Made by a program: the position numbers and the translations under genes. A stretch of 64,000 bases of DNA, taken from NCBI GenBank assembly GCA_011911785.1, contig GCA_011911785.1_4084.1; one strand, given 5' to 3'. The notes below the pieces were generated by a model, which was not told where the DNA came from, searched no databases, and saw only the letters and a list, made by a program, of their open reading frames with translations. Within the stretch, counting starts at the first letter, position 1, and every line of letters begins with the position of its first letter. This DNA is from a phage. Positions 1 to 64,000 of this stretch are shown piece by piece.

Positions 1-202
1 AATAACAGTACAGAAACGTTGTAAGCCAGTACAACATAGGGGTTTGTTTTGGGTGGAGTTGAGTGCATTAGCATTGAATTCAGAGTTGAGTACTGACTTC
101 TTCTATTCAGATGCGAAGCCAGAAAACTTTGGATATTTGAATGGTAAGTTAGTTAAGCTTGATTATGGAGATTAATATGTACGCATTGTATAATAAAGAA
201 AA

Positions 203-235
203 GGGTTGACTTCAGTCAGCCCTTTTTGCTATAAT
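203..235 (+). promoter_or_regulatory. Type-A terminator/promoter cassette: hairpin GGGTTGACTTCAGTCAGCCC + T-run, -35 TTGACT inside the stem, -10 TATAAT
   Basis: Read directly; near-identical cassette recurs at 931, 2356, 33296, 36728, 40039, 43119 and degenerate at 27554. Confidence 0.6.
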
Positions 236-263
236 TATTTCATCGAAACGAGAGGATGAATAC

Positions 264-701
264 ATGACACGCATTAACTTAGTACACGTTAAAGAACTTG
301 CTGACCAACATCTGATGGCTGAATATCGTGAACTTCCACGTGTGTTTGGTGCTGTACAAAAACATGTTCAAGCACGTAAGCGTGTACGTGATTTCAAAAT
401 TAACAGTACTTATCTGTTAGGTTCAGGTCATGTAACATTCTTCTACGACAAGTTACTGTACTTACAGAAGCGTCATATTGATATTGTTAACGAATGTTTG
501 CGTCGTGGTATGAAGATTCAAAACACTGAAGTAAACGACATTAGCGGCTTCCCTGCTGAGTTTTGTAATGACTACGTACCATCGGAGTCCGAGATTAAAA
601 CATCACGCGAGCGTTTGATTGAGAAGCTTCAGATGAAGCCTAAGTGGTATAAGTTTACTGATGTTGAGCTACCTGTATATTATGTTGATATGATACAATG
701 A
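264..701 (+). CDS. denV: Endonuclease V (pyrimidine dimer DNA glycosylase), phage T4 DenV homolog
   Basis: 145-aa product matches T4 endonuclease V along its length ([37 protein letters not shown]); T4 sequence recalled from memory. Confidence 0.9.
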
Positions 702-925
702 ATGATGAAGAATTCAAAAAATATGCGATTGAGAAGCTTGATTCATACAAGCCACGCGAAACGTATAAATTTAATCCTGATAAAACAAAAGCATCTATAA
801 GATGGTTGATTAATTCACCCAAATATACATTTGATGAAAAATATTCATGGATAGTGCAATGTAGTGATTATGAGGATTTGGTATATAATATTAAACTGTG
901 TTGGTATGAATACAACAATAAATGA
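698..925 (+). CDS. Hypothetical protein (75 aa)
   Basis: ATGA start/stop overlap with denV suggests translational coupling. Confidence 0.45.
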
Positions 926-930
926 TATAA

Positions 931-964
931 GGGGTTGACTTCGGTCAGCCCTTTTTGCTATAAT
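931..964 (+). promoter_or_regulatory. Type-A terminator/promoter cassette (GGGGTTGACTTCGGTCAGCCC + T-run; -10 TATAAT)
   Basis: Hairpin with TTCG loop followed by TTTTT, then TATAAT; read directly. Confidence 0.6.
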
Positions 965-990
965 CATTTCATCAACTCAAGAGGTAACAC

Positions 991-1227
991 ATGAAACTAT
1001 CTTTTATACGTTTAGCAGAATTCTTCGGTACTGATGTAATTACTCTACAACAAATCGCAGATAATACATCATTAACTACGCAAGAAGTACTTGACTTAGA
1101 TGTAATTAAGAGCGATAATACTTCCATTGATTTCAAAGAAGGTCTTGTCGAAAAAGATAAGATTCAAGCTAAGATTCATGGTGCTGGGCGGGTTCAGTAC
1201 TGGAAAGGAGTTTTAAGTAATGTTTGA
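991..1227 (+). CDS. Hypothetical protein (78 aa)
   Basis: ORF after type-A promoter with RBS GAGG. Confidence 0.45.
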   Translation: MKLSFIRLAEFFGTDVITLQQIADNTSLTTQEVLDLDVIKSDNTSIDFKEGLVEKDKIQAKIHGAGRVQYWKGVLSNV

Positions 1228-2347
1228 ACAGTACTATTTTAATGAAGATGGTGAAAAAGTTTATTTTTATGAAGAGCATGGAATGCTTTTTGAGTGGATG
1301 AAAGCCGAAGATATAAATTTTGTAAAAAAATCCAACATTGCTCAAGATCCTATTAGTATTATGGGTGAAATAAATGATCCAAGAGTTCTTGGATTCTATA
1401 TCAATAGATCACAAGATTATATATCTAAATCAAAAACCAAACTTGTAGTGAATAACGATGGTATGTTAGTTATTGGAGCCACCTGCACGAATTTTATTAG
1501 GCAGGGATTTAATGGGAAGATTTTTTACAATATTATTAATATTCCATATTACAGCCTTAATCATATTAGTGTCATCAACAAAAAATATGGTTATGATAAA
1601 TTTACTTATAGTGGAATAACTTCGTTTAACTCTACACTTCCTAGTAGAACTAAAATTGAAGTAGTATGTAATGATTGTGGTGATATAAAAAAACCCACAA
1701 TTACTGACTTAGCTACTGGTAAAATTGGTTGTCAAGAATGCACGAAACAAACTTTAGGTGAATTTATAAAAAAATCACATCTTATACACGGAAATAAGTA
1801 TGATTATTCTTTATATGACTACATTAACAACCAAGTAACCTCTATTATAATATGCAAAGAACATGGTGAATTTCAACAAACACCAAATTCACATCTGTCT
1901 GGTTCTGGTTGTCCCACGTGTGCAGTAAAAGGATTTAAAACTTCCAAGCCTGGAAGATTTTATATTCACAATGATTATGCAAAAAAATCGGATAAAGCTG
2001 GTATTACAAACAAAACTATTAAAGCAAGATTAAGTCCACAAAACTTATCTTATAAAAAAATATATAAAGTAGATAATTTTTGGAGTAATGAAATTTCCAT
2101 TTTATTTCATAAGAATGTGGGTGGGAAACTTGCTAGAGAATTGGAAATAATAATACATACAATTGCGTTATGTGGTAAACTATATAATAAAGGTTATTAT
2201 GAAAAGGGAGATGGTTGCACAGAAACATTCAATAATATCCATCGTCCTAAAGTTAATGAAGCCATTAAAAAATTCTTAGCTGAACATGAAGGAGAATACA
2301 TCATTGAACGTGATATCAATGGTATTTTTGGTGAAGTGATTGTATAA
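1220..2347 (+). CDS. Hypothetical protein with two zinc-ribbon-like Cys/His clusters (375 aa)
   Basis: CNDCG..GCQEC and CKEHG..GCPTC motifs; start overlaps upstream stop. Confidence 0.5.
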   Translation: MFEQYYFNEDGEKVYFYEEHGMLFEWMKAEDINFVKKSNIAQDPISIMGEINDPRVLGFYINRSQDYISKSKTKLVVNNDGMLVIGATCTNFIRQGFNGKIFYNIINIPYYSLNHISVINKKYGYDKFTYSGITSFNSTLPSRTKIEVVCNDCGDIKKPTITDLATGKIGCQECTKQTLGEFIKKSHLIHGNKYDYSLYDYINNQVTSIIICKEHGEFQQTPNSHLSGSGCPTCAVKGFKTSKPGRFYIHNDYAKKSDKAGITNKTIKARLSPQNLSYKKIYKVDNFWSNEISILFHKNVGGKLARELEIIIHTIALCGKLYNKGYYEKGDGCTETFNNIHRPKVNEAIKKFLAEHEGEYIIERDINGIFGEVIV

Positions 2348-2355
2348 AACAAAAA

Positions 2356-2387
2356 GGTTGACTTCGGTCAGCCCTTTTTGCTATAAT
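2356..2387 (+). promoter_or_regulatory. Type-A terminator/promoter cassette
   Basis: GGTTGACTTCGGTCAGCC hairpin + TTTTT + TATAAT upstream of ATPase gene. Confidence 0.6.
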
Positions 2388-2415
2388 CATATCATCAACT
2401 ACAGAGGGTAACGAA

Positions 2416-3189
2416 ATGAACCGTACAGAGAAAGCAATCCAAATCGAAAAGAACTTCAACTCCATGATGGCAGCACTGGAATGTCTTCTTGATACACAAA
2501 CTAACTCTATCAACTCTCTGATCGTTTCTGGCAAGGGTGGTGTTGGTAAAACTTTCAACGTTGACCAACGGTTGCAGAAAGCTGATGACAACTTTGAAAT
2601 CGACTACAAGAAAATCAGTGGCAAAGTAACTACTGTTGGTCTGTACGAAGCACTGTATCGTTCACGTCACGCTGCTTCAGTACTGTTACTTGATGATGTT
2701 GATATCTTCTCTGATGAGACGAATATTGATTTGCTTAAAGCTGTATTGGATACTTCTGAGAAGCGTGTAGTATCTTACGCTACTTCTGCTAAGTACCTGG
2801 AACAGCAGGGTATCCCTAAGCAGTTTGAATTCCGTGGTAAAGTAATCTTCCTGACTAACAAAAACCTGTCACAGATTGCTAAAGGTAAAAGCAGTTTAGC
2901 ACCACACATTGATGCACTGATCACTCGTAGTATCTTTGTTGACCTGCAACTGTTCACCAACGAAGAAGTGATGATTCACATTGAGAACATCATGAACAAA
3001 ACTAACATCCTTGAAAACAATGGTGTTAACAAAAATGGTTGTAAAGCAATCCTGAACTGGATGCTGAGCAATGAAGACCGTCTGCGTAGTCCTTCACTGC
3101 GTATGCCAGTACTGATCGCTGGTCTTTACAATAAATTCCCATACGACTGGGAATCAATGGCTGAAAATATGTTCCTGGAGAAAAATTAA
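2416..3189 (+). CDS. P-loop NTPase, AAA+-like ATPase (257 aa)
   Basis: Walker A GKGGVGKT, Walker B LLLDDVD, sensor-1-like FLTNKN. Confidence 0.6.
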   Translation: MNRTEKAIQIEKNFNSMMAALECLLDTQTNSINSLIVSGKGGVGKTFNVDQRLQKADDNFEIDYKKISGKVTTVGLYEALYRSRHAASVLLLDDVDIFSDETNIDLLKAVLDTSEKRVVSYATSAKYLEQQGIPKQFEFRGKVIFLTNKNLSQIAKGKSSLAPHIDALITRSIFVDLQLFTNEEVMIHIENIMNKTNILENNGVNKNGCKAILNWMLSNEDRLRSPSLRMPVLIAGLYNKFPYDWESMAENMFLEKN

Positions 3190-3216
3190 TTGATAACATA
3201 TAACATCGATAAGGTC

Positions 3217-3408
3217 ATGTTATTATATGCATGTATTAACATGATTGTCGTTTTAGTTAAAGTTTATAGATGGTTTCATACACTTGATATTGATACTGAA
3301 AAGGAGTATAATCCTCAAGAAGCATCTCTTGGATTAAAAATTATTGTTTTAATTAGCGTAGTATCCGTATACATGGTATTACTATCAACTATGATTAAGT
3401 TCACTTAA
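3217..3408 (+). CDS. Small hydrophobic membrane protein (63 aa; track start 3190 is TTG)
   Basis: Hydrophobic ORF; first ATG with AAGG upstream. Confidence 0.3.
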   Translation: MLLYACINMIVVLVKVYRWFHTLDIDTEKEYNPQEASLGLKIIVLISVVSVYMVLLSTMIKFT

Positions 3409-3418
3409 CGAGGAACAT

Positions 3419-3751
3419 ATGATTAATTTATTTTCAACTGAGGTTATGATTAAAATTACATTAGTATACATGTGTCTATTCGTATACTACCACGCTCTCA
3501 TCGGAATCTTGTGGTTCTTTAAGAAAGGTCGTCTTCTTGAGAAATTGTACCCAGACTATATGATATTGTATACAATCGTCCAGGGTGTAGGAATAGTACT
3601 GGGAATTCTAGTGCACTTGATATATTTGTTTGAACCACACCTTCCGTGTATTACACAATACATTGTATTCGGAACTACTATTATGTGGCTTGTAATGATG
3701 GGTGTGTATGGTCTGTATTTGTACAGGAAACGTATAGTGGGAGATTTCTAA
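3419..3751 (+). CDS. Small membrane protein, WFFKxx paralog group (110 aa)
   Basis: RBS GAGGA; hydrophobic; motif LWFFKKGRL. Confidence 0.5.
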   Translation: MINLFSTEVMIKITLVYMCLFVYYHALIGILWFFKKGRLLEKLYPDYMILYTIVQGVGIVLGILVHLIYLFEPHLPCITQYIVFGTTIMWLVMMGVYGLYLYRKRIVGDF

Positions 3752-4104
3752 TGCAAGAGGTTATTAAATGGTTGACAACCAGTGATATTGCTAGTACACT
3801 GAACTATGTACTCATTATCTTATATCCGTTTTTGATGGTTCTAAACTTCATTGGATGGTATTTCAAACGTCCAATTTACTACAAGATTAATAATTCAGAG
3901 TACTATGAAAGTGTTGTAATTGCAACCTCAATCACGTATACTATGGGTGCAGTTCTTACAGTCATAGGATTAGGTCAAGGTGATAATCTTAACTTTATGC
4001 TATGTACCTTTGTTATGATATGTATTCCAACACTAATTGTAATTCTATCGAATATTGTGTGGAAAAAAATGTTATTTGCACGCAACAAAATACCGGAGGC
4101 ATAA
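3751..4104 (+). CDS. Small membrane protein, paralog (117 aa)
   Basis: TAATG overlap with upstream stop; motif GWYFKRPIYY; track start 3646 rejected. Confidence 0.5.
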   Translation: MQEVIKWLTTSDIASTLNYVLIILYPFLMVLNFIGWYFKRPIYYKINNSEYYESVVIATSITYTMGAVLTVIGLGQGDNLNFMLCTFVMICIPTLIVILSNIVWKKMLFARNKIPEA

Positions 4105-4439
4105 TGGAGTACTTTATCAGTTTACTACCGTGGTACTTGAAAGTAAGTACAATTTACTACATCATTTCCGCTGGGTTTTATTTCTTGATGTGGTTCTTTA
4201 AACGTCCAATCAGTGAATTCATCGATAATCATCTGATGAGTTTTAAACTTCACTGCTGGTTTTGGTCATCGTCAGTGATGCCATTCATCCATTACGGAAT
4301 TATCAGTACTGGTAAACGTTCTAATGGTGAAATAATTTCCTTGGGTTTTTACTGGATATCGACTATTGTTTACATTGGTGTGCTTTTGTATCCATTTGTA
4401 GTTAAACTACGAAACTCTATCCCAGATCACAGGAAATAA
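4104..4439 (+). CDS. Small membrane protein, paralog (111 aa)
   Basis: RBS GGAGG; TAATG overlap; motif MWFFKRPISEF. Confidence 0.5.
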   Translation: MEYFISLLPWYLKVSTIYYIISAGFYFLMWFFKRPISEFIDNHLMSFKLHCWFWSSSVMPFIHYGIISTGKRSNGEIISLGFYWISTIVYIGVLLYPFVVKLRNSIPDHRK

Positions 4440-4440
4440 T

Positions 4441-4761
4441 ATGAAGATTGAATTGATTCTTTTCACAGTAAGTGCATTCTACTTTTGGGTTTGCTGGATT
4501 GGTTTTCTCTTTGCACTAAAACCATTTGACTTCTATGCAAAGCAGTGTAAAAATGCTGCTGTTGGTAATGTAGCTTTTACATTGCTTAGTACATTATGGG
4601 TAATACTGCTTATATTCAATCCACCTGATAATGATTTGGAAATGTCATTGTGTACATTATTTGCAGTCCTGTGTGTATTCGCAGCATTCTGTAGTTATAT
4701 TGGAAAGTTATGTTCTTTGGTATCAAATTTCCATCGTAAACAAAAAGATAAGAGGGTATAA
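4441..4761 (+). CDS. Small membrane protein (106 aa)
   Basis: Hydrophobic ORF, coupled in operon. Confidence 0.5.
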   Translation: MKIELILFTVSAFYFWVCWIGFLFALKPFDFYAKQCKNAAVGNVAFTLLSTLWVILLIFNPPDNDLEMSLCTLFAVLCVFAAFCSYIGKLCSLVSNFHRKQKDKRV

Positions 4762-5144
4762 TGTACACAACAATATATGTTATTCTTAATATCCTAAGTG
4801 CATGTCTAACAATAGGTGCATTAATATACATTGGAAAGTTCTTTTGTGTAAAGTTCGTCGAAGATGTGTATGAGGATATTGAATACGACTACGAATCTAA
4901 GTGCTTCTTCCATGTTGGATATATCATTTGCTTAGTAACTACTATCTTCACATGGATTGTATACGTATTCGGGATTGGAATCACTTCAATTGGTGAACCA
5001 GTACTGTGCATTATTGGATTAGTGTTTTCTTCAATATTCGGGTTATTGTTCATGATTATTCTTATGTATAATTTAATCTGTACTGCTATTGTTCCTTTCT
5101 TTTATGAAATTCACAATAACATTAAACGTAAGAAACGAGGTTAA
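4761..5144 (+). CDS. Small membrane protein (127 aa)
   Basis: TAATG overlap; multiple hydrophobic segments. Confidence 0.5.
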   Translation: MYTTIYVILNILSACLTIGALIYIGKFFCVKFVEDVYEDIEYDYESKCFFHVGYIICLVTTIFTWIVYVFGIGITSIGEPVLCIIGLVFSSIFGLLFMIILMYNLICTAIVPFFYEIHNNIKRKKRG

Positions 5145-5146
5145 TT

Positions 5147-5500
5147 ATGTTTTCTCCTGCTGGTCAAGTTATATTCATGTTATGTACACTGGTATTCTTT
5201 ATGTTATCTGTACTACTTGTGATGAAATTCTTTCACATGAAACCATTCAGTACTTGGTATGATAATATTGTGTACTATATTGGTAATGCTATAACACTCT
5301 TTTCAGTTGCATACTATTTCGGTTATTTTGCAATGCTATTTGGGTTATTACTTGAAGCTCGTGCATTGCTTGTAGCTGGTATGGTGGCAGATTTAATGTG
5401 TCTAACACTAGCCTGTATTGGATTTACTGTATGTATGTCGTTAACCATTTTTGACAAATTATGTAAACTACACAAACGTTTAGGTGAGAGGATGAAATAA
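5147..5500 (+). CDS. Small membrane protein (117 aa)
   Basis: Hydrophobic ORF with RBS. Confidence 0.5.
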   Translation: MFSPAGQVIFMLCTLVFFMLSVLLVMKFFHMKPFSTWYDNIVYYIGNAITLFSVAYYFGYFAMLFGLLLEARALLVAGMVADLMCLTLACIGFTVCMSLTIFDKLCKLHKRLGERMK

Positions 5501-5883
5501 TGACTTACCGTGATTACTTTTGTATTTTTGAAATTGCAGTATTCGCTTTAGGTTCAGTCTGGTTACTTCTATACTACTTCTGTATTAATCCAGTATTCAA
5601 TTGGGTTCGTCGTGCTGAACAAAGTAGTGCTGGACAAATAGCAGTTGTTATGGGTATGACATATTATATGTTCGCCGTAGCTTCTGTTGTTATTGAAGTA
5701 ATATTTGGTGGCATGAATGGTGATGATGGGGCAACGTTCTATGGATTCGTAACATTCTTTAGTGTGCTGATTCCGTGTGGTGCTCTTATTATTACTGCGT
5801 TCTATTGGCTATATCGTGGTGTTAAGAAGCTGGAATCAATTCACGTAGATATGCGTTCAAAACGAATGGGGATTGACAAATAA
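5500..5883 (+). CDS. Small membrane protein (127 aa)
   Basis: Start overlaps upstream stop; hydrophobic. Confidence 0.5.
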   Translation: MTYRDYFCIFEIAVFALGSVWLLLYYFCINPVFNWVRRAEQSSAGQIAVVMGMTYYMFAVASVVIEVIFGGMNGDDGATFYGFVTFFSVLIPCGALIITAFYWLYRGVKKLESIHVDMRSKRMGIDK

Positions 5884-6434
5884 TGAAACGAAGTTCTAAT
5901 GTCATTCGTGAACGATTTCGTAAAGTAAAAACTATTAAGTACGGGACTATTGCTCTTGTACTTAGTAGTACTTTTATTATGACAGGATGTGAACGCTCTG
6001 AAGATATTTCTGTATATCAGAATGTGGACCAATGTAAAAGAAGTGGTAGCAATCCGGTACAATGTGAAGATGATTATAAAAAAGCCCTAACTGAATCGGA
6101 AAAGGTAGCACCAAAATATAGTTCACAGAGTGATTGCTCAAGCGATTTTGGTAATCAATGTCAACAACATAGTTCGGGATTCTTTTGGATTCCAATCATG
6201 AGCGGGTTCCATAGTAGTGGTAATGGGTTTGCTAGTCAACCACTATACAACTCTAAAGGGAACTACTATGATGCTGGTGGTAACTCCTACGGTAGCAGTA
6301 CTGCAAAAGGTACAACACGTACTGTATCAAGTTCCGCATTAGCTCCAAAACCTCCTACAACGACCACAATCACCCGCAATGGGTTTGGGTCTTCAATAGC
6401 CAGAAGTGCCGCTCACACGAGTTCTGGTGGATAA
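5883..6434 (+). CDS. Putative lipoprotein (183 aa), possibly YgiB/DUF1190-like
   Basis: Signal peptide + lipobox FIMTGC; Ser/Gly/Thr-rich C-terminus; YgiB resemblance is from memory, unverified. Confidence 0.5.
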   Translation: MKRSSNVIRERFRKVKTIKYGTIALVLSSTFIMTGCERSEDISVYQNVDQCKRSGSNPVQCEDDYKKALTESEKVAPKYSSQSDCSSDFGNQCQQHSSGFFWIPIMSGFHSSGNGFASQPLYNSKGNYYDAGGNSYGSSTAKGTTRTVSSSALAPKPPTTTTITRNGFGSSIARSAAHTSSGG

Positions 6435-6435
6435 T

Positions 6436-6465
6436 AAAAAAGCCCACTTAATGTGGGCTTTTTGT
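6436..6465. terminator. Bidirectional intrinsic terminator between convergent genes
   Basis: AAAAAGCCCAC-ttaat-GTGGGCTTTTT; A-run and T-run flank the hairpin. Confidence 0.75.
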
Positions 6466-9398
6466 TATTTGTGTTTTATGTGTAAAGTATCTAATATTGT
6501 ATTGAACAATGATTTAGCAGAAATCATGATTACTTGATCAAAATCTTTAGTATAAGAAATATTAGCAGTACTGGAAGAATCTTTCACCTCATCCGGTAAT
6601 GCATCAAACTCTTCTTTTTCCATAATCTTTTCAAGTTCTTCACGAGAAATGGCTTTTACGTTTTCAATAGTCCTTAGTTGTATATTATAATCTTTATAAT
6701 ACGAAACTAAGTTCGTTGCGTATGAACCATCTTTAGATGCTGTTCCAGTAAAATCATAACATCCTGTATCAGTACTAACCCAATCGATTTTCCCTGAGCT
6801 ACCACTATATACACCTTTGTTAAATTTAATATTAACAACATCGCCAATAGTTTTCAATATACCACCTTTACATTCATTAAATGCGTTTAATTGATAACTT
6901 GTAGTCATATAGAATTTCGGTTCTAATGTAACAGTATCACCTACAGTTGCTTTCATGTCAGAAACACTTAAGAACAATTCATTAAATCCTTTTGAATAAG
7001 TCTTGGTAATTGTTGTTCCATCCCTGTTAGTTACTGTGTATTCTAAGTCCAATTCACAAATACTATTCAATGATAAGTAAGGGATATCAAATTTATCAGT
7101 ACTAGCATCATAAGGACATCTTGATGATGGTAGTATACCAGTAGGGTTTGGTACGTATTGAACTTTTGTTAACTCATACCCGCTTGCATTCGCTGGTGTA
7201 ACTGTAATAGACGGTGTAGATATTCCTTTCATTCCACAGAAGTATATGTTATCTGGAAAATCATTTATTACGAAGTCAGTGACAGGAATATCATAAGTAT
7301 CTTTATCAGTCCAATTGAGAACAACATTAGAACTGGTTGGATCAACAATATGTTCACTAGAACCACAGAAATATACTGATTTGGTATTAGTAATCATTAG
7401 TAATGTTTTGGATGATGAGTTCAATTCAAGAACATCTTTCACTTCAAGACCAGATGGTAATGTCAATGGTAACTTCGTGAATGATGTTAAATCTTGTTCA
7501 TCTTTAACACCACTAGTCCCCGCCGGAAACTTACCTGAACCATAGAAAACACCTTTATTCGTCATGAAATACATGAACGGGGTTGATGTTCCTTTGTCAA
7601 ATAGTTTAATGTCATCACATGTTAAACCATCAGGTAAACTTACTTTAGATGGAGTTCTATAAACACCAGGCTTAATACCACCTTCACCATTACTTACATC
7701 ACCTAGTACATATAAATCTTTACCTAGTTTCAAGAACATTGATTTATTTTTAGCACACAAGAATGTATCATATGATTTATCATCAATTGGTAGCTTGGTA
7801 TATTCGGTGTATGTAGGTATTGAATCATCAATCCACGAACTATCACCACTAATGTAAATGTGATTGTTTCTGTCAATATAATATGAATACACATCAGTAC
7901 TGTTCATATATAAAGCATTTAGTGCATTTGTTTTCACTAAGTGATTGAACTTAAGAACTTGTTTTCCATCGTACTTATGGGAGTTGACACCAATATCACC
8001 ATTCAGGCTACTACCAAATGAATATATGTGACCACGTGGTAATAGAACTTGAACACCACTTTTGGTTAAATTATATTTGGAGTGCAAGAGATCGTTATAT
8101 ACAACTCTAACTTTCTTAAAGATATCAGTACATTCAATCCACGATTTAGATGGTGTACCATCCATTCCTATTATTGCTGGATCACCATAATAATAAGCTT
8201 TATTTTCATATGATATTTTAAAAGATGATTTACCATCTTTTGTATTAGCACTGAAATACACATCTTTACTATCTTTAATTGGATAAGTACTATTCTCTAC
8301 AAAAGTATTATATGAGATATCGTTGTTAGAACTATTAAGAACAAAAGAAGTAGATGTACTATTGGACTTATAGACTGCTACGGAAGATGTATCACTGAAA
8401 TCAATTTTAGTGAACGTATCTTTGTATGTTTCGTTTAATAATCCTACATAAAAAACATCAGTGCCATCAGTAACGAATATAGCATTTCTATTATTACATA
8501 AAGAAGTAATATTTTTTACTACTTTATTTGAATTATAGTTCGGTAACTTCTTTAATCCACGAACAAAATTATCACAAATAATACCAGTACCATAGAAGTT
8601 ATAATCTTTATCACAGTATATAAATGCTGTATCATATGGTGAAGTACTTAAATTCTTATAGAATGGGAATGGAGTGAATGTGAATTGTAGAACATTACGC
8701 AATTCCCCTACTGTCTCTGTTGGGAATTGTCTGTTTTTATTATTTCCAAGAAAAACAACTCTATCTGTTAGGTATGTGTACATAATTCCATATGGTTTTA
8801 CGTACAAGTCATTATATCCTAATGATAATTTAGTTGGTGATGTTAGTGGACCGGAATTTATTTTATTTTGGTTAAAAGAAAATTCATTTGAATTATAACC
8901 AGCCCCATATGTATTACCATCAGTACTTAAATAATATACAGTAGCTTCCCCTGCTCCAAGAAAAGTCTTTACATCAGTTGCTAACGTTTTTTTGAAAGTT
9001 GGATAAAATTTATTATATGTTCCCGTTCCCATCATCAGTTCACCATTGCGGTTATGACCACGAGCATATAGAATACCTTTGTCTGTATCTAAGAAGAACA
9101 TACCATTATATGTTTTGTAAATCTTACCTTTTGTAATATCGAAATTGGAAAAATCATCACTAATATCAATGAATATCGTCTCAAGGTTATTTTCAAGGGA
9201 GTTTAGAGATTTACCACAATACCATACTGAGTTATCTTTTTTAACAGCAACACAACCACACGGACTGGCATCAAAATATGTTACATCGGAAAGAACCAGA
9301 GATAAGTTCTTTGTACTGCAATAATTATCCATTGCATATAAATCGGAATCTTTAAGTATATATACGGAATTCCCTACCGCTTTAATCGAATTTATCAT
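6465..9398 (-). CDS. Large beta-propeller-like repeat protein, RCC1-like (977 aa), lacks the conserved N-terminus of the downstream paralogs
   Basis: Start moved to ATG with RBS GAGGAT (track start is TTG at 9488); Gly-rich repeats e.g. GHNRNGELMMGTG. Confidence 0.55.
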   Translation of the reverse strand: MINSIKAVGNSVYILKDSDLYAMDNYCSTKNLSLVLSDVTYFDASPCGCVAVKKDNSVWYCGKSLNSLENNLETIFIDISDDFSNFDITKGKIYKTYNGMFFLDTDKGILYARGHNRNGELMMGTGTYNKFYPTFKKTLATDVKTFLGAGEATVYYLSTDGNTYGAGYNSNEFSFNQNKINSGPLTSPTKLSLGYNDLYVKPYGIMYTYLTDRVVFLGNNKNRQFPTETVGELRNVLQFTFTPFPFYKNLSTSPYDTAFIYCDKDYNFYGTGIICDNFVRGLKKLPNYNSNKVVKNITSLCNNRNAIFVTDGTDVFYVGLLNETYKDTFTKIDFSDTSSVAVYKSNSTSTSFVLNSSNNDISYNTFVENSTYPIKDSKDVYFSANTKDGKSSFKISYENKAYYYGDPAIIGMDGTPSKSWIECTDIFKKVRVVYNDLLHSKYNLTKSGVQVLLPRGHIYSFGSSLNGDIGVNSHKYDGKQVLKFNHLVKTNALNALYMNSTDVYSYYIDRNNHIYISGDSSWIDDSIPTYTEYTKLPIDDKSYDTFLCAKNKSMFLKLGKDLYVLGDVSNGEGGIKPGVYRTPSKVSLPDGLTCDDIKLFDKGTSTPFMYFMTNKGVFYGSGKFPAGTSGVKDEQDLTSFTKLPLTLPSGLEVKDVLELNSSSKTLLMITNTKSVYFCGSSEHIVDPTSSNVVLNWTDKDTYDIPVTDFVINDFPDNIYFCGMKGISTPSITVTPANASGYELTKVQYVPNPTGILPSSRCPYDASTDKFDIPYLSLNSICELDLEYTVTNRDGTTITKTYSKGFNELFLSVSDMKATVGDTVTLEPKFYMTTSYQLNAFNECKGGILKTIGDVVNIKFNKGVYSGSSGKIDWVSTDTGCYDFTGTASKDGSYATNLVSYYKDYNIQLRTIENVKAISREELEKIMEKEEFDALPDEVKDSSSTANISYTKDFDQVIMISAKSLFNTILDTLHIKHK

Positions 9399-9618
9399 GT
9401 TTATATCCTCATAAATTGATACCAATTCTAATGTATTTACCCACTTAAAGTACAAAAAATGATCAATTAAATGGGGAATCTTTAACAAATGAATTCATGA
9501 TGTACTTGATGAATTGCCCATACCAACGGATTCCCCAGTCCCAGCATACCACATGGTATTATCGAACTTTTTTATCATTGTAGTATCATAACCACACCAA
9601 ACATCATCAACATTAGTA

Positions 9619-10971
9619 TTACAACAATTGTATTTCTGTGAGTGTTTGATATGTTGTACCGTTGTACACACCTCTCCAATATACCCTACCTTCAGTACTA
9701 ACCACTAATAGTCCATATGTTGTAAACCCAAGAGTACCACCAACATACATAGCATCTTTAATTCGAATACCAATGTCTTCATATGTAAATGAAGCGACTG
9801 CTCCCGCTTGCCACGAAGGACTAGCGTAGTAATCACTATAAACACCATGTGCTTTATATATTGATGTTGTTCCTGGTTCAAAAATTACAGTTCCACAGTA
9901 GTTCATTCGTATTTTAGTACTGGATGAAGTCGGTACATTTATACCTATGCCATCTTTTATCCCTGTAGTTAGGACGTTAAAACCACCCGCCACACGGTTG
10001 ACGTCATTCTCACCGATTAAAAACATACCAACGTTGTAGCCCATATAATATACACTGCTACTGCCATTCCAGAAAGAAAAACCACCACCATTACCACAGC
10101 GATATAGTTGTGAATTTGAGCAGTACATCATACCTTCGTTTGTCGCATCAAATTCATCTGCTGTTCCTATTGTAGCTACAGTAGTCCACGTTTTAATCAC
10201 TTGGTTTGTACTAGCTGGTGTTTGTATACCATATCGTATATTATATCCCTTACCAACGATTGTACCATCTTCTAATTTAGCATAAAGTACAGGTCTATTA
10301 CCAACAAAATACATATTATTGTGTGACATGTCTATTGTGCATCTTAATGAAACTACTTTTTGTGTCAATTGATTATCTTTAGTAAAAGAAGTAAAGTAGT
10401 AATCCGATGTTGAGTTGTTTATTAAACCTTGTATTGACAATCCCATATACCAGATTTCACCATTGCTGTTTAATGCTGCCAAAATACAACTATATTTTGA
10501 AGTGTATGCTGGTGATGTTGTTGAAGTTGCTGGTCCTTTATCATATCCACCACAGAATACCATCTCCACAACTTCACCTACGTTCGCAAAATAAGAAGAT
10601 ACATTGATAAAACCATTTGTTATAAAAGGTGCTGTATTCATACTTGAATGTGTGAATATCCCATTTGCATATACACCACAAAAATGATATGAACCATCAT
10701 TATCTTGGACTATTATTCCATTTGATAGTAACCAAAAATTGTTTACATTTTTTCTTACTAATTCAACTCCTGCACCATTGGTTGGTGTTATACCAAAAGA
10801 AACATATTTTGTTTGACCAATACCATATAAATTTCCATTAGTTGCTAGTATTGCACCAAACCAGTTCCCACCACCATTCCTATCATGACCCATACCAATG
10901 GAGTCGAATTTCTTTACAGTAGGAACTTCAACTTTATTCCCATACTCTAGCATTCTAACAAAAGGTAACAT
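9619..10971 (-). CDS. Beta-propeller-like repeat protein, paralog with N-terminus MLPFVRMLEYGN (450 aa)
   Basis: RBS AAGGAGG 5 nt upstream of ATG; track N-terminal extension rejected. Confidence 0.65.
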   Translation of the reverse strand: MLPFVRMLEYGNKVEVPTVKKFDSIGMGHDRNGGGNWFGAILATNGNLYGIGQTKYVSFGITPTNGAGVELVRKNVNNFWLLSNGIIVQDNDGSYHFCGVYANGIFTHSSMNTAPFITNGFINVSSYFANVGEVVEMVFCGGYDKGPATSTTSPAYTSKYSCILAALNSNGEIWYMGLSIQGLINNSTSDYYFTSFTKDNQLTQKVVSLRCTIDMSHNNMYFVGNRPVLYAKLEDGTIVGKGYNIRYGIQTPASTNQVIKTWTTVATIGTADEFDATNEGMMYCSNSQLYRCGNGGGFSFWNGSSSVYYMGYNVGMFLIGENDVNRVAGGFNVLTTGIKDGIGINVPTSSSTKIRMNYCGTVIFEPGTTSIYKAHGVYSDYYASPSWQAGAVASFTYEDIGIRIKDAMYVGGTLGFTTYGLLVVSTEGRVYWRGVYNGTTYQTLTEIQLL

Positions 10972-11002
10972 ATATCCTCCTTTATTCATTATATTATATT
11001 TA
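10972..11002 (-). promoter_or_regulatory. Conserved leader ATTAAATATAATATAATGAATAAAGGAGG (AT-rich box + RBS)
   Basis: Near-identical leader precedes all nine MLPFVRM paralogs; promoter identity not resolved. Confidence 0.5.
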
Positions 11003-11035
11003 ATCAAAAAAGAAAAGCCAGTACAGAGTACTGGC
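11003..11035 (-). terminator. Intrinsic terminator GCCAGTAC-tct-GTACTGGC + T-run
   Basis: 8-bp stem followed by TTTTCTTTTTT on minus strand. Confidence 0.7.
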
Positions 11036-11046
11036 ATTTAAAATAA

Positions 11047-12222
11047 TCAAAATGTAGGAAGTTTGAATTCTCTCATAACAGATGAACTGCTTGCAGATAC
11101 ATTATCTGGTGATTTCCCTGCGTAGTATAATTTATTATCAATGAACATATACAATGTTGCATCATTTCCTGCTACAAGCGATTCACTTTTCTTAAATTTA
11201 ACACCACTAGGTAAAATTGCTTCAACAAATGAACCTGATTCTCGTGTAGTATTATTTGCCAATTGACCATTGTTATTATAACCAGTACTATAAATTTTAC
11301 CTGAACTATAATATACGAGTCCACGAGTACTAGTGTTTTCTATTCGAATGAATTCACTATCATCTGGAACTGTCGTTGATAGTACTGGGTTTAACTTATA
11401 AGCAGATGATACATTATTATTACCCAATTGACCATAACCTTGAAAGCCTAGTGTATACATAGGACATGATTCTGGTGTACCTTTTGTTATAATACCAATA
11501 TAATTCGTACTACAAAAAATGTCTATTACTTCTGTAATAGGTGTACCCTTATATTGAACCCAAGGGAATACATACGATTGTTGCTTACCATTTCCCAAAG
11601 TACCGGAAGTTGTTGTCCCAGTACGCCACATTGTATCATCAAGTTTAATAATCCAGTTAGCTGTCGTTATCGATGAACAGAATTTTTTAACATTATCCAC
11701 TAAAAATGTAAATTGATTATAATATGATGCAGTGTTTATACCAAACTTAGCACCAGTATTATCACCTAACAAATATAAACTATTATCTGTACCTAAAATC
11801 AAAGCATAATCATAACCCACGTATATATCTTTAATTCTTGAAATTCCAAATTGTGTAAAATAGCTTGTACATTCTGTGAATGTTGTTATATTATTGGTTG
11901 TATTATTACCCAGCCATTTATCTAAACCACTATAAAAGAATCTATCATCATTTGTGCGTATTAGACAAAAAGCGTTCATTGTACTGCACCAAAAATCTTT
12001 AACATTGCTATATATTTTTGTCCATTCAGTTAGTGGATTAGTATGACCTAAACCAAAAATTCCACCATTCTGAAGACCAATAGCCCATATTGAACCATTT
12101 TTATCAAGCATCATTGTACATGTATGTGAATAACCACCCGATGGTGTAACTAATTTAACAAAATTGGGAATATATGGTAAAACTTTATTTCCATAATCCA
12201 ACATTCTAACAAAAGGTAACAT
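11047..12222 (-). CDS. RCC1-like repeat protein, MLPFVRMLDYGN paralog (391 aa)
   Basis: YGQLGNN RCC1-type motif; RBS AAGGAGG. Confidence 0.65.
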   Translation of the reverse strand: MLPFVRMLDYGNKVLPYIPNFVKLVTPSGGYSHTCTMMLDKNGSIWAIGLQNGGIFGLGHTNPLTEWTKIYSNVKDFWCSTMNAFCLIRTNDDRFFYSGLDKWLGNNTTNNITTFTECTSYFTQFGISRIKDIYVGYDYALILGTDNSLYLLGDNTGAKFGINTASYYNQFTFLVDNVKKFCSSITTANWIIKLDDTMWRTGTTTSGTLGNGKQQSYVFPWVQYKGTPITEVIDIFCSTNYIGIITKGTPESCPMYTLGFQGYGQLGNNNVSSAYKLNPVLSTTVPDDSEFIRIENTSTRGLVYYSSGKIYSTGYNNNGQLANNTTRESGSFVEAILPSGVKFKKSESLVAGNDATLYMFIDNKLYYAGKSPDNVSASSSSVMREFKLPTF

Positions 12223-12292
12223 ATTCCCTCCTTTATTCATTATACTATATTTAATCAAAAAGAAATGCCAGCATCAAGTACTGGCGAAATTA

Positions 12293-13483
12293 TTACAATT
12301 GTCTAGGTGTATCCAGAACATATCTATTTGTACTAGGACCACCATCATCATACGTTCCGGTTGAATATATATTTTTCATATCAGCAGTTAAAAATGTACG
12401 ATACGAACCTCTATATATTTTTATTTTATCATACATAGAATATGTTATTTGTGCTGGCAGTGGACATGCAGTAAATCTACCAATAGTAACATTAGAACCA
12501 ACACCCAATGTACCAGCATAACTACTCTCATTTAAACCAGTTGCATATACACCAGTACTCGTAACTAGTATACTAGATTGTGTTGGATATCCAGTATGGA
12601 TTGAATACAACGTGCCAGTTGGTAGAGTAGTACTATTATTTCCTAATACTGCTAGTGCTGTACTAGTCGTAGTGTTATTACCCCATGCACCATTCCTAGC
12701 TAAACCACCCACAAGGAACTGGCGTGCTCCTGTACTTGGATTTTCAACTAAAGCACTGACCGCACCACTTGAACAACCAGTGTATTGTAACGTTTTTGTA
12801 TATGTTGTACTTGGCTGATATAAAGTATATTCATTATAGGGAGTCCATGTGGTACTGGTACTTATACCTGACGTACCACCACCAATATATAAATTATTTT
12901 GTGTATCAAAAAACATTACACAGTTATTTGTTGACTGTATTTGTGCAATATCAACATTAGGCGTGACAGCTTTTACAAATGATCCATCTGTTATTTGTTG
13001 AGTACTACCAGTACCATCAGCGAATTGTCTAGCCCCACTCCAACCAGTACTCCATATTGTATTATTATCCATTAATACCGTAAACCACGTAGTACCTCCA
13101 TACATCTGTTTAATTGAAGTACTTGAACTTTGCGTGTACAAATTTTCAATATATTGGTTATAACTTAAAAACGTAGTAGTACTAGTTGGTAAACCAATAT
13201 GATCACCATATCCACAATAAAAATAATTTGAGTCATTATCTTTTACTAATAAAGTTCCTTGTGTAACCCAGCAATCATTAACGTTTTCTCTAATTAATGT
13301 CCATGATTTTAATGCAGTGTTGTTTCCCCTCCCAAATTTCCCAAAACTATTATCCCCACGTGCATATAGTTGACCATCCGTATACAGAACAACAACATCT
13401 AAATCAGTTGGGATTATTTTCTTAATTTGAAGTGGTACTGGGGTAATATTCCCATAATCAAATAATCTAACAAAAGGTAACAT
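12293..13483 (-). CDS. RCC1-like repeat protein, MLPFVRLFDYGN paralog (396 aa)
   Basis: GDNSFGKFGRGNN motif; conserved leader. Confidence 0.65.
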   Translation of the reverse strand: MLPFVRLFDYGNITPVPLQIKKIIPTDLDVVVLYTDGQLYARGDNSFGKFGRGNNTALKSWTLIRENVNDCWVTQGTLLVKDNDSNYFYCGYGDHIGLPTSTTTFLSYNQYIENLYTQSSSTSIKQMYGGTTWFTVLMDNNTIWSTGWSGARQFADGTGSTQQITDGSFVKAVTPNVDIAQIQSTNNCVMFFDTQNNLYIGGGTSGISTSTTWTPYNEYTLYQPSTTYTKTLQYTGCSSGAVSALVENPSTGARQFLVGGLARNGAWGNNTTTSTALAVLGNNSTTLPTGTLYSIHTGYPTQSSILVTSTGVYATGLNESSYAGTLGVGSNVTIGRFTACPLPAQITYSMYDKIKIYRGSYRTFLTADMKNIYSTGTYDDGGPSTNRYVLDTPRQL

Positions 13484-13516
13484 ATATTCCTCCTTTATTC
13501 ATTATACTATATTTAC

Positions 13517-13548
13517 CCCAAAAAGAAATGCCAGTATCAAGTACTGGC
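13517..13548 (-). terminator. Intrinsic terminator GCCAGTA-cttga-TACTGGC + U-rich tract
   Basis: Read directly on minus strand. Confidence 0.6.
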
Positions 13549-13554
13549 CTATAT

Positions 13555-14724
13555 TTAAACTGGTGAATCTAATACAAATTCTAAACTACTAATGCCACCA
13601 TATGTGACATTTGTCCCTGTGCTATATACAAAATTACCATCAGTTATATAAGTTCGGTTATACCCACCTGCCATCTGCGACTTACTATAATCAAACCCAT
13701 CAGGAACGATTGCTTTGGTATATACTAATGCATTATTAGATGTACCAATACCTAACATACCAGCTTCTGAAGATTTATTGTAGCCGCAACAATATATACC
13801 ATCTGTTGTAGCAATAACTTGGTTATAATATGAAGTAATGTTAGCAATGCTTACTACATCACCGGGTGGCATTAGTGAAGCAGTTTGAACCTCAAATGCT
13901 CTATAATCACTGAGAGAACCATTTATCCCATCTGCTTGTGCACCAAATATTCTCGAACCGCCATTTGCGATGATGGTTTTACCAGTGGGATCAGTACCAA
14001 TTGCCATTGCCATTGAAGTACTATTCTCCATATAGTACTTGATATTAATTGTATTTCTTAAGCTGGTAGGAGCACCATAATATATAGTATATAACTTACC
14101 TCCTGAACTTGTAACTGCATTTACTCTTCCTGTATAAAATAGCCATCCTTGGTTTGTAACATAACCGTGCATTAAATTACTTGCAAACAATTTAACAGGT
14201 AATTGATCTGCTGCGGTCGGAACAGTACTTTTGACGAATTTTCTAGCAACATTGTTAGTTGTTGTCCCATCACCCAACTGACCATCACCCCCTGCTCCAG
14301 TACTCCATATTGTTTGGTCTGTTAGTAATACACTTGTAGTCTGATAACTAACTGCTATATCTAATATTGGTAATGTTAACGTATCGAATGTTGGCATAGC
14401 AGAAGTCCATATTGATACTGCTGCCCCTGGCATACCAACAGTTGTTGAACTTCCACTGTACCATATTTCATCATTGCTTTTCTTAATAACTATCGACGTG
14501 GCTCCCATCCAAAAATCTTGAACATCAGAAGTGCTAAAAGTCCATGTAGTAACAATATTTTTGTGACCTAAACCCAAAAGACCATTTGCATTCTCACCAC
14601 GCACATATAAATCACCACTGTTTGTTAAAACAGCAACATTATAGTTGTTAGCTAGTATTTTTTTAATATTTGGTTTAGCAGGTGCAATATTCCCATACTC
14701 TAACATTCTTACAAAAGGTAACAT
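13555..14724 (-). CDS. RCC1-like repeat protein, MLPFVRMLEYGN paralog (389 aa)
   Basis: GDGQLGDG and GLLGLGH motifs; track start 14856 rejected. Confidence 0.65.
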   Translation of the reverse strand: MLPFVRMLEYGNIAPAKPNIKKILANNYNVAVLTNSGDLYVRGENANGLLGLGHKNIVTTWTFSTSDVQDFWMGATSIVIKKSNDEIWYSGSSTTVGMPGAAVSIWTSAMPTFDTLTLPILDIAVSYQTTSVLLTDQTIWSTGAGGDGQLGDGTTTNNVARKFVKSTVPTAADQLPVKLFASNLMHGYVTNQGWLFYTGRVNAVTSSGGKLYTIYYGAPTSLRNTINIKYYMENSTSMAMAIGTDPTGKTIIANGGSRIFGAQADGINGSLSDYRAFEVQTASLMPPGDVVSIANITSYYNQVIATTDGIYCCGYNKSSEAGMLGIGTSNNALVYTKAIVPDGFDYSKSQMAGGYNRTYITDGNFVYSTGTNVTYGGISSLEFVLDSPV

Positions 14725-14757
14725 AATTCCTCCTTTATTCATTATATTATATTTAAT

Positions 14758-14789
14758 CCAAATAAGAAAGCCAGTATCAAGTACTGGCT
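14758..14789 (-). terminator. Intrinsic terminator AGCCAGTA-cttga-TACTGGCT + U-rich tract
   Basis: Read directly on minus strand. Confidence 0.6.
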
Positions 14790-14794
14790 TTAAT

Positions 14795-15943
14795 TCATTG
14801 TATAAATGACATATCAACTTCGGTATATCTTGTAGTGTACTGCCCAGAACTTCCACCCATTACTAGATTGGAAAAACCAGTATAAAATAACTTACCTTCA
14901 TCTGTGAGAATCAAACTACCGATGTTATTCAGTACTAAACTGTAAGAACTATTAAAATTAGCATAGGACTGGGTATAATAGAACTGATTTGTAAGATTAC
15001 CAACACCCAATTGTCCACCAGTGTTAACCCCAGTTGCAAATATCGTAGTACCAAATCTGCGAATATGCGAGGCCATATTGCCGACGCAACAATGTACATT
15101 CTGAACATCCGAATTCAATAAAGTTGGTGTTGTGTATTGCTTAAGTGTTGTGCCTGTACCGAATTCATTACCATATGATACCCCATACTGTGTACCACAA
15201 GCGTACAATTTATTATCATCTTTAATAAAAAATGTACTCTGATAACTTACATCGACATCTATAACATTAGTCTGTATTCTAACAACTCCAGTACTAGCAG
15301 TTTGATTGCCTGTCCCTAACTGATAGTAAGTGTTAATACCACAACCCCATAATGTATTATCTTCTTTTAGGTATATGTTACCAACAGCTTTTTTTACCGA
15401 TGATATGGCTTCAATCTTAACAAAGGCGTTAAATGAATTTGTATTTGTGCCATTACCAAAAGATGATCTGGTTGATGTGCTGTTTGTTCCGCAGCAATAT
15501 AAAGTACCATCAGTTGTTATCAAATTCACTTTAAGATCACTGTAACTACTCATGTATTTTATATCAGAAACATTAATACCACTGGATGTTATCCATGAAG
15601 TACAATCTGTCCACGTGTTATAATATGCACCTGAACCAGAAAACGCACTCGGACTTCCTGTTATAAACACTTTTCCAGTACCGTCTTCTTCATATAATTG
15701 ACAACCACTACTGTTATTTTCCAAAAGAACTCTTTTAACATTAGTTGCACTAAGAATAAATTTACTTGACGATACACCAGTCCCCGTACCCTGACTGACT
15801 GCTGCTGAAGCATACAAATTTTTAGTGTATGTATCATGAAAATACATAGCACTACCACCGGAATATATTTTAAAACGTGTACTAGGATCTGGTGGAATTG
15901 GTGCAATATTCCCATAATCTAACATTCTTACAAAAGGTAACAT
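14795..15943 (-). CDS. RCC1-like repeat protein, MLPFVRMLDYGN paralog (382 aa)
   Basis: YYQLGTGNQ and GGQLGVGN motifs; track start 16105 rejected. Confidence 0.65.
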   Translation of the reverse strand: MLPFVRMLDYGNIAPIPPDPSTRFKIYSGGSAMYFHDTYTKNLYASAAVSQGTGTGVSSSKFILSATNVKRVLLENNSSGCQLYEEDGTGKVFITGSPSAFSGSGAYYNTWTDCTSWITSSGINVSDIKYMSSYSDLKVNLITTDGTLYCCGTNSTSTRSSFGNGTNTNSFNAFVKIEAISSVKKAVGNIYLKEDNTLWGCGINTYYQLGTGNQTASTGVVRIQTNVIDVDVSYQSTFFIKDDNKLYACGTQYGVSYGNEFGTGTTLKQYTTPTLLNSDVQNVHCCVGNMASHIRRFGTTIFATGVNTGGQLGVGNLTNQFYYTQSYANFNSSYSLVLNNIGSLILTDEGKLFYTGFSNLVMGGSSGQYTTRYTEVDMSFIQ

Positions 15944-16013
15944 AATTCCTCCTTTATTCATTATATTATATTTAATCCAAATAAGAAAGCCAGTATCAAG
16001 TACTGGCATTATG

Positions 16014-17123
16014 TTATTTTGGTAAATCAATTTTAGTAAAGACTGCAACATCCTCGCTTGCACCGGGAATGGCGTAATACGTTCCAGTACTATATACATC
16101 TCCATTTTTGGTTAATATTGAAGTCAAACCATCACTAAAAAGAACATCCCTAATCTCACTAACTTCAACGGGTAATTGTAAATTTGTAGCACTATATATA
16201 GCACCAGTTTGAGAATTGTTTAATCCCAAACCACGGTTCGCCCCAACACCCTTCTGATATGTACTGGTAATTACCATTTGTGTAGCAGTATTTAATGCAG
16301 GTGAATTCGTCATAAACAACGGAGAACTATTAGGAAAAGTACTTGCAGGAACTGCACGGAATGTAGTCGTGCCTGAACTAAGAAAGTTTGGAGTTTGACC
16401 ACATACGAAATATGATGTACCATTATAGTAATTAAATGCATTACCACCAATGGCTGCATCGATTACACCAGAACTACGTAATCCCCAAGTGTTAATTTGT
16501 GTTTGGTCCCCTGTACCATGCTGCCCACTGCTATTCCATCCAGAACTATATAGCTTATTATCTAATGTAATATACATACTATCATTTGCATTAGTCATTA
16601 CTTTACGCACGTTAGTAGCACATTGAGTTAATGTGTAAATCGATGATGAGCCAATACCTAAAGAACCACGATATCCATTATCTCCTGCACCATAGAGTAC
16701 TGAACTAGTGCTAAGTACAAATATTAAACCATTTGTACATACAATATTAGCAATTTCACTCACTGGTATAGCATTGGTAAACCAATTAGTCCTTTCAACT
16801 AATATAGTACTGTAAGAAGTAGTTGTAGAAGATGAGAACCAGTACGTTTCACCCGATGTCCATATCGTATTATCATTTTTAATAATAACAAGTGTACGAC
16901 CACCCACGAAAAAATTAGAAACATCTGAACTTACTAATATCCATGAAGATACCGTGTTGTTATTACCATTTCCAGATTCACCACCTTGATTTCTACCTAT
17001 GTAATATAAATCATGTGAATCAGTCAATAAGAATTGACCTTGTGTAGAAGCACCAACTTTAATTATATTTTTAGGACCAGGTACAATATTCCCATACTCT
17101 AACATTCTAACAAAAGGTAACAT
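16014..17123 (-). CDS. RCC1-like repeat protein, MLPFVRMLEYGN paralog (369 aa)
   Basis: SGQHGTGD motif; conserved leader. Confidence 0.65.
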   Translation of the reverse strand: MLPFVRMLEYGNIVPGPKNIIKVGASTQGQFLLTDSHDLYYIGRNQGGESGNGNNNTVSSWILVSSDVSNFFVGGRTLVIIKNDNTIWTSGETYWFSSSTTTSYSTILVERTNWFTNAIPVSEIANIVCTNGLIFVLSTSSVLYGAGDNGYRGSLGIGSSSIYTLTQCATNVRKVMTNANDSMYITLDNKLYSSGWNSSGQHGTGDQTQINTWGLRSSGVIDAAIGGNAFNYYNGTSYFVCGQTPNFLSSGTTTFRAVPASTFPNSSPLFMTNSPALNTATQMVITSTYQKGVGANRGLGLNNSQTGAIYSATNLQLPVEVSEIRDVLFSDGLTSILTKNGDVYSTGTYYAIPGASEDVAVFTKIDLPK

Positions 17124-17195
17124 AATTCCTCCTTTATTCATTATACTATATTTAATACAAATAAGAAAAGCCAGTACAGAGTACTGGCTATTATA

Positions 17196-18338
17196 TTATT
17201 TCCACGGTAGAAGTGAATCAGGAACTCTGGTTGGTACTCTAACGGCTGGAACATTTCCAAGTTCAGGTAAACCACTCATATACAAATTGTTATTTTCATC
17301 AATTATCATTGAATAGAAATTATCAATTACGAAGCCTGAAATTCGTCTTCCTTCTAATGCATCAAGAACCATTTCGGTGAAAGTTAGTATATTTTCGGAT
17401 GTTTGATTAACACCACATGCACCATAGGTATTTCGACCACAAGTATATAACTTATTATTATTTTTAACAACACATCCATTCCCTTCGTTGTTGGATAAAC
17501 CACCCACCAACTCTATTTCACCTTGGAATGATAAATTGGGAATTAATGTACTCATTGGTACTGCTGATACTCTACCTACACCAGCTTGACCATATGCATT
17601 TGGTGAAGCAACCTTCACTGAACCATCATTAAGAAATATATATGAAGTACGGTATGTATTTACAGCTTGTATAGCATTGGTGATCGTATTGTCTTTTGTA
17701 AAACTTAATATATTTGATGTTGTTGTACTACCAGGAGCAACAGTATTTCCTGCATACCAATAGGAGCCATCATCAAGTACTAACCCAGTACTGAGCAAAG
17801 AACAGCCATAACTTTTAACATTTTCTATAGTGCTGTATCTGAACGATGTGACATTAGCTGTTGACGCGTTACCAAATACACCACCTTCGCCAGCACCACA
17901 GTAGAACCATTTTCCATTTTTTAAAAATACACGCAAATTCTGCCCAACAGCAATACCATCAATATCATCAGCACTGACACCAAAATCAGTGAAGTACTGG
18001 GTTACATCAATCCAAACCCCATTTGTATTTGTTCCGATTTGTGGCATTACTATACTAGCACCTGTGAACCAAATAGTTCCATCATTCTTAATGGCAATGG
18101 AACCAAGAACACCACCCCAGTAACGTTCAATATTATTATTCACACGGGTCCATACGGTGGATGATTGTAATGAACCATTACCACCTTGTCCAAATGAAGA
18201 TGAACCATACCAGTACAAGTCACCATTAACATGCAAATAAAAACGAGTATTATAATTTGCTTGTAATCTATTTTTAAATAGAGGTTTTGGTTCTGGTGCT
18301 TCATTTCCATACTCTAACATTCTAGCAAAAGGTAACAT
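17196..18338 (-). CDS. RCC1-like repeat protein, MLPFARMLEYGN paralog (380 aa)
   Basis: YGQAGVGR motif; close paralog of 18412-19554. Confidence 0.65.
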   Translation of the reverse strand: MLPFARMLEYGNEAPEPKPLFKNRLQANYNTRFYLHVNGDLYWYGSSSFGQGGNGSLQSSTVWTRVNNNIERYWGGVLGSIAIKNDGTIWFTGASIVMPQIGTNTNGVWIDVTQYFTDFGVSADDIDGIAVGQNLRVFLKNGKWFYCGAGEGGVFGNASTANVTSFRYSTIENVKSYGCSLLSTGLVLDDGSYWYAGNTVAPGSTTTSNILSFTKDNTITNAIQAVNTYRTSYIFLNDGSVKVASPNAYGQAGVGRVSAVPMSTLIPNLSFQGEIELVGGLSNNEGNGCVVKNNNKLYTCGRNTYGACGVNQTSENILTFTEMVLDALEGRRISGFVIDNFYSMIIDENNNLYMSGLPELGNVPAVRVPTRVPDSLLPWK

Positions 18339-18411
18339 AATTTCCTCCTTTATTCATTATACTATATTTAATACAAATAAGAAAAGCCAGTACAGAGTAC
18401 TGGCTATTATA

Positions 18412-19554
18412 TTATTTCCACGGTAGAAGTGAATCAGGAACCCTTGTCGGTACATTTGTAGTAGACACCCCATCAAGATTTGGTACACCGCATGTATATA
18501 AATTATCAGCATCGTCAACTAACATCGTATAGTTATATCCCCTACAAAAACTACTAACATTACGACCTTCTAATGCAGTAAGAATCATTTCAGTGAATGT
18601 TGTTATATTTGTCGAGGTTGAACCAACACCACATTGTCCATTTGAATTAAGACCACATAAAAATAACTTATTATCATTTTTAATTATACAGGATGGTCCA
18701 GTAAGGTTTGTACCAAGCTCACCCACTAACTCTATTTCACCTTGGAATGCTAAATTTGGAATTAATGTACTCATAGGGGCTGGTGTTGTATTCCCAGTAC
18801 CTGCTTGACCACGTTCGTTGGAAGATGCAACTTTAACTGTTCCATCACTAAGAAATATATAGGAAGTTTCAATTGTATTGACTGCTTTAATTGCAGTGCT
18901 GATAGAAGTTTCTTGTGTAAATCTTAGCACGTTTTGTGCTGACGTTCCCGATATAAACGTATTACCTGCATACCAATATGTACCATCATTGAGTACTAAT
19001 GCAGTACTTCGAATTGCACAACCAGCACTTCGAACATTTTCTATAGTACTGTACGTGAATTGTGAAACGCTTGCCGATGAACCATTTCCGAATACACCAC
19101 CACTCCCAGCACCACAGAAGAACCACTTTCCATTTTTCAAAAATACACGCATACACGCAGATATAACAATACTATCAATATCATCAGCACTGACACCGAA
19201 ATCAGCAAAGTGCGATGTCACATCAACCCAAACACCGTTAGTGTTTGATGCAATTACTGGAATAACAGAACTTGTACCAGTGTACCAAATAGTACCATCT
19301 TTCTTTATCGCTATTGTTCCTTGAACACCACCCCAATATCGTACAACATTTGTATTGACGAGAGTCCATGCGGTTGAAGAGTTCAATGAACCATTACCAC
19401 CTTGACCATATGATGAAGAACCAAACCAATATAGATTACCATTGGTGTGTAAATAAAATTTGGCATCTGCCGAGCATTGTAACCTATTTTTTAATCGTGG
19501 TGCGGGTTCCGGTGCAATATTCCCGTACTCTAACATTCTTGCAAAAGGTAACAT
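18412..19554 (-). CDS. RCC1-like repeat protein, MLPFARMLEYGN paralog (380 aa)
   Basis: RGQAGTGN motif; RBS directly follows upstream stop, no terminator. Confidence 0.65.
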   Translation of the reverse strand: MLPFARMLEYGNIAPEPAPRLKNRLQCSADAKFYLHTNGNLYWFGSSSYGQGGNGSLNSSTAWTLVNTNVVRYWGGVQGTIAIKKDGTIWYTGTSSVIPVIASNTNGVWVDVTSHFADFGVSADDIDSIVISACMRVFLKNGKWFFCGAGSGGVFGNGSSASVSQFTYSTIENVRSAGCAIRSTALVLNDGTYWYAGNTFISGTSAQNVLRFTQETSISTAIKAVNTIETSYIFLSDGTVKVASSNERGQAGTGNTTPAPMSTLIPNLAFQGEIELVGELGTNLTGPSCIIKNDNKLFLCGLNSNGQCGVGSTSTNITTFTEMILTALEGRNVSSFCRGYNYTMLVDDADNLYTCGVPNLDGVSTTNVPTRVPDSLLPWK

Positions 19555-19566
19555 AATTCCTCCATA

Positions 19567-20463
19567 TTATTTAAAAACATACTGCGTATTAACACGAGTG
19601 CCATTGTCAAAACCAAGTACATAAAATATCTCAGCACTATTCTTAGAACCAAATAACGCACCAGTACTACTACTCAAAGTAGTATTAACCGCTAAGGGAA
19701 TCCATATGTCTTCTTCTGCATCGTATCTCAATAAATTTAATGCACCATACGACACTGCATATATATTTTTATCATATGTACTGTAACATATTTTACTAGG
19801 GTTATTACCACCAACTGGTGCTATGTTAGACCACACCGCACTTTGTATATGATATTTTTGTGCAGTACTAGTACCTTGACCAGTAATATATATGTAAGTA
19901 CCATCCGTACACATATCACCACCTCCATTGTTATTTGTTCCATCACTTGTACCTAATGATGACCATGTATTAGTACTTGGAGTATAACTGTATAACGAAT
20001 TATTAGTAGGCGAACCCCACAAATATATCTTATCCCCAGCAGTAATCATCTTACTATACGCCAGTTGACTAGGCTTCCCAATACTGTTAGTGTTCAGAAT
20101 CCATGTATTTGTACTTATATTATATACATAAAAATTATTACTACTATTACCTGAACCACCAAACAAATATATTTTTCCCTGATAAGCACATAACGCACTA
20201 CCAAATGTAGATACAGGTGCATTGGCTAATTGTGACCACGTTCTTGTAGTTAAATTAAAACTCCATAACTGATTATCCGTCTGCACCGCATTCTGTATAC
20301 CACCAAATATATAAGCAATATTACTTTCCGCATCATACGTATAACCAAAGTTATTTCGTGCTGAAGGTACTGGTGTTGTAGTAAATTGTGTTCGTACTCC
20401 ACCATTTGGGCCAGGTAATGGACCTACATTCCCGAACTCAAACATTCTAACAAAAGGTAACAT
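19567..20463 (-). CDS. Kelch/beta-propeller-like repeat protein with N-terminus MLPFVRMFEFGN (298 aa); first gene of the array
   Basis: Repeated YIFGG / IYLFGG / IYLWG motifs; conserved leader. Confidence 0.6.
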   Translation of the reverse strand: MLPFVRMFEFGNVGPLPGPNGGVRTQFTTTPVPSARNNFGYTYDAESNIAYIFGGIQNAVQTDNQLWSFNLTTRTWSQLANAPVSTFGSALCAYQGKIYLFGGSGNSSNNFYVYNISTNTWILNTNSIGKPSQLAYSKMITAGDKIYLWGSPTNNSLYSYTPSTNTWSSLGTSDGTNNNGGGDMCTDGTYIYITGQGTSTAQKYHIQSAVWSNIAPVGGNNPSKICYSTYDKNIYAVSYGALNLLRYDAEEDIWIPLAVNTTLSSSTGALFGSKNSAEIFYVLGFDNGTRVNTQYVFK

Positions 20464-20511
20464 AATTCCTCCTTTATTCATTATACTATATTTAATCAAA
20501 AAAGAAAACCC

Positions 20512-20540
20512 TTGACACCCTTTCAGTACTGATGTACTAT
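20512..20540 (+). promoter_or_regulatory. Sigma70-type promoter TTGACA-17-TACTAT for the F3 array, in a divergent region
   Basis: Read directly; RBS TAAGGAG follows. Confidence 0.55.
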
Positions 20541-20565
20541 ATGAGAAATCTAAGGAGAATCGTAC

Positions 20566-20793
20566 ATGCCATATGCTCTAAAGTACTACATCAATGAACT
20601 AAATGAACTAGAGTACGCAAAGGTTCTCTCTGACCAATCGTGGCTAATTGAACTAAAAAATCATAAGAGCACAGGGTGTAACCTTATGCTTGGTAGTGCA
20701 CTGAATACCCTTACTGTGAGCATTGTACACAATACACTATTAGGGGATACCCGTAAACAATTTTTAAACATCTTAGTACTAGTGGCTATATGA
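20566..20793 (+). CDS. F3 family small protein (75 aa)
   Basis: First gene after promoter. Confidence 0.5.
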   Translation: MPYALKYYINELNELEYAKVLSDQSWLIELKNHKSTGCNLMLGSALNTLTVSIVHNTLLGDTRKQFLNILVLVAI

Positions 20794-20990
20794 ACATTAA
20801 CCCGTACTACATCAATGCATTGCACCCTGGGCTACAAGATGCAATGAAGAACCAAAAAACAGTACTGAAAAATGCTAAACGCATACCAGGACTCCTGAAC
20901 TCAAACAGGAATAACCTCATATGGAATGCAATAGAAGGTAACGAAAGTATGCAGTACTATTTCATCTTAACACTACTATTGGAGTACTAA
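20790..20990 (+). CDS. F3 family small protein (66 aa)
   Basis: N-term PYYINAL, C-term YYFILTLLLEY; start/stop overlap. Confidence 0.5.
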   Translation: MNINPYYINALHPGLQDAMKNQKTVLKNAKRIPGLLNSNRNNLIWNAIEGNESMQYYFILTLLLEY

Positions 20991-20991
20991 T

Positions 20992-21201
20992 ATGAATACT
21001 GAACATAAAGAATTCTACACCAAATACCTCAGCAACGAAGAACAAATGTTTCTAAGGAGTGTACCACCTGTAAGTATAGACACACCCAACACAAGGAATT
21101 GCTTTAATAATTGTATACGTAGTACTCTAGAAGCTATTGAATGCAATAACAAAAATATGCAGTACTCAAGTTTAATCGGACTAATATACTTCTATGAATA
21201 A
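20992..21201 (+). CDS. F3 family small protein (69 aa)
   Basis: N-term HKEFYTKYL, C-term LIYFYE. Confidence 0.5.
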   Translation: MNTEHKEFYTKYLSNEEQMFLRSVPPVSIDTPNTRNCFNNCIRSTLEAIECNNKNMQYSSLIGLIYFYE

Positions 21202-21385
21202 TCATAAAGATTTCTACTGTAGTAAACTACACGAACAATACAGGGACTCATTCCCTCAAGAACCTATGAGAAAGAATAGTCCCTTTTATAATTACGATTT
21301 CAGGTTGGAGACACGTTATGCAATAGAACAACCATTTACTTCAACTAAGTACCGCTCTATCCTGAACCTCATCTTTAAGTTCTAA
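21194..21385 (+). CDS. F3 family small protein (63 aa)
   Basis: N-term HKDFY, C-term LNLIFKF. Confidence 0.5.
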   Translation: MNNHKDFYCSKLHEQYRDSFPQEPMRKNSPFYNYDFRLETRYAIEQPFTSTKYRSILNLIFKF

Positions 21386-21396
21386 AAAGGTACTAT

Positions 21397-21609
21397 ATGA
21401 AAACTACAAACATTCATCAGTACTACATAGATATTCTCCCTAAAGATATACAGTTCATACTTAAACAAGAATTCAGTACTTTTTAAAAACTTAAAAGAAC
21501 CGCACCGAATGTACTCATCCAGCACCAAAAAAATGTCGTGCGTAATATTCTACAAGGTGCAACAGGGACCGAGTACTTTAATATAGTAAGGCTAATTACA
21601 TTACAATGA
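21397..21609 (+). pseudogene. F3 family member interrupted by in-frame TAA at 21484-21486
   Basis: Reading frame continues in the same frame after the stop and ends ..EYFNIVRLITLQ with family-like C-terminus. Confidence 0.45.
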
Positions 21610-21791
21610 ATCATATAAGCTACTATTACCAAAAACTATCCGACAGAGACAAGTACAGCCACAACTCCCATGTGTGGTACTACAAACGCGGCAGTATAAG
21701 AGACAAACAACATTACTTCTGTACTGCTATAAAAGAAACACTAACAACTAAGTACACGTACAGAGCAGTACTTAAACTTATTGAAATGTAG
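21606..21791 (+). CDS. F3 family small protein (61 aa)
   Basis: ATGA overlap; C-term LKLIEM. Confidence 0.5.
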   Translation: MNHISYYYQKLSDRDKYSHNSHVWYYKRGSIRDKQHYFCTAIKETLTTKYTYRAVLKLIEM

Positions 21792-21799
21792 AGAATACA

Positions 21800-21979
21800 A
21801 TGCTAGAATACTACCTAAGCGTAATTTACCCAGAAGATAGATACGGCTTCAATTACTTCTCAATGAGCTATCATTGTAGTTCGCAAAGAAAACAAAGAAA
21901 ATTACTCCTGAATTGTACTAAATTGGCACAGGACGAAATGTTCACATATAATGAAGTACTGAAACTAATCTCTATATAA
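21800..21979 (+). CDS. F3 family small protein (59 aa), not in ORF track
   Basis: Hand-translated MLEYYLSVIY..LKLISI. Confidence 0.4.
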   Translation: MLEYYLSVIYPEDRYGFNYFSMSYHCSSQRKQRKLLLNCTKLAQDEMFTYNEVLKLISI

Positions 21980-21989
21980 GGAATAAACT

Positions 21990-22169
21990 ATGCTAGAGTA
22001 CTACACCGATAATCTCAGTACTAAGGATCGTTTCATGTACGACACCTTCGTGAAGTACTACAACATAGGAACAAAAAGTACTAAAACTATTAATCTCAAT
22101 AGCTGCATTCATCACGTCCTGACAAAAAATAACCCATACAGAGAAATAATCTCGCTTGTAACAGTATAA
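21990..22169 (+). CDS. F3 family small protein (59 aa), not in ORF track
   Basis: Hand-translated MLEYYTDNL..ISLVTV. Confidence 0.4.
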   Translation: MLEYYTDNLSTKDRFMYDTFVKYYNIGTKSTKTINLNSCIHHVLTKNNPYREIISLVTV

Positions 22170-22197
22170 GCAGTATAAGCAATTTAAGGAGACTAAA

Positions 22198-22869
22198 ATG
22201 AAACTCAATCCACAAAGCAAACGATACCTACAGCACTTTAAGTACCTACAATCAATCCAGGCTGAATCTACCACTAATGCATATACTTATCATCCTAATG
22301 TACTAAAGAACCTAAAGAAAAGTAAAAAAACCAGTACAAATGGAGTTAACGTATCAAAGAACCTTGAATTGTACATGAAGAAAAATAATATAGCTGTTCA
22401 TTATATGAATATCTATAATACTGATTTAAAAGTATTGAGTACTAATACGAGCATGAAGGTACTAAAGAACGCATCCTTCATCATCCATATGCAGTTGGAT
22501 AATACCCCGTGCACTTTAATGCTATACTTCGGGAATACATACTTCTTCGGGAATTGTAACACCTCCCACGATGTCAATACAGCACAATTCCAAATGGGTG
22601 GCATATACAGTATGGGTTCAGAAGAAATACACGATAACATGCATTTCTTCCAACAGCAACGTACAGAAGAAACTAAATCAATTGTAGAATTCCTCAAAGA
22701 ACTACAAGGCAAAGAATTATCAGAAGAAGAACTATTCATGTACAGTACTGTAATCGATAATCCTGTACTGTACAAAAACGCGTACAATCTTACAAAACAT
22801 GTACAGGAACTTATCAGTACTAATAAGAAAATTCATCACCTCATTACATATATTACAAACTATGCATAA
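22198..22869 (+). CDS. F2-like protein (223 aa) sitting inside the F3 array
   Basis: Motif SEEELFMYSTVID matches F2 signature; RBS AAGGAG. Confidence 0.5.
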   Translation: MKLNPQSKRYLQHFKYLQSIQAESTTNAYTYHPNVLKNLKKSKKTSTNGVNVSKNLELYMKKNNIAVHYMNIYNTDLKVLSTNTSMKVLKNASFIIHMQLDNTPCTLMLYFGNTYFFGNCNTSHDVNTAQFQMGGIYSMGSEEIHDNMHFFQQQRTEETKSIVEFLKELQGKELSEEELFMYSTVIDNPVLYKNAYNLTKHVQELISTNKKIHHLITYITNYA

Positions 22870-23044
22870 AGAATACTACGTAAGTAAACTTACAATAGAT
22901 CTCCAAAAACTTATTCCCCAAAAACCTGTAGATTTCAAAGATAAAAGCCAAACTATATTCTACCGATATCAAACAGAATCTGCAATAAATGAAGATGATA
23001 TCTATAACCTGTACAATGTACTAACACTTATATACAGGTACTAA
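22862..23044 (+). CDS. F3 family small protein (60 aa)
   Basis: MHKEYYVSKL; track start 22799 rejected. Confidence 0.5.
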   Translation: MHKEYYVSKLTIDLQKLIPQKPVDFKDKSQTIFYRYQTESAINEDDIYNLYNVLTLIYRY

Positions 23045-23045
23045 T

Positions 23046-23234
23046 ATGCACAAAGAATACTACACAAAATATTTCCCAATGTACCTCAGAACTAATCTAT
23101 TAGATAAACCTCGCGGTATCAATGCACAAAACGATAAAAAGTACTTTACTATGTGCACTAAAGCATGTATACAAGATTATGATAGCTATCATCGAGTACT
23201 GTACCACACCCTGTACCTCGCATTCGTGTACTAA
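23046..23234 (+). CDS. F3 family small protein (62 aa)
   Basis: MHKEYYTKYF..LYLAFVY. Confidence 0.5.
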   Translation: MHKEYYTKYFPMYLRTNLLDKPRGINAQNDKKYFTMCTKACIQDYDSYHRVLYHTLYLAFVY

Positions 23235-23243
23235 GGAAATCAT

Positions 23244-23444
23244 ATGCATAAAGAACACTACATAAAAGAACTACCAAAGTTTCTACAAGGCAATCTATTA
23301 GATGATGAACCTCGCGACATTAACTGTATATACGAAGCTGATTACTTCCGTACATGTACTGAACAAGTACTTAATGAAGAAGTTAATGAAAACAATTCTC
23401 AAGTGCAACTGTACCACACTCTGTATCTCGCGTTCCAGTACTAA
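23244..23444 (+). CDS. F3 family small protein (66 aa)
   Basis: MHKEHYIKEL..LYLAFQY. Confidence 0.5.
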   Translation: MHKEHYIKELPKFLQGNLLDDEPRDINCIYEADYFRTCTEQVLNEEVNENNSQVQLYHTLYLAFQY

Positions 23445-23452
23445 GGACTAAT

Positions 23453-23635
23453 ATGTATAAAGAATTTTATAAAGATCATCTCCCAATGCATCTCCAACAC
23501 CATGTGCCAACAAAACCATTGGGCATAAAAGATCATGCAAAAATAATGTTCCAACAATGTACTAAGTACACCCTAATATACGATGACAATCCATATATGC
23601 TGTACTACATAACAATGCTAATATTCAGGTACTAA
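23453..23635 (+). CDS. F3 family small protein (60 aa)
   Basis: MYKEFYKDHL..MLIFRY. Confidence 0.5.
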   Translation: MYKEFYKDHLPMHLQHHVPTKPLGIKDHAKIMFQQCTKYTLIYDDNPYMLYYITMLIFRY

Positions 23636-23637
23636 TC

Positions 23638-23838
23638 ATGTATAAAGAATACTATATGAGTAAACTATCAAGCACCGAAAGAATCTGGTGCGGAGCCGCC
23701 GCCCCCGTTAATCCAAAAAGTGCATACGCAAAAATGTGCTTTAGGAAAGCTACAACGAACTCAATTGAAGCTCTAGAACAAGATGACACTAAAGCACTAT
23801 ACTCTAACCTAATGTTGCTAGTATATATCTATGGATAA
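23638..23838 (+). CDS. F3 family small protein (66 aa)
   Basis: MYKEYYMSKL..LLVYIYG. Confidence 0.5.
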   Translation: MYKEYYMSKLSSTERIWCGAAAPVNPKSAYAKMCFRKATTNSIEALEQDDTKALYSNLMLLVYIYG

Positions 23839-24022
23839 TTATAAAGAATACTATAAACAATTTGTTAAAGAGAACTACAAAGATGCCGTCCCCGTAATCC
23901 CTTTAAATTCCCATGACCCAAGTTCTATATTCTTGTTTAAGGACGCAATACGTACAGTACTCAATACTAAAGATGAACAGGTGCAGTACGTATTCTTACT
24001 ATTACTTATATACAGACACTAA
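23831..24022 (+). CDS. F3 family small protein (63 aa)
   Basis: MDNYKEYYKQF..LLLIYRH. Confidence 0.5.
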   Translation: MDNYKEYYKQFVKENYKDAVPVIPLNSHDPSSIFLFKDAIRTVLNTKDEQVQYVFLLLLIYRH

Positions 24023-24023
24023 T

Positions 24024-24221
24024 ATGAATGACCATAAAGAATTCTATATAAGTAAACTCAAAGAGAATGAACAAGTATGGATTAACGCTCTAATCCCTCT
24101 ACCAATGACTCGATATGAATTTAATAAATGTACTAATATAGCAATAGACCCTTCTCCTGTTCTAGAGAATGTACAGTACAATCAGTACTACTATATCTTA
24201 ATGCTTATATATAGGAAGTAA
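24024..24221 (+). CDS. F3 family small protein (65 aa)
   Basis: MNDHKEFYISKL..MLIYRK; track start 23913 rejected. Confidence 0.5.
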   Translation: MNDHKEFYISKLKENEQVWINALIPLPMTRYEFNKCTNIAIDPSPVLENVQYNQYYYILMLIYRK

Positions 24222-24339
24222 TTAAACACATATAGCTAGGGGAAGCTCCGTAGTGCAAGCATTATACAGGCTTTAACATATGTTGCATATGTTAAAATTC
24301 AGCCTGGACAAATGCGATCACTAGGATTCTCCCCAGGCT

Positions 24340-24400
24340 AAACCCCGTAATCATAGGTAGTCATAAGTAATCATATATAAACATTTAAGTAATCATTTAT
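24340..24400. repeat. Cluster of direct 8-mer repeats GTAATCAT (4-5 copies)
   Basis: Read directly in non-coding region. Confidence 0.6.
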
Positions 24401-24613
24401 AATCATTGCAGTGAAGAGTATTGAGTACTGTTTCCCCTATATGATTCAGTACTGATATCCCACTAAGTAGGCAAATGAAGTCGCCCAAAATTTACATAAT
24501 TTTACAGTACTGAACAATTGCAAAACAAATCATTTCCAATCAAAAGTAATCACGGAATGACCAGTACTGAAAACTCCCAATCACCTATTCAAAAAAGTTC
24601 AATTTACCCTTTG

Positions 24614-24656
24614 TCAAAAATCCCGAATACCCATTGGGGAAAATTCCGAATACCCC
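24614..24656. repeat. Direct repeat AAAAT(C/T)CCGAATACCC, 2 copies
   Basis: Read directly. Confidence 0.6.
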
Positions 24657-24851
24657 TTGAGGCTCCAGCAAAAAGTTGGTTAGTACTCCATTGTAAATCT
24701 GGATCGTAAAAATTTTGGAGTACCTATGAAATAAAAGTTGGATCTTCGAAAGTTGAAATTTACATTGGGACATATAGGATTAGTGGGATATAATGAGTTT
24801 TGAAGAGATACAGAAGATATGTTTTCAGTACTGAATAATGAAAGAAATCTA

Positions 24852-24879
24852 TTGACATTATGATTCAGTACTGTATAAT
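24852..24879 (+). promoter_or_regulatory. Orphan sigma70 promoter TTGACA-16-TGTATAAT (extended -10)
   Basis: No CDS within 1.2 kb downstream. Confidence 0.5.
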
Positions 24880-25280
24880 GTTCTACATAGAGTGATGGAT
24901 TGCCGCAAACAATTCAGAGCCTTAACCCTCCTGTCGTGAGACAGTACAGAAGAGATTGAATCCTCCTATGCAGTGGTTCATCTTTGACAACCTCTTTTTT
25001 CGTAATATAAACAGTACTGTTATTAACAGAATGGTAGCAGTACTGATATTAATCTAATATAATGTTACCATGCAATGTGGTGAATTTCCCTTAACAGTAT
25101 TCAGTACTACATGATAGTCTTCATCCTCCTAGGGTAACATAGTGAGGGCTATTGTGGCAGTACTGAATACTCCTTTCACAAGATAGATCTATGGTATAGT
25201 ACTGACGGATTTTGGGCGTAGTAACCCTGGGTGGATTTTGGACGTAGAGATGCCTAGCCCTCCAGAAGTCTGGAAGTAAA

Positions 25281-25409
25281 GATGGCTATCCCTCTAGACG
25301 GCTGGATGGCTAGATTTCTAGATGGCTGTACTGCTAGACGTTTGGACGGCTAAACGGCTAAACGGCTAAACGGCTAGATGGTTAAACGTCTGGATGTATA
25401 GACGGCTAA
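25281..25409. repeat. Iteron-like array of 8-bp direct repeats (AAACGGCT x3 tandem plus about 8 degenerate copies), followed by an AT-rich tract
   Basis: GGCTAAACGGCTAAACGGCTAAACGGCTAGATGG and flanking variants read directly. Confidence 0.7.
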
Positions 25410-25566
25410 ATCAAAATTTTTATTTTGTTTTTTCCAATAGTTCCCCTACCGCGTGGGGATGGTTTCCCCGCAGTATCTGGAGTTAGATTTTTCTGAATCT
25501 GGAATCATTATCTAATAAACTGGGGGCAATGTCAACCGCCTGGATGAATATTTTTAAAAATAATCT

Positions 25567-25646
25567 AGTACTGAATTTTGGGCGTAACTATGCACCCGGT
25601 GGGCTAGAGTCTTTCTCGACTTGATGAAATAATTATAGCAGTACTG
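25567..25646. repeat. ~80-bp repeat element (copy 1) containing GCACCCGGTGGGC and TAATTATA, flanked by AGTACTG
   Basis: Related copies at 25786-25868 and 29147-29230. Confidence 0.55.
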
Positions 25647-25785
25647 AATGATAAAAGCAATAGCCTAAGTGTAAAAAGTTTTAATTAATTTGCTTGCCAT
25701 CCTGGGGCGTACTATGGTACTATGATTCAGTACTGAGAAAGTGCTTTTACCTGCTAGGGTGCGGGAGTGTATCCTTTTTAAATTT

Positions 25786-25868
25786 ACTGAATTTTGGGCG
25801 TAGTTCCGCACCCCCTGGGGTATCCGCTTTCTCGCGTCTATGTAGTAATTATACGCTTTTTTAGTACT
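25786..25868. repeat. ~80-bp repeat element (copy 2)
   Basis: Aligns with 25567-25646. Confidence 0.5.
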
Positions 25869-26077
25869 GAGTCAATAGCTAAAAACAAAATAATTGAAAA
25901 TAATTTAACGCGTTTAAATGGCCCGTAAAGCCCTGGATTGTTGGGAGTGGTGCAAATGTATAGCTTAGGTGTATTAATGCGTTAGAATGCGTATGAGGCC
26001 GTTTTAAGGGTATAGTACTGAATAATAGTACTCCTATATAGAAAGAAAACTATTTTAAAAAGTATTTGTAGAAAGTA

Positions 26078-26106
26078 CTTGCAAAGTATTGGGAAAGGTG
26101 TAGAAT
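26078..26106 (+). promoter_or_regulatory. Type-B early promoter CTTGCA-17-TAGAAT; 5' stem-loop at 26120-26138
   Basis: A-rich upstream tract; hairpin AGCGGGAA-cac-TTCCCGCT in the leader. Confidence 0.55.
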
Positions 26107-26161
26107 GTTTTACATCGAGAGCGGGAACACTTCCCGCTACACTTTAAGAGAGATTAAAACG

Positions 26162-26524
26162 ATGGCTACTCAAATCAATAAAATTATTGCTAACCTGGTT
26201 AACTTCCGCGAAGAGATGAAAGGTCTTCCGGCTGAAACTGTAAAGATTCACATTTCAGCTTATCGGGAATTGATTGCGATGTTACCGCTTAAGCGTGAAC
26301 AATACGCCGCTACCGTGATGCTTGATGCGATGATCCACAAGATGATTGCCAGTGATTTAACGATGGCTTATCAGTACATGGGCGAAATGTTTGCGGTGTA
26401 TAGTAAACCAGTACCAGGGATGGAAAGTACCGAAGTATTGCACGGTTTAAACTTAAAACAAGATGCATGGGATAATATGCCTCGTTTCCTGGTATGGGCT
26501 GACAGTGGCAAGATTTACGAATAA
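26162..26524 (+). CDS. Hypothetical small early protein (120 aa)
   Basis: Start moved downstream of leader hairpin; RBS AAGAGAG. Confidence 0.5.
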   Translation: MATQINKIIANLVNFREEMKGLPAETVKIHISAYRELIAMLPLKREQYAATVMLDAMIHKMIASDLTMAYQYMGEMFAVYSKPVPGMESTEVLHGLNLKQDAWDNMPRFLVWADSGKIYE

Positions 26525-26537
26525 GTTTTAAAAAGTA

Positions 26538-26566
26538 CTTGCAAACTAAGTTTAAAAGCGTATAAT
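26538..26566 (+). promoter_or_regulatory. Type-B early promoter AAAAAGTACTTGCA-17-TATAAT; 5' stem-loop at 26579-26597
   Basis: Read directly; hairpin GTGGGGA-atagt-TCCCCAC. Confidence 0.6.
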
Positions 26567-26618
26567 ACTTTCTATCAGGTGGGGAATAGTTCCCCACTAC
26601 AAATAAGAGAATTTAAAA

Positions 26619-26858
26619 ATGGCTACTACTAAAACTTTCAACGGTCACAAAAACAAAACTCAATGGAATGTAAGCCTTTGGATTAATAACGATGAGTCAT
26701 TGTATCGTCTGGCGAAAGAATTTATCGACGCTAATACTAATCGTAATGATGCGGCCCGTCATATGATGCTATTTTTAGAACAAATTGGACAAGATAAAAC
26801 ACCGGACGGATTCAAGTATAGCACTACTGCGATCCGTGCTGCAATGGTTGGCATGTAA
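26619..26858 (+). CDS. Hypothetical small early protein (79 aa)
   Basis: Own promoter cassette; start ATGGCT. Confidence 0.55.
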   Translation: MATTKTFNGHKNKTQWNVSLWINNDESLYRLAKEFIDANTNRNDAARHMMLFLEQIGQDKTPDGFKYSTTAIRAAMVGM

Positions 26859-26939
26859 GAGAATAGATTAAAAGTACTATTGCACGGTGATAGTACTTTA
26901 TAATAGATTTCTTTTATACATCAACGATGGGGTAACAGC

Positions 26940-27206
26940 ATGAATATTATATACTTTGCAACGCGTGAACTAGCTCGGATTGCAGCACGCCAGGACGGGG
27001 CGACGTTTAAAGATATGGGTGTACAATCGGAACGTGGTAAACGTTGGGCCGTAGTAAAGCAAAGTACAGCCCGATCAATTCAGTACTGGTTAGCGGCGTT
27101 AAAAAGTCCTGATAGTGTATCGCGTCGAGTAGTAGAAATAAAGCACGACCGCAAGGGCAACCGTGTTACTGTGTACAGTACTAAAAAGATTGCAGTACTT
27201 GAATAA
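26940..27206 (+). CDS. Hypothetical small early protein (88 aa); paralog of 38093-38488
   Basis: Shared FYATRE..FKDMG..HDRKGNRVTVYS. Confidence 0.55.
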   Translation: MNIIYFATRELARIAARQDGATFKDMGVQSERGKRWAVVKQSTARSIQYWLAALKSPDSVSRRVVEIKHDRKGNRVTVYSTKKIAVLE

Positions 27207-27211
27207 AAGTA

Positions 27212-27240
27212 CTTGCATACTAAGTTTAAAAGCGTATAAT
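27212..27240 (+). promoter_or_regulatory. Type-B early promoter CTTGCA-17-TATAAT; 5' stem-loop at 27253-27271
   Basis: Read directly. Confidence 0.6.
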
Positions 27241-27292
27241 ACTTTATATCAGGTGGGGAATACTTCCCCACTACAATGAAGAGGATTTTAAA

Positions 27293-27523
27293 ATGGCTAT
27301 CATGTATATGACCGAAGTTAAAACCGTAAAAGATACTACCACTAATAAAACTACTTACTTACAGCGGGTATGCGGTGTATGGCAACGTATTAGTAAAGCA
27401 AAGTACTTTAAATTAACATCATATGCTAATCGTTCGGATTCATTCAGTACTGAAATAAAAGGTAATAAATTACACCAATACGGCACTTATTATTATTATA
27501 GCCTGGACGCGATTGCAGTCTAA
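27293..27523 (+). CDS. Hypothetical small early protein (76 aa)
   Basis: RBS GAGGA; promoter cassette. Confidence 0.55.
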   Translation: MAIMYMTEVKTVKDTTTNKTTYLQRVCGVWQRISKAKYFKLTSYANRSDSFSTEIKGNKLHQYGTYYYYSLDAIAV

Positions 27524-27807
27524 GCAGTTTACAAATCTTTACAATTGCCGGTATTGACTTATTTTGTCAGTACTGGCATAATGTATCTATTGAAACGAAC
27601 AATTTGGCCCACGGGGTGCGGGAGTGTATCTATAGAAAAAGTAGTTTAGTACAGTTACAATTGTGCACCCGGTGGGTTAGCTGTTGTCATGGGGTATATT
27701 ATACCAGTACTTGATAATGCTGTCAATACTTTTTTTTACTATTCAGTACTGAAAACTATTTTTAAAAAGTACTTGCAAACTATGTTTAAAGGCGTATAAT
27801 GTTTTAC

Positions 27808-27883
27808 ATCAGGACGGGGAACGAAATAAGTAACTCCCCGTTAAGTAGCCCAGGAGTAAGGCATACGAAAAACTCCCCTGATA
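27808..27883 (+). other. Conserved ~76-nt structured leader element between tandem promoters (candidate small RNA or 5' leader)
   Basis: Second copy at 36895-36970; internal hairpin ACGGGGA..TCCCCGT; outer ATCAGG/CCTGAT; no start codon inside. Confidence 0.35.
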
Positions 27884-27889
27884 AAATAG

Positions 27890-27917
27890 TTTGACAATTG
27901 TTTTTAAAAGCGTATAA
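27890..27917 (+). promoter_or_regulatory. Early promoter TTGACA-16-TATAAT; 5' stem-loop at 27930-27953
   Basis: Read directly. Confidence 0.6.
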
Positions 27918-27973
27918 TACTTTACATCGAGGCGGGGGAATGATTCTCCCGCCTATAACCAGGAGTAAGCATC

Positions 27974-28207
27974 ATGATCGAACAAATCAAAACTACTACA
28001 AGCCGGACTGGAACGAAAGTACATTGCATCGCTGATAACGAAAAAGGCGTACCCTATTGTGCTGTACACGTAAACACAGATGGCGACTATTGGTTAACTG
28101 TATATGGGAGTTATTCGTTTGCTCGACCTGCTCATAGTAAGATCCTGGACGTAGTGAAGCCTACCGGAAAGGATATCACGGTAGAAAAATATTTTACTAA
28201 GCACTAA
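27974..28207 (+). CDS. Hypothetical small early protein (77 aa)
   Basis: RBS AGGAG. Confidence 0.55.
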   Translation: MIEQIKTTTSRTGTKVHCIADNEKGVPYCAVHVNTDGDYWLTVYGSYSFARPAHSKILDVVKPTGKDITVEKYFTKH

Positions 28208-28295
28208 AAAGTACTTGCATACTAAGTTTAAACGAGTATAATACTTTATATCGAGGCGGGGGAATGGTTCCCCTGCATTTACAGAGGATTATCTA

Positions 28296-28583
28296 ATGAG
28301 CAAAGTAATTGACTATAAAGTGTTAACCAAATCATTTTCTATCAGCCAGTGCACCGATGGTTATTGGCTTTATGATGAAACACGCGGCATGAATTTAGCT
28401 ATGCGGGAGAAAACTGCTGAGGCGGCGTATGTGCAAGCCCTGGAATACTACCAGAAACGTTTAAAGGAAGTAGAAGAGGATTATAAAAGCCTCAAAGAGA
28501 AAGTAGATAATTTCGTCGGTCAATTCGTTGACGATGACGAGGAAGACGGGTACTACTGCAACCGCTGCGGATCTTACAATTAA
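28296..28583 (+). CDS. Hypothetical small early protein (95 aa)
   Basis: RBS GAGGA; C-terminal CNRCG. Confidence 0.55.
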   Translation: MSKVIDYKVLTKSFSISQCTDGYWLYDETRGMNLAMREKTAEAAYVQALEYYQKRLKEVEEDYKSLKEKVDNFVGQFVDDDEEDGYYCNRCGSYN

Positions 28584-28600
28584 GTACTGAGGATTATCTA

Positions 28601-28804
28601 ATGAGTGATTTAATCGACCGTATCAAAGAGCTTGAAGAAAAAGAATTGCAGTTAATCGGCTTACAAAATAAAATCTTTCATGATTTGGGGAGTTTTATCA
28701 ATGCCTGGGATAGTGGCGATCCTGCTGCGTTACCTGCTAACCGCGAGGCGATGATCAATGATGTGCGTGGTGTCTTTGAGTATGTTTTAAAGCAATTAAA
28801 TTAA
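28601..28804 (+). CDS. Hypothetical small early protein (67 aa)
   Basis: Same RBS context GAGGATTATCTAATGAG as upstream gene. Confidence 0.55.
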   Translation: MSDLIDRIKELEEKELQLIGLQNKIFHDLGSFINAWDSGDPAALPANREAMINDVRGVFEYVLKQLN

Positions 28805-28811
28805 AAAAGTA

Positions 28812-28840
28812 CTTGCAATTAGTTTTCAGTACTGTATAAT
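28812..28840 (+). promoter_or_regulatory. Type-B early promoter CTTGCA-17-TGTATAAT; 5' stem-loop at 28854-28871
   Basis: Read directly. Confidence 0.6.
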
Positions 28841-28890
28841 AGTTTACATCAAGGGGAGAAATGGTTCTCCCTGGTAATGAGGAAAATAAA

Positions 28891-29112
28891 ATGGCTAATA
28901 TCACTACTCTTTCCCAACTTGAAGCACTGGTTAAATCTATGCGGGAACATGCCGACAATATCGGCGTAAAAGATCCAGCCGTTTGCTTCTGCGACGAATT
29001 GAATGATGATACATTGGTAATAGCAGAAGTCCAGGACGTTTCTAACTATTCATCGCGTTACACTGGCGGCGTAGCAAATAAAGGTGACTTCTGTTTATAC
29101 CTTACAAAATAA
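28891..29112 (+). CDS. Hypothetical small early protein (73 aa)
   Basis: Track start 28861 lies inside the leader hairpin; RBS GAGGA. Confidence 0.55.
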   Translation: MANITTLSQLEALVKSMREHADNIGVKDPAVCFCDELNDDTLVIAEVQDVSNYSSRYTGGVANKGDFCLYLTK

Positions 29113-29116
29113 CAAC

Positions 29117-29146
29117 GAGGGGATCAATTGATCCCCTTTCTTTTTT
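29117..29146 (+). terminator. Intrinsic terminator GGGGATC-aatt-GATCCCC + T-run
   Basis: Read directly. Confidence 0.75.
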
Positions 29147-29230
29147 CAGTACTGAATCATTTAATAGACGGATCTATGCACCCGGTGGGTTAGAGACTGT
29201 TTCGTCTTTATGTAGTAATTATACAGTACT
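29147..29230. repeat. ~80-bp repeat element (copy 3)
   Basis: Aligns with 25567-25646 and 25786-25868. Confidence 0.5.
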
Positions 29231-29357
29231 GGATGCAGTTGTCAAGAACTATTTTTCAAATACTTTTATATTAATGTACTATACAATAGTTTTTAAACGC
29301 GTATAATGTTTTACATCTAGTCGGGAATACTCCCTAGTACTAACAAAGGATATACAA

Positions 29358-29657
29358 ATGAAAACTGCAATCATCGCCCTGGCTTTATCTGTTTCCTCTT
29401 TCGCTGTTAATGCGTCGTTAGATGTACCTGGTGATAAATTCATTCAGTGCACCGTAGCAATGACCGATGAAAGTACTGGCGAGATTGTTTTAAAGGATCT
29501 GGAATTACAGCCAGAAGCATTTAAAAACGGGCCGTTCCATGAAGAAGACGAAAACGGTAGCACAACAATTTATTATGATGCAAAGAAAAAACGCGGTTCG
29601 GTCACTGTTATGGATACTGAGAAAGTAACGCATACAGGCGTTATTAACTGCCTATAA
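29358..29657 (+). CDS. Small secreted protein with signal peptide (99 aa)
   Basis: N-terminus MKTAIIALALSVSSFAVNA. Confidence 0.55.
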   Translation: MKTAIIALALSVSSFAVNASLDVPGDKFIQCTVAMTDESTGEIVLKDLELQPEAFKNGPFHEEDENGSTTIYYDAKKKRGSVTVMDTEKVTHTGVINCL

Positions 29658-29677
29658 TACATCAGTACTGAATCACT

Positions 29678-29705
29678 AGCCCACTATAAGCAGTGGGCTT
29701 TTTTG
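29678..29705 (+). terminator. Intrinsic terminator AGCCCACT-ataagc-AGTGGGCT + T-run
   Basis: Read directly; same module at 30408. Confidence 0.75.
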
Positions 29706-29752
29706 TAGTATCGTAGTACTGGAATACTTTGAAAATAGTTTTAAAAAAGTAG

Positions 29753-29780
29753 TTGACATTACCGCAAAAAGGCGTAGAAT
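29753..29780 (+). promoter_or_regulatory. Early promoter TTGACA-16-TAGAAT with ~120-nt leader
   Basis: Leader is a diverged copy of the 27808-type element. Confidence 0.5.
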
Positions 29781-29903
29781 GTATTACATCAAGACGGGGA
29801 ACACTAAGTAGACCGCCAGTAAGTCGAACGAAAAACTGGACACGTCGAGAAAACTTTGATACACTAACTAACGTAAACTAAACTTTAATTGAGGAATTAC
29901 ATA

Positions 29904-30386
29904 ATGGCTAACGTAAAATCATTCATCAAAGCACTGGTAGCAAATGAAACTAACGTAGCGGCAGAGATCCTGGCCGAACTGGATAGCGATACCATGAAAG
30001 CAGTACGCAACAATTTTAACATTGCGTACAGCGAAGCGAAAGAACTGCAAGCTAATAAAGCGGCAGCACTTGAAGCTGAGAAGGCAGCACGCGAAGCTGA
30101 ATTGCAGAAAACGATTGAAGATATTAACGCCGCCGTCGCTGGGCTTGATCTGGAAGTAGTTACCGAAATGGCACGTAAAGCCCTGGCAGCGAAATACGGG
30201 GAAGACAAGCCAGAAGTAAAAGCTAAAAAATGGATTCAGGAACGCGTGACGGTAGTACTGGATAACGGCGAGGAATACACTGTACCAGTACGCGGTAACT
30301 GCATTGCGGTAGTACTGGATGCTATCAAAGAAAGCGGATTGACTCGCGAGGAATGGATCGAAGCTCATCGCAAAGTTGAAGCATAA
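29904..30386 (+). CDS. Hypothetical Ala/Lys/Glu-rich protein (160 aa)
   Basis: RBS GAGGA; track start 29889 rejected. Confidence 0.55.
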   Translation: MANVKSFIKALVANETNVAAEILAELDSDTMKAVRNNFNIAYSEAKELQANKAAALEAEKAAREAELQKTIEDINAAVAGLDLEVVTEMARKALAAKYGEDKPEVKAKKWIQERVTVVLDNGEEYTVPVRGNCIAVVLDAIKESGLTREEWIEAHRKVEA

Positions 30387-30407
30387 CAATTAAAGTACTG
30401 AATCACT

Positions 30408-30435
30408 AGCCCACCTTAAACAGTGGGCTTTTTTG
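30408..30435 (+). terminator. Intrinsic terminator AGCCCAC..GTGGGCT + T-run
   Basis: Read directly. Confidence 0.7.
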
Positions 30436-30661
30436 TGTCTATCGTTTACCAGGCCAGCAGCACCGCCTAGAATCGATTCTAACGCATTAAACTGATTATC
30501 TGATGCATCGCCCTAGCTGGTGGCGTTAAGGTCGTTAGAATGCGATTGAGGACGTTTAAAGTATTTTGCAAAAAGTAATAAAAAGTACTTGCACGATTAA
30601 GAGATTAGCGTATAATTAATTTCATCAAGGCGAGACACCTTAACTAACTGAGGATATAAAG

Positions 30662-30814
30662 ATGAATACTTATGAACTGGATTGTTTCACTTTACAAGTA
30701 ATGTCAGTATGCAGCAAGAAAGATTGGTCATCAAAGGAATTTAAAGCAGTTATCGCGTGTGCAAAACACGGCAAGACTATCAATGAAACGGCATCAATCA
30801 TTGATAAACTTTAA
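30662..30814 (+). CDS. Hypothetical small protein (50 aa), not in ORF track
   Basis: Promoter CTTGCA-17-TATAAT upstream; RBS GAGGA; hand-translated. Confidence 0.4.
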   Translation: MNTYELDCFTLQVMSVCSKKDWSSKEFKAVIACAKHGKTINETASIIDKL

Positions 30815-30885
30815 AAAATAGTTTGACAATAGTTTTAAGTACTGACATAATACATACATCAACTACTGAATAGGAATTAAAAAAA

Positions 30886-31113
30886 ATGGCTATCGTAATC
30901 ACTCGCGTAACTGGTACTACTGGCAATTCTTCTACTGTTGCTGTAATTACTAACAAGAAAGGTGCGGAACTACATTTTGCAATGTATAACTGGTCAGTTG
31001 ATGAGTTTGGTCAGTACGCTAGTGTAGAATACATTGAAACCTATCAAGTGCCGTCGATTAGTTTAACTGATTTGGGCGTTGAGCGTATCCTTTGCCTGGA
31101 TGAATTAAATTAA
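30886..31113 (+). CDS. Hypothetical small early protein (75 aa)
   Basis: Promoter TTGACA-17-CATAAT upstream. Confidence 0.55.
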   Translation: MAIVITRVTGTTGNSSTVAVITNKKGAELHFAMYNWSVDEFGQYASVEYIETYQVPSISLTDLGVERILCLDELN

Positions 31114-31198
31114 AAAAGTACTTGCAAAGTAAAACGAATAAAGTATAATACATTACATCAAGGGGAGAAATGGTTCTCCCCACTAAGAGGAAACGAAA

Positions 31199-31342
31199 AT
31201 GAAAACTTGTCAATGTGGTAAAAAATCTATTACTGGTTTAAAGCGGGGCGTTGCTCTTTGTCAGTATCACTATAATGCTCAAGTATGGGGTAAAGAGTGG
31301 GCCGACCAGGTTGAAGCAGTAAAGAAAGCAAAAAGTAAGTAA
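31199..31342 (+). CDS. Small Cys-rich protein (47 aa), not in ORF track
   Basis: Promoter + GGGGAGAA hairpin + RBS GAGGAAA; CQCG..CQYH. Confidence 0.4.
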   Translation: MKTCQCGKKSITGLKRGVALCQYHYNAQVWGKEWADQVEAVKKAKSK

Positions 31343-31433
31343 AATTATTATCACAGTACTATTGACATAGATTGATAGTACTGGCATAATAGATTTTATC
31401 AAGACAACACATATTAATTTAAGGAATACTAAA

Positions 31434-31646
31434 ATGGCTATCATTATTAAAAACAAAGTTAACAAGACTATCGTTAAACTGGCAGAAGTGAAAGAAGGTT
31501 ATAAAGTATCTTGGGAGGGTTTTTATAGGATGTTCACAGATATAGACGATGCAATCAAGTACTACACTGATACGGTTGCTGACTTTGTTCGTTCTGATGT
31601 AGTAATGGCAGTTGCACAACATAAAGCATCGAAAGAAAGTAAGTAA
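31434..31646 (+). CDS. Hypothetical small early protein (70 aa)
   Basis: Upstream cassette 31345-31433 duplicated at 31647-31737. Confidence 0.55.
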   Translation: MAIIIKNKVNKTIVKLAEVKEGYKVSWEGFYRMFTDIDDAIKYYTDTVADFVRSDVVMAVAQHKASKESK

Positions 31647-31737
31647 AAATATTATCACAGTACTATTGACATAGTTTGATAGTACTGGCATAATAGATTT
31701 TATCAAGACAACACATATTAATTTAAGGAATACTAAA

Positions 31738-32061
31738 ATGGCTAAAACTATCATTAACACCGTATCCCTGGCTGCAATCCGTGCAATCAATGTTGACGGT
31801 AAACGTTGGACTGATTCATATGGCAATACTTATCATTCTTGTCATGTAAGCGTTGAACTGGATAACGGTGTGAATGATCTGGCGGTTGAATCATTTACTT
31901 ATGGCTATGAAGATGCATATCAACAAACGGCGTTATCTCTCTTAAAGGAATCAGTAGATGGGCTTGATACTGTTGAAACCTCCCTTAATCGTTTGTGCAA
32001 TGATTTGTCTATCCCGTTGCATTGTACTGTACAGAATGTTAAACGCAAAAAAGATCTTTAA
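31738..32061 (+). CDS. Hypothetical small early protein (107 aa); paralog of 37670-37993
   Basis: Shared RWTDSxGNTYHSC..FTYGY. Confidence 0.55.
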   Translation: MAKTIINTVSLAAIRAINVDGKRWTDSYGNTYHSCHVSVELDNGVNDLAVESFTYGYEDAYQQTALSLLKESVDGLDTVETSLNRLCNDLSIPLHCTVQNVKRKKDL

Positions 32062-32141
32062 TTAGCTTTACTTTATGCAGATACTTTGATATAGTGTCTG
32101 CATAGGGGAAAGAAATTAAATTAACTTAAGAGGATAGTATA

Positions 32142-32411
32142 ATGAAAAATATCAGTACTTTAATCGATGCAGGTACGCATGTTCGTCGGTCTATGGTTGC
32201 AACCAGTACTACAAAACAAGTACCAAGCGGTTATCTTGTATTTGTACACGATGGAAAACTCCTGGAACGTTCAATCAATTTTGATGTTAAGAACAATTGT
32301 CGTTTTATTATCTTTAAGCGTGAACAATATAAAATTGATTTGCCAGCGAAGCCCATTAGCGGGGCGTACAACGTGCAATCATTGTTTGAGCGTCAACCAT
32401 ACACCTATTAA
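32142..32411 (+). CDS. Hypothetical small early protein (89 aa)
   Basis: RBS AAGAGGA; inverted repeat TGCAGATACT/AGTGTCTGCA upstream. Confidence 0.5.
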   Translation: MKNISTLIDAGTHVRRSMVATSTTKQVPSGYLVFVHDGKLLERSINFDVKNNCRFIIFKREQYKIDLPAKPISGAYNVQSLFERQPYTY

Positions 32412-32462
32412 TCAAAACATCGTTAGCGGTCGATTTAGGCCGCTAATATTGAGGATAATACC

Positions 32463-32633
32463 ATGAACGTTAATCAAGTACTGAATGAAGTTGAAAGCAT
32501 CATTAAACCTATGCAGCGTAGCGATGCTATTCCTACACCGGAAGAATGCAGACTATACGAACAATACAGCGTAGAACAAGCCCAGGCGATGGCCCGTATT
32601 CGTCCGGTTGCTAGTACTGATAAGGCGGTGTAA
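32463..32633 (+). CDS. Hypothetical small protein (56 aa), not in ORF track
   Basis: RBS GAGGA; coupled to next gene (TAATATG). Confidence 0.4.
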   Translation: MNVNQVLNEVESIIKPMQRSDAIPTPEECRLYEQYSVEQAQAMARIRPVASTDKAV

Positions 32634-32634
32634 T

Positions 32635-32844
32635 ATGCTTACTGTACAGGATAAGATCGACATCTTAAAGGTTAATATGTATGTGATTGATGCCGTACCT
32701 GGTAAAGTATTTGCATACGATGATTCTAATCGTAGTCCTTTCTATTGTAGTCATGTAGTTGGATACGTGCCGTTGGCGTATGTTATCGAAAGAGTGGTTG
32801 ATGCAGCATACAATCATTTTTTAGAAAATAATACTTGCAATTAG
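32635..32844 (+). CDS. Hypothetical small early protein (69 aa)
   Basis: Track start 32608 rejected. Confidence 0.5.
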   Translation: MLTVQDKIDILKVNMYVIDAVPGKVFAYDDSNRSPFYCSHVVGYVPLAYVIERVVDAAYNHFLENNTCN

Positions 32845-32913
32845 TTTTCAGTACTGTATAATTGTTTACATAGAGGGGGGAAATGGTTCTCCCCTGATAC
32901 TAGGAGAATCAAA

Positions 32914-33066
32914 ATGAAACAATACAACGCTCGGTTTGATGTTACTATCGGCAACGGCAAAGGTCAATTTTCTTTCAGTACTCGTCGCAGTTATACAGAA
33001 AACTTCCTGCGTAATTGTGCATTGACCGCCGCACAAATTAAACATTACTTCCAGGCTAAAAAATGA
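32914..33066 (+). CDS. Hypothetical small protein (50 aa), not in ORF track
   Basis: Promoter + hairpin + RBS AGGAG. Confidence 0.4.
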   Translation: MKQYNARFDVTIGNGKGQFSFSTRRSYTENFLRNCALTAAQIKHYFQAKK

Positions 33067-33152
33067 AATCATTGGCTTATTACAGTTCGGCGGTGATCGG
33101 TGCATTGATCGCGGCATTGTTAGTAACCTATCTATTCTTTGTGGTGATTTAA
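33063..33152 (+). CDS. Tiny hydrophobic peptide (29 aa)
   Basis: ATGA overlap with upstream stop; single TM-like segment. Confidence 0.25.
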   Translation: MKSLAYYSSAVIGALIAALLVTYLFFVVI

Positions 33153-33290
33153 ATGAATCCTAACGGTTTAATTTACAGTGCTCCTAAAACGAAAGCAGAT
33201 AAAGCGAAAGCACGTAAAGCGAAAGTAAAGGAGTACATCAAGCAAGGCATGACGCGAAAAGCAGCAGTACTAAAAGCTAAAAATAAATGA
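33153..33290 (+). CDS. Small Lys-rich basic protein (45 aa)
   Basis: TAAATG overlap; hand-translated. Confidence 0.3.
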   Translation: MNPNGLIYSAPKTKADKAKARKAKVKEYIKQGMTRKAAVLKAKNK

Positions 33291-33295
33291 AAAAA

Positions 33296-33329
33296 GTGGT
33301 TGACTTCGGTCAGCCATTTTGCTATTATA
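33296..33329 (+). promoter_or_regulatory. Type-A terminator/promoter cassette
   Basis: GTGGTTGACTTCGGTCAGCCA hairpin; -10 TATTAT; 13-nt motif follows at 33353. Confidence 0.55.
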
Positions 33330-33409
33330 TATTCATTGAGAGATAGCTCACTAGCCCACCGGGTGCGGAAGTGTAAATAAAATATATCAATCTAATAAGG
33401 AGTACTACA

Positions 33410-33592
33410 ATGTTTAAACCAATCGAACTAGCGGCATCACATATCATCGGTAAACCTGCCGTTATCATACGCCAGGAAGACGTAAACCTATGGATCATCT
33501 ATGTAGACATGAAAGAGATTGAGCGTCACGATGATTTCAAATCAGCGTCAATTGCGTATGATATGGCGTTATGTGAGTATCAAAGAGATTAA
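33410..33592 (+). CDS. Hypothetical small early protein (60 aa)
   Basis: RBS AAGGAG. Confidence 0.5.
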   Translation: MFKPIELAASHIIGKPAVIIRQEDVNLWIIYVDMKEIERHDDFKSASIAYDMALCEYQRD

Positions 33593-33691
33593 AAGTATTT
33601 TGCAAAAAGTACTTGCATTGTACTTAGAATCAAGTATAATGTTTTACATAGCAAGGGGAAACGGTTTCCCCTGGTAATAAGGAAACGAATC

Positions 33692-34033
33692 ATGACTATC
33701 TCAATTGCTCAATCTAACTTTGAAAACGAAATCATCGCCCAGGCACTGCGTTTAAATGATGGTCGGGCCGAAATTAATTACGGTTTCAATTCAGGCGGTT
33801 GTGAAAACTATCAGTACTTTGTAACGGCTGATGGCGGTGTCCTGGGAATCAATACAGTTATTGTAAACATTCAGAAAATTAATTTCAATGATCCAGACGA
33901 TAGCCAGTTTTACATTGTCGGCGTAGACGTGAACTATGAGGATGACTCACTAACTGATGATTGCACTGGTGAGAAGTTAGAAAGTGCATACGGTGAAGAT
34001 GATTATCAGTCCGGTCCAGAAGATTTCGAATAA
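33692..34033 (+). CDS. Hypothetical acidic protein (113 aa)
   Basis: Promoter cassette; RBS AAGGAAA. Confidence 0.55.
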   Translation: MTISIAQSNFENEIIAQALRLNDGRAEINYGFNSGGCENYQYFVTADGGVLGINTVIVNIQKINFNDPDDSQFYIVGVDVNYEDDSLTDDCTGEKLESAYGEDDYQSGPEDFE

Positions 34034-34128
34034 TATTAAAAAATAGTTTGACAATAGATTATAGTACTGTATAATAGTTTACATCAAGGGGAGAATAGTT
34101 CTCCCCACTAACAGAGAGAGAAAACAAA

Positions 34129-34341
34129 ATGGCTAATATCCGGTCGAAATTGAAAAATGCAAAACAAGTTTTATTTTCAGACCATGAATACTTTAATAAA
34201 GATATTACAGGAGTTACAAGTATCAAGGAAGTAAAAGAAAAAACTGGCGTTTTGTGTGATGTGCGATTGGTTGGAACATTTGGGAATAACGTGCTATATC
34301 GATGCGGTGATTATAACTTTACATTAACCATTATCGATTAA
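34129..34341 (+). CDS. Hypothetical small early protein (70 aa)
   Basis: Promoter TTGACA..TGTATAAT + hairpin upstream. Confidence 0.55.
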   Translation: MANIRSKLKNAKQVLFSDHEYFNKDITGVTSIKEVKEKTGVLCDVRLVGTFGNNVLYRCGDYNFTLTIID

Positions 34342-34423
34342 AAATATTATCACAGTACTATTGACAAAGATTGATAGTACTGGCATAATAGATTTTATCA
34401 ACTACACTACTAAGGAATTAAAA

Positions 34424-34603
34424 ATGGCTATCATCGCAAAAACTGAAATCGTTGGTCTGGATTCTATCATCATGACGTTTGAAGATCAAAAAGGGATGTA
34501 TGTAGTTTCCTATGGTGATTATGTTCGGGAGTATGAAACGGTAGACGAAGCCTTTGAAAGTTACATTCGCCAGGTGAATAAAGCATACGACGACTACCGC
34601 TAA
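34424..34603 (+). CDS. Hypothetical small early protein (59 aa)
   Basis: Upstream cassette shared with 31434 and 31738; track start 34361 rejected. Confidence 0.5.
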   Translation: MAIIAKTEIVGLDSIIMTFEDQKGMYVVSYGDYVREYETVDEAFESYIRQVNKAYDDYR

Positions 34604-34702
34604 AATATATTACCAGTACTATTAAAGATATTGACATAGTTTGATAGTACTGTATAATAAGTTTTATCAACAGTAGTTAACTTAACCTAAGAGAGAAAGA
34701 AA

Positions 34703-34846
34703 ATGATCGCACTGGATTCATTCATCGAAGCAGTACTGGCAAAAACTGGCGAAGATCTGACCGCAGAACAATACGCAATGATCGAACAATGCCAGCAAGA
34801 CGGTAAATCGGTGAAAGATACTGTTAAGATTATCCGCAAGATGTAA
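34703..34846 (+). CDS. Hypothetical small protein (47 aa), not in ORF track
   Basis: Promoter + RBS AGAGAGAAAG; terminator follows. Confidence 0.4.
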   Translation: MIALDSFIEAVLAKTGEDLTAEQYAMIEQCQQDGKSVKDTVKIIRKM

Positions 34847-34852
34847 GATTAT

Positions 34853-34882
34853 AGCCCACTGGTTAACGCTGGTGGGCTTTTT
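34853..34882 (+). terminator. Intrinsic terminator AGCCCAC..GTGGGCT + TTTT
   Basis: Read directly. Confidence 0.65.
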
Positions 34883-35024
34883 AGTATATACCTATCCGAT
34901 AGTACTACAAAATAGATTAGCTCGTTAGAATGCGTTTGAGAGCGTTTAAATAAGTACTAAAAAGTAATTGACAGTACTGAAAGATAGTATATAATATTTT
35001 ATATCTTAACTGAGGATAGAAATC

Positions 35025-35381
35025 ATGGGAATACAACACATCACGCGTACTACTGACAATGGTGAGATCACTGGTTATCAAGTACAGGGAAAAGCGTCAC
35101 AATTGCAGTACTGGTTTGAAAAACGTGGATTGATTGCACCGGATCTTGATTATGACCGTGTAGCGTTTATTGATTCTCTTTATGTTGATTCTGCTAGTCG
35201 GGGTAATGGTGAAGGCACGGAATTGATGAACGCCTTTATTGATGCCGCCGATGATTCAGATTGTATCATTTTAGAATGCGATACGGGAGAAGATAACGCC
35301 TTTAATCTTAAAGAATGGTACGAAGGTTTCGGATTCGAAGTACTGATCGATAGTGAATATCCTATCATGATTTTATCGTAG
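35025..35381 (+). CDS. Putative GNAT-family N-acetyltransferase (118 aa)
   Basis: Motif A-like VDSASRGNGEGTELM and motif B-like NAFNLKEWYEGFGF. Confidence 0.5.
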   Translation: MGIQHITRTTDNGEITGYQVQGKASQLQYWFEKRGLIAPDLDYDRVAFIDSLYVDSASRGNGEGTELMNAFIDAADDSDCIILECDTGEDNAFNLKEWYEGFGFEVLIDSEYPIMILS

Positions 35382-35469
35382 TACTAAAAAGTAATTGACA
35401 GTACTGATAGATAGTGTATAATGTTTTACATGAAGGGGAAACATCTTCCCCTACTAAGAGGAAATGAAA

Positions 35470-35658
35470 ATGGAAAACTTATCAAGTATTTTAGTACAAG
35501 ATGAATACGGCAATCCAGGAAGTGCTATCATTGTTCGGGGTAATAAGGCAACGTTTGTTATTGCTGGTGGACCTGTACAGCGTAGCATTAAAAACAATGC
35601 CGTTACTATTAATAATGTACGCTATCGCTTAGATAAAGAATTGATTCACAAACTGTAA
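35470..35658 (+). CDS. Hypothetical small early protein (62 aa)
   Basis: RBS AAGAGGA 7 nt upstream; promoter + hairpin. Confidence 0.5.
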   Translation: MENLSSILVQDEYGNPGSAIIVRGNKATFVIAGGPVQRSIKNNAVTINNVRYRLDKELIHKL

Positions 35659-35685
35659 TATTAATTTAATAGAGGATAACAATAA

Positions 35686-36009
35686 ATGTACATTCATACT
35701 ACTATCACAAAGGAAGTCCGTTGCCAGTTCGAAAGTATTCCGGGCGTATGTTTCATCACTGGTACGTTTTCCCCTGGTGATCGTGATAATCCAGTACTGT
35801 TACAATTACGCCATCCATCATGGGATAAAGCATTTGATCTACCGTTGAATGAATTCGCAACTACTGCTGAAAAGTACATTAAAAATATTCGCGAGAATGA
35901 TCGACTATTCATTAATGCTTTTAGTGATTCCGCGTTAAGCGAGATCCACGGCGTATTGGTTGCAATCATGGAATCTATGCAGAAAACTAAATTCAAACAA
36001 GGTGAATAA
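35686..36009 (+). CDS. Hypothetical small early protein (107 aa)
   Basis: RBS AGAGGA. Confidence 0.55.
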   Translation: MYIHTTITKEVRCQFESIPGVCFITGTFSPGDRDNPVLLQLRHPSWDKAFDLPLNEFATTAEKYIKNIRENDRLFINAFSDSALSEIHGVLVAIMESMQKTKFKQGE

Positions 36010-36093
36010 AAACTATTGACAATGCAATCCAGTACTGTATAATAAGTTACATGAAGGGGAGAAATGATTCTCCCCAGTACTGAGGAAAGAAAA

Positions 36094-36306
36094 ATGCAAG
36101 GTCAACTAATCGTTCGTAAATGGTCTGATACTAACGAAAAACCGTGGGATGTACAATACATCGCCCCCAATGGTGAATCCAGATATCAACCAGGTGTAAC
36201 GCATAGTACTGAGCAATTCGCCGCCGCACACCGTGAACGCCTGTTACAATCCATGCAGCAAGGCTTCGGTGAAAAATTCATCCAAGATCATTGGCTGAAA
36301 GATTAA
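36094..36306 (+). CDS. Hypothetical small early protein (70 aa)
   Basis: Track start 36064 lies in the leader hairpin; RBS GAGGAAAG. Confidence 0.55.
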   Translation: MQGQLIVRKWSDTNEKPWDVQYIAPNGESRYQPGVTHSTEQFAAAHRERLLQSMQQGFGEKFIQDHWLKD

Positions 36307-36393
36307 AAAAGTACTTGTGAAGTACTTAGAATCAAGTATAATGTTTTACATAGAGAGGGGAATAGTTCCCCTCCTAACAAAAAGGAAAGTAAC

Positions 36394-36567
36394 ATGATCC
36401 AAGTAGAATTGACAGTACTGAAAGATCTGTTTTATCGGATGGGTACTACTGGCGAATATCCGAAAGGTGATACCGCAAAACTTTACGTATCGCTGGATGT
36501 ATGGCAACGCGAACAATTAGCAACGGCCTGGCGTAAAGGCAAAGCAGATCGCGAGGTGCAAGCATGA
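36394..36567 (+). CDS. Hypothetical small protein (57 aa), not in ORF track
   Basis: Promoter + hairpin + RBS AAAGGAAAG. Confidence 0.4.
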   Translation: MIQVELTVLKDLFYRMGTTGEYPKGDTAKLYVSLDVWQREQLATAWRKGKADREVQA

Positions 36568-36713
36568 AAGAATACTTATTCGAAGTTACATTTTTGGGGC
36601 AAGGTATGCACCAACTAGTAAGATCCAGCGGTTATAGTCTTAACCAGGCATGGAATAACTTAAAGAAAATGTACCCTAACGCTATCACATATCGCAACCC
36701 AAAAGAAGTTTAA
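36564..36713 (+). CDS. Hypothetical small protein (49 aa), not in ORF track
   Basis: ATGA overlap with upstream gene. Confidence 0.35.
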   Translation: MKEYLFEVTFLGQGMHQLVRSSGYSLNQAWNNLKKMYPNAITYRNPKEV

Positions 36714-36727
36714 AAATAATTGAAAAA

Positions 36728-36760
36728 GGGATTGACTCCGGTCAGTCCCTTTGCTATTAT
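36728..36760 (+). promoter_or_regulatory. Type-A terminator/promoter cassette
   Basis: GGGATTGACTCCGGTCAGTCCC hairpin; -10 TATTAT; motif GCCCACAGGGTGC at 36781. Confidence 0.6.
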
Positions 36761-36894
36761 ATACGCATAGAAACAAATCAGCCCACAGGGTGCATAAATG
36801 TATCTATTATATGCTGGTGGACGTATTATCTAGTACTGAAAACTATTATAAAAAAGTACTTGCATTGTACTTAGAATCAAGTATAATGTTTTAC

Positions 36895-36970
36895 ATCAGG
36901 ACGGGGAATGAAACAAGTAACCCCGTTAAGTAGTCCAGGAGTAAGACATAAGAAAACCTCCCCTGATAAA
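36895..36970 (+). other. Conserved ~76-nt structured leader element (copy 2)
   Basis: About 85% identical to 27808-27883; lies between promoter at 36858-36887 and promoter at 36976. Confidence 0.35.
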
Positions 36971-36975
36971 ATAGT

Positions 36976-37003
36976 TTGACAATAGAAAGTAAACGAGTAT
37001 AAT
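36976..37003 (+). promoter_or_regulatory. Early promoter TTGACA-16-TATAAT
   Basis: Read directly. Confidence 0.6.
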
Positions 37004-37035
37004 ACTTACATCAACCACTGATAAGGAAACATAAA

Positions 37036-37311
37036 ATGCGGATTCTACTGACAGCTAACGAAATCGAACAAGTACTGACTACTAACCTGCAAGACTGGAA
37101 ACGTGAAGCAGATATCCAGGCGGTTCAATGGCTTAACGATAAGTTAACGCCGGATGACTTAAGCAAGATTGTAGATCCTCAATTCTATGAAGATATTCAC
37201 GACACCGCGTTAAGCGTCGAGGATGTACTTGATAAGCACTACATTGATATTGATTTGCAGGTTTACGGTCGTAAAAACTTTATCACTATTCACGACATTT
37301 ACAATAATTAA
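37036..37311 (+). CDS. Hypothetical small early protein (91 aa)
   Basis: RBS AAGGAAA. Confidence 0.55.
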   Translation: MRILLTANEIEQVLTTNLQDWKREADIQAVQWLNDKLTPDDLSKIVDPQFYEDIHDTALSVEDVLDKHYIDIDLQVYGRKNFITIHDIYNN

Positions 37312-37314
37312 GTA

Positions 37315-37342
37315 TTGACAAAGTATCTTAGTACTGTATAAT
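37315..37342 (+). promoter_or_regulatory. Early promoter TTGACA-16-TGTATAAT; 5' stem-loop at 37357-37375; cassette duplicated at 37573-37640
   Basis: Read directly. Confidence 0.6.
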
Positions 37343-37398
37343 AGTTTACATCAAGTGAGGGGAATGGTTCCCCTCCTAACTAAAAGAGAGAAATAAAA

Positions 37399-37581
37399 AT
37401 GGCTAAGTGCACTATCTGTAAGAAAGAAATCGTATTAGTTCCAAGTGCCCGTGAACGTGCCGCTCGGTTCGGTGGCAAAGCGTCAGACTATACAAAAATG
37501 TTTACTACCCATGCAGATTGCCAGGTAGCAAAACGTTCACAAGAAAGCGTAGAATTAATGCGTAAACTTTCCAGAAAATAA
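37399..37581 (+). CDS. Small Cys-containing protein (60 aa)
   Basis: CTICKK..HADC; start ATGGCT. Confidence 0.5.
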   Translation: MAKCTICKKEIVLVPSARERAARFGGKASDYTKMFTTHADCQVAKRSQESVELMRKLSRK

Positions 37582-37669
37582 GTATTGACAAAGTATCTTA
37601 GTACTGTATAATAGTTTACATCGAGTGAGGGGAAACGGTTCCCCTCCTAACAAAGAGAGAGAAATAAAA

Positions 37670-37993
37670 ATGGCTATGATCCTCACCCAGAAAGTAGAAC
37701 TGAAAATTGTAACCTCCTTTGACATTAAAGTTAATCGGTGGACTGATTCACACGGCAATACTTACCACTCTTGCTACGTGTCTGCTTTGATTGGTGATCG
37801 CTGGGAGGATTTAGGACATGAAACCTTTACTTACGGTTACGGCACACAAGGCGAATACACAGGCTTGGAGATCATTAAAGAAACCGTTATAGGTTTCAAC
37901 CCGAAAGAAAAAGTTATTCATCAAATAGAAAAAGAGATCAACAAAGAAATAACAGTTCGATACTACGATGTAAAACGTAAGAAAGACATGTAA
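37670..37993 (+). CDS. Hypothetical small early protein (107 aa); paralog of 31738-32061
   Basis: Track start 37625 rejected. Confidence 0.55.
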   Translation: MAMILTQKVELKIVTSFDIKVNRWTDSHGNTYHSCYVSALIGDRWEDLGHETFTYGYGTQGEYTGLEIIKETVIGFNPKEKVIHQIEKEINKEITVRYYDVKRKKDM

Positions 37994-38015
37994 TAGAATC
38001 CATTTAAAGTACTAT

Positions 38016-38044
38016 TTGACATTGCCCAGATAGTACTTTATAAT
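38016..38044 (+). promoter_or_regulatory. Early promoter TTGACA-17-TATAAT
   Basis: Degenerate copy precedes paralog gene at 26940. Confidence 0.55.
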
Positions 38045-38092
38045 AGACTCTAGCTTGTAGTACTAATTAACTTAACTAATAGGATGTATACC

Positions 38093-38488
38093 ATGATTAC
38101 TAAATTCTACGCTACCCGTGAAGCTGCCCGTATTGTTGCACGCGAGGAAGGAGCAGCATTTAAAGACATGGGCACGACCGCACCGAAAGGCCAACGCTGG
38201 GCCGTACAGTTCAAAGAAATCTCTGATATTGTGCATTCACCTGAGCCAGTACTAACAGCAGCAGAACTAAAACGAGCGGATATGCTGGCGGCAGTACTTA
38301 ACGCACAAGATGAGTTTATCGCTGGTTCTGATATCAAAGTACAGGTAAATGCTAATGCATGGACTCACGCGGATCACCTGGCTAACCTGAAGCGTCCAAG
38401 TGAACTGGTTCGCAACCAAAAAGAGATCCGTCATGATCGTAAGGGTAATCGTGTAACAGTATACAGTAAACGCCGCCAGGTTATCTAA
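38093..38488 (+). CDS. Hypothetical early protein (131 aa); paralog of 26940-27206
   Basis: RBS AGGA 8 nt upstream. Confidence 0.55.
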   Translation: MITKFYATREAARIVAREEGAAFKDMGTTAPKGQRWAVQFKEISDIVHSPEPVLTAAELKRADMLAAVLNAQDEFIAGSDIKVQVNANAWTHADHLANLKRPSELVRNQKEIRHDRKGNRVTVYSKRRQVI

Positions 38489-38510
38489 TAACTTGCAGTA
38501 CTAACAACAC

Positions 38511-38535
38511 GGCGGGATCAGTTCCCGCCTTTTTT
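38511..38535 (+). terminator. Intrinsic terminator GGCGGGA-tcagt-TCCCGCC + TTTTTT
   Basis: Read directly. Confidence 0.8.
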
Positions 38536-38550
38536 ATAGGATAAACTAAA

Positions 38551-38805
38551 ATGATTAAGGTTCAACTATCAAAAGATAATATCTTGCGGGTACACTATAA
38601 AGCACCACAGAGAATCATCACAAAGGCCGTACAGCTTGCTAATGAGTTTATTAATGGTAATCTATTGCCCAGGAAGTTAAGCAACGGCAAACTGCGTGTA
38701 ATCGATGTAGACACTAACAACAGAATAGTAATCGAGAATACAGGAAAGATAAACCTATATGAACACCAACAATATAATAAGAAAATAAAACTAATATCAC
38801 GTTGA
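38551..38805 (+). CDS. Hypothetical small early protein (84 aa)
   Basis: RBS AGGA. Confidence 0.5.
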   Translation: MIKVQLSKDNILRVHYKAPQRIITKAVQLANEFINGNLLPRKLSNGKLRVIDVDTNNRIVIENTGKINLYEHQQYNKKIKLISR

Positions 38806-38858
38806 CAGTACTCAATTGTTTTAGTACTATGTATCTATACCAACACGGGAGAAACAAA

Positions 38859-39077
38859 ATGAAATTATCTAAAATCGAAAAGAAAACTATTGATGAAGCA
38901 GTTAAGCACGGTTATACCTTTCGTAATGATTCACATTTTACCAATTTTCAACAAGGGTATCGTACTATTAAAAAACTTATTGACAAAGGTTTATTAGTTG
39001 AAGTCAATAACGGTAACGGTATCGAGTATCAACCAACACAAGACGCATTATCTTTAAAGAAATATGCAATTATCTAA
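38859..39077 (+). CDS. Hypothetical small early protein (72 aa)
   Basis: Promoter TTGACA-17-TACTAT duplicated at 39080; track start 38802 rejected. Confidence 0.5.
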   Translation: MKLSKIEKKTIDEAVKHGYTFRNDSHFTNFQQGYRTIKKLIDKGLLVEVNNGNGIEYQPTQDALSLKKYAII

Positions 39078-39142
39078 TTGACAGTACTCAATTGTTTTAG
39101 TACTATATGTACATACCAACACGGAATAACTGGAGAAACAAA

Positions 39143-39370
39143 ATGATTAATATCTTAGAACGCATCAAAGAAACTACTACGCTGGTGGATCTACTCAATG
39201 TACTGACTTTTAAAGTAACTCGGTTTAGTACTCCTGAATTTATCAACCTCATTGATAGTAAAGGTGAATACCGCATCACTATTGAAAATGGTCGTGCTAA
39301 TGTATTCAGTACTAAATCAGGTAAAACCGCAATTCATTCAGTAATTGCAAATAAAACTGTTGCAATCTAA
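39143..39370 (+). CDS. Hypothetical small early protein (75 aa)
   Basis: RBS GGAG; track start 39107 rejected. Confidence 0.5.
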   Translation: MINILERIKETTTLVDLLNVLTFKVTRFSTPEFINLIDSKGEYRITIENGRANVFSTKSGKTAIHSVIANKTVAI

Positions 39371-39439
39371 TTAGTACTAACATATAATAGTCACATCAAG
39401 GCAGGGAATACCTCCCTGCTATCTTAAAGAGTAAATGCA

Positions 39440-40024
39440 ATGCGTAATTATACTAAATTCATCCGTACACTGGCAGAAATGGAAACTAATAAAGAGATCC
39501 TTACAGCTTGTCGGTTGGCTGGTCTGGAGATCATCGGGGCCGGATCATCCCGTATCGTATTCGCTTTAAATGATCGGTTAGTGATTAAGGTCGCTAATTG
39601 TGACGCTGGCGTAGAACAAAATGAAACAGAATGTAAGGTATGGAATTTTTTAGATTATGACCGCCCTCACCTTAAACAGTACTTTGCTAAGGTGCATATG
39701 CATTTAAGCGATCCTGATAATATGTTTATTGTTATGGATCGTTTGAGTACTGCAAGCAAAGGCAGTGTAAAGCACGTTAACGCTTGCAATGAATTAAAGT
39801 ACAATGTCAAACGTAACACTATTGAACGCCAACACCATTTCGCTGATGCACTACAACACGTTGATGATACCTTATCAACACTAACGATAAGAGATATCAG
39901 AAAGCAGAACATAGGCCAAGATCGCAATGGCCTGATTAAAGTACTTGATTACGGTTTAACCCGCAATATCTGGAATCAGTACTATAAACAACGCGACGTA
40001 AAAGCCGTAACTATAACACGATAA
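39440..40024 (+). CDS. Putative protein kinase-like protein (194 aa)
   Basis: Gly-loop IGAGSSRIV, Lys in VIKV, catalytic-loop-like RDIRKQN, DYG in place of DFG. Confidence 0.5.
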   Translation: MRNYTKFIRTLAEMETNKEILTACRLAGLEIIGAGSSRIVFALNDRLVIKVANCDAGVEQNETECKVWNFLDYDRPHLKQYFAKVHMHLSDPDNMFIVMDRLSTASKGSVKHVNACNELKYNVKRNTIERQHHFADALQHVDDTLSTLTIRDIRKQNIGQDRNGLIKVLDYGLTRNIWNQYYKQRDVKAVTITR

Positions 40025-40038
40025 AAAAGATTAAAAAA

Positions 40039-40071
40039 GGGATTGACTCCAGTCAGTCCCTTTGCTATTAT
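40039..40071 (+). promoter_or_regulatory. Type-A terminator/promoter cassette
   Basis: GGGATTGACTCCAGTCAGTCCC hairpin; -10 TATTAT; motif variant at 40097. Confidence 0.6.
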
Positions 40072-40248
40072 ATAGTCATTGAGAGATAACTCACTGACCC
40101 ATAGGGTGCATAAGTGTATCTATAATATAAGTATTGTCAGTACTGAAAACTATTTTTAAAAAGTACTTGCATTGTACTTAGATTCAAGTATAATGTTTTA
40201 CATAGAGAGGGGGAAATAGTTCTCCCTCAAAGAATAAGGAATAAAATC

Positions 40249-40470
40249 ATGACTACAATGACTTGCATTTACGCTTCCAATCTTCTGAATGATGCGGCCT
40301 TTAATGTTGATTCAGAATATCAATGTTATCGGGATGAAAATAAAAAAGTTTTTGTAGTTGATAATAATGGTTTCCATATTGAATTACAATCCGGCTTCAC
40401 TGGTGTTGATGGTAAATCAGTATGGGGCGTTCAGGATGATAAAGGCACATATCATTTTAAACGTAATTAA
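40249..40470 (+). CDS. Hypothetical small early protein (73 aa)
   Basis: Promoter + hairpin + RBS AAGGAAT. Confidence 0.55.
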   Translation: MTTMTCIYASNLLNDAAFNVDSEYQCYRDENKKVFVVDNNGFHIELQSGFTGVDGKSVWGVQDDKGTYHFKRN

Positions 40471-40553
40471 GTATTGACAAAGTATATCAGTACTGTATAA
40501 TAGTTTACATCAAGGGGAGAATAGTTCTCCCCGATACTAAAAGGAATAAAATC

Positions 40554-40961
40554 ATGACTACTACTAATCAAGCTCGGTCCATCACCAACGATAAAAATCA
40601 TGCTGCAATGGTCGCTGGTTACATTGAAGCTATGCAATTCAGTACTGTACACAATGAGAACGGCGACTACCTGGAAGATTATGAATTATCAGAGCAAGCC
40701 CATCAAGCGGCAGTGATTGCATGTTCTCGTTTCCTTGAGAAGTTTAGTAATGAAATGGAAGCAGTACAAAAACACCATAATCCTGATTATACTTATAGTC
40801 ATGCAGGTCATGATCTCTTTCTTACCCGCGAAGGTCACGGTACTGGCTTTTGGGATCGTGATATCGGTCACTATGACGATGTATTCACTAAGTACTGCGA
40901 AGAAATCAACGTTTGCGATCCCTATGTAGGCGATGATAATCTAATCTATATGGGCGAATAA
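40554..40961 (+). CDS. Hypothetical His-rich early protein (135 aa)
   Basis: HAGHDLFLTREGHGTGFWDRDIGH; promoter cassette. Confidence 0.55.
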   Translation: MTTTNQARSITNDKNHAAMVAGYIEAMQFSTVHNENGDYLEDYELSEQAHQAAVIACSRFLEKFSNEMEAVQKHHNPDYTYSHAGHDLFLTREGHGTGFWDRDIGHYDDVFTKYCEEINVCDPYVGDDNLIYMGE

Positions 40962-41048
40962 AAGTATTTGACAAAGCATATCAGTACTGTATAATAGTTT
41001 ACATCAAGGGGAGAATAGTTCTCCCCACTACTAAAAGGAAACAAAATT

Positions 41049-41321
41049 ATGTCTAGCTACTCCGCTACTATGATCATCAAAGATATGAACGGTAATCCTA
41101 CTTCCGCTGGTGGATCATTTGGAAACATTAACTTAGATGGTCGGTTATCAATGGAATCAGCCATCAATGCAGCGAAAGAAGTTTTTAAGAATGAATGTAC
41201 TGTAAGCAAGCTGGATTATATGGGCTTCGCTATCGAGAAAACTAAACGTTTTGTGGACTACAAAAATCCACTGATGATTGATACTAACCTGAAAGCTAAC
41301 GAAGTGGAATACTTATTATGA
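41049..41321 (+). CDS. Hypothetical small early protein (90 aa)
   Basis: Promoter cassette; RBS AAGGAAA. Confidence 0.55.
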   Translation: MSSYSATMIIKDMNGNPTSAGGSFGNINLDGRLSMESAINAAKEVFKNECTVSKLDYMGFAIEKTKRFVDYKNPLMIDTNLKANEVEYLL

Positions 41322-41509
41322 CAGTTGATGAAGTTAAAAAAGTACTGGCAGTACTACGCTATCATAATCATTGTAAGGTTAAGAATGATCCTGATTATGT
41401 TGATTCATCCCTGGAGGAAGACACCTTAAACGCGATAAGCCATATGCAAACATTAGCAAAGCGTATGACCGAAAAGAATAGGCCGGACTATATCGGAAAT
41501 AAAATTTAA
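41318..41509 (+). CDS. Hypothetical small early protein (63 aa)
   Basis: ATGA overlap. Confidence 0.5.
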   Translation: MTVDEVKKVLAVLRYHNHCKVKNDPDYVDSSLEEDTLNAISHMQTLAKRMTEKNRPDYIGNKI

Positions 41510-41596
41510 AAAGTACTTGCATTGTAGTTAGATTAACGTATAATGTTTTATATCGAGAGGGGGAAATGGTTTCCCCTCAAGTCCAGGAGATACACC

Positions 41597-41863
41597 ATGA
41601 ACACTATCGAAATCACTATCAATGCTCACGTATACGACAACGTAGTACTGCAAACTACTATGACCGCTAACGATACCAGTACTTTGCGGAATACTGTTAT
41701 AAGTGCTGTATGTGCCGCTATCGGTGATGTATCCCTGGAAAACGCAGAACACATCAATAACGGTTTCACTATGTGCAAACGTGATAACGCAAAACATATC
41801 ATCGTAGAAGGTTACGGCGGTGTAGAATATAATCTTTATATGAAAAAAGTACTTGCATCGTAA
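41597..41863 (+). CDS. Hypothetical small early protein (88 aa)
   Basis: Track start 41543 lies in promoter/leader; RBS AGGAG. Confidence 0.55.
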   Translation: MNTIEITINAHVYDNVVLQTTMTANDTSTLRNTVISAVCAAIGDVSLENAEHINNGFTMCKRDNAKHIIVEGYGGVEYNLYMKKVLAS

Positions 41864-41928
41864 GTAAAACAAAGTATAATGTTTTGCATAGGGGGAGATA
41901 TCCTCCCCCACTAATAAGGAGTACTACG

Positions 41929-42153
41929 ATGGCTAATCATGATGAACTGATTCGGGAAGTAGCTAACCTGGCGGCAGAAAAGAAATCATTTGATTCTATC
42001 TATAACACCGCTCACCGTGATTCAGTACTGGCATGTAATCAGGATCAAAAAGATGAACTGATCGCAACCTATCATGAAGCGTGGAAGTATTACCGTCAAT
42101 GGGAGAAAGAAGAAAAAGCATCAACCATAAGAGGATTAAATAATCTAGTATAA
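41929..42153 (+). CDS. Hypothetical small early protein (74 aa)
   Basis: Track start 41884 rejected; RBS AAGGAG. Confidence 0.55.
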   Translation: MANHDELIREVANLAAEKKSFDSIYNTAHRDSVLACNQDQKDELIATYHEAWKYYRQWEKEEKASTIRGLNNLV

Positions 42154-42205
42154 CAATAAAAGGGGATGATAATATCCCCTTAATAATTTCTATAATAGGT
42201 TAACA

Positions 42206-42472
42206 ATGAAAAAGAAAACAACATATCGCTATAATAAAAATTATCAATCCGTTGTATTAGATCACTCTATGCTCCCGCTCGTTGTCCCTGCCGTTGGTGT
42301 AGTCTATCAATCCATATACTGGTCAAGGAAACAACAAAAGTACTTAAAAGGCCCAATAGCACGCTATGAGGGTAATGGTGTATGGTCCGATCCGTTACAT
42401 CCAATCACTACGCGTTATATTGAATATTTTCCTTATTGTGACTACATTGAAATACATCCTAAATTTAATTGA
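42206..42472 (+). CDS. Hypothetical small protein (88 aa); paralog of 42553-42810
   Basis: Shared ..GNG(V/E)W(S/F)DP.. Confidence 0.5.
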   Translation: MKKKTTYRYNKNYQSVVLDHSMLPLVVPAVGVVYQSIYWSRKQQKYLKGPIARYEGNGVWSDPLHPITTRYIEYFPYCDYIEIHPKFN

Positions 42473-42552
42473 TAGTATTGACAGTACTAACTGATAGTGT
42501 ATAATGTTTTGCATAGGGGGAATACTCCCCCAATATTAAAAGGGGAAACATC

Positions 42553-42810
42553 ATGGAACAATTCACACAATATCGGGTAAATCCTCAAGCTATGGCCTAC
42601 GTAGAAGACCATAAAACGTTACCAGTACTGCAACCAGTTAAAGGCCGTATCTATCGTGGCCTTGCATGGAATACGGCCCAGGATGGATATAAAACCGTTG
42701 CCGTGGGGATGTATTGCGGTAATGGTGAATGGTTTGATCCAAATAATCCGGTAGCTATTGACAGTACTGAAAAAATGAAATGGGCCGACTATATCGAGGA
42801 TATCTCATAA
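42553..42810 (+). CDS. Hypothetical small protein (85 aa); paralog of 42206-42472
   Basis: Promoter + hairpin; RBS AAGGGGAAA. Confidence 0.55.
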   Translation: MEQFTQYRVNPQAMAYVEDHKTLPVLQPVKGRIYRGLAWNTAQDGYKTVAVGMYCGNGEWFDPNNPVAIDSTEKMKWADYIEDIS

Positions 42811-42899
42811 AACTATTTGACAGTACTATCATATAGTGTATAATGTTTTACATAGAGCGGGGGAATAGTTCTCCCGCCAATAGTTTGGAGTAAAACATT

Positions 42900-43100
42900 A
42901 TGTCAATCGCTAACGAAATGATCGCAGTACTGAAAGAAGCTAAAGCCAACCTGATCGACGTAAAGATCCAGGAACTACAATCCGGCTTAATCGGCTGTAC
43001 TTGTACCGCTGGTGGGGCGACAGATTATCGTGAATTCGAATCACTCGAATCGATGGTTCGGTATCTTACAATGATCGTGGAAGATTGGAAGATCATCTAA
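42900..43100 (+). CDS. Hypothetical small early protein (66 aa)
   Basis: Promoter + hairpin. Confidence 0.5.
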   Translation: MSIANEMIAVLKEAKANLIDVKIQELQSGLIGCTCTAGGATDYREFESLESMVRYLTMIVEDWKII

Positions 43101-43118
43101 CAAAAAAGAATAAAAAAA

Positions 43119-43151
43119 GGGATTGACTCCGGTCAGTCCCTTTGCTATTAT
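43119..43151 (+). promoter_or_regulatory. Type-A terminator/promoter cassette
   Basis: GGGATTGACTCCGGTCAGTCCC; -10 TATTAT; motif GCCCACAGGGTGC at 43172. Confidence 0.6.
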
Positions 43152-43347
43152 ATACGCATAGACAAAAACTAGCCCACAGGGTGCATAAGTGTATCCAAAA
43201 TATATAGTTAATAACGGTGAGTAACTATCTGCTGGTGGAGTGAAAACTATTAATAAAAAAAGTATTGACAAAGTATATCAGTACTGCAATAATGTATCTC
43301 GTAGGGCGGCAATGGTGCGACGGCCCACAAAGTTAGGAGATTCACAA

Positions 43348-43680
43348 ATGAGTACTTCAATCGCCATCGTTAATGCTTTCATCCGTACCAATGTTTCTTC
43401 TGTATTCATCGACGGACTGGATCGGGAAGTAGAATACTCAATCATTATCGCACAGACTGCAAACGGTGCTCGGTATATCCTCAATGATAGCGAAGCAAAT
43501 CACTACTACTACACTAAAGCTACTGGCTTTAAACGCATCGATGCGGACGTAGTATACGCTAAGATGAATAAGCTGGTAGACAAGATTAACGCTAAAGGTA
43601 CTATCGATTTACAGTACTGGACCGAAACCGATCCAGAATATGGATCTCACCGCTACCTGAATCCAGGTATTAAAATGTAA
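43348..43680 (+). CDS. Hypothetical early protein (110 aa)
   Basis: RBS AGGAGA; track start 43240 rejected. Confidence 0.55.
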   Translation: MSTSIAIVNAFIRTNVSSVFIDGLDREVEYSIIIAQTANGARYILNDSEANHYYYTKATGFKRIDADVVYAKMNKLVDKINAKGTIDLQYWTETDPEYGSHRYLNPGIKM

Positions 43681-43769
43681 AAAGTACTTGCATAGTACTT
43701 AGTAAAGTGTATAATGTTTTACATAGAGAGGGGGAAATGGTTCTCCCTCCTAAATTAAGGAGTACTACC

Positions 43770-44171
43770 ATGACTTTCTCAATCACTTCCTACGCTGACG
43801 TTTTAGTACTGGCTCGGACTTTTGGTAAAGCTGGCATGGAGTATGCTGTAAACAATGGTCACATGCACCCTGAATATTGCCGCATCATTGGAAGCTGTAA
43901 ACGTTGGGCAACTAACAATACGATTGAACTGGAAAACTTCAATGATGGTAACAATGAATATACTGTTGATGCAGTATTTGAAGCCGTTGATCTCGGCGGT
44001 ATCTATAACACTAACCTGAATGATGTGCGTATCGTTCGCACGGGGTTCGGTGCTTATGATGTATCCATCCGTGAAGCTATGGACACGGGATACATTAGTA
44101 AGGACTTGCTCGCTTACATCATGCAGCAGACTAAGGAGCGTAACGAAGCACGCACTATCTTAGGACTGTAA
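43770..44171 (+). CDS. Hypothetical early protein (133 aa)
   Basis: Track start 43707 rejected; RBS AAGGAG. Confidence 0.55.
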   Translation: MTFSITSYADVLVLARTFGKAGMEYAVNNGHMHPEYCRIIGSCKRWATNNTIELENFNDGNNEYTVDAVFEAVDLGGIYNTNLNDVRIVRTGFGAYDVSIREAMDTGYISKDLLAYIMQQTKERNEARTILGL

Positions 44172-44239
44172 GCATTACACATCACCAAACATCATAGGCC
44201 GCTCTCTAGCGGCCTTAACTATATCAGGAGTACACACAC

Positions 44240-44449
44240 ATGATCTATACAGTATACAGCGTTCTAGGTACTATTGCAGGCGTACATGATAACGTCGATG
44301 ATGCTATGCGTACAGTACTGCAACAGGTTCCACTAAAGCCTAAGACTATTAAGCAGATGACAGCACGACTAACCAGGGCAAAGGCTGGCGGTGAAGTCTG
44401 GCAGGACTACGCGGATACGCAGATTATCATTGCAGTAAGTAATGATTAA
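44240..44449 (+). CDS. Hypothetical small protein (69 aa)
   Basis: RBS CAGGAG. Confidence 0.5.
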   Translation: MIYTVYSVLGTIAGVHDNVDDAMRTVLQQVPLKPKTIKQMTARLTRAKAGGEVWQDYADTQIIIAVSND

Positions 44450-44493
44450 TGAATTAAATGATTCAGTACTAAAACTATTAGTCAGAAAATAAT

Positions 44494-44527
44494 CGGTGCA
44501 TTTTAAAAATGCATCGTTTTTTATTTT
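44494..44527 (+). terminator. Intrinsic terminator TGCATTTT-a-AAAATGCA + T-run
   Basis: Read directly; closes the early small-gene region. Confidence 0.65.
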
Positions 44528-44684
44528 AACCAGTACACTATAACGTATGAAATAGTTTCGACCTGTGATTATATTCTTAGGCAACTAGGGGCAGGTAATG
44601 CTTAGCTGCGTGTATAGGGGTTCATAGGTGGGACAAAATTGTTTCGTATGCTACAATCATAACAAATAACATAAGGAGAAACCA

Positions 44685-45107
44685 ATGATTAAATTTAAAG
44701 TTGATTATAATTCTAATATACAAATGGATGCAAATGTTCAATTTCCAAAAAACTTACTAAAAATGTCATTCAGTTATCATATACCATCGAATTCTATGTT
44801 GATTGATTGTGTTAATAAGAATGAAGATGTTATGCGTTCAAGTGTTTATTTCATAAGTGATGATTCTGAAATATTTAACATTGAATATTCAGATTATAAA
44901 GGTCAATTTGTTTTAGATACACCCAGTAACCAATATAAATTCAACATTCTTGATGTATCAAATACAGTAATTAGTTCGTTTGATGTGGGTAATTTATCTG
45001 TTCCACATGACAACGGTGTATCTGGGGATTTATATGAAAACACCATGCCATATACTAAACAAGAAAATATGAGTATTAACGATATATGTAATTATTTGAA
45101 AAAATAA
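44685..45107 (+). CDS. Hypothetical protein (140 aa)
   Basis: RBS AAGGAGA. Confidence 0.55.
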   Translation: MIKFKVDYNSNIQMDANVQFPKNLLKMSFSYHIPSNSMLIDCVNKNEDVMRSSVYFISDDSEIFNIEYSDYKGQFVLDTPSNQYKFNILDVSNTVISSFDVGNLSVPHDNGVSGDLYENTMPYTKQENMSINDICNYLKK

Positions 45108-45114
45108 GTTCTAC

Positions 45115-45143
45115 TTGACATCATGCCTCGTATGGGGTATGAT
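45115..45143 (+). promoter_or_regulatory. Sigma70-type promoter TTGACA-17-TATGAT at head of F1 array
   Basis: Read directly. Confidence 0.55.
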
Positions 45144-45177
45144 GTTTTTTCATATATGAACCTATGGAATTTGCCCT

Positions 45178-45375
45178 ATGCGTATTTTAACCCAAGAAGA
45201 GCATCACGAAAGACTTATCAATAACATGGCTATGATAATGTATAAGTCACATAAACGTGGTAATGCCTATAAACGTGAATTAGTTATGGAACTATTCTTA
45301 GGAACTAACTTACAAAATGAATATGTTAAACTATATGTAAAAGAGTTATGTTTAGAGATAAATGGTAAACTATGA
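45178..45375 (+). CDS. F1 family small protein (65 aa)
   Basis: Motif FLGTNLQNEY. Confidence 0.5.
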   Translation: MRILTQEEHHERLINNMAMIMYKSHKRGNAYKRELVMELFLGTNLQNEYVKLYVKELCLEINGKL

Positions 45376-45572
45376 AAATGCGTACATTAACTCAAGATGA
45401 ATATCATCATATACTACGTAAAAACACGGCAAGGATTTACCAAAGCAATGTGCACTTAGAAAGAGTTGAGTTGTACCTTTTGATTACGATGGGAACAAAC
45501 TATCAGGAAGTGTGGATAACTCACTATTTGGAATCTTTGAAAGCTGACATACGAGCGAGGTGCAAACATTGA
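45372..45572 (+). CDS. F1 family small protein (66 aa)
   Basis: Motif MGTNYQEVW; ATGA overlap. Confidence 0.5.
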   Translation: MKMRTLTQDEYHHILRKNTARIYQSNVHLERVELYLLITMGTNYQEVWITHYLESLKADIRARCKH

Positions 45573-45778
45573 AAATCATAACACAGACACAAGCATTTGG
45601 TCGTATATTGAAATACCTTGATGACATGATAGATATACATAGTGACCTCCCTAAAACTGTAATCGACGCCAAAAGAGCAGAATATCGCATGATGGCTGTA
45701 CTGGACACAAACTTTCAGGAAGAGTATGTCAATGATTGGATTGGATTTTTAATTGAAGATATAAAGAGTAAACTATGA
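45560..45778 (+). CDS. F1 family small protein (72 aa; non-ATG start, alternative TTG at 45569)
   Basis: Motif LDTNFQEEY. Confidence 0.45.
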   Translation: MQTLKIITQTQAFGRILKYLDDMIDIHSDLPKTVIDAKRAEYRMMAVLDTNFQEEYVNDWIGFLIEDIKSKL

Positions 45779-45987
45779 TTATATTAACACCAGAGCAATA
45801 TAGGAAACGTTACAATTCTAAGCAGATTGAAATCTTGCTGATATATGCAGACAGGGATGATGTATACTTATCAAAAGTTATGGAAAAAGAATTACTTATG
45901 GGTGTCTTCTTAGGAACTGACCACCAGAAATCTTATGTCCAAGAGTATCTAATAGCTCTTGAGAAATACATCAGGAGTAAACTATGA
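45775..45987 (+). CDS. F1 family small protein (70 aa)
   Basis: Motif FLGTDHQKSY; ATGA overlap. Confidence 0.5.
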   Translation: MIILTPEQYRKRYNSKQIEILLIYADRDDVYLSKVMEKELLMGVFLGTDHQKSYVQEYLIALEKYIRSKL

Positions 45988-46208
45988 ACTGCATTAATAA
46001 CTTTGAATACGAGGCTCGCTCAAGGTGTGCATCTCAAAAAGAGAACCACATTTACTTCACTATGATGTACTTATCTTGGAATGAAATTGAAGAAATGGTT
46101 GCTGAAGTATGGCTGTTTGAATTCATGGGGACGCAGTATCAGAATAGGTTTGTGGGTGAGTATCTTAATGTTCTTATGAAACATATAGAAAGAAAGGGAA
46201 TGAACTAA
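45984..46208 (+). CDS. F1 family small protein (74 aa)
   Basis: Motif FMGTQYQNRF. Confidence 0.5.
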   Translation: MNCINNFEYEARSRCASQKENHIYFTMMYLSWNEIEEMVAEVWLFEFMGTQYQNRFVGEYLNVLMKHIERKGMN

Positions 46209-46459
46209 TGAAAGTATTATCAAGCACTGAGTATCAATCTGCCCTATTCTCTCTTATCAATACCCTTCGCAAGAACAATGAACTTTATCCTTCCCCTGAG
46301 AATGATGTAGTTAATGGTGACGTGTTTCTACTTAAATTCGTTGGGACTAATAAACAAGTTATCTTCACTGATCGTTATATCAATGCACTAAGAAACCTTG
46401 TAGCGTATAAAACCCGCCAGGCCAAAAGAGAATGGAAGAGACAATGCGATCCAGAATAA
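46208..46459 (+). CDS. F1 family small protein (83 aa)
   Basis: Motif FVGTNKQVIF. Confidence 0.5.
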   Translation: MKVLSSTEYQSALFSLINTLRKNNELYPSPENDVVNGDVFLLKFVGTNKQVIFTDRYINALRNLVAYKTRQAKREWKRQCDPE

Positions 46460-46692
46460 ATCACATCATGTACGTTAAACTATTTCAGAAACTAATCCAC
46501 AAACACTATGATACAGTATCTGATAAACTCACTAATGATATCAGCAGACTTATTCACTGTGAAGCAGAGATGCTTGTACTGATGACGGGAGACGATACAC
46601 AAACAATCGCTAAGGCAATAGAGAACTATCTGGAAGCATATCAACAACATATAAGAACGGAAGTCTGGAGACGAGAGAATGAAAATCCTTAG
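46432..46692 (+). CDS. F1-like small protein, degenerate motif (86 aa; start uncertain)
   Basis: LMTGDDTQTIAKAIENYLEAY in the motif position. Confidence 0.4.
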   Translation: MEETMRSRINHIMYVKLFQKLIHKHYDTVSDKLTNDISRLIHCEAEMLVLMTGDDTQTIAKAIENYLEAYQQHIRTEVWRRENENP

Positions 46693-46894
46693 TGGGTATG
46701 AATATTACAGGCTGTTGCGAACTATACAAGCAAAAGTTTCTAGTATTTCTTTAAACAAATCTATTGCACAAGTGGACAAATGTGTTATAATAACTGAAAT
46801 GAAGCTATCTATCTTCATTGGGACAAACTATCAAAGCATCTACACTGACGCATGGTTAGCAAGTCTACGTAACAAGGTGATATCCAGAGAATGA
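46679..46894 (+). CDS. F1 family small protein (71 aa)
   Basis: Motif FIGTNYQSIY. Confidence 0.5.
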   Translation: MKILSGYEYYRLLRTIQAKVSSISLNKSIAQVDKCVIITEMKLSIFIGTNYQSIYTDAWLASLRNKVISRE

Positions 46895-47109
46895 AAAATT
46901 TACAAGGTTTTGAATATATTAAGCTTCTGCAAACCTGTGAAATCCAAAGAAGAAAGATTCAAAAGGCTAAAAGAATTACCGCAGAACGAAAGTTTACACT
47001 GATAACTGAAGTCTATGTAGAGGCACTCTTAGGCACAAACTATCAACAAACGTATATAGACCTATGGATCGATGCACTCCAGAAAGAGGTTAAAAGTAAA
47101 TGCAAATGA
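46891..47109 (+). CDS. F1 family small protein (72 aa)
   Basis: Motif LLGTNYQQTY. Confidence 0.5.
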   Translation: MKNLQGFEYIKLLQTCEIQRRKIQKAKRITAERKFTLITEVYVEALLGTNYQQTYIDLWIDALQKEVKSKCK

Positions 47110-47324
47110 TTAATTTAAGTAAAGATGAATATTATGTACGTCTTGCAAAAACTTATTCATTACGCAAGGCCATTTATGAAAGTCACATTATTGAACAATC
47201 AAATAAGTGGATTGTAGTAAATGAGATCAAGATGCTTTCAGTCTTAGGAACAAACTATCAAGCGAGTGCTGTACTGAAGGTCATTAATGCACTTCAAAAT
47301 GAGGTCCAAAGTAAATGCAAATGA
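47100..47324 (+). CDS. F1 family small protein (74 aa)
   Basis: Motif VLGTNYQASA. Confidence 0.5.
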   Translation: MQMINLSKDEYYVRLAKTYSLRKAIYESHIIEQSNKWIVVNEIKMLSVLGTNYQASAVLKVINALQNEVQSKCK

Positions 47325-47578
47325 TTAATTTAAGTCAAGATGAATATAACGAGCGACTTGCAAAAATCTCACCTAAACGTAATGCAATCTATCACAGCCA
47401 AGAAATTCAACACAGTAAGAAGATGATTATGTTTCGTGAGTTAAAGATGGGTGTCTTCTTAGGAACAAACTATCAAGAGACAGAAGTAAATCGCGTCATA
47501 ACCGAGTTACTCATGGAAATCAGAGGTAAGCTGTACTTTCATCAAATGACCCAACCACTGAGGTGTAATGAGAAATGA
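47315..47578 (+). CDS. F1 family small protein (87 aa)
   Basis: Motif FLGTNYQETE. Confidence 0.5.
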   Translation: MQMINLSQDEYNERLAKISPKRNAIYHSQEIQHSKKMIMFRELKMGVFLGTNYQETEVNRVITELLMEIRGKLYFHQMTQPLRCNEK

Positions 47579-47811
47579 ATAAAATTAATAACATCAACTT
47601 AGCAGAAAGATTTGATAGAATTGGGGAAGCTCTGAGAAGATACGATAAAGCATATGGTCATTTAAGCTTTACCATAGAAACGAGATATGCCCTTGAAGAA
47701 GAGTTTAAAATGCATAGTCTCTTAGGCACACAGTATCAAAATCAATATGTTCAAAATTGGATTGAACTTTTAATCCAAACAATTCATGTGAGGAACATAA
47801 AATGCAAATGA
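47575..47811 (+). CDS. F1 family small protein (78 aa)
   Basis: Motif LLGTQYQNQY. Confidence 0.5.
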   Translation: MNKINNINLAERFDRIGEALRRYDKAYGHLSFTIETRYALEEEFKMHSLLGTQYQNQYVQNWIELLIQTIHVRNIKCK

Positions 47812-48056
47812 TATACTTAACAGACGATGAAATAAAAGAAAGAATAATTAAATCCAGAAAACATACAAATCAACTTCCAAAAGACCCAAATCAAACCCCT
47901 GCTGAAAGGAGTGCAGAAGTATTATATCAACAACTCCTGTACTTTCTTGGGACTGATAGACAGGATTATTATGTTCGATCGATTCTTAGATATCTTAAAA
48001 TGACTATTCAGGAAAAGATACATGACCAAATATATAAAAATCTTAACAGTCAATGA
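47802..48056 (+). CDS. F1 family small protein (84 aa)
   Basis: Motif FLGTDRQDYY. Confidence 0.5.
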   Translation: MQMIYLTDDEIKERIIKSRKHTNQLPKDPNQTPAERSAEVLYQQLLYFLGTDRQDYYVRSILRYLKMTIQEKIHDQIYKNLNSQ

Positions 48057-48279
48057 ATATCATAAGATTATCATGAAGACTAATATTGAGAATTCTAAAA
48101 AATCAAATACCAAGTACATTCTGGAACACACATTTGAAGAACGACAATTAGCTTTAGTTGAAGCAAAACTTCTTGCACTATTAGGGACTAACTATCAAGA
48201 CGAGTACGTAAGAAAACTAATATACCTTTTAACTAAACATATAAGAAAAAGAAAAGCACATGAAACACTTGACAGATGA
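48022..48279 (+). CDS. F1 family small protein (85 aa)
   Basis: Motif LLGTNYQDEY; overlaps upstream gene by 35 nt. Confidence 0.45.
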   Translation: MTKYIKILTVNEYHKIIMKTNIENSKKSNTKYILEHTFEERQLALVEAKLLALLGTNYQDEYVRKLIYLLTKHIRKRKAHETLDR

Positions 48280-48490
48280 CGAATACGGTGTTATCATCCT
48301 TGATGTTATCAATAAAGAATACCATAGGAAACAACGATACGCTTGTTATGAAGATAAACAGCTTTCTATAGCTGAACAACAATTAGTTCATTTATTAGGA
48401 ACAAACTATCAAGAACAATGCACTGAACGTTACCTGTATCTACTGTCGAGGAAAGCAAAAAGAGATTATGAAAATTTTAAACGAAGGTGA
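48260..48490 (+). CDS. F1 family small protein (76 aa)
   Basis: Motif LLGTNYQEQC. Confidence 0.5.
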   Translation: MKHLTDDEYGVIILDVINKEYHRKQRYACYEDKQLSIAEQQLVHLLGTNYQEQCTERYLYLLSRKAKRDYENFKRR

Positions 48491-48683
48491 TGAAGTAATA
48501 TTACTTATAGAGAATTCAAGTAAATTCTTAAACATATCACTGTCTGATATAGATGAAGATGACAAAGAAGTACTGAGAGCAGATTTAAGAGTACTGTTAC
48601 ATCTCGGAACAAACCTACAAGAGCAATTCGTTGAGGACTACATCGATGAACTTAAAGAATCAGTACTGAGAAGATGCAAATGA
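48468..48683 (+). CDS. F1 family small protein (71 aa)
   Basis: Motif HLGTNLQEQF. Confidence 0.5.
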   Translation: MKILNEGDEVILLIENSSKFLNISLSDIDEDDKEVLRADLRVLLHLGTNLQEQFVEDYIDELKESVLRRCK

Positions 48684-48925
48684 AAATCCTTTCACCAAGT
48701 GAATACCACGAACTATTAAGTAGTTTAATTCCAAAGTTACATCGTAGCTGGTCAGCAGAATTATCACAGGATGAAAAAAATATTCTAATAAGTGAAATCT
48801 ATGTTCTAGCTACTATAGGAACTAACTATCAAGAACACATCATCGTGGATTATATTAATACACTTCAAAGGTCTATCCAATGCAAATGCGAATCATTACC
48901 GGAGAAGAATACCGAACAATCATAA
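48674..48925 (+). CDS. F1 family small protein (83 aa)
   Basis: Motif TIGTNYQEHI. Confidence 0.5.
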   Translation: MQMKILSPSEYHELLSSLIPKLHRSWSAELSQDEKNILISEIYVLATIGTNYQEHIIVDYINTLQRSIQCKCESLPEKNTEQS

Positions 48926-49122
48926 ATGGACTGTTTTTGAAGTTATTTGCCATTAACACATCAAAACTACCAGACACGGATAAAATTATTAAGTTAAATG
49001 AAATCTACGTTCAAGCAACTCTAGGAACTAACTATCAAGAAGCCAATGTTTATAATTACATTAATACACTTAAAAGGGTAATACAATTAAAATGCACAGA
49101 CAGCACATACACAAACCCCTAG
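48880..49122 (+). CDS. F1 family small protein (80 aa)
   Basis: Motif TLGTNYQEAN. Confidence 0.5.
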   Translation: MQMRIITGEEYRTIINGLFLKLFAINTSKLPDTDKIIKLNEIYVQATLGTNYQEANVYNYINTLKRVIQLKCTDSTYTNP

Positions 49123-49322
49123 GAACAGCAGAATACCTTGAACTAATGGCAGCAAACTTCTCATCCTTTCAGAAACTGATGCAAGAATCAAATAATGATT
49201 TAGAATATCATATCAAAAGTTCAGATTTAAGATTGTTACTCACTCTAGGAACAGACAGTCAGTACCAATTCGTACAGGAGCATATTAGAGCACTTTTAAA
49301 TGGCATCAGGAATAAACTATGA
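49092..49322 (+). CDS. F1 family small protein (76 aa)
   Basis: Motif TLGTDSQYQF. Confidence 0.5.
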   Translation: MHRQHIHKPLGTAEYLELMAANFSSFQKLMQESNNDLEYHIKSSDLRLLLTLGTDSQYQFVQEHIRALLNGIRNKL

Positions 49323-49534
49323 AGACAATATCTAATCAAGAGTACTTAGAACTATTCAGAAAGAATAATCACAAATTTTTAGTACTTGATACAAGAACTG
49401 ATATAGGGGAACTTGAAAAAAATCTTTTGCGTTCAGAGATGATAGTACTGACACTCTTAGGAACACAGCACCAAGAGAGAACTGTTAATTCACACATAGG
49501 GATTCTTATACAGATAGTACAGGAAAAGATATGA
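49319..49534 (+). CDS. F1 family small protein (71 aa)
   Basis: Motif LLGTQHQERT. Confidence 0.5.
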   Translation: MKTISNQEYLELFRKNNHKFLVLDTRTDIGELEKNLLRSEMIVLTLLGTQHQERTVNSHIGILIQIVQEKI

Positions 49535-49752
49535 GAATCATAACACAACAAGATATTCTTAAGTTCACAAGGGTTCATGCATCTGAATTTGATGCTATAT
49601 TATCAAAAAGTTACAACAACCCTTATACAGAAGATGTACACTACAGTGAATTATGGGTGTATATACTTTTAGATACAAATTATCAAGAGCAAGCAGTACA
49701 GAAGTATTTGACAGCTTTAAGTACTGCTATTGCTAATGGAATAGGTGTTTAA
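49531..49752 (+). CDS. F1 family small protein (73 aa)
   Basis: Motif LLDTNYQEQA. Confidence 0.5.
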   Translation: MRIITQQDILKFTRVHASEFDAILSKSYNNPYTEDVHYSELWVYILLDTNYQEQAVQKYLTALSTAIANGIGV

Positions 49753-49754
49753 AA

Positions 49755-50096
49755 ATGAAAACTAATATTCAACTTAAGGTTTATAAATCATTTGCAAGTA
49801 CATATATCAAATGCAGTCTATGTAAAGATGTAATGGACTACAAAGGTAAGCCATTCACGATTACTTACGATTCTACAAGAGGTTTTTATATATCTTTTGC
49901 TGATTACAAATATAACATGTACGAACACATTGACATTAAAGATTTAAGTACTTTATCTGAAGAAGAATACTTTCAAGAATCATTAGTATGGGATTTAGAG
50001 TTTCCTATGCCATTGGTACATAAGATGATAGTACTAATAAAAGAAACTAAACAGGAGCCTAATAGTGCTTATGAAGAACACATTATTGAGTACTGA
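49755..50096 (+). CDS. F2 family protein (113 aa)
   Basis: Motif SEEEYFQESLVWD. Confidence 0.5.
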   Translation: MKTNIQLKVYKSFASTYIKCSLCKDVMDYKGKPFTITYDSTRGFYISFADYKYNMYEHIDIKDLSTLSEEEYFQESLVWDLEFPMPLVHKMIVLIKETKQEPNSAYEEHIIEY

Positions 50097-50099
50097 ACC

Positions 50100-50330
50100 A
50101 TGAAAAGATTATCATTCGAAGAGTACTGCAAGCTTATTAATACTTTACAACCACAAATAAAACAAATAAATTCTCTTCCTATATCCCAAGAAGAACGTGC
50201 AGTACTGAAAGATGAGTTAATTTTAAAATGCACAGTAGGTACTAACTATCAAGCTGATAGTGTTCGTTATCTAATTTGGGGTTTAATGTGCATAATAGAG
50301 AACAAAGCAGTTGACAGTACTCTAATGTAG
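50100..50330 (+). CDS. F1 family small protein (76 aa)
   Basis: Motif TVGTNYQADS. Confidence 0.5.
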   Translation: MKRLSFEEYCKLINTLQPQIKQINSLPISQEERAVLKDELILKCTVGTNYQADSVRYLIWGLMCIIENKAVDSTLM

Positions 50331-50378
50331 TGCTATAGTACTTGTACTTTTCGAGCGTTCTAATAGAGGGTACAGATT

Positions 50379-50624
50379 ATGTTAAAATTTTTAAATTTTC
50401 TTATCGTCTTGTGTATTGTTCTTGGGATTGCACCGTTTGTATTAGCGTATCTGGATTCAGATGAAATGCACAAGATGAATTGCACAAAGACAGGACAGAG
50501 TAGAAAAGAGACGGTTATGATGCCCGTAACGGTTATTGTGAATAACATGCCGATTACAAACATGGTCCCTACCCTAACGACAACGTACCAGTACTCTTGC
50601 GATGACGGAGAGAGATGGAGATGA
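50379..50624 (+). CDS. Small protein with N-terminal hydrophobic segment (81 aa)
   Basis: MLKFLNFLIVLCIVLGIAPFVLA. Confidence 0.45.
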   Translation: MLKFLNFLIVLCIVLGIAPFVLAYLDSDEMHKMNCTKTGQSRKETVMMPVTVIVNNMPITNMVPTLTTTYQYSCDDGERWR

Positions 50625-50958
50625 TGCGATAATGCGTAAGATCAATTGTATAAAAAGAGCGAATACATGTTTCATTGCGTTGACCAATGTACCGGGTGGG
50701 TCTGGTGTTAAGATATTTGAGTACAATAAAGTTGATAATTGTTTCTATTGGGTAGAAGGTATCAAATCATATGAAAATACGATAGCAGTACCGAATCTAG
50801 TTGATATCTCTGAAGAAGAAGAGTTTCAGTACATGTTAGTACACGATGATTCTTTTGGGTTGACATACAAAGAGATGAAGGAAGTACAAAGGCAGATGAT
50901 ATCATGTATGAATATTTCTAAGCATTTCCTTCAAAATATTCATCCAATTTACGTATAA
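50602..50958 (+). CDS. F2 family protein (118 aa; start may be 50632)
   Basis: Motif SEEEEFQYMLVHD. Confidence 0.45.
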   Translation: MTERDGDDAIMRKINCIKRANTCFIALTNVPGGSGVKIFEYNKVDNCFYWVEGIKSYENTIAVPNLVDISEEEEFQYMLVHDDSFGLTYKEMKEVQRQMISCMNISKHFLQNIHPIYV

Positions 50959-50967
50959 GAGATTAAT

Positions 50968-51303
50968 ATGAAATTCAACATTCATAGAATTAATTCCGGT
51001 TGTATATTTGCTTATACGCATGAGAATTACAAGAAGTACATGAATCATGAAGTACATTATGTTTTTGAGGACGGTAAAGAATATTTTGCTTATTTGAGTC
51101 CCAGGAGTTTAGGTAAGTACGAGTTGCTTCAGGATCTTTCTCTTATGCAGGAAGATGAATTATTTCAGTACAGTCTAATTCATGACCCTTATATGTTTGA
51201 TATAGATATTATGTGCAGTTTACAGAAGAGGATGAAAGAAGTTTGGGATTCGATTAAAAGAGGTGATTGTATAGAATATGATAGTATACAAGAAGATGCC
51301 TAA
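50968..51303 (+). CDS. F2 family protein (111 aa)
   Basis: Motif QEDELFQYSLIHD. Confidence 0.5.
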   Translation: MKFNIHRINSGCIFAYTHENYKKYMNHEVHYVFEDGKEYFAYLSPRSLGKYELLQDLSLMQEDELFQYSLIHDPYMFDIDIMCSLQKRMKEVWDSIKRGDCIEYDSIQEDA

Positions 51304-51496
51304 CGGATATGAATTGAAGTACAGACAGTTTATTCGAAATGTAGATTCAGATCCTTTTAATGTTAAAATGGCAGAGTTTGATTTATTATTTTATCTAGGA
51401 ACGAGAGCACAGCCACAATTCGTTGATGCATACATAAGGGCTTTACGAACAGAGATAGTATGCACACCAAAGGAGTCTAAATGTACAAAAATGTAA
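51278..51496 (+). CDS. F1 family small protein (72 aa)
   Basis: Motif YLGTRAQPQF. Confidence 0.5.
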   Translation: MIVYKKMPNGYELKYRQFIRNVDSDPFNVKMAEFDLLFYLGTRAQPQFVDAYIRALRTEIVCTPKESKCTKM

Positions 51497-51738
51497 ACCA
51501 TCATTTGTACGCATCGAAGTACAGGGATTTTTGTTTACAAGGGGGCGATGAAGATTTTGCTCTGCGATTATCGGAATTTAATATGTTATTTTATCTTGGT
51601 ACATCAGTACAAGAAGAAATGGTACAGAAATTTATCAAGCACCTTGAGCGAAAAATTCATACGCAAATTTTGGTTGTTAAGTTACAGAATGAGATAAATG
51701 AATACAATGCAGAATCTAACAATAGTACAGGATCTTAG
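51481..51738 (+). CDS. F1 family small protein (85 aa)
   Basis: Motif YLGTSVQEEM. Confidence 0.5.
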   Translation: MYKNVNHHLYASKYRDFCLQGGDEDFALRLSEFNMLFYLGTSVQEEMVQKFIKHLERKIHTQILVVKLQNEINEYNAESNNSTGS

Positions 51739-52099
51739 ACCAGTAATAATGATGTTAAATGCAAGACGAGATTTATGGCACGAAATGCATAACAAGAAGG
51801 ATTCATTTGCACAAATCAATTTAGTCTTTCAGGAGTTAATCCAGAGTGCATTGGGTGTTATCGAACCAAAATACAAAGATGGTATATTCTGTGTAAAGAA
51901 TGCAGTTCGTCCTCATGCAATTCCAAGGAAAATTAAGTTAGCCAGATTAACATTTGACGAGAGGGATTTCTTCAGTTATAATCCCAGTACAGCTTTATAT
52001 TTTATTCCTGATTCAGACAAATATCATCCTATCCATTACGGATGGATTATGTCTTATATAGTAAATGAAACGGAATACCCTATTAAATGGGAAAGATGA
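51698..52099 (+). CDS. Hypothetical protein (133 aa)
   Basis: ORF track; overlaps neighbours. Confidence 0.4.
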   Translation: MNTMQNLTIVQDLRPVIMMLNARRDLWHEMHNKKDSFAQINLVFQELIQSALGVIEPKYKDGIFCVKNAVRPHAIPRKIKLARLTFDERDFFSYNPSTALYFIPDSDKYHPIHYGWIMSYIVNETEYPIKWER

Positions 52100-52275
52100 T
52101 GATAGATACAAAGACATTAAATGCATTACAGGATTCATTATTAGATAGTATTAAGCTGTATTACAATATGCATTTGAGGGGTGGTATCAATGATTACAAT
52201 TATTATTTGAGTGTAATTATATTTGAGCATCTTTCAGTACAGGATAGAATTTTACACAAGTACAAACATTATTGA
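52087..52275 (+). CDS. Hypothetical small protein (62 aa)
   Basis: ORF track; ATG start. Confidence 0.35.
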   Translation: MGKMMIDTKTLNALQDSLLDSIKLYYNMHLRGGINDYNYYLSVIIFEHLSVQDRILHKYKHY

Positions 52276-52286
52276 GGAAACAAAAT

Positions 52287-52646
52287 ATGTTCAATAAAAT
52301 CATGTTCATTTTAACATTTGTGTTTTTATCATTCACAAACACCGCTCATGCAGCACAGGCAGTACAGGCATCATCGGATGTACCGTTATATGAAACATAC
52401 AAATTTGATTGCAGATTACAGAATAATGAAATAATCAATATCTTTTTACACAATACAGAAGTACCTTATTTGCAGATTGAAGCAACGAAGTACATGTATT
52501 ATGGTACGAATTCGGTACAGGAATTTTTATTTAAACACACAGAACAGGATGTAATTATATCATTGCAGTACGTTGATAGTTCATTGTCTTTAATGCATTT
52601 CAAGAATGCAGAGGGATTAGTTACAGTGCTCAAATGCTATAGGTAA
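52287..52646 (+). CDS. Small secreted protein with signal peptide (119 aa)
   Basis: MFNKIMFILTFVFLSFTNTAHA; RBS GAGGA; track TTG start 52272 rejected. Confidence 0.5.
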   Translation: MFNKIMFILTFVFLSFTNTAHAAQAVQASSDVPLYETYKFDCRLQNNEIINIFLHNTEVPYLQIEATKYMYYGTNSVQEFLFKHTEQDVIISLQYVDSSLSLMHFKNAEGLVTVLKCYR

Positions 52647-52652
52647 TAATAT

Positions 52653-53168
52653 ATGAATGAAATTGAATTATTAACGCACAAGATTAGTACAATAATGCTT
52701 ATGCTCAAAAATAATCATCCTATACATAAGTACATTGATATAGATGAATTACGCATAGAAGATAGGCATGGTAAATTATCGTTTATGTTTCACAATGCAA
52801 ATAATGCAGGGAATGTTAACGTTTGTTTTGCAGCATTTACCCAAGCCAATCCAGTACAAACATCTCCTGTTGTATACGAAAATAAAGAAGGGTATTTGTG
52901 GGTAAACACAAACGATTATTTCTTTTATGATTTGAAACAAGATGATGAAGTAGAAGAACGAATTGATTTAATTGATATTAGTACAGATTGTAGTGCTGAA
53001 TTATTTCAGAAATCGTTATTATATAGTCCTCGTCAAATGCATTATCTAAAGTTATTCAGTTCATTGTACGCGAATCCTTTAATTAAGGGTTTTAAATTTT
53101 ATATAAAAGTTCCTGACATTCAAGCAGTTTATGATATTTTGATGCAAGGATATAGTTATGAAGTATAG
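52653..53168 (+). CDS. F2 family protein (171 aa)
   Basis: Motif SAELFQKSLLYS. Confidence 0.5.
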   Translation: MNEIELLTHKISTIMLMLKNNHPIHKYIDIDELRIEDRHGKLSFMFHNANNAGNVNVCFAAFTQANPVQTSPVVYENKEGYLWVNTNDYFFYDLKQDDEVEERIDLIDISTDCSAELFQKSLLYSPRQMHYLKLFSSLYANPLIKGFKFYIKVPDIQAVYDILMQGYSYEV

Positions 53169-53466
53169 AATGCTCTATACCAAAGATATGATTTATGTTG
53201 AATTAGAAGGCGATGAAGACGGTTGGAATTTGATTTATTCATGTAGTTCAGGTTGGTACATGGCACATTTAAATGATAACGAAGTCACAGATTATTTTGT
53301 AGATTTCAATACATTATCCGACGAAGAATTGTTTCAACAGCAATTAGTGATTGACACAGGTGGATATGATGTGTTATTATTAAAAAAGATACAGAAAGCT
53401 GTTATGAATTTTAATGCACATGTATCCGAATGGGAAAGGAAATATTATGACCTCGAAGTACAATAA
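53158..53466 (+). CDS. F2 family protein (102 aa)
   Basis: Motif SDEELFQQQLVID. Confidence 0.5.
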   Translation: MKYRMLYTKDMIYVELEGDEDGWNLIYSCSSGWYMAHLNDNEVTDYFVDFNTLSDEELFQQQLVIDTGGYDVLLLKKIQKAVMNFNAHVSEWERKYYDLEVQ

Positions 53467-53815
53467 TACATTTGATATTAATAAGTTAACAGAATGGTTT
53501 TATAATATTGAAATTGAAGCTATTCCGTATCACAAGTACGAACAACGTGATTTACGTAGTATAGATATTCGTGAGTTGTACGAGTATTATCAGAGTGCAT
53601 TAGAGATGCATAAGATATTTTTGAGTACAGAATACATGACACGTTGTAAGGATGCGTTTGATGAATTCAAGAAGAATGATAATTTAGTACAGAAATATGT
53701 AATAGCAAAGTACATGTACCTTCAGGGAATTACAAGTACAGTGCAATTCAATACAGTTCTTGCTTTAGTTGAGATTATTTTATTATGCAAAAATGTAAAG
53801 TGGAATTTAGTTTAG
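53447..53815 (+). CDS. Hypothetical protein (122 aa)
   Basis: No family motif; track start 53414 rejected. Confidence 0.4.
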   Translation: MTSKYNNTFDINKLTEWFYNIEIEAIPYHKYEQRDLRSIDIRELYEYYQSALEMHKIFLSTEYMTRCKDAFDEFKKNDNLVQKYVIAKYMYLQGITSTVQFNTVLALVEIILLCKNVKWNLV

Positions 53816-54282
53816 AGAGTGCTGTGCAGTACGTTAAGTACATTGAAGGTGTATACAATATAATGAAAGCATATGAAGGAAAAGGATATGCTTCAATAAA
53901 TCACAAATATGATTATATTAACAATCAGTTAGAAGAATCAAATTCAGGTAAAGTGCTTTTTAGTTTTTTATATTTTGCTCCTGACAATGTATATCCTGAT
54001 GAAAATGATCTTCGTCTGGAAAGAGATGACCTTTGGTATATGTATCCAGGACGTGATAAGCCAATGGATGATGCTTTGTTGGAAATCAAATACAGTCCAG
54101 AACCCTTGACACCGGAGTTGTGGTTCCAGTACAGTACAATACATGAAGAAATTGATATCTTTTTCTACGCAATATACAAGATGCTTTATGAGAATGGTGT
54201 GCTTAAGAATCATGTATATTTTTATTTCCAGCAAATGAAAAATGTATATGAGTCCTTTTACCCAACCGAGCCTGTATCGTAA
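53785..54282 (+). CDS. F2 family protein (165 aa)
   Basis: Motif TPELWFQYSTIHEE. Confidence 0.5.
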   Translation: MQKCKVEFSLESAVQYVKYIEGVYNIMKAYEGKGYASINHKYDYINNQLEESNSGKVLFSFLYFAPDNVYPDENDLRLERDDLWYMYPGRDKPMDDALLEIKYSPEPLTPELWFQYSTIHEEIDIFFYAIYKMLYENGVLKNHVYFYFQQMKNVYESFYPTEPVS

Positions 54283-54308
54283 GATATGGGCTTTTTTTCG
54301 TTTTGGTA

Positions 54309-54337
54309 TTGACACAGTACAGAATCGGTGCTAATAT
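54309..54337 (+). promoter_or_regulatory. Sigma70-type promoter TTGACA-17-TAATAT inside the F2 array
   Basis: Preceded by a weak hairpin + T7 run. Confidence 0.5.
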
Positions 54338-54363
54338 ACCTGAACATTTTTAAGGAGAACCCC

Positions 54364-54897
54364 ATGCAAACATCGCAAAAATCGCAAGTACAGAAAGCAA
54401 TGTCATTCAATGAAATTGGTGCATTTAAAGATAAGATTATTGATTGTATTGAATACGCGATTTGTAGTAATATCAAAAGTATAGAGGTATTTAACAAGTC
54501 AAATCGCTCTTACCATATGATGTACATTGCAAACAATAATGGTATCATTCCATTTGTTTCGGATAGTACAATATGGTTCGCTTGCGATGTGAAAAAATAC
54601 ACAATAGGTTCATATGTCTTCGGTAAACATGGTGATCTAATTATTCCTGAGCATTGTATGCAAGAAGAAGAATATTTTCAAAAGCAATGTGTACATGAAC
54701 CATTAGAGATGGTTGCTTTATATATGATACCTTATATCTCTAAATGTGTTCATGAGAATAAAGCTCCGTGGAATCATGAATTTGTATCGTTGAAGTTATT
54801 GTATAATGTTTTAGTACAATATTATGATTACAGACACGAGGGTACAATCAGCGATGTATGGGATTTCGAAAATTTAAGGGTAAAAACATATGAATAA
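54364..54897 (+). CDS. F2 family protein (177 aa)
   Basis: Motif QEEEYFQKQCVHE; RBS AAGGAG; track start 54328 rejected. Confidence 0.5.
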   Translation: MQTSQKSQVQKAMSFNEIGAFKDKIIDCIEYAICSNIKSIEVFNKSNRSYHMMYIANNNGIIPFVSDSTIWFACDVKKYTIGSYVFGKHGDLIIPEHCMQEEEYFQKQCVHEPLEMVALYMIPYISKCVHENKAPWNHEFVSLKLLYNVLVQYYDYRHEGTISDVWDFENLRVKTYE

Positions 54898-55528
54898 TTT
54901 TCCAAGAAATGCTTCACCGTATGAGGTGATGAAGTTCATGGAGCCTCATGTTCCTTATATGTTTGAAATGCTAAAGAAGTTCAATGCTATTTTCCCTGAG
55001 AATTCAAAATTGGAGATTCCATTTGATTCCGCATCCAGATACAGTGCATCCTGTGGTAAATTAGTTTTAGTTATCGGTAGTGACAGAATAGGTTTCAGGG
55101 AAGTATTTGACACGTCATTAGCATTTGGTATATTCGATAACAACAATAACATCACATACATTGACAAGTACATTTGCGACATAGCAGGTTCCTCTAAGCC
55201 GGATTCCTTTGTGGATTCAGTTGCAGATTATGGTGTTTCAAAAGATGGTAATGTAATAAGTACAAAGACGTTCATATCATTATCGTTAGAAGATGACATA
55301 TGTTACATTGCAGGGCAAGAGTACGAGGGTGTAGAGGAAGTGCTTTTTCAAATGTCCTTAGTACAGAAGGATATGGTGGACCCTACCGAAATCCTGAAGT
55401 TGTGCAAATATGCGAATGAGTACAAGAAATTGATTGAACCTGGGTTTAGTTTCAGTGCACAGAGTCCGCATTTTCAGATAAAAGTATATGAAGATTTCAT
55501 TTTGAAGTTAAAAGAGATTGTGTTATAA
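54890..55528 (+). CDS. F2 family protein (212 aa)
   Basis: Motif VEEVLFQMSLVQKD. Confidence 0.5.
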   Translation: MNNFPRNASPYEVMKFMEPHVPYMFEMLKKFNAIFPENSKLEIPFDSASRYSASCGKLVLVIGSDRIGFREVFDTSLAFGIFDNNNNITYIDKYICDIAGSSKPDSFVDSVADYGVSKDGNVISTKTFISLSLEDDICYIAGQEYEGVEEVLFQMSLVQKDMVDPTEILKLCKYANEYKKLIEPGFSFSAQSPHFQIKVYEDFILKLKEIVL

Positions 55529-55580
55529 TACGCAATAACATGCAATAACACACAATACAACAAAGACGGGAGTGATTTAG

Positions 55581-56117
55581 ATGATCCAGCACAAACATTT
55601 TGAGTACGAGTTCGCTGACAATTTAGTAAAAATCGTACAGGCGTTTGAGGCTGGGGATTTTGACCACATCTATCCTAAGCACAAGGAAGGATGGCTTGAG
55701 CCTAAGAGCGATATTGAAAAGTATCCATCTATTGTGTATTACAGGAGAGATACGGTAATGCACGCTGTAGGTGAGAAGATGCAGTTAGAGTATTGTCTTT
55801 TGTTCAATGCTATTACATCGGCTACATCAGCATCTGAAGAGTTCGCTCCAGTGAATTGGATTCGTTATTTGGATATGAGCAAGAGAGAGGAAGAAACCTT
55901 TTTTGGTTTAACAAAGCACGTTGATATTGCAACCTTGAATCCTAACATCCTGAGTCCTGAAGAATATTTTCAGGAGTCCTTAGTACAAGATCCTTATATT
56001 TTACAGGTGCAGCAAGTATATAATGTATTACGTGCTAATGTGAAAACGAATTTCTTTTTAGCTTTAACGTGGTACGATAGGTTAGTAAAAGATCTCAAAG
56101 AGATTAAGGGGGAGTAA
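55581..56117 (+). CDS. F2 family protein (178 aa)
   Basis: Motif SPEEYFQESLVQD. Confidence 0.5.
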   Translation: MIQHKHFEYEFADNLVKIVQAFEAGDFDHIYPKHKEGWLEPKSDIEKYPSIVYYRRDTVMHAVGEKMQLEYCLLFNAITSATSASEEFAPVNWIRYLDMSKREEETFFGLTKHVDIATLNPNILSPEEYFQESLVQDPYILQVQQVYNVLRANVKTNFFLALTWYDRLVKDLKEIKGE

Positions 56118-56683
56118 TGCTGGACCTTCAGGACATAGAAAGTACATGCAAAGCGATAGAAGATGATTTAGAATACATCAAGGGGTTGTATTTAATTGTA
56201 GATAGGATTTACAAAAATCCGAATGCGTTTCAGGAAACGTACCAGCATGATAAATTTCGACACGAACCAATCATTACGCTTATGTCGGATTTATCGATTT
56301 ACGAAAGAAAATCCAACAAATCACATAGTGTATTATTTGTGAGTACAGATAGATTTTACAGTACAACATCAATTTGTTCAGATGTATCATGTGCATGGTT
56401 CAGTTCAAATGAATATATAACAGTTAAAAATAATGGCGAAAATGAGAAATTAAAAGTAAGTGAGCTTATTGATTTGATGCCATATAGTCCTGATGTAGTG
56501 TTTCAGTACAGTACATTGCACGATTATAATTCAATACGATATCGTTATTTTGTTAAGCATTATTATGATACCTTCGGGGAGTTAACGGAGAAGTTAACGT
56601 TGAGATTTGACCGTGATATTGATCTCGTTGCAATGCTTCAGTACATACAGTACGTGTTTGATAAGGACGCGGAAAAGGGGTAA
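56117..56683 (+). CDS. F2 family protein (188 aa)
   Basis: Motif SPDVVFQYSTLHD. Confidence 0.5.
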   Translation: MLDLQDIESTCKAIEDDLEYIKGLYLIVDRIYKNPNAFQETYQHDKFRHEPIITLMSDLSIYERKSNKSHSVLFVSTDRFYSTTSICSDVSCAWFSSNEYITVKNNGENEKLKVSELIDLMPYSPDVVFQYSTLHDYNSIRYRYFVKHYYDTFGELTEKLTLRFDRDIDLVAMLQYIQYVFDKDAEKG

Positions 56684-56895
56684 TTTTAAAATGATAAATA
56701 TAGGCTTGTTTTTGGGGGCGTTTTGGGGGGTCAAAAAAATTTTCGCTGAAAAACATGTTAAGGTATATGTTTAATATAAAATTTTATATTGTGTTTTTCA
56801 GAGTACAGTTCATGTTTCCTTAAACAAAAAATACCCCGCCGCCGAACGTGCTCCTTATATTGTAGTTTACCTTATTAATTATAGTAGAGGTTATT

Positions 56896-57252
56896 ATGAG
56901 CAATGATTTTGCTATTCACAGTTTTTTCTACAAAAAGGTTGAGTTCTATTGTAATCTCGTTAAGGGTGATACCAATCATTCGTTGGACCAATATATTAAG
57001 TACACCTCAAATGGATTTTCTTTTATTGATTACGGTCGAGTGGGTGGTGGTGTTAATGAACCTATGCTGGACTATACAGAAATGGATGAGGCTACACTAT
57101 TTCAGGAATCATTAGTGTTCGATAAGAAATATATTTGTACACTAGATGAAGTTATTGGTATTCAGAATATCATGAAAGAACACTCTGCGAAGTGCATGAT
57201 AGAATTAACTCAAGATAAGCACAAGACTGTTCAGTACCATTTCAATCTTTAG
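56896..57252 (+). CDS. F2 family protein (118 aa)
   Basis: Motif DEATLFQESLVFD. Confidence 0.5.
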   Translation: MSNDFAIHSFFYKKVEFYCNLVKGDTNHSLDQYIKYTSNGFSFIDYGRVGGGVNEPMLDYTEMDEATLFQESLVFDKKYICTLDEVIGIQNIMKEHSAKCMIELTQDKHKTVQYHFNL

Positions 57253-57263
57253 GGGTCTTAACT

Positions 57264-57608
57264 ATGACATACAATGAATACCGTGAAATAGATCTTCTCC
57301 AGAATACATTATATGAAATTGAAGATTTAATGCACGGATGGACAAGTCTTTCTTTCTTTAATGAAATGTTCGAAGAAATAAAAGTAGTACTACAGAAAAA
57401 ACATAATGGTACTAAAATTAAAATAAAGACTTTCACTGGAGAAGTCTGGTGCGGAGAAATTGTGAAATACATTATAACTCGCAATAACGCATCATTCTGT
57501 TTGAATACTGGTCATTACAGAAATCATTTCAACAATAGCAGTACTCAAGTTATTTCCGAGGAAGAATACAATGAGCACTGTAATAAACTTCTTAAGAGTA
57601 GATTCTAA
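57264..57608 (+). CDS. F2-like protein, degenerate motif (114 aa)
   Basis: ISEEEYNEHCNKL in the motif position. Confidence 0.4.
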   Translation: MTYNEYREIDLLQNTLYEIEDLMHGWTSLSFFNEMFEEIKVVLQKKHNGTKIKIKTFTGEVWCGEIVKYIITRNNASFCLNTGHYRNHFNNSSTQVISEEEYNEHCNKLLKSRF

Positions 57609-57934
57609 TGAATACTAAAATATATGTTTCTTCAAGTACAATGGGAAGTGGTTTTACTTATACGTGCTTTTTTACTACATTGAATAAAACACCTATATTG
57701 ATTATTCGTGATTTCAATGAATGTAATATAGAGTACGTATCCAAAACAGATAAGCTTCCTAATTACATCGAATGCGAATACATGGAGAACTATGAAAGTT
57801 TTATATTTCAGGAATCATTAGTATGGGATAAAGAAATCGATTTCTTTATGTACCTTGCATTACAAAAGTACTACAGAGATAACAAGGACCAAATAGTTCG
57901 TTCTTGCATTTATTCTATTAATCTGGAGTACTGA
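57608..57934 (+). CDS. F2 family protein (108 aa)
   Basis: Motif ESFIFQESLVWD. Confidence 0.5.
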   Translation: MNTKIYVSSSTMGSGFTYTCFFTTLNKTPILIIRDFNECNIEYVSKTDKLPNYIECEYMENYESFIFQESLVWDKEIDFFMYLALQKYYRDNKDQIVRSCIYSINLEY

Positions 57935-58104
57935 TGCTTAAAAAAGAACAAATGGAATCATTAATGAATGCAGTTATTCGTCGTTTTGTTAAAGACATTA
58001 GTCATAAAAACTGTATTACAAATGACAGGTACGGTATAGAATTGTATATAGCTAATATTCACATGGCGTACAGAGAATATATTAAGACACGTCACAGGGG
58101 TTGA
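57934..58104 (+). CDS. Small ORF (56 aa), likely 3' remnant of an F2 copy
   Basis: Ends ..KTRHRG + GGTTGAAATGAG junction identical to the end of 58106-58588. Confidence 0.3.
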   Translation: MLKKEQMESLMNAVIRRFVKDISHKNCITNDRYGIELYIANIHMAYREYIKTRHRG

Positions 58105-58105
58105 A

Positions 58106-58588
58106 ATGAGTTTAGAAAGTGCATTGAAAGAAGCAAAGAAGATTCATGAGTACATGAATATGGCAAAAGAAGGTTCAGTTTACGGTATTTTCAAAGACAC
58201 AAGTACTCAATATTATGTCTCTGATAACCTCATTGATAATGACTTCCCAGATACAGAAACGTGCGTACTAGATACCGACCCTAATGATTATGAATGTTTC
58301 ATTGATATGCATAATGAGTACATGGTCTATGTTAATGATGGAGATATTACCATCTACAGTACTGTCCACGATACCGATGACATTATAATTCCGTGTGCAG
58401 TACTGGAAGGTCCGTGGGATAGTGAAGAGTATTACTTCCAACAAAGTACTGTATACAATGAAGAAGAACTTGATTGTATTGTAATTATGTGGTACTTTAA
58501 AAGTATTGGTTCTGAGAACTTCTATTTCGATTACAGATACGTAAAGAAAACTGTAGATAACGGTATTAATAAACTTCACAGGGGTTGA
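58106..58588 (+). CDS. F2 family protein (160 aa), one of a recently duplicated triplet
   Basis: Motif SEEYYFQQSTVYN; N-term MSLESALKEAKKIHEYM. Confidence 0.55.
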   Translation: MSLESALKEAKKIHEYMNMAKEGSVYGIFKDTSTQYYVSDNLIDNDFPDTETCVLDTDPNDYECFIDMHNEYMVYVNDGDITIYSTVHDTDDIIIPCAVLEGPWDSEEYYFQQSTVYNEEELDCIVIMWYFKSIGSENFYFDYRYVKKTVDNGINKLHRG

Positions 58589-58589
58589 A

Positions 58590-59033
58590 ATGAGTTTAGA
58601 AAGAGCACTAGAACTAGCCAACAAAATACATCACTTCCACGATAACATAAAAAGTGGGTTCTATGGTGATAAAGTAAGTGCATTTGGTAATGAGTATTAT
58701 CTATCAGGTATAAAGACATACTCTGCTGATATTTTACTTATGGGTCATGATAAAGACAATACTATACAGTACTCTTCATGTAGTCAATATACTAGTTTTA
58801 TGGTATATATTCCAGGTACTAAGATTACTTTTGACACATCAAATTCACCTGTTGACTTCGGGGTACTTGATGGCCCGTGGGGTACTGAAGAGTATTACTT
58901 CCAACAGAGTCTCATTTTTAACCAAGAAATGCTTGATTCCTTGGTTGTGTTGTGGTACTTTAAGGAATTGAATTTTGAACCATTCTTTCTTGACTGGGGA
59001 GCATGTGAATATTTAAGTACAGGGGATTTGTAA
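58590..59033 (+). CDS. F2 family protein (147 aa), triplet member
   Basis: Motif TEEYYFQQSLIFN. Confidence 0.55.
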   Translation: MSLERALELANKIHHFHDNIKSGFYGDKVSAFGNEYYLSGIKTYSADILLMGHDKDNTIQYSSCSQYTSFMVYIPGTKITFDTSNSPVDFGVLDGPWGTEEYYFQQSLIFNQEMLDSLVVLWYFKELNFEPFFLDWGACEYLSTGDL

Positions 59034-59488
59034 TGTCGTTACAAAGTGCATTGAAAGAAGCAAAGAAGATTCATGAGTACATGATTAAGGTCAAAGGTGG
59101 AGAAATTCCAGGTATCTTCAAAATGTCAGAGACTGAATATTGCACGAAGAATATTGAGGATTTTGATGGTTCTGATACATTAGTACTGCAATGTGATGAT
59201 TATGATCATGATAATTGTGGTTATAACCCTTTGTACTACTTTATCAATTACTACCCAGGGTCAGATATAACCGTATACAACCCTGATTATTATGCTAAAG
59301 ATTTGACAATTCCGTTTTCAGTACTGGATGGTCCGTGGGATAGTGAAGAGTATTACTTTCAGCAAAGTACTGTATATACTGAACATGAACTCGATACTCT
59401 GGTCATTATGTGGTACTTTAAAAGTATAGATTCAACATGTTTCTATATGGATTATGAATACATAGAGACACAGAAATATAAGAGGTAA
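59033..59488 (+). CDS. F2 family protein (151 aa), triplet member
   Basis: Motif SEEYYFQQSTVYT; 5' ~40 nt identical to 58106 gene. Confidence 0.55.
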   Translation: MSLQSALKEAKKIHEYMIKVKGGEIPGIFKMSETEYCTKNIEDFDGSDTLVLQCDDYDHDNCGYNPLYYFINYYPGSDITVYNPDYYAKDLTIPFSVLDGPWDSEEYYFQQSTVYTEHELDTLVIMWYFKSIDSTCFYMDYEYIETQKYKR

Positions 59489-59493
59489 TTGTA

Positions 59494-59940
59494 ATGTTTT
59501 TTTATTATTATGAAGTAAATGATAAGTTGGTTCAGGATATTGTACAAATAATCAAGTACTTCAATGATAATCCTAAAGTATTGGGTAGTGAACTTGAATA
59601 CGAGAAAGGTGGGTGTGTATATTTTACTTTCTGCGGTGGGTGCTCTGATGAGCAATCATTTTTCAATTCTTATTCAAATTACATCTCCTATAATGCACTT
59701 GCAGACGAGTTGATTGTGGTACGTGACAGTAGTGATGACCGTACAGTGTATACCAGAGAGACAATACAAAGTGTAGGTAATGAAGAAGGATACTTTCAAT
59801 TGAGTACAGTACTTAATCATGAAGAACTACATGTATTACGTTTGTTTTATCTTATTAGTACTATGAACTTGAAGCACGATCAGGTATACATTGATTTAGA
59901 TTACTTTGAGTACTTACGTAAGATTAGTTCTAAAAAATAA
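59494..59940 (+). CDS. F2 family protein (148 aa)
   Basis: Motif NEEGYFQLSTVLN. Confidence 0.5.
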   Translation: MFFYYYEVNDKLVQDIVQIIKYFNDNPKVLGSELEYEKGGCVYFTFCGGCSDEQSFFNSYSNYISYNALADELIVVRDSSDDRTVYTRETIQSVGNEEGYFQLSTVLNHEELHVLRLFYLISTMNLKHDQVYIDLDYFEYLRKISSKK

Positions 59941-59950
59941 GTTCATGCTA

Positions 59951-59978
59951 TTGACAAGAGCCTGTACTGTGTTACAAT
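59951..59978 (+). promoter_or_regulatory. Sigma70-type promoter TTGACA-16-TACAAT
   Basis: Read directly. Confidence 0.5.
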
Positions 59979-60012
59979 GCACAGTAATATTAATTCAAAA
60001 GGTGCACATTAA

Positions 60013-60546
60013 ATGATTATTGATGCTTACAATGCTGAGGAAATGCAGGAATTATCTCGTAAAATCAACATTATAGTTCCTTTGCTTAAGGATTGCAGTA
60101 CTGGTTTGATTCCATCACGAGACATTATTAAAGAAGGATACTACCTACAGGCAGTCTATAAGGGTGGTACATTTCATCGTTGTCGTGTATTACGTGATGG
60201 CCTTCCTGCACTTACACTTATTGGTATTGGTATTGCCGTATGCGGCACGAACCGTTTGTACTTGAATGAAAAAAATCAAATCATGAATTTGTTTTATACA
60301 GGAAAAAGTACTGAATTATATTTTGGTATTCAGAACTGGTGGGATACAGTAAAGAGTAGTACTATTGAAATCCCAAAATACAATTACAACACATTTGAAG
60401 AGCAGATGTTTCAATTGTCATGTACAGATGACATGTACATGATTCTACGTCTCTATATGGAGATGCAAATGAACTTCAGAAGTAATTTATACATTGATAC
60501 TTCAACATTTGAATTCGAAGATGTATTCGTTGATGGTATATTATGA
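60013..60546 (+). CDS. F2 family protein (177 aa)
   Basis: Motif FEEQMFQLSCTDD. Confidence 0.5.
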   Translation: MIIDAYNAEEMQELSRKINIIVPLLKDCSTGLIPSRDIIKEGYYLQAVYKGGTFHRCRVLRDGLPALTLIGIGIAVCGTNRLYLNEKNQIMNLFYTGKSTELYFGIQNWWDTVKSSTIEIPKYNYNTFEEQMFQLSCTDDMYMILRLYMEMQMNFRSNLYIDTSTFEFEDVFVDGIL

Positions 60547-60770
60547 AGTATATTCCAAAACACCAGTACTACAGGATGTGTTCTGACATTTACACAAAAT
60601 GGAATACATTTCATCCCCTTTTGAAGAAGAGGCGTCCATATCATGATTACAAGTTGAATCATTTTCTTGGAACTAATTATCAAGAGGTTGTGATGAAAGA
60701 TTACATTTTTAACCTTCAGAAATTAATTCAGAATAAAGTTCAAGGAAAGGGGGAGTCACCGTGGGTATAA
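60543..60770 (+). CDS. F1 family small protein (75 aa)
   Basis: Motif FLGTNYQEVV. Confidence 0.5.
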   Translation: MKYIPKHQYYRMCSDIYTKWNTFHPLLKKRRPYHDYKLNHFLGTNYQEVVMKDYIFNLQKLIQNKVQGKGESPWV

Positions 60771-60967
60771 GACACAGAGACATGCAAGATATTCTTAACC
60801 AATACAGTGCTCAAATGTTCACTGCAATCAGGTCTTCCAATCAAAATGACGTGTCGGAATTACAGTTACTGATGTACATAGGGACACAATACCAGGAGGC
60901 TTCAGTTGAGACGTATATTAAGTACCTATTGGGTATTATAAGGATGAAAAATGGACAATACTTTTGA
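60761..60967 (+). CDS. F1 family small protein (68 aa)
   Basis: Motif YIGTQYQEAS. Confidence 0.5.
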   Translation: MGIRHRDMQDILNQYSAQMFTAIRSSNQNDVSELQLLMYIGTQYQEASVETYIKYLLGIIRMKNGQYF

Positions 60968-61187
60968 ACAAGCACCAGCATCGGATTTTAGTTATGGGTT
61001 TATTATAGATATATTTTCTGGTACTGAAGAATCGGATATACCTCTTTATATCTTTGCTAATATGCGTTATATTTTTCGTATTGCAGAGGACAGTGACAAA
61101 TCTGATATGTCTTTTATGATTAAAAAAATCATATACTTATCGTGCTATGAATATATGAATGAAATGAGCGAACACTATGACCTATGA
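60951..61187 (+). CDS. Hypothetical small protein (78 aa)
   Basis: No family motif. Confidence 0.4.
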   Translation: MDNTFEQAPASDFSYGFIIDIFSGTEESDIPLYIFANMRYIFRIAEDSDKSDMSFMIKKIIYLSCYEYMNEMSEHYDL

Positions 61188-61725
61188 TGAGATAATTTCT
61201 TTTGCAAATAAGTTAAGTACACTAACCAAATTGACGGAAGTAGTACTGCAAGATGAGCGTATACTTTCTAGGAGTGAGCTAATTGTTTCACAACACGATT
61301 ACATGACGTATATGTCTTTCAGATCGTCAGGCCGAACAATTATTAAGTTCGGTTCTGTTCCTGAAACAAATGGAAAATTATCTATGTGCACCCATAACAA
61401 TGGGGAATTGTATGGATTAGTGTACAGAAAAGATTCGACAGTACTGAATACTTTTAATGCAGGTGCGAGTGCAGTTGATGTTACATCATTAAGCGATGTT
61501 GACAAACACATAGATTTACCACACATTGAAATTAATGAAGAAAGTGTTTTTCAGTTAAGTACTTTGTACAATGATATTGAAGTGTTTGGTATTTCTTTAT
61601 GGAATATCCTTCGTTTAAGGGATGATGCTCCTGTATTTGTATATGCAAATTATGAAGACATTGATACTTGTATTGATGAAATGGAGAAATACATTGATCA
61701 ATTTAAACAAAACTTCCACATTTGA
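61177..61725 (+). CDS. F2 family protein (182 aa)
   Basis: Motif NEESVFQLSTLYND. Confidence 0.5.
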   Translation: MTYDEIISFANKLSTLTKLTEVVLQDERILSRSELIVSQHDYMTYMSFRSSGRTIIKFGSVPETNGKLSMCTHNNGELYGLVYRKDSTVLNTFNAGASAVDVTSLSDVDKHIDLPHIEINEESVFQLSTLYNDIEVFGISLWNILRLRDDAPVFVYANYEDIDTCIDEMEKYIDQFKQNFHI

Positions 61726-62284
61726 TATTCACGAGAAAGCTAAGCTACTCATCAGTACTGCTGAATATTATTACGATACAGTACTGAGTCAATCACCTTC
61801 TACATTTCGTGATTTAGTTAAATCATTTAATAAAACACAAAAAGACTGTGAGCTTTCATATAATGGTGTGAACTTTATGTATATTAAACCATATATGTCA
61901 AAGCGTGATTTGATTAAATGCAATGATGATTTCAAGATTGATCGTGATTTAAATCGTTTCTTCTACGATGTAAGAAGCAATCTGTATCAACTTACATTAA
62001 ATTCCAGTACTTCTTTCATTATTGGATTGGGTAAGAATTTAGGCACAGGTACTTCATTTTATAATAAAGGTGCAGTACAAGATGTGGATCTCAATCCAAG
62101 TACTGATGTTGCATTCCAACAGGATTTGATTATGAATGTGGATTCAGCATCAGTATACAGTTCTAATGTTCTGTGTAAGGAATTTCAGAATTCCAAAATT
62201 CTTGAGTTATTGTACATTGCGGATTGCAATATACTGTACAAATTTTGTACTCATCTGAAGGAGATTTATGAAAAAAGAAATTAG
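61676..62284 (+). CDS. F2-like protein (~202 aa; start uncertain, overlaps upstream gene)
   Basis: VAFQQDLIMN in the motif position; first in-frame ATG after track start region. Confidence 0.35.
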   Translation: MKWRNTLINLNKTSTFDIHEKAKLLISTAEYYYDTVLSQSPSTFRDLVKSFNKTQKDCELSYNGVNFMYIKPYMSKRDLIKCNDDFKIDRDLNRFFYDVRSNLYQLTLNSSTSFIIGLGKNLGTGTSFYNKGAVQDVDLNPSTDVAFQQDLIMNVDSASVYSSNVLCKEFQNSKILELLYIADCNILYKFCTHLKEIYEKRN

Positions 62285-62636
62285 AATCCAATTCGGTATG
62301 AGGAAAAAAGAGGTCATTTGTACACTGAATCATGCGGTCGTGGAAAGGTTTGATGCATTACAAAAATTCTCCCATTTTGTTCTTGTACTATATGAAAATG
62401 GGTCTTTTAAAATCTTCACATATGATGATTCAAAAAATTATCGTAATGATTTTGTAAATCTTACAGTACTGTCAGAAGAGGAATTCTTTCAGGAAAGTAC
62501 AGTCTGGGATTTACCAGGAGCACCAATTGAATACGTCCGTGCTACACAGGCAGAAATGATCAAAGCAATGCAGAACTATCCAGAAGATCATATGACTAAG
62601 TTTCCTGAATCTATTCATGTAGAGGTTGAGTACTGA
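62268..62636 (+). CDS. F2 family protein (122 aa)
   Basis: Motif SEEEFFQESTVWD. Confidence 0.5.
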   Translation: MKKEIRIQFGMRKKEVICTLNHAVVERFDALQKFSHFVLVLYENGSFKIFTYDDSKNYRNDFVNLTVLSEEEFFQESTVWDLPGAPIEYVRATQAEMIKAMQNYPEDHMTKFPESIHVEVEY

Positions 62637-62974
62637 TGGATTTAGTAAAAGTTACTATAGCCAAACATCAGTACTATGTAATGATTGAGTTAGGTTATAA
62701 CCACAAGAAAGAACATTTTTATTATCTTACATATGAAAAGAATATGTTCAAGATAATCACTAATAATTTAGCACGAGATGTATTTCATATTTTTGATTAC
62801 AGTGATTATAGTGAAGAAGAGTTATTTCAGGAATCATTAGTATGGGAGTACAATAGAATTGTAGATATTGAAAAGTTATTTAAGTATCAACAACTAATGA
62901 AAGATATAATGAATAACTATCCATGTGAACTACAAAGAGAACTGGAATTTATTGTCCAATACAAAGAGGTTTAA
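62636..62974 (+). CDS. F2 family protein (112 aa)
   Basis: Motif SEEELFQESLVWE. Confidence 0.5.
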   Translation: MDLVKVTIAKHQYYVMIELGYNHKKEHFYYLTYEKNMFKIITNNLARDVFHIFDYSDYSEEELFQESLVWEYNRIVDIEKLFKYQQLMKDIMNNYPCELQRELEFIVQYKEV

Positions 62975-62976
62975 TT

Positions 62977-63513
62977 ATGTTAGATTATGACAGAATAGAG
63001 AAAGATGATTGGGACGGTACTCACCATTTAAAGGTTGACACTTTTGAACACGCTCGCAGTACTGCTCAAGATCTTATGCAAATCCATGAGTTCATTTGTA
63101 ATAACAGAGAGACTTCTATTTGGACAAAATCTGACAGATTTATTGATTCAAGTTATGATTACTTCAGTATTCGTTCAAATCATCTAGATGATGACGGGTA
63201 CAGTGTTGATATGTTCAATATCAACAAATTTAATGACCCTGAATATGATCCAAAATACAGCGGTGGATTTTTAAGTTATTCCCCTAACTATGACAGAATA
63301 AAGTTCTTTTACGTAGATACTGACATTGTTCTTCCATTTATCGAAGAAGAACTTACCGAAGAACTGTTCTTTCAGATGAGTACTGTTGACGACCCGTACA
63401 TAGTTGGTGTACAATTCATGTTCTCTTGGCTTAAACAGAATAACTTCCCTCCTTTTTATGTTGACCTTACTTTTTACGATTTGATTTGGAATTTTGTTCG
63501 TAATCCATCTTGA
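62977..63513 (+). CDS. F2 family protein (178 aa)
   Basis: Motif TEELFFQMSTVDD. Confidence 0.5.
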   Translation: MLDYDRIEKDDWDGTHHLKVDTFEHARSTAQDLMQIHEFICNNRETSIWTKSDRFIDSSYDYFSIRSNHLDDDGYSVDMFNINKFNDPEYDPKYSGGFLSYSPNYDRIKFFYVDTDIVLPFIEEELTEELFFQMSTVDDPYIVGVQFMFSWLKQNNFPPFYVDLTFYDLIWNFVRNPS

Positions 63514-63538
63514 CACCTCCTTCTGTGCATGATATAAT
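63510..63538 (+). promoter_or_regulatory. Sigma70-type promoter TTGACA-17-TATAAT
   Basis: Read directly. Confidence 0.55.
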
Positions 63539-63569
63539 CTTTTTCATCTAATACGAAAAGGATCATATC

Positions 63570-64000
63570 ATGCAATTCAATCCTGAACTCTCATACAGTA
63601 ATGCTATAACTTTTGCAGACAATTTAATTCGCATTCATAACTTTTTAAGAGATGTTGAAACTAATTTTGACGTTACATATGTGGACCCCAAAAGTGGAGA
63701 GATGTTTACCGATACAGTACAGGTATCCAGTATTCTGTCATTTCGTATGCATATGTTATACAGCAAAGTTGAAGCACATAATAATGTAAGAATTCTTGGT
63801 TCGTCATTCTTTGGATTCAATGCGAAAGCGAAAGGTACTCTTCGTTTTTATAAAGAATTTTTGGAGTACGAAGATATAGAATATATAGATCTCATTGATA
63901 TCAATGATGAGTGTGAATACTTTCAGTACTGCACAATCTATTCAGAAGATGTGGTTTTTGCATTAACTGCAATATCTGAATTGCATAAAAAATTACCACC
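63570..64000 (+). CDS. F2 family protein, 3'-truncated by window end
   Basis: Not in ORF track (no stop); hand-translated MQFNPELSY..; motif ECEYFQYCTIYSED; RBS AAAAGGA. Confidence 0.45.
   Translation, partial: MQFNPELSYSNAITFADNLIRIHNFLRDVETNFDVTYVDPKSGEMFTDTVQVSSILSFRMHMLYSKVEAHNNVRILGSSFFGFNAKAKGTLRFYKEFLEYEDIEYIDLIDINDECEYFQYCTIYSEDVVFALTAISELHKKLP

Follow-up and report, generated by a model that had tools for sequence, protein, structure and literature searches.

Abundance and form of AGTACT

Why is a single short palindrome, AGTACT, so abundant in the DNA of a jumbo coliphage, and what would read it there? The DNA analysed here, hereafter the window, is a stretch of 64,000 nt from an Asteriusvirus (121Q/PBECO4/A4-like). 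An earlier note on this DNA had called AGTACT heavily over-represented, and exact counts bear this out: the word occurs 267 times, as compared with 21.0 ± 4.0 (maximum 30) in 100 dinucleotide-preserving shuffles, and is the top hexamer of the window by excess. Relative to a zero-order expectation its enrichment is 12.3-fold, with the next palindromic hexamer, TGTACA, at 2.1-fold.

1-64,000 (unstranded): AGTACT copies, consensus (C)AGTACT(G); 267, comprising 164 coding, 100 non-coding and 3 at gene edges

The preceding base is C in 124 of the 267 copies and the following base is G in 124, and since these preferences are symmetric and mutually independent, the site has two-fold symmetry. The form CAGTACTG was found 62 times in the window (0.67 expected). 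In the complete 355.5-kb genome of phage A4, AGTACT was enriched 8-9-fold and CAGTACTG 60-fold. One-mismatch neighbours of AGTACT were present at 1.1-2.2 times expectation, i.e., without depletion, and therefore carry no signature of biased repair, while the non-palindromic words AGTACV were enriched ~2-fold genome-wide, above the variants at inner positions. Restriction-site avoidance was ruled out for AGTACT, the word being enriched instead of depleted.

Coding sequence and selection

The word had also been described as frequent within coding sequence, and 164 sites (61% of the 267) indeed lie in ORFs, using all three reading frames (72/38/54). Codon-order shuffles yielded 24 ± 5 such sites and synonymous shuffles, which keep the protein sequence, 55 ± 6. 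In A4, Ser-Thr pairs were spelled AGT-ACT in 376 of 730 cases (106 expected), and the dipeptides ST, VL, and QY were inflated 1.35-1.5-fold while the reversed TS, LV, and YQ were not. Outside the early region and terminal repeat, the density of AGTACT was equal in coding and non-coding DNA, and late genes, structural ones included, were still enriched 5-8-fold. The earlier note had allowed that codon usage for Ser-Thr, Val-Leu, and Gln-Tyr, together with the promoter consensus, might explain the frequency. AGT-ACT, GTA-CTN, and CAG-TAC are ordinary codons and 17 copies belong to a repeated promoter cassette, but the shuffles, the dipeptides, the use of three frames and the equal densities refute this explanation, to which we give next to no chance.

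Within the genus, coding AGTACT was retained at 76-79% of sites versus 48-53% for all hexamers, and non-coding AGTACT at 89-93% versus a background of 61-63% (p from 2e-5 to 1e-8 for the excess). Between A4 and GAP32, which have 73% nucleotide identity, 32% of AGTACT sites were shared versus 17-21% for the background. Sites thus turn over between genera while density is held, A4 and GAP32 each having ~62 AGTACT per 36 kb. AGTACT sites are under purifying selection, and a functional signal at the level of DNA is therefore well supported.

Distribution along the window

The copies are most concentrated where the window is homologous to the Asteriusvirus direct terminal repeat (DTR), a segment bordered by a non-coding leader and by a zone without the word.

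24,467-44,610 (unstranded): segment homologous to the Asteriusvirus DTR, with early gene cassettes; 132 AGTACT, 6.6 per kb
24,222-26,104 (unstranded): non-coding leader at the left DTR boundary; 19 AGTACT, mostly in the extended form TTCAGTACTGAA
44,611-48,500 (unstranded): AGTACT-free zone just inside the DTR, with tandem genes of 70-85 aa; 6 TGTACT only

The DTR of phage fEgEco12 is 20,993 bp in length, as confirmed by PhageTerm and restriction digests (PMC13070987), and aligns to positions ~24,518-44,518; the boundaries in the window are drawn by homology to that phage. AGTACT density in the segment was 6.6 per kb versus 3.6-4.7 per kb in the flanks, corresponding to a site about every 150 bp, as against one every 390 bp or so for the phage, and the sites were evenly spread (variance/mean of counts per kb, 0.38). 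Chi of E. coli was also enriched in the terminal repeat, in a single orientation. The leader, which additionally has 8-bp iterons (25,294-25,397) and GGATTTTGGGCGTAG repeats, had been described as a 1.7-kb island with ~16 copies; the excess stands (~0.6 expected), while the count is corrected to 19 and the limits to those given above. The AGTACT gap at 44,611-48,500 is also present in fEgEco12, 121Q, and A4. ORFs of the terminal repeat gave almost no Pfam matches, and no reader or regulator of AGTACT was identified.

Early promoters and terminators

Two sets of regulatory elements in the window contain the word.

26,500-44,200 (+ strand): early sigma-70 promoter cassettes, each a promoter followed by a GGGGA..TCCCC stem-loop and a ribosome-binding site
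11,017-18,404 (- strand): seven terminator hairpins, GCCAGTA-N5-TACTGGC, between RCC1-like genes; paralogous, RCC1 domains found

Among the promoter-like sites at 20-46 kb, 26 of 39 have AGTACT centred between -45 and -10. Centres in early promoters fall at -16.5/-17.5, -26.5, -36.5, -39.5, and -46.5, and AGTACT sites in promoters often occur as pairs, 20-24 bp apart. The reported placement upstream of -35 was confirmed by 17 occurrences of AAAGTACTTG, in which the site is centred at -36.5 and adjoins a TTGCAA -35 element. In 17 promoters the word is centred at -16.5 or -17.5, i.e., in the spacer, where it had been said to supply an extended -10 TG; this is so for the AGTACTGG-CATAAT class, whose TG lies at the canonical -15/-14, whereas AGTACTG-TATAAT has its TG at -14/-13, displaced by one base. 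Paralogy links many of these cassettes, so that their seeming 10-bp phasing cannot be counted as evidence in its own right. As coding and non-coding densities are equal outside the terminal repeat, promoter placement may only mirror the places at which a short intergenic cassette tolerates AGTACT, and may thus be incidental. AGTACT was also considered as a sigma-70 element (UP, -35 or extended -10) and rejected, as its position is not fixed and 61% of its copies are in ORFs.

In the terminators, the AGTACTGGC part of the hairpins starts at 11027, 12277, 13540, 14780, 15999, 17180, and 18396, and three of the seven read GCCAGTAC-AGA-GTACTGGC. The hairpins are assembled from CAGTA(C)/(G)TACTG half-words. 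The word had been placed in terminator stems; it is present in all seven hairpins, once in each rather than twice.

Range among related phages

The AGTACT excess is common to five enterobacterial Rak2-like lineages, with enrichments of 7.5-fold in RaK2, 6.2-fold in GAP32, 6.3-fold in Yersinia phage fHe-Yen9-04, and 6.7-fold in Salmonella phage Munch. No trace of it was seen in PA5oct (0.2-fold), XacN1 (0 versus 6 expected) or T4 (0.3-fold), and a 50-kb sample of E. coli DNA had 3 AGTACT (0.3-fold), so that the word is depleted in all four. The enriched phages all infect Enterobacterales, and their non-enriched relatives infect Pseudomonas or Xanthomonas.

A selected word and its proposed phage-encoded reader

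Enrichment, independence of coding, selection, clade range, the terminal-repeat peak, and promoter position are shown by the data, whereas a protein reader of AGTACT, its origin in the phage and the effects of its binding are inferred. The reading we prefer, tentatively and with a probability of about 0.4, is that positive selection maintains AGTACT as a 'genomic word' in enterobacterial Rak2-like jumbo phages, to be recognised and bound by a clade-specific, probably phage-encoded dimeric protein. Such a protein would recognise AGTAC, with a weak preference for a 5' C, and the palindrome would display AGTAC on both strands at once. Since AGTACT is rare in host DNA, any reader would be directed almost only to phage DNA, and the word could act as a self-tag. 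The sites would be occupied by the dimer on double-stranded DNA; since most early sigma-70 promoters have AGTACT inside the RNA polymerase footprint, binding there would switch off or adjust early transcription, and outside the terminal repeat the protein may coat or organise phage DNA. A transcription-factor operator normally needs no 5-8-fold enrichment inside late structural genes, and the excess in these genes counts against this reading.

A strand-polar domain and a possible strand-read signal

One part of the window departs from the palindrome.

50,720-57,004 (+ strand): polar AGTACA domain; 45 AGTACA, 0 TGTACT, 0 AGTACT, all three frames

Between 50,700 and 57,000, where AGTACT is absent, AGTACA occurs 44 times versus 2.9 expected (p = 3e-36), with reading frames used 13/12/10. 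The run extends to 50 + strand copies, with zero on the - strand, between 50,344 and 59,231, while elsewhere in the window the strands are split 47 to 58. The domain is also conserved in A4, 121Q, and fEgEco12. Within 51.5-57.5 kb, the sixth base of AGTACN is A in 37 of 46 cases. These results suggest that AGTAC, on one strand, is what is recognised. Co-oriented AGTACA without the palindrome shows that orientation matters somewhere, and this is more in keeping with a machine that reads one strand than with a symmetric dimer.

Beyond what the earlier note had described are the genome-wide and clade-wide extent of the AGTACT excess, its terminal-repeat peak, this strand-polar derivative, and the possibility that the placement in promoters is incidental.

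A strand-read processing signal is the first alternative to be weighed, and we consider it possible, if rather unlikely. On this view, a phage machine that translocates along DNA or synthesises it would recognise AGTAC(W) on one strand, the palindrome serving both directions and the polar domain one. The word could attenuate or orient a helicase-nuclease or translocase in the manner of Chi or KOPS, could be the target of a site-specific nickase by which recombination-dependent replication starts, or could be where a primase prefers to begin. This would accommodate the one-sided AGTACA run, seen in three frames and four genomes, the ~2-fold enrichment of AGTACV, and the like densities in coding and non-coding DNA outside the repeat. 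It would likewise suit the AGTACT peak in the terminal repeat, the site of DNA-end processing and repeat recombination, where co-oriented E. coli Chi is concentrated too. The genome-wide spacing of AGTACT, 0.4-0.6 kb, resembles that of the short Chi words of some bacteria. However, no cognate enzyme was identified, and the polar signals known to us are not palindromic. Moreover, the sixth base in the polar domain is specifically A rather than any base, so a second specificity would be needed, and the zone with the opposite polarity (44.6-48.5 kb) is weak, its bias having probably come down through paralogues.

A further proposal, which we hold to be rather unlikely, is that these phages define 'self' lexically and not chemically, AGTAC being obligatory and GCGC, with zero copies in 355 kb, forbidden. 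Phage machinery would read AGTAC on one strand; AGTACT would offer it on both, most densely in the terminal repeat, and the conserved 6-kb domain strictly on one. Were this true, phage enzymes could treat or leave alone the phage's DNA while destroying that of the host, with no base modification involved, and AGTAC would correspond, as a phage-encoded system, to Chi or KOPS.

Modification, host proteins, and mutation

AGTACT could instead be a target of methylation or another modification by a phage methyltransferase, as proposed for HIP1, being kept for an effect of the modified site such as protection or timing. AGTACT-specific restriction enzymes (ScaI/Eco255I-type) exist in E. coli, and ~920 such sites per genome would need protection from them. 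The clade does encode DNA methyltransferases: Asteriusvirus and RaK2 share a Dam-family enzyme (PF05869) and a C5 methyltransferase closest to DNMT3A/B, and an N6/N4-type enzyme was found in the Yersinia phage only. HIP1 tends to be abundant where orphan methyltransferases are present (PMC4390886), and RaK2 DNA has been reported to be methylated (PMC3622015). The methylation reported for RaK2 is at CpG, however, and AGTACT is without CpG. The earlier note had looked to a cognate methyltransferase as a check, and the enzymes found do not point to AGTACT. DNA of fEgEco12 was also cut in the predicted patterns by ten restriction enzymes (PMC13070987), and modification would leave the terminal-repeat peak and polar domain unexplained. 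Of the three functions that the enrichment had been taken to suggest, a modification target gained no positive support, the methyltransferases found seeming to be of other kinds, and we judge it improbable; a DNA-binding site and a recombination or processing signal are both still candidates.

The sites might serve to titrate or recruit an enterobacterial DNA-binding protein of the host, e.g., the nucleoid-occlusion factor SlmA, which would agree with the restriction of the enrichment to phages of Enterobacterales. The SlmA consensus, which we take to be GTGAGTACTCAC, contains AGTACT, so the core matches. However, GTNAGTACTNAC was found in none of the 267 sites, the flanks preferred here are C/G while SlmA needs G..C and an outer GT..AC (GAGTACTC, n = 0), and T4, which has the same host, is depleted in AGTACT. 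We judge such a role highly improbable. AGTACT as a SlmA-binding site proper was rejected, the GTNAGNNCTNAC-type 12-mer having 0 matches in the window.

Lastly, the word might be a neutral by-product of context-biased mutation or repair (very-short-patch-like), or of GCGC decaying into GTAC. Changing the two CpG cytosines of GCGC to T yields GTAC, GCGC has zero copies in the 355-kb A4 genome and is wholly missing from the same AGTACT-rich clade, and GTGC and GCAC are mildly enriched (1.4-1.6-fold). However, the one-mismatch neighbours are undepleted, the GTAC excess in A4 (~1,400) is four times the expected GCGC count (338), and specificity extends to the outer positions, A..T and C..G. Conservation is furthermore far above background, non-coding DNA included, and the two resident regions are AGTACT-free across the genus. 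We find a neutral origin very hard to credit.

Comparison with known systems

SlmA sites have the AGTACT core in common with this word, while the flanks that define them are missing here (0/267). The layout of the modules at 26-44 kb, with a strong sigma-70 promoter, a stem-loop and a ribosome-binding site between small early genes, is that of the PeSL (promoter-early stem-loop) cassettes of T4-type phages, reportedly described by Arbiol, Comeau and Krisch in 2010. To our knowledge PeSLs have not been described as carrying AGTACT, which, unlike them, is abundant within genes and over the whole genome. In Bacillus phage SPO1, too, the early genes for host takeover are housed in a long terminal redundancy and served by many strong promoters of host type, and its TF1 is an abundant phage DNA-binding protein that binds early promoters. 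A TF1-like protein might here coat phage DNA and repress early transcription, with the difference that TF1 recognises phage DNA by hydroxymethyluracil and AGTACT is a sequence word.

Chi and KOPS are polar words by which a moving machine recognises a cell's 'own' DNA. Like the AGTAC words they are short and over-represented, and the AGTACA domain is as strictly co-oriented; the main word here, however, is palindromic, and we know of no RecBCD/AddAB- or FtsK-type reader specific for AGTACT.

The closest known kind is the cyanobacterial HIP1 (GCGATCGC), which is also a short, hyper-abundant palindrome of coding and non-coding DNA. At a genome-wide threshold of 10-fold, AGTACT was counted as hyper-abundant in this sense, with 12-13-fold in the window and, in the whole of A4, 8-9-fold for the word and 60-fold for CAGTACTG. 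Related genomes retain HIP1 sites more often than background, a pattern that has been taken as selection, the function of HIP1 being unresolved (PMC5861425). The statistics are of the same kind in both, with coding presence in all frames and conservation above background. HIP1 has two cognate methyltransferases (PMC4390886), whereas none is evident for AGTACT, and the words differ, one belonging to a bacterial phylum and the other to a phage clade. Unlike HIP1, AGTACT peaks sharply in the terminal repeat and has a strand-polar derivative domain.

AGTACT Is Enriched in Coding and Non-Coding Sequence

Megablast assigned the window to a jumbo coliphage of the genus Asteriusvirus (121Q, PBECO4, G17, SP27), phages of the Rak2-like group and distant kin of T4, with Escherichia phage A4 as the nearest record (~97% identity in parts of the window; the others, 82-92%). 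The window holds ~143 ORFs, mostly small, and tRNA and Rfam scans of it gave no match. The palindrome AGTACT occurred 267 times, against 21.0 ± 4.0 (maximum 30) in 100 dinucleotide-preserving shuffles, bearing out the over-representation claimed in an earlier note. It was the most enriched palindromic hexamer of the window (12.3-fold; the runner-up, TGTACA, reached 2.1-fold), and CAGTAC and GTACTG ranked highest among all hexamers. The site was preceded by C in 124 of 267 cases and followed by G in 124. The extended form carrying both flanks, CAGTACTG, was found 62 times against 0.67 expected from composition, and since the product of the flank frequencies predicts ~58, the two flanks appear to be independent. 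Genome-wide, site spacing showed no helical periodicity.

ORFs contained 164 of the sites, distributed over the three frames as 72/38/54. When codon order was shuffled within genes, 24.0 ± 4.9 coding sites were left, and shuffling synonymous codons with the protein sequences unchanged left 55.4 ± 6.1 (maximum 72). In the complete A4 genome, 376 of 730 Ser-Thr pairs were written AGT-ACT, compared to 106 expected from codon usage, while the reverse pair, ACT-AGT, was depleted. The dipeptides ST, VL, and QY were 1.35- to 1.5-fold over expectation in A4 and TS, LV, and YQ were not raised, indicating that the DNA word reshaped the proteins and not the reverse. Codon usage, dipeptides, and promoter consensus, which the earlier note had named as a possible sufficient cause, therefore fail as an explanation: the shuffle, frame, and dipeptide tests rule out the first two, and a pure promoter element is ruled out by variable positions, by the location of most sites in ORFs, and by enrichment of late genes as well. 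Pressure for the word has thus been strong enough to alter phage proteins, leaving surplus Ser-Thr, Val-Leu, and Gln-Tyr pairs. A4 also encodes, at 304-307 kb (L007 4019-7088), tRNAs for Ser(GCU), which reads AGU, Thr(UGU), Ser(UGA), Asn, Met, and Gly, a set that could offset the heavy AGT and ACT codon use imposed by the word.

Distribution in the Genome and Clade

The A4 genome (355,528 bp) carries 922 AGTACT sites, against 100-120 expected, and 224 copies of CAGTACTG, against 3.7. Beyond the early region, density was equal in coding and non-coding sequence (1.6-2.8 per kb vs. 0.34 expected), structural and replication genes included. Related phages of other genera and hosts were likewise enriched, whereas in more distant relatives and controls the word was depleted.

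Table. AGTACT in related phages, more distant relatives, and controls (observed vs. expected).
Klebsiella phage RaK2 (50 kb): 125 vs. 16.6
Cronobacter phage GAP32: 105 vs. 17
Yersinia phage fHe-Yen9-04 (40 kb): 85 vs. 13.6
Salmonella phage Munch (25 kb): 56 vs. 8.3
Pseudomonas phage PA5oct: 3 vs. 16.6
Xanthomonas phage XacN1: 0 vs. 6.3
T4: 4 vs. 13.5
E. coli K-12 (50-kb sample): 3 vs. 11.6

Restriction pressure usually strips palindromes from phage genomes; in this clade, with its 350-kb genomes, one palindrome has multiplied instead, to ~920 copies per genome. Other words were scarce across A4: TAAATA occurred 165 times against 903 expected, consistent with T4-like late-promoter sequences (TATAAATA) being avoided except at real promoters, and CTAG, GGCC, and CCGG were 2- to 3-fold depleted. 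Multiple BLAST hits also revealed a non-coding element of ~0.4-0.5 kb, present four times in unannotated gaps of A4 (near 65.2, 125.9, 205.6, and 321.0 kb, outside the window) and conserved in GAP32 (L010 27,509-28,015).

Sites Are Maintained by Selection

When the window was compared with fEgEco12 or 121Q (85-88% identity), coding AGTACT sites were conserved at 76-79%, vs. 48-53% for all hexamers, and non-coding sites at 89-93%, vs. 61-63%; both exceeded background (P from 2e-5 to 1e-8). Between A4 and GAP32 (73% identity), 32% of sites shared a position, vs. 17-21% for average hexamers, and each phage had ~62 sites in the 36 kb aligned. High conservation within the genus, together with low sharing between A4 and GAP32 at equal density, indicates short-term protection and long-term turnover of individual sites at a sustained density. 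We consider it probable (roughly 0.8) that selection maintains AGTACT as the recognition word of a protein specific to this clade.

Sites Peak in the Terminal Repeat and Its Early Promoters

A direct terminal repeat of 20,993 bp was determined for fEgEco12 by PhageTerm and ten restriction digests (PMC13070987), and one of 20,668 bp is reported for Sharanji (PMC11895373). The fEgEco12 repeat aligned to ~24,467-44,610 of the window, and by this homology a genome end would lie near 24,467. The segment holds 132 AGTACT sites (6.6 per kb), spread more evenly than Poisson (variance/mean ratio 0.38), and in fEgEco12 itself the inner end of the repeat marks a drop in density from 6.6 per kb to zero. 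Features of this region are as follows.

24,222-26,104: non-coding leader at the left boundary of the terminal repeat, with 19 AGTACT sites
26,500-44,200: intergenic modules of strong sigma-70 promoter, GGGGA(N)TCCCC stem-loop, and ribosome-binding site, repeated among ~55 small early genes
6273, 30516, 34868, 35563, 36813, 39181, 41106, 43008, and 43231, + strand: E. coli Chi (GCTGGTGG)

The leader corresponds to a 1.7-kb non-coding island to which the earlier note had assigned about 16 sites; the dense clustering held, with the extent and count corrected as listed. It also contains 8-bp iterons (CTAGACGG/CTAAACGG; 25,294-25,397), four GGATTTTGGGCGTAG repeats, and two 69-nt repeats, GC skew flips sign within it, and it had no Rfam match. 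Each of the early genes of the repeat has its own promoter, stem-loop, and ribosome-binding site cassette, which we take to resemble the PeSL cassettes of T4-type phages.

Between 20 and 46 kb, the word was centred between -45 and -10 in 26 of 39 promoter-like sites, with modes at -16.5/-17.5 (17 promoters), -26.5 (4, plus 1 at -25.5), -36.5 (5), and -39.5 (3, plus 1 at -40.5), although these counts are not independent because many cassettes are paralogous. The sites were often paired, 20-24 bp apart. The promoter spacer may simply be the word-tolerant part of an intergenic region of 55-90 bp. Promoter contexts described previously were thus recovered, with the qualification that TG forms a canonical extended -10 only in the AGTACTGG-CATAAT class and is one base off in AGTACTG-TATAAT promoters. 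The described terminator-stem context was found in hairpins between RCC1-like genes (GCCAGTA-N5-TACTGGC; seven paralogous copies), each with one AGTACT.

Chi was present nine times on the + strand of the window and never on the - strand, against ~0.4 expected. Eight of the nine copies, some intergenic, fall within the terminal-repeat homologue, and the A4 counts are 21 (+ strand) and 2 (- strand). So oriented, Chi would affect RecBCD that enters at the repeat's right end; part of the excess may stem from codon bias (GCT-GGT-GG).

As reader of the word, we tentatively favor a dimeric double-strand DNA-binding protein. Site density differs 40- to 100-fold between phage and host, and this contrast would target such a dimer to phage DNA. 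The protein would serve to coat or organise this DNA and, in the terminal repeat, would lie within the polymerase footprint of the early promoters.

A Polar AGTACA Domain

Just inside the repeat are two zones free of AGTACT, at 44.6-48.5 kb and 50.7-57.0 kb. In the second, where 2.9 copies of AGTACA would be expected, there were 44-45 (P = 3e-36); every one lies on the + strand, each of the three frames is used (13/12/10), and TGTACT is missing.

50,720-57,004 (run extends to 59,081), + strand: AGTACA polar domain, ~45-50 copies, no AGTACT, no TGTACT

An unbroken run of 50 + strand AGTACA spans 50,344-59,231; elsewhere in the window the copies divide 47 (+ strand) to 58 (- strand). Flank preferences in the domain are similar to those of the palindrome, and its genes form a diverged paralogue family sharing the peptide FQ(E/Y)SL(V). 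A4, 121Q, and fEgEco12 keep the same layout, with islands just 75-85% identical: the repeat with dense palindromes, a sparse zone, a short palindromic stretch, a 6- to 8-kb run of co-oriented AGTACA, and then palindromes again. In A4, outer-position variants (AGTACV) were ~2-fold enriched genome-wide, above inner-position variants. We infer that what counts is AGTAC as it stands on a single strand, and that the palindrome is an economical two-strand presentation of it. Divergent polarity near 49 kb was considered as a replication origin and dropped, since the TGTACT copies in minus orientation have a sequence context in common and were probably inherited through paralogues.

A processing signal read on one strand, of the Chi/KOPS, nickase, or primase-start type, accounts better than a dimer for the polar domain and for the equal coding and non-coding density, but less well for the palindrome and the promoter placement; we regard it as the main rival, if a rather less likely one.

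Search for a Reader and a Modifying Enzyme

Comparison of 30 window ORFs with Pfam detected no DNA-binding or nuclease domain that might mark the reader. The matches were to GNAT, ParE-like, kinase-like, RCC1/Kelch, and pyrimidine-dimer glycosylase domains and DUFs; among early ORFs they include a ParE-like toxin domain (38,551-38,805), a GNAT acetyltransferase (35,025-35,381), a weak protein-kinase-like match (39,440-40,024), and a T4 endonuclease V-type pyrimidine-dimer glycosylase (264-701).

Pfam and PDB comparisons identified two methyltransferases common to Asteriusvirus and RaK2, a Dam-family enzyme (PF05869) and a small C5 enzyme; an N6/N4-type enzyme was detected in the Yersinia phage alone. 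The C5 enzyme (A4_120, L006:42647-44545; RaK2 ORF194, L009:16708-17601) has as its nearest solved relatives the catalytic domains of eukaryotic DNMT3A/3B (E = 2e-22; M.HaeIII, 2.5e-8), and in A4 it is split by an intein with a LAGLIDADG domain. CpG methylation has been reported for RaK2 (PMC3622015), in agreement with a DNMT3A/B-like enzyme. The proposal that AGTACT is a methylation target gained nothing from this search, as none of these methyltransferases points to the word, and ten enzymes cut fEgEco12 DNA normally (PMC13070987); we judge it unlikely.

That the sites act as a sponge for a host factor is more doubtful still. The consensus of SlmA contains AGTACT, but it had no match in the window; similarities to LexA and TrpR sites were weighed as well, and their spacing and CTAG content were unfitting.

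Absence of GCGC

GCGC was absent from the window (0 vs. 45 ± 6 expected), from the whole 355.5-kb A4 genome (0 vs. 338), and from all stretches that were sampled in RaK2, GAP32, fHe-Yen9-04, Munch, 121Q, and fEgEco12. Its counts were normal in PA5oct (47 observed/35 expected), T4 (47/42), and E. coli (342/215), and XacN1 was just ~2-fold depleted (42 vs. 89). The absence of GCGC has the clade distribution of AGTACT enrichment, and the two may be linked. The simplest reading suggests a GCGC-specific nuclease, encoded by the clade or constantly facing it; total absence of the word suggests a second, complementary mechanism of word-based discrimination.

A neutral by-product is about as improbable as the sponge. 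Mutational decay of GCGC to GTAC is ruled out because the numbers do not fit, and one-mismatch neighbors of AGTACT in A4 were at 1.1-2.2-fold and not depleted, so that the signature of very-short-patch-like conversion is lacking and biased repair of this kind is ruled out. Artefacts of codons or promoters can practically be dismissed, given the shuffles, frames, dipeptides, variable promoter positions, and late-gene enrichment.

Significance and Comparison with Known Systems

The evidence points to a sequence-reading protein central to the biology of these phages, which may serve early gene shut-off, handling of the terminal repeat, or discrimination between phage and host DNA. These phages, which are under development for therapy, would be highly vulnerable to restriction enzymes specific for AGTACT if their sites have no protection. 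No earlier description of AGTACT enrichment, CAGTACTG, or GCGC in these phages was found in the literature searched, the coverage of which was incomplete, and novelty is thus unproven.

The nearest known kind is HIP1 of cyanobacteria, a hyper-abundant palindrome kept between genomes, with no agreed function (PMC5861425; PMC4390886). AGTACT is likewise hyper-abundant, palindromic, and conserved between genomes. However, unlike HIP1, it is a different word carried by a phage clade, with no evident cognate methyltransferase, a peak in the terminal repeat, and a polar derivative.

What the first reader, a model, noticed from the sequence alone, without database searches (positions are those of the whole stretch)
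203..43151. Bifunctional terminator-promoter cassette with the -35 hexamer embedded in the terminator stem
At least seven copies (203, 931, 2356, 33296, 36728, 40039, 43119; degenerate at 27554) of GGG(T/A)TTGACT(T/C)CGGTCAG(C/T)CC-TTTTTGCTAT(A/T)AT. The hairpin plus U-run would terminate upstream transcription, while TTGACT inside the stem and the TATAAT immediately after form a promoter. In the 33-43 kb region the copies recur every 3.1-3.4 kb and delimit blocks of 8-11 small genes, giving the early region a segmented super-module structure.
Basis: partly seen in the sequence, partly recalled or inferred. Interest (0 to 1): 0.5.

Follow-up and report, generated by a model that had tools for sequence, protein, structure and literature searches.

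The report
Phage terminator-promoter cassettes (PeSL-like)
Seven copies of a roughly 40-bp signal in this jumbo coliphage probably both stop transcription from the gene upstream and restart it for the gene downstream; this kind of signal (PeSL) is already known from T4-like phages, so this is a new example of it.

Summary
There are exactly seven + strand copies, against 0.36 core matches expected by chance. The window comes from an Asteriusvirus (121Q/PBECO4-type) jumbo coliphage.

Each copy has:
- an A-run;
- an 8-9 bp G+C-rich hairpin with a UNCG-type tetraloop, whose 5' arm is the -35 element TTGAC;
- a T-run;
- TGn plus TATAAT or TATTAT at 17-18 bp.

Across 52 related cassettes the stem covaries. 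The inner 3' arm changes only by Watson-Crick to G-U transitions, which fits an RNA hairpin on the sense strand. Among 69 promoter-like sites in the window, only these seven combine a strong hairpin (-11 kcal/mol or better) with a T-run of 3-5.

All three class A copies lie at homology breakpoints against phage 121Q, which also carries a half cassette cut in the loop. This matches the PeSL cassettes of T4-type phages, one subclass of which has the stem-loop overlapping the -35. Neither function is shown experimentally.

The 3.1-3.4 kb "super-module" is not conserved: spacing is 2.3-4.0 kb in relatives, the blocks are not paralogous, and other terminators lie inside them.

The four class B copies sit in the ~20.6-kb terminal repeat. 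Each drives a conserved leader motif that has no Rfam match.

The parts
195..235 (+). Class A cassette 1. A-run, hairpin 203-222 (GGGTTGAC-TTCA-GTCAGCCC), T5, TGC, -10 TATAAT 230-235; -35 TTGACT 206-211. Lies 27 nt after the stop of the upstream gene and is followed by RBS+ATG of the denV-like gene (264-701).
   Evidence: homology breakpoint against 121Q at about 203
924..964 (+). Class A cassette 2. Hairpin 932-951 (GGGTTGAC-TTCG-GTCAGCCC), T5, TGC, TATAAT 959-964. Lies 5 nt after the stop at 925; the downstream gene starts at 991.
   Evidence: homology with 121Q resumes exactly at 921
2347..2387 (+). Class A cassette 3. Hairpin 2356-2373 (the outermost A-C is not paired), T5, TGC, TATAAT 2382-2387. 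Lies 8 nt after the stop at 2347; the downstream gene starts at 2416.
   Evidence: breakpoint against 121Q at 2351-2359
33289..33328 (+). Class B cassette 1. Hairpin 33297-33316 (TGGTTGAC-TTCG-GTCAGCCA), T4, TGC, TATTAT 33323-33328. Lies 5 nt after the stop at 33290.
   Evidence: a single-gene indel against CRJP21 starts at 33375
36721..36760 (+). Class B cassette 2. Hairpin 36728-36749 (GGGATTGAC-TCCG-GTCAGTCCC), TTT, TGC, TATTAT 36755-36760.
40032..40071 (+). Class B cassette 3. Hairpin 40039-40060 (loop TCCA), TATTAT 40066-40071.
43112..43151 (+). Class B cassette 4. Hairpin 43119-43140, TATTAT 43146-43151.
33355..33375 (+). Conserved leader core (CCCAYNGGGTGCNNNARTGTA), starting 27 nt after the -10 of class B cassette 1.
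36782..36802 (+). Leader core downstream of class B cassette 2; a Chi site follows at 36813.
40098..40118 (+). Leader core downstream of class B cassette 3.
43173..43193 (+). Leader core downstream of class B cassette 4; a Chi site follows at 43231.
27548..27740 (+). The 'degenerate' copy. A promoter with its -35 inside an 11-pair hairpin without a T-run (27554-27582), then the leader core (27608-27628), a long imperfect hairpin and a terminator-like hairpin plus U8. This is a candidate ~150-nt non-coding RNA unit, not a terminator-promoter cassette.

Best explanation
Each cassette is a compact transcriptional reset between adjacent early transcription units read by the host sigma-70 RNA polymerase.

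- Termination (inferred): when polymerase arrives from the gene upstream, the nascent RNA folds into an 8-9 bp G+C-rich hairpin closed by a UNCG-type tetraloop. A-U pairs from the flanking A-run and U-run extend the hairpin, and the following U-tract releases the transcript.
- Initiation (inferred): the same duplex DNA is a near-consensus promoter. The A-run acts as an UP-like element. TTGAC of the 5' arm plus the first loop base forms the -35. The loop, 3' arm and T-run form the 17-18 bp spacer. TGn plus TATAAT or TATTAT forms an extended -10. Its own transcript starts downstream of the hairpin, so the two functions do not interfere with each other.
- Recombination: because the copies are near-identical repeats of 50 bp or more, they also serve as sites for homologous exchange, which gives gene gain, loss and replacement at their edges. 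This is the behaviour of the PeSL cassettes of T4-type phages.

What is shown here: the sequence anatomy, selection for the sense-strand hairpin, the exclusive pairing of hairpin and T-run, and the breakpoints. Termination and initiation themselves are inferred.
For: - Seven copies against 0.36 expected; no other copies in the window.
- Hairpin energy is -9.8 to -12.7 kcal/mol for the 20-nt core and -14.5 to -19.5 with the A/U extension.
- Of 69 + strand promoter-like sites in the window, only these seven combine folding of -11 or better with a T-run of 3-5. Ordinary promoters fold at 0 to about -6 with T-runs of 2 or fewer.
- A structure-blind collection (TTGAC plus TTT-TGn-TAnnnT) from 2.3 Mb of fetched loci is bimodal: 42 of 107 sites have 5/5 inner and at least 4 outer pairs, and the rest scatter around chance.
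- On 52 distinct cassettes, 95.8% of cells are paired. Seven of 12 pairs change on both sides, in 50 cells, and 0 of 500 shuffles reach the covariation score. Slid registers drop to 26-61% paired. Outer stems seen: GGG/CCC, GGGA/TCCC, GTAC/GTAC, GGAG/CTCC, TGG/CCA, GGCCAC/GTGGCC.
- The inner 3' arm varies only as GTCAG, GTCAA, GTTAG, GTTGG or GTCGG. These are Watson-Crick to G-U changes that pair only on the + strand.
- Loops are enriched for UUCG/UNCG and GNRA.
- All copies lie 5-27 nt after a stop codon of a co-oriented gene.
- The annotators of Salmonella phage Munch labelled the homologous hairpin 'terminator'.
- Breakpoints against 121Q fall at all three class A copies, and 121Q has a half cassette cut in the loop.
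- Precedent: PeSL stem-loops may overlap the -35. In lacZ constructs the PeSL211/210 stem-loop terminated about as well as rrnB T1, and PeSL promoters were so strong that nearly all clones carried mutations in the -35 or -10.
Against: - No transcript 5' or 3' end data exist for this phage or any close relative in the literature searched.
- The class B U-tract is only UUU or UUUU followed by GCUAUUAU, so termination there may be partial (an attenuator).
- The cassettes used for covariation were selected for pairing. The chance expectation for that filter is about 0.2 sites by my own estimate, but the pair counts for the filtered positions are partly by construction.
- Many loci were fetched with the core 14-mer itself, which fixes the inner stem in those.
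- Only 1 of 4 class B copies sits near a breakpoint against CRJP21.
Confidence: 0.75

Rival explanations
1. The cassettes are promoters only. The hairpin is selected as a 3'-end stabiliser or weak attenuator of the upstream mRNA, protecting it from 3' exonucleases after read-through or processing, and is not an efficient terminator.
For: The class B U-tract is short (3-4 U) and partly consumed by pairing with the A-run. Some genes in the region follow terminator-like hairpins without a promoter of their own, for example 38511 before the gene at 38551, which implies that read-through is tolerated.
Against: The T-run occurs only together with the hairpin and is 90% or more conserved at three positions. 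Class A copies have a textbook U5 tract. A PeSL stem-loop terminated about as well as rrnB T1 in vivo.
Confidence: 0.12
2. The inverted repeat is a DNA-level signal that switches the early promoter off or on. It would be either an operator for a dimeric phage or host regulator overlapping the -35, or a supercoiling-dependent cruciform.
For: TGAC-N4-GTCA is a palindrome centred on the promoter. Other promoters in the region carry AGTACT...AGTACT inverted repeats around the -35, and AGTACT is 12.7-fold over-represented.
Against: The outer stem changes sequence freely while keeping complementarity, which is the reverse of what a protein site does. The conserved T-G and the frequent G-T pairs would be C-A mismatches on the other strand, which would weaken a cruciform or any true dyad. 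Loops favour RNA-stable UNCG/GNRA tetraloops.
Confidence: 0.05
3. The copies persist mainly as recombination modules, as mobile PeSL-type repeats that shuffle genes. Their regulatory activity would be incidental.
For: Breakpoints lie at all three class A copies, and 121Q has a half cassette cut in the loop. Single-gene indels are flanked by ~100-bp promoter repeats. The identical 24-mer occurs in unrelated phage lineages.
Against: Recombination needs only sequence identity. It does not explain stem covariation, tetraloop choice, the T-run, or near-consensus -35 and -10 elements at correct spacing. This reading is compatible with the best explanation rather than exclusive of it.
Confidence: 0.08

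Closest known systems
PeSL (promoter-early stem-loop) cassettes of T4-type phages RB49/phi1, PST/T4 and nt-1/KVP40 (Arbiol et al. 2010, PMC2839356; Comeau et al. 2014, PMC4122927)
   Same: Both are composites of a strong sigma-70 early promoter with an AT-rich upstream region and a stem-loop terminator. Both lie between the stop codon of one small gene and the SD/ATG of the next, occur in many near-identical copies in gene-variable early regions, and associate with indels, replacements and half elements. One described subclass has the stem-loop overlapping the -35, and the nt-1 type stem-loop consensus is A3-4G3-loop-C3T3-4.
   Different: The host lineage is Asteriusvirus/RaK2-like jumbo phages, not Straboviridae. 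Only one architecture is used here (-35 in the 5' arm, UNCG-type tetraloop, extended -10). There are only about 7 copies in 64 kb, among about 38 ordinary promoter-like sites in the terminal repeat. Class B copies drive a conserved leader motif instead of a gene directly. Mini-circles and reporter activity were not tested here.
Canonical intrinsic (Rho-independent) terminators of enterobacteria
   Same: A G+C-rich 8-9 bp stem, a 4-nt loop, a 3' U-tract, an upstream A-run as in bidirectional terminators, and a position just after a stop codon.
   Different: The 5' arm is constrained to spell TTGAC and the tail to spell TGnTATAAT. The class B U-tract is short.
RpoD-like early promoters with UP-like elements predicted in the RaK2-like phage CBB (Buttimer et al. 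2017, PMC5259590)
   Same: The same phage group and the same promoter type, concentrated in small-gene early regions and in the terminal repeat.
   Different: That study listed promoters and terminators separately, and no composite element was described. The CBB orthologue of class B has the hairpin AGTAC-TTGAC-TCCG-GTCAG-GTACT.
Morons of lambdoid phages (a gene flanked by its own promoter and terminator)
   Same: Autonomous small transcription units delimited by a promoter and a terminator (discussed).
   Different: In morons the signals are separate and not repeated, and they are not thought to mediate the insertion.
Promoter-terminator coupling in bacteria (bioRxiv 2026, 'Widespread coupling of promoters and terminators of transcription in bacteria'; I saw only the title and the start of the abstract)
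   Same: The general idea that initiation and termination sites of adjacent units are physically coupled.
   Different: It concerns cellular genomes. I could not read the paper, so no detailed comparison is possible.

Membership tests
PeSL cassette | Near-consensus sigma-70 early promoter with an AT-rich upstream region | tested here: met
   TTGACT, 17/18 bp, TATAAT/TATTAT, with TGn and an upstream A-run in all 7 copies
PeSL cassette | Stable stem-loop adjacent to or overlapping the promoter (the described subclasses include overlap with the -35) | tested here: met
   8-9 bp stems at -9.8 to -12.7 kcal/mol; covariation on 52 cassettes; subclass definition
PeSL cassette | [quoted passage not shown] | tested here: met
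   Class A: stop codon, 5-27 nt, cassette, then RBS/ATG about 30 nt after the -10. Class B departs from this: a leader motif follows, and at 3 of 4 copies a second promoter precedes the gene.
PeSL cassette | Multiple conserved copies concentrated in gene-variable regions rich in small genes of unknown function | tested here: met
   Seven copies. Four lie in the patchily conserved terminal-repeat early region.
PeSL cassette | Copies coincide with indel or replacement junctions between close relatives; half elements occur | tested here: met
   3 of 3 class A copies lie at breakpoints against 121Q, and 121Q has a half cassette cut in the loop. Only 1 of 4 class B copies is near a breakpoint against CRJP21.
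PeSL cassette | Measured promoter and terminator activity; mini-circle formation | not testable with these tools
   Requires reporter assays and inverse PCR, as in Arbiol 2010
PeSL cassette | Host genome is a T4-type phage (the group in which the class was defined) | tested here: not met
   The closest records are Asteriusvirus. This describes where the class was first found rather than how it works. Identical cassettes do occur in T4-type Aeromonas phage 65 and in a ~253-kb Vibrio phage, D482.
Intrinsic terminator | G+C-rich hairpin immediately followed by a U-tract | tested here: met
   Class A has U5. Class B has U3-4 in a U-rich tail, which is marginal.
Intrinsic terminator | Transcript 3' ends map to the U-tract | not testable with these tools
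   No transcriptome found for this phage group apart from the distant PA5oct
Sigma-70 promoter (extended -10 type) | Transcription start about 7 nt after the -10 | not testable with these tools
   Needs 5'-end mapping
Any Rfam family or tRNA (for the hairpin or the class B leader) | Covariance-model match | tested here: not met
   No hit at gathering score in the window. Only chance-level hits at E up to 1 in 24.2-44.2 kb. No tRNA or tmRNA.

The most novel reading that the evidence does not exclude
In this reading the class B cassettes mark the start of an undescribed early non-coding RNA element found across RaK2-like jumbo phages.

- It has an invariant core, R-CCCAYNGGGUGC-N3-ARUGUA, starting a fixed 27 nt after the -10 in the window copies. 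A short variable 5' hairpin often precedes it.
- It occurs five times in the ~20.6-kb terminal repeat of this phage.
- It is present in phages infecting Escherichia, Klebsiella, Cronobacter, Pectobacterium, Serratia and Yersinia.
- In several relatives an intrinsic terminator follows within about 45 nt, giving an sRNA-like unit of roughly 100 nt.

The terminator-promoter would then give this RNA a defined 5' end at the head of each early module. The RNA itself might be a host-takeover sRNA or a cis-acting leader.
Probability: 0.35. Interest if true: 0.6.

Novelty: new member of a known kind. Interest (0 to 1): 0.3.

Why it matters
- It extends PeSL-type terminator-promoter cassettes from T4-type phages to the RaK2/Asteriusvirus jumbo phages.
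- It gives comparative evidence (covariation and sense-strand-only G-U pairs) that the hairpin acts as RNA.
- The same 24-mer recurs in unrelated phages, including a phage of a Gram-positive host. This points to a convergent or exchangeable minimal insulator part that could be useful in synthetic biology.
- It supplies ready-made landmarks for annotating early transcription units and recombination junctions in genomes where more than 80% of genes have no known function.
- It does not open a new mechanism.

Tried and rejected
- The idea that the 3.3-kb blocks are tandem duplications was rejected: all-against-all BLASTP shows no colinear paralogy and the spacing differs in relatives.
- tRNA and Rfam searches of the window and of the early region gave nothing.
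- RNAalifold on 22 leader sequences recovered only the invariant CCC/GGG triloop hairpin, with no compensatory pairs.
- A position-restricted search for the 5' hairpin (P1) found stems of 4 bp or more in 11 of 23 leaders, against 33% of mononucleotide shuffles. P1 is therefore suggestive only, even though its stems differ between copies (TGAG/CTCA, GGAG/CTCC, GACG/CGTC, AGACA/TGTCT, AGCA/TGCT).
- The class B leader alone (36762-36850) is not unusually structured (z = +0.36).
- A put-like antitermination reading of the leader was considered and set aside. It would conflict with the next cassette acting as a terminator, and nothing tests it.
- A full-text search for the cassette and leader sequences found only unrelated primer matches.
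- The 2026 preprint on promoter-terminator coupling could not be opened.
- The ONT-cappable-seq paper on LUZ7 contained no terminator-promoter overlap relevant here.


Full report
**1. Observation**

The core TTGACTYCGGTCAG, allowing up to 2 mismatches, occurs 8 times against 0.36 expected; 0 of 100 shuffles reach 8. Seven hits are the reported + strand copies. The eighth (27308-27321, - strand) lies in coding sequence. A profile HMM built from the seven finds them again at E 1e-14 to 1e-17 and finds no further + strand copy in the window.

The copies fall into two classes.

- Class A (195-235, 924-964, 2347-2387): A-run, GGGTTGAC-TTCG-GTCAGCCC, TTTTTGC, TATAAT. An RBS and ATG follow about 30 nt later.
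- Class B (33289-33328, 36721-36760, 40032-40071, 43112-43151): A-run, GGGATTGAC-TCCG-GTCAGTCCC (TGG...CCA at 33296), TTTGC, TATTAT.

The 'degenerate' copy at 27554 is a promoter. Its -35 sits in a different 11-pair hairpin with a 7-nt loop and no T-run.

**2. Context**

The window is 85-94% identical, in patches, to Asteriusvirus jumbo coliphages of 350-380 kb such as CRJP21, 121Q, PBECO4 and fEgEco12.

- Position 74 of the CRJP21 record aligns with window 24538, so the record start corresponds to about window 24,460.
- The right end of the annotated 21,525-bp direct terminal repeat of vB_Ec-M-J maps between window 44,473 and 45,174.
- The fEgEco12 termini and its 20,993-bp repeats were confirmed experimentally.

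Window positions from about 24.46 to about 45.1 kb are therefore the terminal repeat, and all four class B copies lie in it. Class A copies lie about 22-24 kb upstream of it, in front of a denV-like gene (Pyr_excise, E 9e-15) and other genes.

Inside the repeat almost every small gene has its own promoter. There are about 38 + strand promoter-like sites scoring at least 10/12 in 20.6 kb, 17 of them perfect 12/12. Many are followed by a conserved leader with a 5' hairpin (GGGGAGAA...TTCTCCCC) and an RBS.

**3. Is the hairpin selected, and at what level?**

- Energy: the 20-nt core folds at -9.8 to -12.7 kcal/mol, and at -14.5 to -19.5 with the A/U extension.
- Uniqueness in the window: among 69 promoter-like sites, only the seven cassettes combine folding of -11 or better with a T-run of 3-5. 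Ordinary promoters fold at 0 to about -6 and have T-runs of 2 or fewer.
- Structure-blind test: I collected 107 sites from 2.3 Mb of fetched loci using TTGAC plus TTT-TGn-TAnnnT only. The set is bimodal: 42 sites have 5/5 inner and at least 4 outer pairs, and the rest scatter around chance.
- Pairing-filtered set: a filter requiring pairing returns 65 distinct cassettes. By my own estimate, about 0.2 would pass that filter by chance.
- Covariation: on 52 of these, 95.8% of cells pair. Seven of 12 pairs change on both sides, in 50 cells. No shuffle of 500 reaches the covariation score, and slid registers fall to 26-61% paired.
- Outer stems: GGG/CCC, GGGG/CCCC, GGGA/TCCC, GGAG/CTCC, TGG/CCA, GTAC/GTAC, AAGCC/GGCTT and GGCCAC/GTGGCC. 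The CBB and GAP32 orthologues of class B, identified independently through the downstream leader, read AGTAC-TTGAC-TCCG-GTCAG-GTACT. This is true covariation between homologues.
- Inner 3' arm: it varies only as GTCAG, GTCAA, GTTAG, GTTGG or GTCGG. These are Watson-Crick to G-U changes that pair only on the + strand.
- Loops: they favour UUCG/UNCG and GNRA.

Together these point to an RNA hairpin in sense transcripts. They argue against a protein-binding dyad or a cruciform.

Caveats: the pairing filter and the use of the core 14-mer to fetch many of the loci make part of the pair counts true by construction. The unfiltered outer pairs (columns 4-5 with 26-27) are still 98-100% paired with several pair types.

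**4. Terminator and promoter readings**

- All copies lie 5-27 nt after the stop codon of a co-oriented gene.
- The T-run is present only where the hairpin is.
- The homologous hairpin in Salmonella phage Munch was annotated 'terminator' by its depositors.
- Promoter side: TTGACT (5/6), spacer 18 (class A) or 17 (class B), TGn, TATAAT (6/6) or TATTAT (5/6), and an A-run where an UP-element proximal subsite would lie. The last point rests on established knowledge of sigma-70 promoters.
- The cassette's own transcript starts downstream of the hairpin, so the functions act on different molecules.
- The class B U-tract is short, so I expect class B to be leakier than class A. This is inference.

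**5. Recombination**

Against 121Q, homology breaks at window ~203, resumes exactly at 921, and breaks again at 2351-2359. These are the edges of all three class A cassettes, and different genes lie between them. 121Q also has a half cassette cut in the loop (AAAGGGTTGACTTCGGT|tacaca).

In the terminal repeat, single-gene differences against CRJP21 are bounded by promoter repeats.

- Gene 40554-40961 lies between the 91%-identical ~100-bp repeats at 40469-40565 and 40962-41061.
- Gene 33410-33592 lies between the class B leader and the next promoter.

Only 1 of 4 class B copies is near a breakpoint in that comparison.

**6. The super-module claim**

- The same four copies are 4027/3271/2257 bp apart in CRJP21 and 3658/3276/2757 bp apart in vB_Ec-M-J.
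- The blocks share no colinear paralogy.
- Conventional terminator-like hairpins lie inside the blocks, at 34853, 38511 and 42160.

The near-regular spacing in this genome therefore looks incidental.

**7. Class B leader**

Each class B promoter is followed by a conserved stretch ending in CCCAYNGGGTGCNNNARTGTA, whose core starts 27 nt after the -10.

- The motif retrieves 21 IMG/VR stretches. Eighteen are RaK2-like phage contigs and three are unrelated chance matches, which I excluded from the leader set.
- In the RaK2-like contigs it always lies behind a sigma-70 promoter at the same distance. That promoter may or may not carry the hairpin.
- In several relatives an intrinsic terminator follows within about 45 nt.
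- In the window copy at 27554 the motif begins a long hairpin that ends in a stem plus U8 (MFE -46.5 kcal/mol, z = -3.06).
- There is no Rfam match.
- The distant relative PA5oct has two highly transcribed non-coding RNAs in its terminal repeat.

The function is unknown. Structural support beyond the invariant CCC/GGG hairpin is weak.

**8. Comparison with known systems**

PeSLs of T4-type phages are sigma-70 early promoters combined with stem-loops. The stem-loop may lie upstream of the promoter, between the boxes, or overlapping the -35 or the -10.

- The stem-loop of PeSL211/210 terminated about as well as rrnB T1 in lacZ constructs.
- PeSL promoters were too strong to clone unmutated.
- PeSLs flank indels and form mini-circles.
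- The nt-1/KVP40 stem-loop consensus is A3-4G3-loop-C3T3-4, and degraded 'half' PeSLs occur.

Every sequence-level PeSL feature I could test is met here (see the membership table). The differences are the phage lineage, the single architecture, and the class B leader.

Papers on this phage group list RpoD-like promoters and terminators separately (CBB) or do not mention them at all (fEgEco12). The cassette sequence appears in no paper searched.

**9. Recurrence in other phage lineages**

Near-identical cassettes occur in the following phages:

- a ~253-kb Vibrio phage, D482;
- the T4-type Aeromonas phage 65;
- Cronobacter phage CR9 (Vequintavirinae);
- Salmonella phage Munch, with a GAAA loop;
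- Brochothrix phage A9 (Herelleviridae, Gram-positive host).

The exact 24-mer GGGTTGACTTCGGTCAGCCCTTTT is found in 25 IMG/VR stretches but in only 7 of 185,579 bacterial species genomes.

The constraints are a TTGAC -35, a C(UUCG)G tetraloop, complementarity, a G/C clamp and a U-tract. Given these, convergence on this sequence is plausible, and horizontal spread is not excluded.

**10. Verdict**

This is a genuine, well-formed, PeSL-type terminator-promoter cassette family and a new member of a known kind. Both functions are supported by comparative evidence, and neither has been measured. The periodic super-module idea does not hold.

Noticed in passing
window 30516-43238 (also 6273): There are nine Chi sites (GCTGGTGG), all on the + strand, and eight of them lie within 12.7 kb of the terminal repeat; 0.53 are expected. 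The terminal-repeat/early regions of relatives show the same bias in CRJP21 (9 + / 2 -), 121Q (5/0), CBB (7/1) and vB_Ec-M-J (8/1); other fetched loci are mixed or lack Chi (L247 has 1 + / 6 -). This orientation would be read by RecBCD entering from the right genome end. Phage P1 is a precedent: its many Chi sites in or near the terminal repeats are thought to drive circularisation. I found no report of this for these jumbo phages.
   Followed up: partly
whole window, e.g. 28808/28828, 31355/31377, 38008/38032: The palindrome AGTACT occurs 267 times against 21 +/- 4 expected. It occurs throughout the window, in regions of either gene orientation. In the early region it sits at fixed promoter positions, just upstream of the -35 (AAAAAGTACTTGCA) and just upstream of the -10 (CAGTACTGTATAAT), so pairs of copies enclose the -35. 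Unexplained.
   Followed up: partly
window 27608-27628, 33355-33375, 36782-36802, 40098-40118, 43173-43193: An invariant motif, CCCAYNGGGTGCNNNARTGTA, starts 27 nt after the -10 of a sigma-70 promoter. It is conserved across RaK2-like phages of at least six host genera and has no Rfam match. It is a candidate leader or small RNA. Related reverse-sense motifs (GCACCCGGTGGGCT) occur at 25590 and 27665.
   Followed up: partly
window 27548-27740: A stand-alone non-coding unit: promoter, leader motif, long imperfect hairpin, then a terminator-like hairpin with U8 (MFE -46.5 kcal/mol, z = -3.06). It is a candidate ~150-nt RNA.
   Followed up: partly
window 24460-45100: This stretch corresponds to the ~20.6-kb direct terminal repeat of Asteriusvirus genomes. 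There are about 38 promoter-like sites, 17 of them perfect TTGACA-16/17-TATAAT matches. Many are followed by a conserved leader with a 5' hairpin (GGGGAGAA-N4-TTCTCCCC) and an RBS. Beyond ~45.2 kb the genes are tightly packed and mostly lack promoters of their own.
   Followed up: partly
window 24221-26105: A stretch of about 1.9 kb at the left genome end lacks convincing ORFs. It is rich in AGTACT, promoter-like sites on both strands, and copies of the GGGTGC/GCACCC motif.
   Followed up: no
window 40469-41061 and 33375-33591: These are single-gene insertions relative to CRJP21. Gene 40554-40961 is flanked by 91%-identical ~100-bp promoter repeats. Gene 33410-33592 lies between the class B leader and the next promoter. 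Both look like repeat-mediated gene gain or loss.
   Followed up: yes
window 10930-20508, - strand: An array of about nine ~1.2-kb genes on the - strand (for example 11047-12258, 12293-13483, up to 19567-20499). Each has an 85-98% identical ~100-bp repeat at its 5' end and upstream region. Genes 17196-18338 and 18412-19554 are 75% identical along their whole length.
   Followed up: no
L268:3803-3826 (phage 121Q): A half cassette, AAAGGGTTGACTTCGGT, is joined to unrelated sequence within the loop. It resembles the degraded 'half PeSLs' and the crossover within the loop described for T4-type phages.
   Followed up: yes

What the first reader, a model, noticed from the sequence alone, without database searches (positions are those of the whole stretch)
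991..3189. Zn-ribbon-motif protein and AAA+-like ATPase immediately downstream of denV
The 375-aa protein has two Cys4/Cys3His clusters and the 257-aa protein has Walker A/B and a sensor-1-like motif. This gene content differs from the ipII/ipIII/e neighbourhood that follows denV in T4, so the locus has been remodelled. The pair could be a DNA-transaction or defence-related module.
Basis: partly seen in the sequence, partly recalled or inferred. Interest (0 to 1): 0.4.

Follow-up and report, generated by a model that had tools for sequence, protein, structure and literature searches.

The report
Homing endonuclease beside NrdC.10-type ATPase
The two genes are real but do not work as a pair: one is a selfish, mobile "homing endonuclease" gene inserted in a variable spot of a jumbo coliphage genome, and the other is the jumbo-phage version of a widespread phage ATPase (T4 NrdC.10) whose function is still unknown, so the locus is largely ordinary.

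Summary
The ORFs and motifs are there as described. The context is wrong: the window is not T4-like. It comes from an Asteriusvirus jumbo coliphage (PBECO4/121Q/A4 group, about 350 kb).

The 375-aa protein (1220-2347) is 98% identical to PBECO4 gp306 ('endonuclease'). It has an N-terminal region, two DUF723/DUF4379-type zinc modules (Cys4 and Cys3His), and a divergent C-terminal T5orf172/GIY-YIG-type nuclease domain (hhalign 97.7%, E 2e-12). This is the architecture of free-standing T5orf172-family homing endonucleases.

It overlaps the end of a conserved 78-aa ORF (991-1227) that the finding did not mention. Related phages carry different endonucleases in this slot, or none: SD-2_S15 has an empty site, and ph0011 lacks both genes.

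The 257-aa protein (2416-3189) is a homologue of T4 NrdC.10 (phrog_1250, 1310 phage records). It has a complete AAA+ motif set, is under strong purifying selection, and lacks the T4 N-terminal domain. Its function is unknown.

A terminator/promoter element separates the two genes. Three copies of this roughly 70-bp PeSL-like element bound the cassettes, and the recombination breakpoints fall on them.

Verdict: a new member of known kinds, of low interest. The residual curiosity is that two AAA alleles only 58% identical sit in otherwise near-identical genomes.

The parts
195..267 (+). Copy 1 of the ~70-bp composite terminator/promoter (PeSL-like) element, upstream of denV. It comprises a hairpin with a U-run, -35 TTGACT (206-211), an 18-nt spacer, TG-extended -10 TATAAT (230-235), and a Shine-Dalgarno sequence.
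   Evidence: the repeat finder family D1; pattern search gives 3 hits in 64 kb against 0 expected; promoter scan 11/12; RNA hairpin -19.2 kcal/mol, z -6.4
264..701 (+). denV (pyrimidine-dimer DNA glycosylase, 145 aa). Context gene.
   Evidence: PF03013 E 9e-15; phrog_1183 E 4e-59
698..925 (+). 75-aa ORF of unknown function that overlaps the denV stop codon. A rare accessory gene.
   Evidence: ORF list; tblastn finds it at 96% only in phage A4, plus 4 weak hits
924..996 (+). Copy 2 of the terminator/promoter element (-35 at 935-940, -10 at 959-964). It forms the left boundary of the ORF78+endonuclease cassette.
   Evidence: hairpin -16.3 kcal/mol, z -4.6; alignment of the three copies
991..1227 (+). 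ORF78, a conserved 78-aa Asteriusvirus protein (phrog_34150) of unknown function. Its 3' end is the insertion point for endonuclease genes.
   Evidence: phrog_34150 E 5e-52; single copy in 29 phage records at 82-96% aa identity, next to variously annotated endonucleases; no Pfam, NCBIfam or PADLOC hit
1220..2347 (+). ORF375, a free-standing T5orf172-family homing-endonuclease-type gene. Its Shine-Dalgarno sequence (AAGGAG) lies inside the end of ORF78, and its start overlaps ORF78 by 8 nt.
   Evidence: 98% identical to PBECO4 gp306 'endonuclease'; phrog_681 'endonuclease' E 2.5e-47; BLASTP E 2e-26 to the Pfam-positive T5orf172 endonuclease gp56 of Salmonella virus VSt472
1601..1927 (+). Two zinc-ribbon (treble-clef, DUF723/DUF4379-type) DNA-binding modules, aa 128-236. 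The Cys4 ligands are encoded within 1667-1741 and the Cys3His ligands within 1853-1921.
   Evidence: Pfam DUF4379 at 19.7 bits, below the 24.5 cut-off; all 120 listed homologues match this segment and carry PF05265, most also PF14311, usually in several repeats
1931..2344 (+). C-terminal divergent T5orf172/MUG113-like (GIY-YIG superfamily) nuclease domain, aa 238-375. Residues invariant in this subfamily include Y248, G261 (of KAGIT), R270, E309 and E335 (of GDGCTE).
   Evidence: Only 7 cluster representatives in 1.84 billion proteins; family alignment A4; hhalign against six T5orf172/MUG113 domains gives probability 97.7%, E 2.3e-12, 96 columns; the Pfam models themselves do not hit it
2347..2419 (+). 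Copy 3 of the terminator/promoter element (hairpin 2356-2373, -35 at 2358-2363, -10 at 2382-2387). It ends the endonuclease cassette and drives the ATPase operon.
   Evidence: hairpin -14.5 kcal/mol, z -4.6; homology to PBECO4 drops from 97% to 68% here
2416..3189 (+). NrdC.10-family AAA+ ATPase (257 aa). Motif coordinates: Walker A 2530-2553, Walker B D93-D94 2692-2697, sensor-1 N148 2857-2859, R171 2926-2928, R229 3100-3102.
   Evidence: phrog_1250 E 1e-99; tblastn gives 1310 phage records, with T4 at 40.7% identity and 94% coverage; the T4 locus lies between nrdC.11 and nrdC.9; RaK2_00307 is annotated nrdC.10; BFVD nrdC.10 TM 0.95; AF2 pLDDT 93
3190..6463 (+). The rest of the transcription unit headed by the ATPase: eight small membrane proteins with roughly 3 TM segments each (3190-5883), a DUF1190 lipoprotein-like ORF (5883-6434), and a strong terminator (6437-6463).
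   Evidence: ORFs; hydropathy and weak paralogy, with relatives downstream of nrdC.10 in RaK2; DUF1190 E 2e-31; terminator

Best explanation
The interval holds two functionally independent units in a hyperplastic region of an Asteriusvirus jumbo phage.

Unit 1, 924-2347. This is a cassette transcribed from a sigma70-type promoter embedded in a terminator hairpin. It encodes a conserved 78-aa protein and, translationally coupled to it, a free-standing T5orf172-family homing endonuclease. By inference, the two zinc-ribbon modules (possibly with the N-terminal region) recognise a DNA site, and the C-terminal GIY-YIG-superfamily domain cuts endonuclease-less relatives near the ORF78/ATPase junction during co-infection. 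Repair from the endonuclease-bearing genome would then copy the gene, and some flanking sequence, into the cut genome.

Unit 2, 2347-6463. This is an early operon headed by the jumbo-phage version of T4 NrdC.10. By inference it is a ring-forming AAA+ ATPase of the pre-sensor-1-insert group. It has all catalytic motifs but lacks the N-terminal domain of its T4 counterpart. Small membrane proteins follow it.

The roughly 70-bp terminator/promoter repeats act like T4 PeSLs: short homologies at which cassettes are gained, lost and swapped.

Shown here: gene identities, domain homologies, presence/absence polymorphism, and breakpoints. Inferred: nuclease activity, target site, homing, oligomeric state, and the biological role of the ATPase.
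For: Context:
- Megablast places the window in Asteriusvirus.

Endonuclease identity:
- phrog_681 'endonuclease'.
- 98% identity to PBECO4 gp306.
- Zinc modules shared with 800+ DUF723/DUF4379 proteins.
- The C-terminal domain aligns to T5orf172/MUG113 domains: hhalign 97.7%, E 2.3e-12; BLASTP E 2e-26 to VSt472 gp56, which is Pfam-positive.
- The same nuclease domain is fused to CapR-type or other DNA-binding modules in relatives. This is the modular architecture described for T5orf172 homing endonucleases in PMC10448857.

Mobility signatures:
- Empty site in SD-2_S15, with the junction resolved to within a few bases.
- ph0011 has denV directly followed by the ATPase.
- Five different nucleases occupy the same slot, in PBECO4/window, G17, A4, 121Q and SHEFM2K.
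- The endonuclease core has 3 substitutions in about 1030 nt against PBECO4, while adjacent ORF78 has 12 in 234 nt. Comparing ORF78 with the whole endonuclease ORF (13 in 1125 nt) gives Fisher p 3e-4.
- The window is a mosaic: PBECO4-like endonuclease, UE-S1-like ATPase, A4-like downstream genes.

ATPase:
- phrog_1250 E 1e-99; homologue of T4 NrdC.10.
- Invariant motifs and a confident model.
- Purifying selection.

Repeats:
- 3 copies against 0 expected; stable hairpins; 11/12 promoter matches.
- 4-8 copies per Asteriusvirus genome; annotated as terminators in G17 and UE-S1.
Against: - The Pfam T5orf172, MUG113 and GIY-YIG models do not hit ORF375 directly. The assignment rests on profile-profile and transitive evidence.
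- The AF2 model of ORF375 was unusable (pLDDT 48), so the fold is not confirmed.
- No cleavage site, target or homing event is known for this subfamily.
- The N-terminal ~127 aa and ORF78 have no assignable function.
- T5orf172-type proteins can be domesticated, as with CapR and Odn (PMC10448857), so selfish mobility is not the only option.
- The ATPase's role is unknown. Co-transcription with the membrane proteins is inferred only from the absence of an intervening terminator.
Confidence: 0.75

Rival explanations
1. ORF375 is a domesticated derivative of a homing endonuclease that now serves the phage. It might be a sequence-specific repressor (like the satellite protein CapR) or a nuclease aimed at a competitor such as a satellite or a co-infecting phage (like ICP1 Odn), rather than a selfish homing element.
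For: PMC10448857 documents repeated co-option of T5orf172 proteins and their Zn-finger domains. In most phages that have ORF78, it is followed by some nuclease, which could mean the slot is useful. ORF375 differs from PBECO4 gp306 at 8 synonymous and 4 non-synonymous codons, which is compatible with constraint.
Against: The slot can be empty, or the whole cassette can be absent. Its occupants have unrelated DNA-binding and nuclease domains. That pattern fits turnover of selfish genes better than a conserved function. All residues invariant in the nuclease subfamily are retained, so it is not a nuclease-dead regulator.
Confidence: 0.15
2. One reading: the Zn-ribbon protein and the AAA+ ATPase form one functional DNA-transaction or defence/anti-defence module.
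For: The genes are adjacent and on the same strand. Nuclease-plus-ATPase pairs are common in defence systems (general knowledge).
Against: A terminator/promoter element lies between them. The ATPase occurs with no adjacent nuclease in ph0011 and UE-S1, and in T4-like phages across 1310 records. The nuclease in the slot differs between phages that carry the same ATPase allele. In the window, a PBECO4-type nuclease is paired with a different ATPase allele, 58% identical, from the one in PBECO4. There are no PADLOC matches.
Confidence: 0.04
3. Split-gene idea: ORF78 is the detached N-terminal domain of the NrdC.10-type ATPase, separated from it by insertion of the endonuclease gene. The T4 protein has about 78 extra N-terminal residues, and the ATPase here starts at profile position 78 of phrog_1250.
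For: The lengths coincide: ORF78 is 78 aa, and the phrog_1250 match covers positions 78-326 of 327. In phages that have ORF78, it lies upstream of the ATPase with only the endonuclease slot between them. Distant homologues carry HTH-like N-terminal extensions.
Against: ORF78 shows no similarity to the T4 NrdC.10 N-terminus or to the extensions of P0041/P0043/P0044: BLASTP E 1.5 and 31, hhalign probability 0.1%. In the empty-site phage SD-2_S15, ORF78 and the ATPase are still separate ORFs with a terminator/promoter between them. ph0011, UE-S1, Turkey5 and WPEC3 show a 257-aa ATPase and no ORF78 between denV and it; the first three are also absent from the list of ORF78-containing records. Rfam finds no group I intron.
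Confidence: 0.03

Closest known systems
T5orf172-family free-standing homing endonucleases of phages (ICP1, T5-like and Vibrio phages; Barth, Dunham and Seed 2023, PMC10448857)
   Same: Both have 'beads-on-a-string' Zn-finger DNA-binding modules (DUF723/DUF4379, with CapR in sister proteins) N-terminal to a C-terminal T5orf172/GIY-YIG-superfamily domain. Both are free-standing genes between conserved genes. Both show domain swapping between paralogues, and both sit exactly at boundaries of genetic exchange between related phages.
   Different: The nuclease domain is a divergent, rare subfamily: 7 cluster representatives in 1.84 billion proteins, missed by the Pfam models, with an extended C-terminal tail. 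There is an extra ~127-aa N-terminal region of unknown function, and a tightly coupled upstream 78-aa ORF. The neighbouring genes are accessory genes rather than essential ones. No activity data exist.
Escherichia phage PBECO4 gp306 / gp307 (NC_027364)
   Same: gp306 is 98% identical to ORF375 and gp307 is 96% identical to ORF78, in the same order with the same overlap. gp306 is already annotated 'endonuclease'.
   Different: PBECO4 has a 12-nt in-frame duplication, an extra 60-aa ORF (gp305) before the ATPase, and the other ATPase allele (58% identical).
Phage T4 NrdC.10 (phrog_1250)
   Same: About 40% identity over the whole AAA+ module, with the same motif set. Both are early-region accessory genes, and homing endonuclease genes lie nearby (mobD in T4).
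   Different: The T4 protein (322 aa) has a beta-rich N-terminal domain of about 78 aa that is absent here. The downstream genes differ: a membrane-protein array in the jumbo phages, nrdC.9-nrdC.7 in T4. Neither protein has a known function.
PeSLs (promoter-early stem-loops) of T4-type phages (Arbiol et al. 2010, PMC2839356; Comeau et al. 2014, PMC4122927)
   Same: Both are short composite terminator plus strong sigma70-like promoter motifs. Both are repeated in hyperplastic regions, flank accessory-gene cassettes, and coincide with indel and replacement breakpoints between close relatives.
   Different: These occur in an unrelated jumbo-phage genus. There are only 4-8 copies per ~350-kb genome, three of them in this 2.3-kb stretch. 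The -35 hexamer lies inside the hairpin. Promoter and terminator activity and mini-circle formation have not been tested.

Membership tests
T5orf172-family homing endonuclease | T5orf172/MUG113 (GIY-YIG superfamily) nuclease domain | tested here: met
   The Pfam models do not hit directly at E<0.1. The C-terminal family profile aligns to six T5orf172/MUG113 domains with hhalign probability 97.7%, E 2.3e-12, over 96 columns. BLASTP to the Pfam-positive VSt472 gp56 spans the domain, E 2e-26. HMM hits fall at the start of the T5orf172 domains of P0097 and P0160.
T5orf172-family homing endonuclease | Zn-finger DNA-binding modules (CapR, DUF723 or DUF4379) N-terminal to the nuclease domain | tested here: met
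   Two modules with Cys4 and Cys3His ligands. DUF4379 scores 19.7 bits, below the cut-off. All 120 listed homologues align to aa 128-240 and carry PF05265, most also PF14311. Sister proteins with the same nuclease domain carry CapR.
T5orf172-family homing endonuclease | Free-standing gene with presence/absence polymorphism at a fixed site in related genomes | tested here: met
   Empty site in SD-2_S15 with a clean junction. The whole cassette is absent in ph0011 and UE-S1. Different nucleases occupy the same slot in G17, A4, 121Q and SHEFM2K.
T5orf172-family homing endonuclease | Site-specific DNA cleavage and super-Mendelian inheritance (homing) | not testable with these tools
   This needs biochemistry and phage crosses. 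The only indirect signals are that the endonuclease core is far less diverged from PBECO4 than the flanking ORF78 and that the flanks are mosaic.
Canonical GIY-YIG nuclease (Pfam PF01541) | GIY and YIG tyrosines, catalytic Arg and Glu, recognised by the family model | tested here: not met
   No PF01541 hit. The first motif is FYI (Y248). The second is KAGIT, with no Tyr, as in T5orf172 proteins. R270 and E309 are invariant in the subfamily. No structure is available (AF2 pLDDT 48).
Group I intron-encoded homing endonuclease | ORF embedded in a self-splicing intron that interrupts a host gene | tested here: not met
   Rfam at E<=1 finds nothing in 600-3600. The ORF lies between two complete ORFs, and the empty site shows no interrupted gene.
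T4 NrdC.10 family (phrog_1250) AAA+ ATPase | Full-length sequence homology of the ATPase module to T4 NrdC.10 | tested here: met
   phrog_1250 E 1.1e-99. tblastn to T4 gives 40.7% identity, 94% coverage, E 4e-57. The T4 gene lies between nrdC.11 and nrdC.9. RaK2 orthologue is annotated nrdC.10. BFVD nrdC.10 model TM 0.95.
T4 NrdC.10 family (phrog_1250) AAA+ ATPase | N-terminal ~78-aa domain present in the T4-type proteins | tested here: not met
   The match starts at profile position 78. The T4 protein is 322 aa and this one 257 aa. ORF78 is unrelated to that domain.
AAA+ ATPase (active) | Walker A, Walker B, sensor 1, arginine finger, sensor 2, and an alpha-beta core plus helical lid | tested here: met
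PeSL-type mobile regulatory cassette | Composite stem-loop terminator plus sigma70-like promoter, repeated, at indel or replacement breakpoints in a hyperplastic region | tested here: met
   Three copies against 0 expected. 11/12 promoter match with TG extension. Hairpins of -14.5 to -19.2 kcal/mol, z -4.6 to -6.4. Breakpoints against ph0011, A4, PBECO4, G17 and SD-2_S15 fall on the element.
PeSL-type mobile regulatory cassette | Demonstrated promoter and terminator activity, mini-circle formation, and membership of T4-type phages | not testable with these tools
   No expression or DNA-form data are available. The host genome is an Asteriusvirus, not a T4-type phage, so this is an analogue rather than a family member.
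Known anti-phage defence systems (PADLOC) | Significant match of either protein to a defence-system model | tested here: not met
   Only noise-level hits, E 0.004-0.02, on short stretches.

The most novel reading that the evidence does not exclude
The NrdC.10-type ATPase and the conserved downstream array of small membrane proteins may form a host-interaction module, for example anti-defence or superinfection exclusion. On this reading its alleles are under diversifying exchange. Two alleles only 58% identical sit in genomes that are 98-100% identical immediately downstream, and the adjacent homing-endonuclease hot spot plus the PeSL-like repeats would be the machinery that swaps them. If so, the old open question of what T4 NrdC.10 does could be approached through natural allele swaps in jumbo phages.
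Probability: 0.1. Interest if true: 0.55.

Novelty: new member of a known kind. Interest (0 to 1): 0.2.

Why it matters
Mostly it matters as clean-up.

- It corrects the genomic context from T4-like to jumbo Asteriusvirus.
- It shows the supposed pair is a selfish endonuclease gene sitting next to an unrelated conserved ATPase.
- It extends the T5orf172 homing-endonuclease family to a divergent nuclease subfamily that Pfam does not recognise.
- It gives a worked example, in jumbo phages, of the rule that nuclease genes mark the boundaries of genetic exchange, here combined with PeSL-like terminator/promoter repeats outside the T4 group.
- It flags that NrdC.10 homologues are widely mislabelled 'thioredoxin' or 'clamp loader' in GenBank phage records.
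- It notes that this ubiquitous phage AAA+ protein (1310 records) still has no known function.

Tried and rejected
1. Group I intron hosting the endonuclease. Rfam at E<=1 on 600-3600 gave nothing. Rejected.

2. Split NrdC.10 gene, with ORF78 as the detached N-domain. BLASTP and hhalign comparisons were negative, and the empty-site phage still has separate ORFs. Rejected.

3. Structure route for ORF375. AF2 on a 5-sequence alignment gave pLDDT 48, so no fold search was attempted on it. A homologue search and an exhaustive HMMER search with the C-terminal domain found only 1 and 7 proteins, too few for a deeper alignment.

4. PDB sequence searches gave only noise, for both proteins and for the C-terminal profile.

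5. A single profile-to-sequence hhalign against P0152 was inconclusive, E 0.14. The comparison became significant only against an alignment of six T5orf172 domains.

6. NCBIfam and PADLOC gave no meaningful hits.

8. A hairpin that would sequester the ORF375 ribosome-binding site (7-bp stem 1196-1202/1229-1235) is no more stable than shuffled sequence, z -0.14.

9. A literature search for NrdC.10 function found only one paper, which notes the AAA motif.
Full report
**1. What is in the sequence**

One search shows a run of + strand ORFs:
- denV (264-701, 145 aa)
- a 75-aa ORF that overlaps the denV stop (698-925)
- a 78-aa ORF (991-1227)
- the 375-aa ORF (1220-2347), which overlaps the 78-aa ORF by 8 nt
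- the 257-aa ORF (2416-3189)
- eight small ORFs (3190-5883) and a 183-aa ORF (5883-6434), ending at a strong terminator (6437-6463)

The 375-aa protein has Cys4 (C150, C153, C171, C174) and Cys3His (C212, H215, C231, C234) clusters. The 257-aa protein has Walker A (G39-T46), Walker B (D93, D94) and sensor-1 (N148). The finding's start coordinate, 991, is in fact the start of the 78-aa ORF, which the finding does not mention.

**2. Genomic context**

Megablast of 1-6500 against phage genomes hits only Asteriusvirus jumbo coliphages (A4, PBECO4, 121Q, UE-S1, ph0011 and others, about 350 kb) and their relatives (taxonomy). The window is therefore not from a T4-like phage, and comparing it with the T4 denV-ipII-ipIII-e neighbourhood is not meaningful.

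**3. The 375-aa protein**

Database matches:
- PHROGs gives phrog_681 'endonuclease' (E 2.5e-47) and phrog_559.
- Pfam gives only a sub-threshold DUF4379 treble-clef hit.
- The protein is 98% identical to PBECO4 gp306, which is annotated 'endonuclease'.

Zinc modules. The large protein search returned 827 hits. All 120 listed ones match only aa 128-240, the two zinc modules. They carry DUF723 (PF05265), most also DUF4379 (PF14311), usually in several repeats.

The C-terminal domain. The C-terminal 138 aa form a very small family, with 7 cluster representatives among 1.84 billion proteins. In these proteins the domain is fused to different N-terminal DNA-binding modules: DUF723-like repeats, CapR domains, or others. 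The family conserves G-[FY]...Y-[IVM]...K-x-G-[IK]-[TS]...R...LE...G-D-G-x-T-E-T, which is the T5orf172/MUG113 pattern.

The Pfam models do not reach it, but three lines of evidence connect it to T5orf172:
- An HMM of the family hits the start of the T5orf172 domains of P0097 and P0160.
- BLASTP aligns ORF375 residues 116-355 to gp56 of Salmonella virus VSt472 (E 2e-26). That is a 294-aa endonuclease with Pfam-significant MUG113 and T5orf172 domains.
- Profile-profile comparison with six such domains gives probability 97.7%, E 2.3e-12 over 96 columns.

The AF2 model was unusable (pLDDT 48), so the fold itself is unconfirmed.

This architecture, Zn-finger 'beads' followed by a C-terminal T5orf172 domain, is the one described for the T5orf172 family of free-standing phage homing endonucleases. 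Those genes swap domains and sit at recombination boundaries (PMC10448857).

**4. Evidence that the gene is a mobile insertion**

The interval between denV and the ATPase differs in nearly every relative examined:
- ph0011: denV, 67 bp, then the ATPase.
- UE-S1: two unrelated small ORFs in the interval.
- Turkey5 and WPEC3: other large endonuclease-type proteins in the interval.
- PBECO4, G17, 121Q, A4 and SHEFM2K: ORF78 followed by a nuclease gene, but a different one in each. PBECO4 has the same gene as the window. G17 has a protein with the same first ~83 aa but what looks, from its sequence motifs, like a Vsr/DUF559-type C-terminus. 121Q has CapR modules with the same C-terminal nuclease at 60% identity. 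A4 has a 565-aa protein with another T5orf172-like C-terminus. SHEFM2K has a 475-aa 'homing endonuclease'.
- Salmonella phage SD-2_S15: an empty site...GTTTTAAGTAA|AAAAAGGGTTGAC..., where the window reads ...GTTTTAAGTAA|TGTTTGAAC...(1.1 kb)...GTATAAAAC|AAAAAGGTTGAC....

ORF78 is a single-copy gene found in 29 phage records at 82-96% identity. It has no detectable family beyond phrog_34150.

Against PBECO4, the endonuclease core (1189-2220) has 3 substitutions, while ORF78 has 12 in 234 nt. Comparing ORF78 with the whole endonuclease ORF (13 differences in 1125 nt) gives Fisher p 3e-4. That is what recent lateral spread of the endonuclease would produce.

The window is a mosaic:
- ORF78 plus endonuclease match PBECO4 (97% over 921-2359).
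- The ATPase matches UE-S1 and ph0011 (98-99% aa).
- Everything from 3201 onward is 98-100% identical to A4, whose ATPase is only 58% identical.

**5. The repeats**

Three copies of a roughly 70-bp element lie at 195-267, 924-996 and 2347-2419. There are no others in the 64-kb window, against 0 expected by chance.

Each copy has:
- a GC-rich hairpin with a UUCG or UUCA loop followed by a U-run (-14.5 to -19.2 kcal/mol, z -4.6 to -6.4)
- -35 TTGACT inside the hairpin, an 18-nt spacer, and a TG-extended -10 TATAAT (11/12 match)
- a Shine-Dalgarno sequence

The G17 and UE-S1 records annotate the hairpin as a terminator. Asteriusvirus genomes carry 4-8 copies. Homology breakpoints with ph0011, A4, PBECO4, G17 and SD-2_S15 fall on these elements.

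**6. The 257-aa protein**

Homology to T4 NrdC.10:
- phrog_1250 matches at E 1e-99, but only to profile positions 78-326.
- tblastn finds homologues in 1310 phage records, including essentially all T4-like phages at about 40% identity over about 95% of the length.
- In T4 the homologue is the 322-aa gene between nrdC.11 and nrdC.9, that is nrdC.10.
- The RaK2 orthologue is annotated nrdC.10.
- The BFVD model of Aeromonas phage 25 NrdC.10 superposes with TM 0.95.
- Many GenBank records mislabel this protein 'thioredoxin' or 'clamp loader'.

Selection and dispensability. The gene is under strong purifying selection: 39 synonymous against 3 non-synonymous differing codons versus UE-S1, and 66 against 5 versus ph0011. 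It is truncated in SD-2_S15, so it may be dispensable in some hosts.

N-terminal extensions. T4-type and more distant homologues carry varied N-terminal extensions, beta-rich or HTH-like. The Asteriusvirus and RaK2 versions lack them. ORF78 is not that missing domain.

Function. The only paper in the library that mentions NrdC.10 notes an AAA motif and nothing else. Function remains unknown.

**7. Are the two proteins a module?**

No.
- A terminator/promoter element separates them.
- The ATPase occurs without a neighbouring nuclease in ph0011, UE-S1 and, broadly, the T4-like phages.
- The nuclease slot varies independently of the ATPase allele.
- Neither protein matches defence-system models.

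**8. Verdict**

The locus is a homing-endonuclease hot spot bounded by PeSL-like repeats, next to a conserved but uncharacterised NrdC.10-type AAA+ ATPase that heads an operon of small membrane proteins. The endonuclease gene is already in GenBank, annotated as such. What is added here:
- its assignment to the T5orf172 family through a divergent nuclease subfamily
- the empty-site junction
- the mosaic structure of the region

Interest is low. The one feature worth a follow-up is the sharp allelic dimorphism of the ATPase in otherwise near-identical genomes.

Noticed in passing
window 195-267, 924-996, 2347-2419: Three copies of a ~70-bp composite terminator-hairpin / sigma70-promoter / RBS element, and no others in the 64-kb window. 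Asteriusvirus genomes carry 4-8 copies each. Recombination breakpoints with relatives fall on them, so they are PeSL-like but outside the T4 group.
   Followed up: partly
window 2416-3189 versus L002 (phage A4) 2071-2841: The ATPase exists as two alleles only about 58% identical at the protein level (55-76% at the DNA level). The sequence from 3201 onward is 98-100% identical between the same two genomes. The replacement is sharp, bounded by the promoter repeat and the stop codon.
   Followed up: partly
window 3190-5883: An array of eight small ORFs (72-127 aa), most with about three hydrophobic segments and weak paralogy between some of them. A related array follows the nrdC.10 homologue in Klebsiella phage RaK2, but not in T4. 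Function unknown.
   Followed up: partly
window 5883-6434: A 183-aa ORF with an N-terminal lipobox-like sequence (…FIMTGC) and a DUF1190 domain (E 2e-31). It is the last gene before the strong terminator at 6437-6463.
   Followed up: no
window 698-925 and 667-701: A 75-aa ORF overlaps the denV stop codon. It is found at 96% identity only in phage A4, with four weak hits elsewhere. Homology to the ph0011, 121Q, G17 and UE-S1 denV stops at 667, and denV is annotated as 145 aa here but 167-171 aa in those phages, so it appears to have alternative 3' ends.
   Followed up: partly
window 1196-1202 and 1229-1235: A perfect 7-bp inverted repeat (CAGTACT/AGTACTG) brackets the Shine-Dalgarno sequence and start codon of the endonuclease gene. 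It recalls the translational control hairpins of T4 homing endonuclease genes, but the fold is no more stable than shuffled sequence (z -0.14).
   Followed up: partly
L014 (Salmonella phage SD-2_S15) 3595-3953: In this phage the endonuclease slot is empty. The ATPase gene is also truncated after about 280 bp by a deletion that runs into the membrane-protein array. This suggests the ATPase is dispensable, or that the assembly is incomplete.
   Followed up: partly
window 1744, versus L007 (PBECO4) gp306: PBECO4 carries a 12-nt in-frame tandem duplication (KQTL) between the two zinc modules that the window lacks. This kind of repeat-mediated change has been described for T5orf172 endonuclease genes.
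   Followed up: no
public records found with window 2416-3186: NrdC.10 homologues are annotated 'thioredoxin', 'clamp loader of DNA polymerase' or 'transcriptional regulator FleQ' in many GenBank phage records. These labels look like propagated mis-annotations.
   Followed up: no
window 6465-9488 (- strand): A 1007-aa ORF converges on the same terminator from the opposite strand. It was not examined.
   Followed up: no
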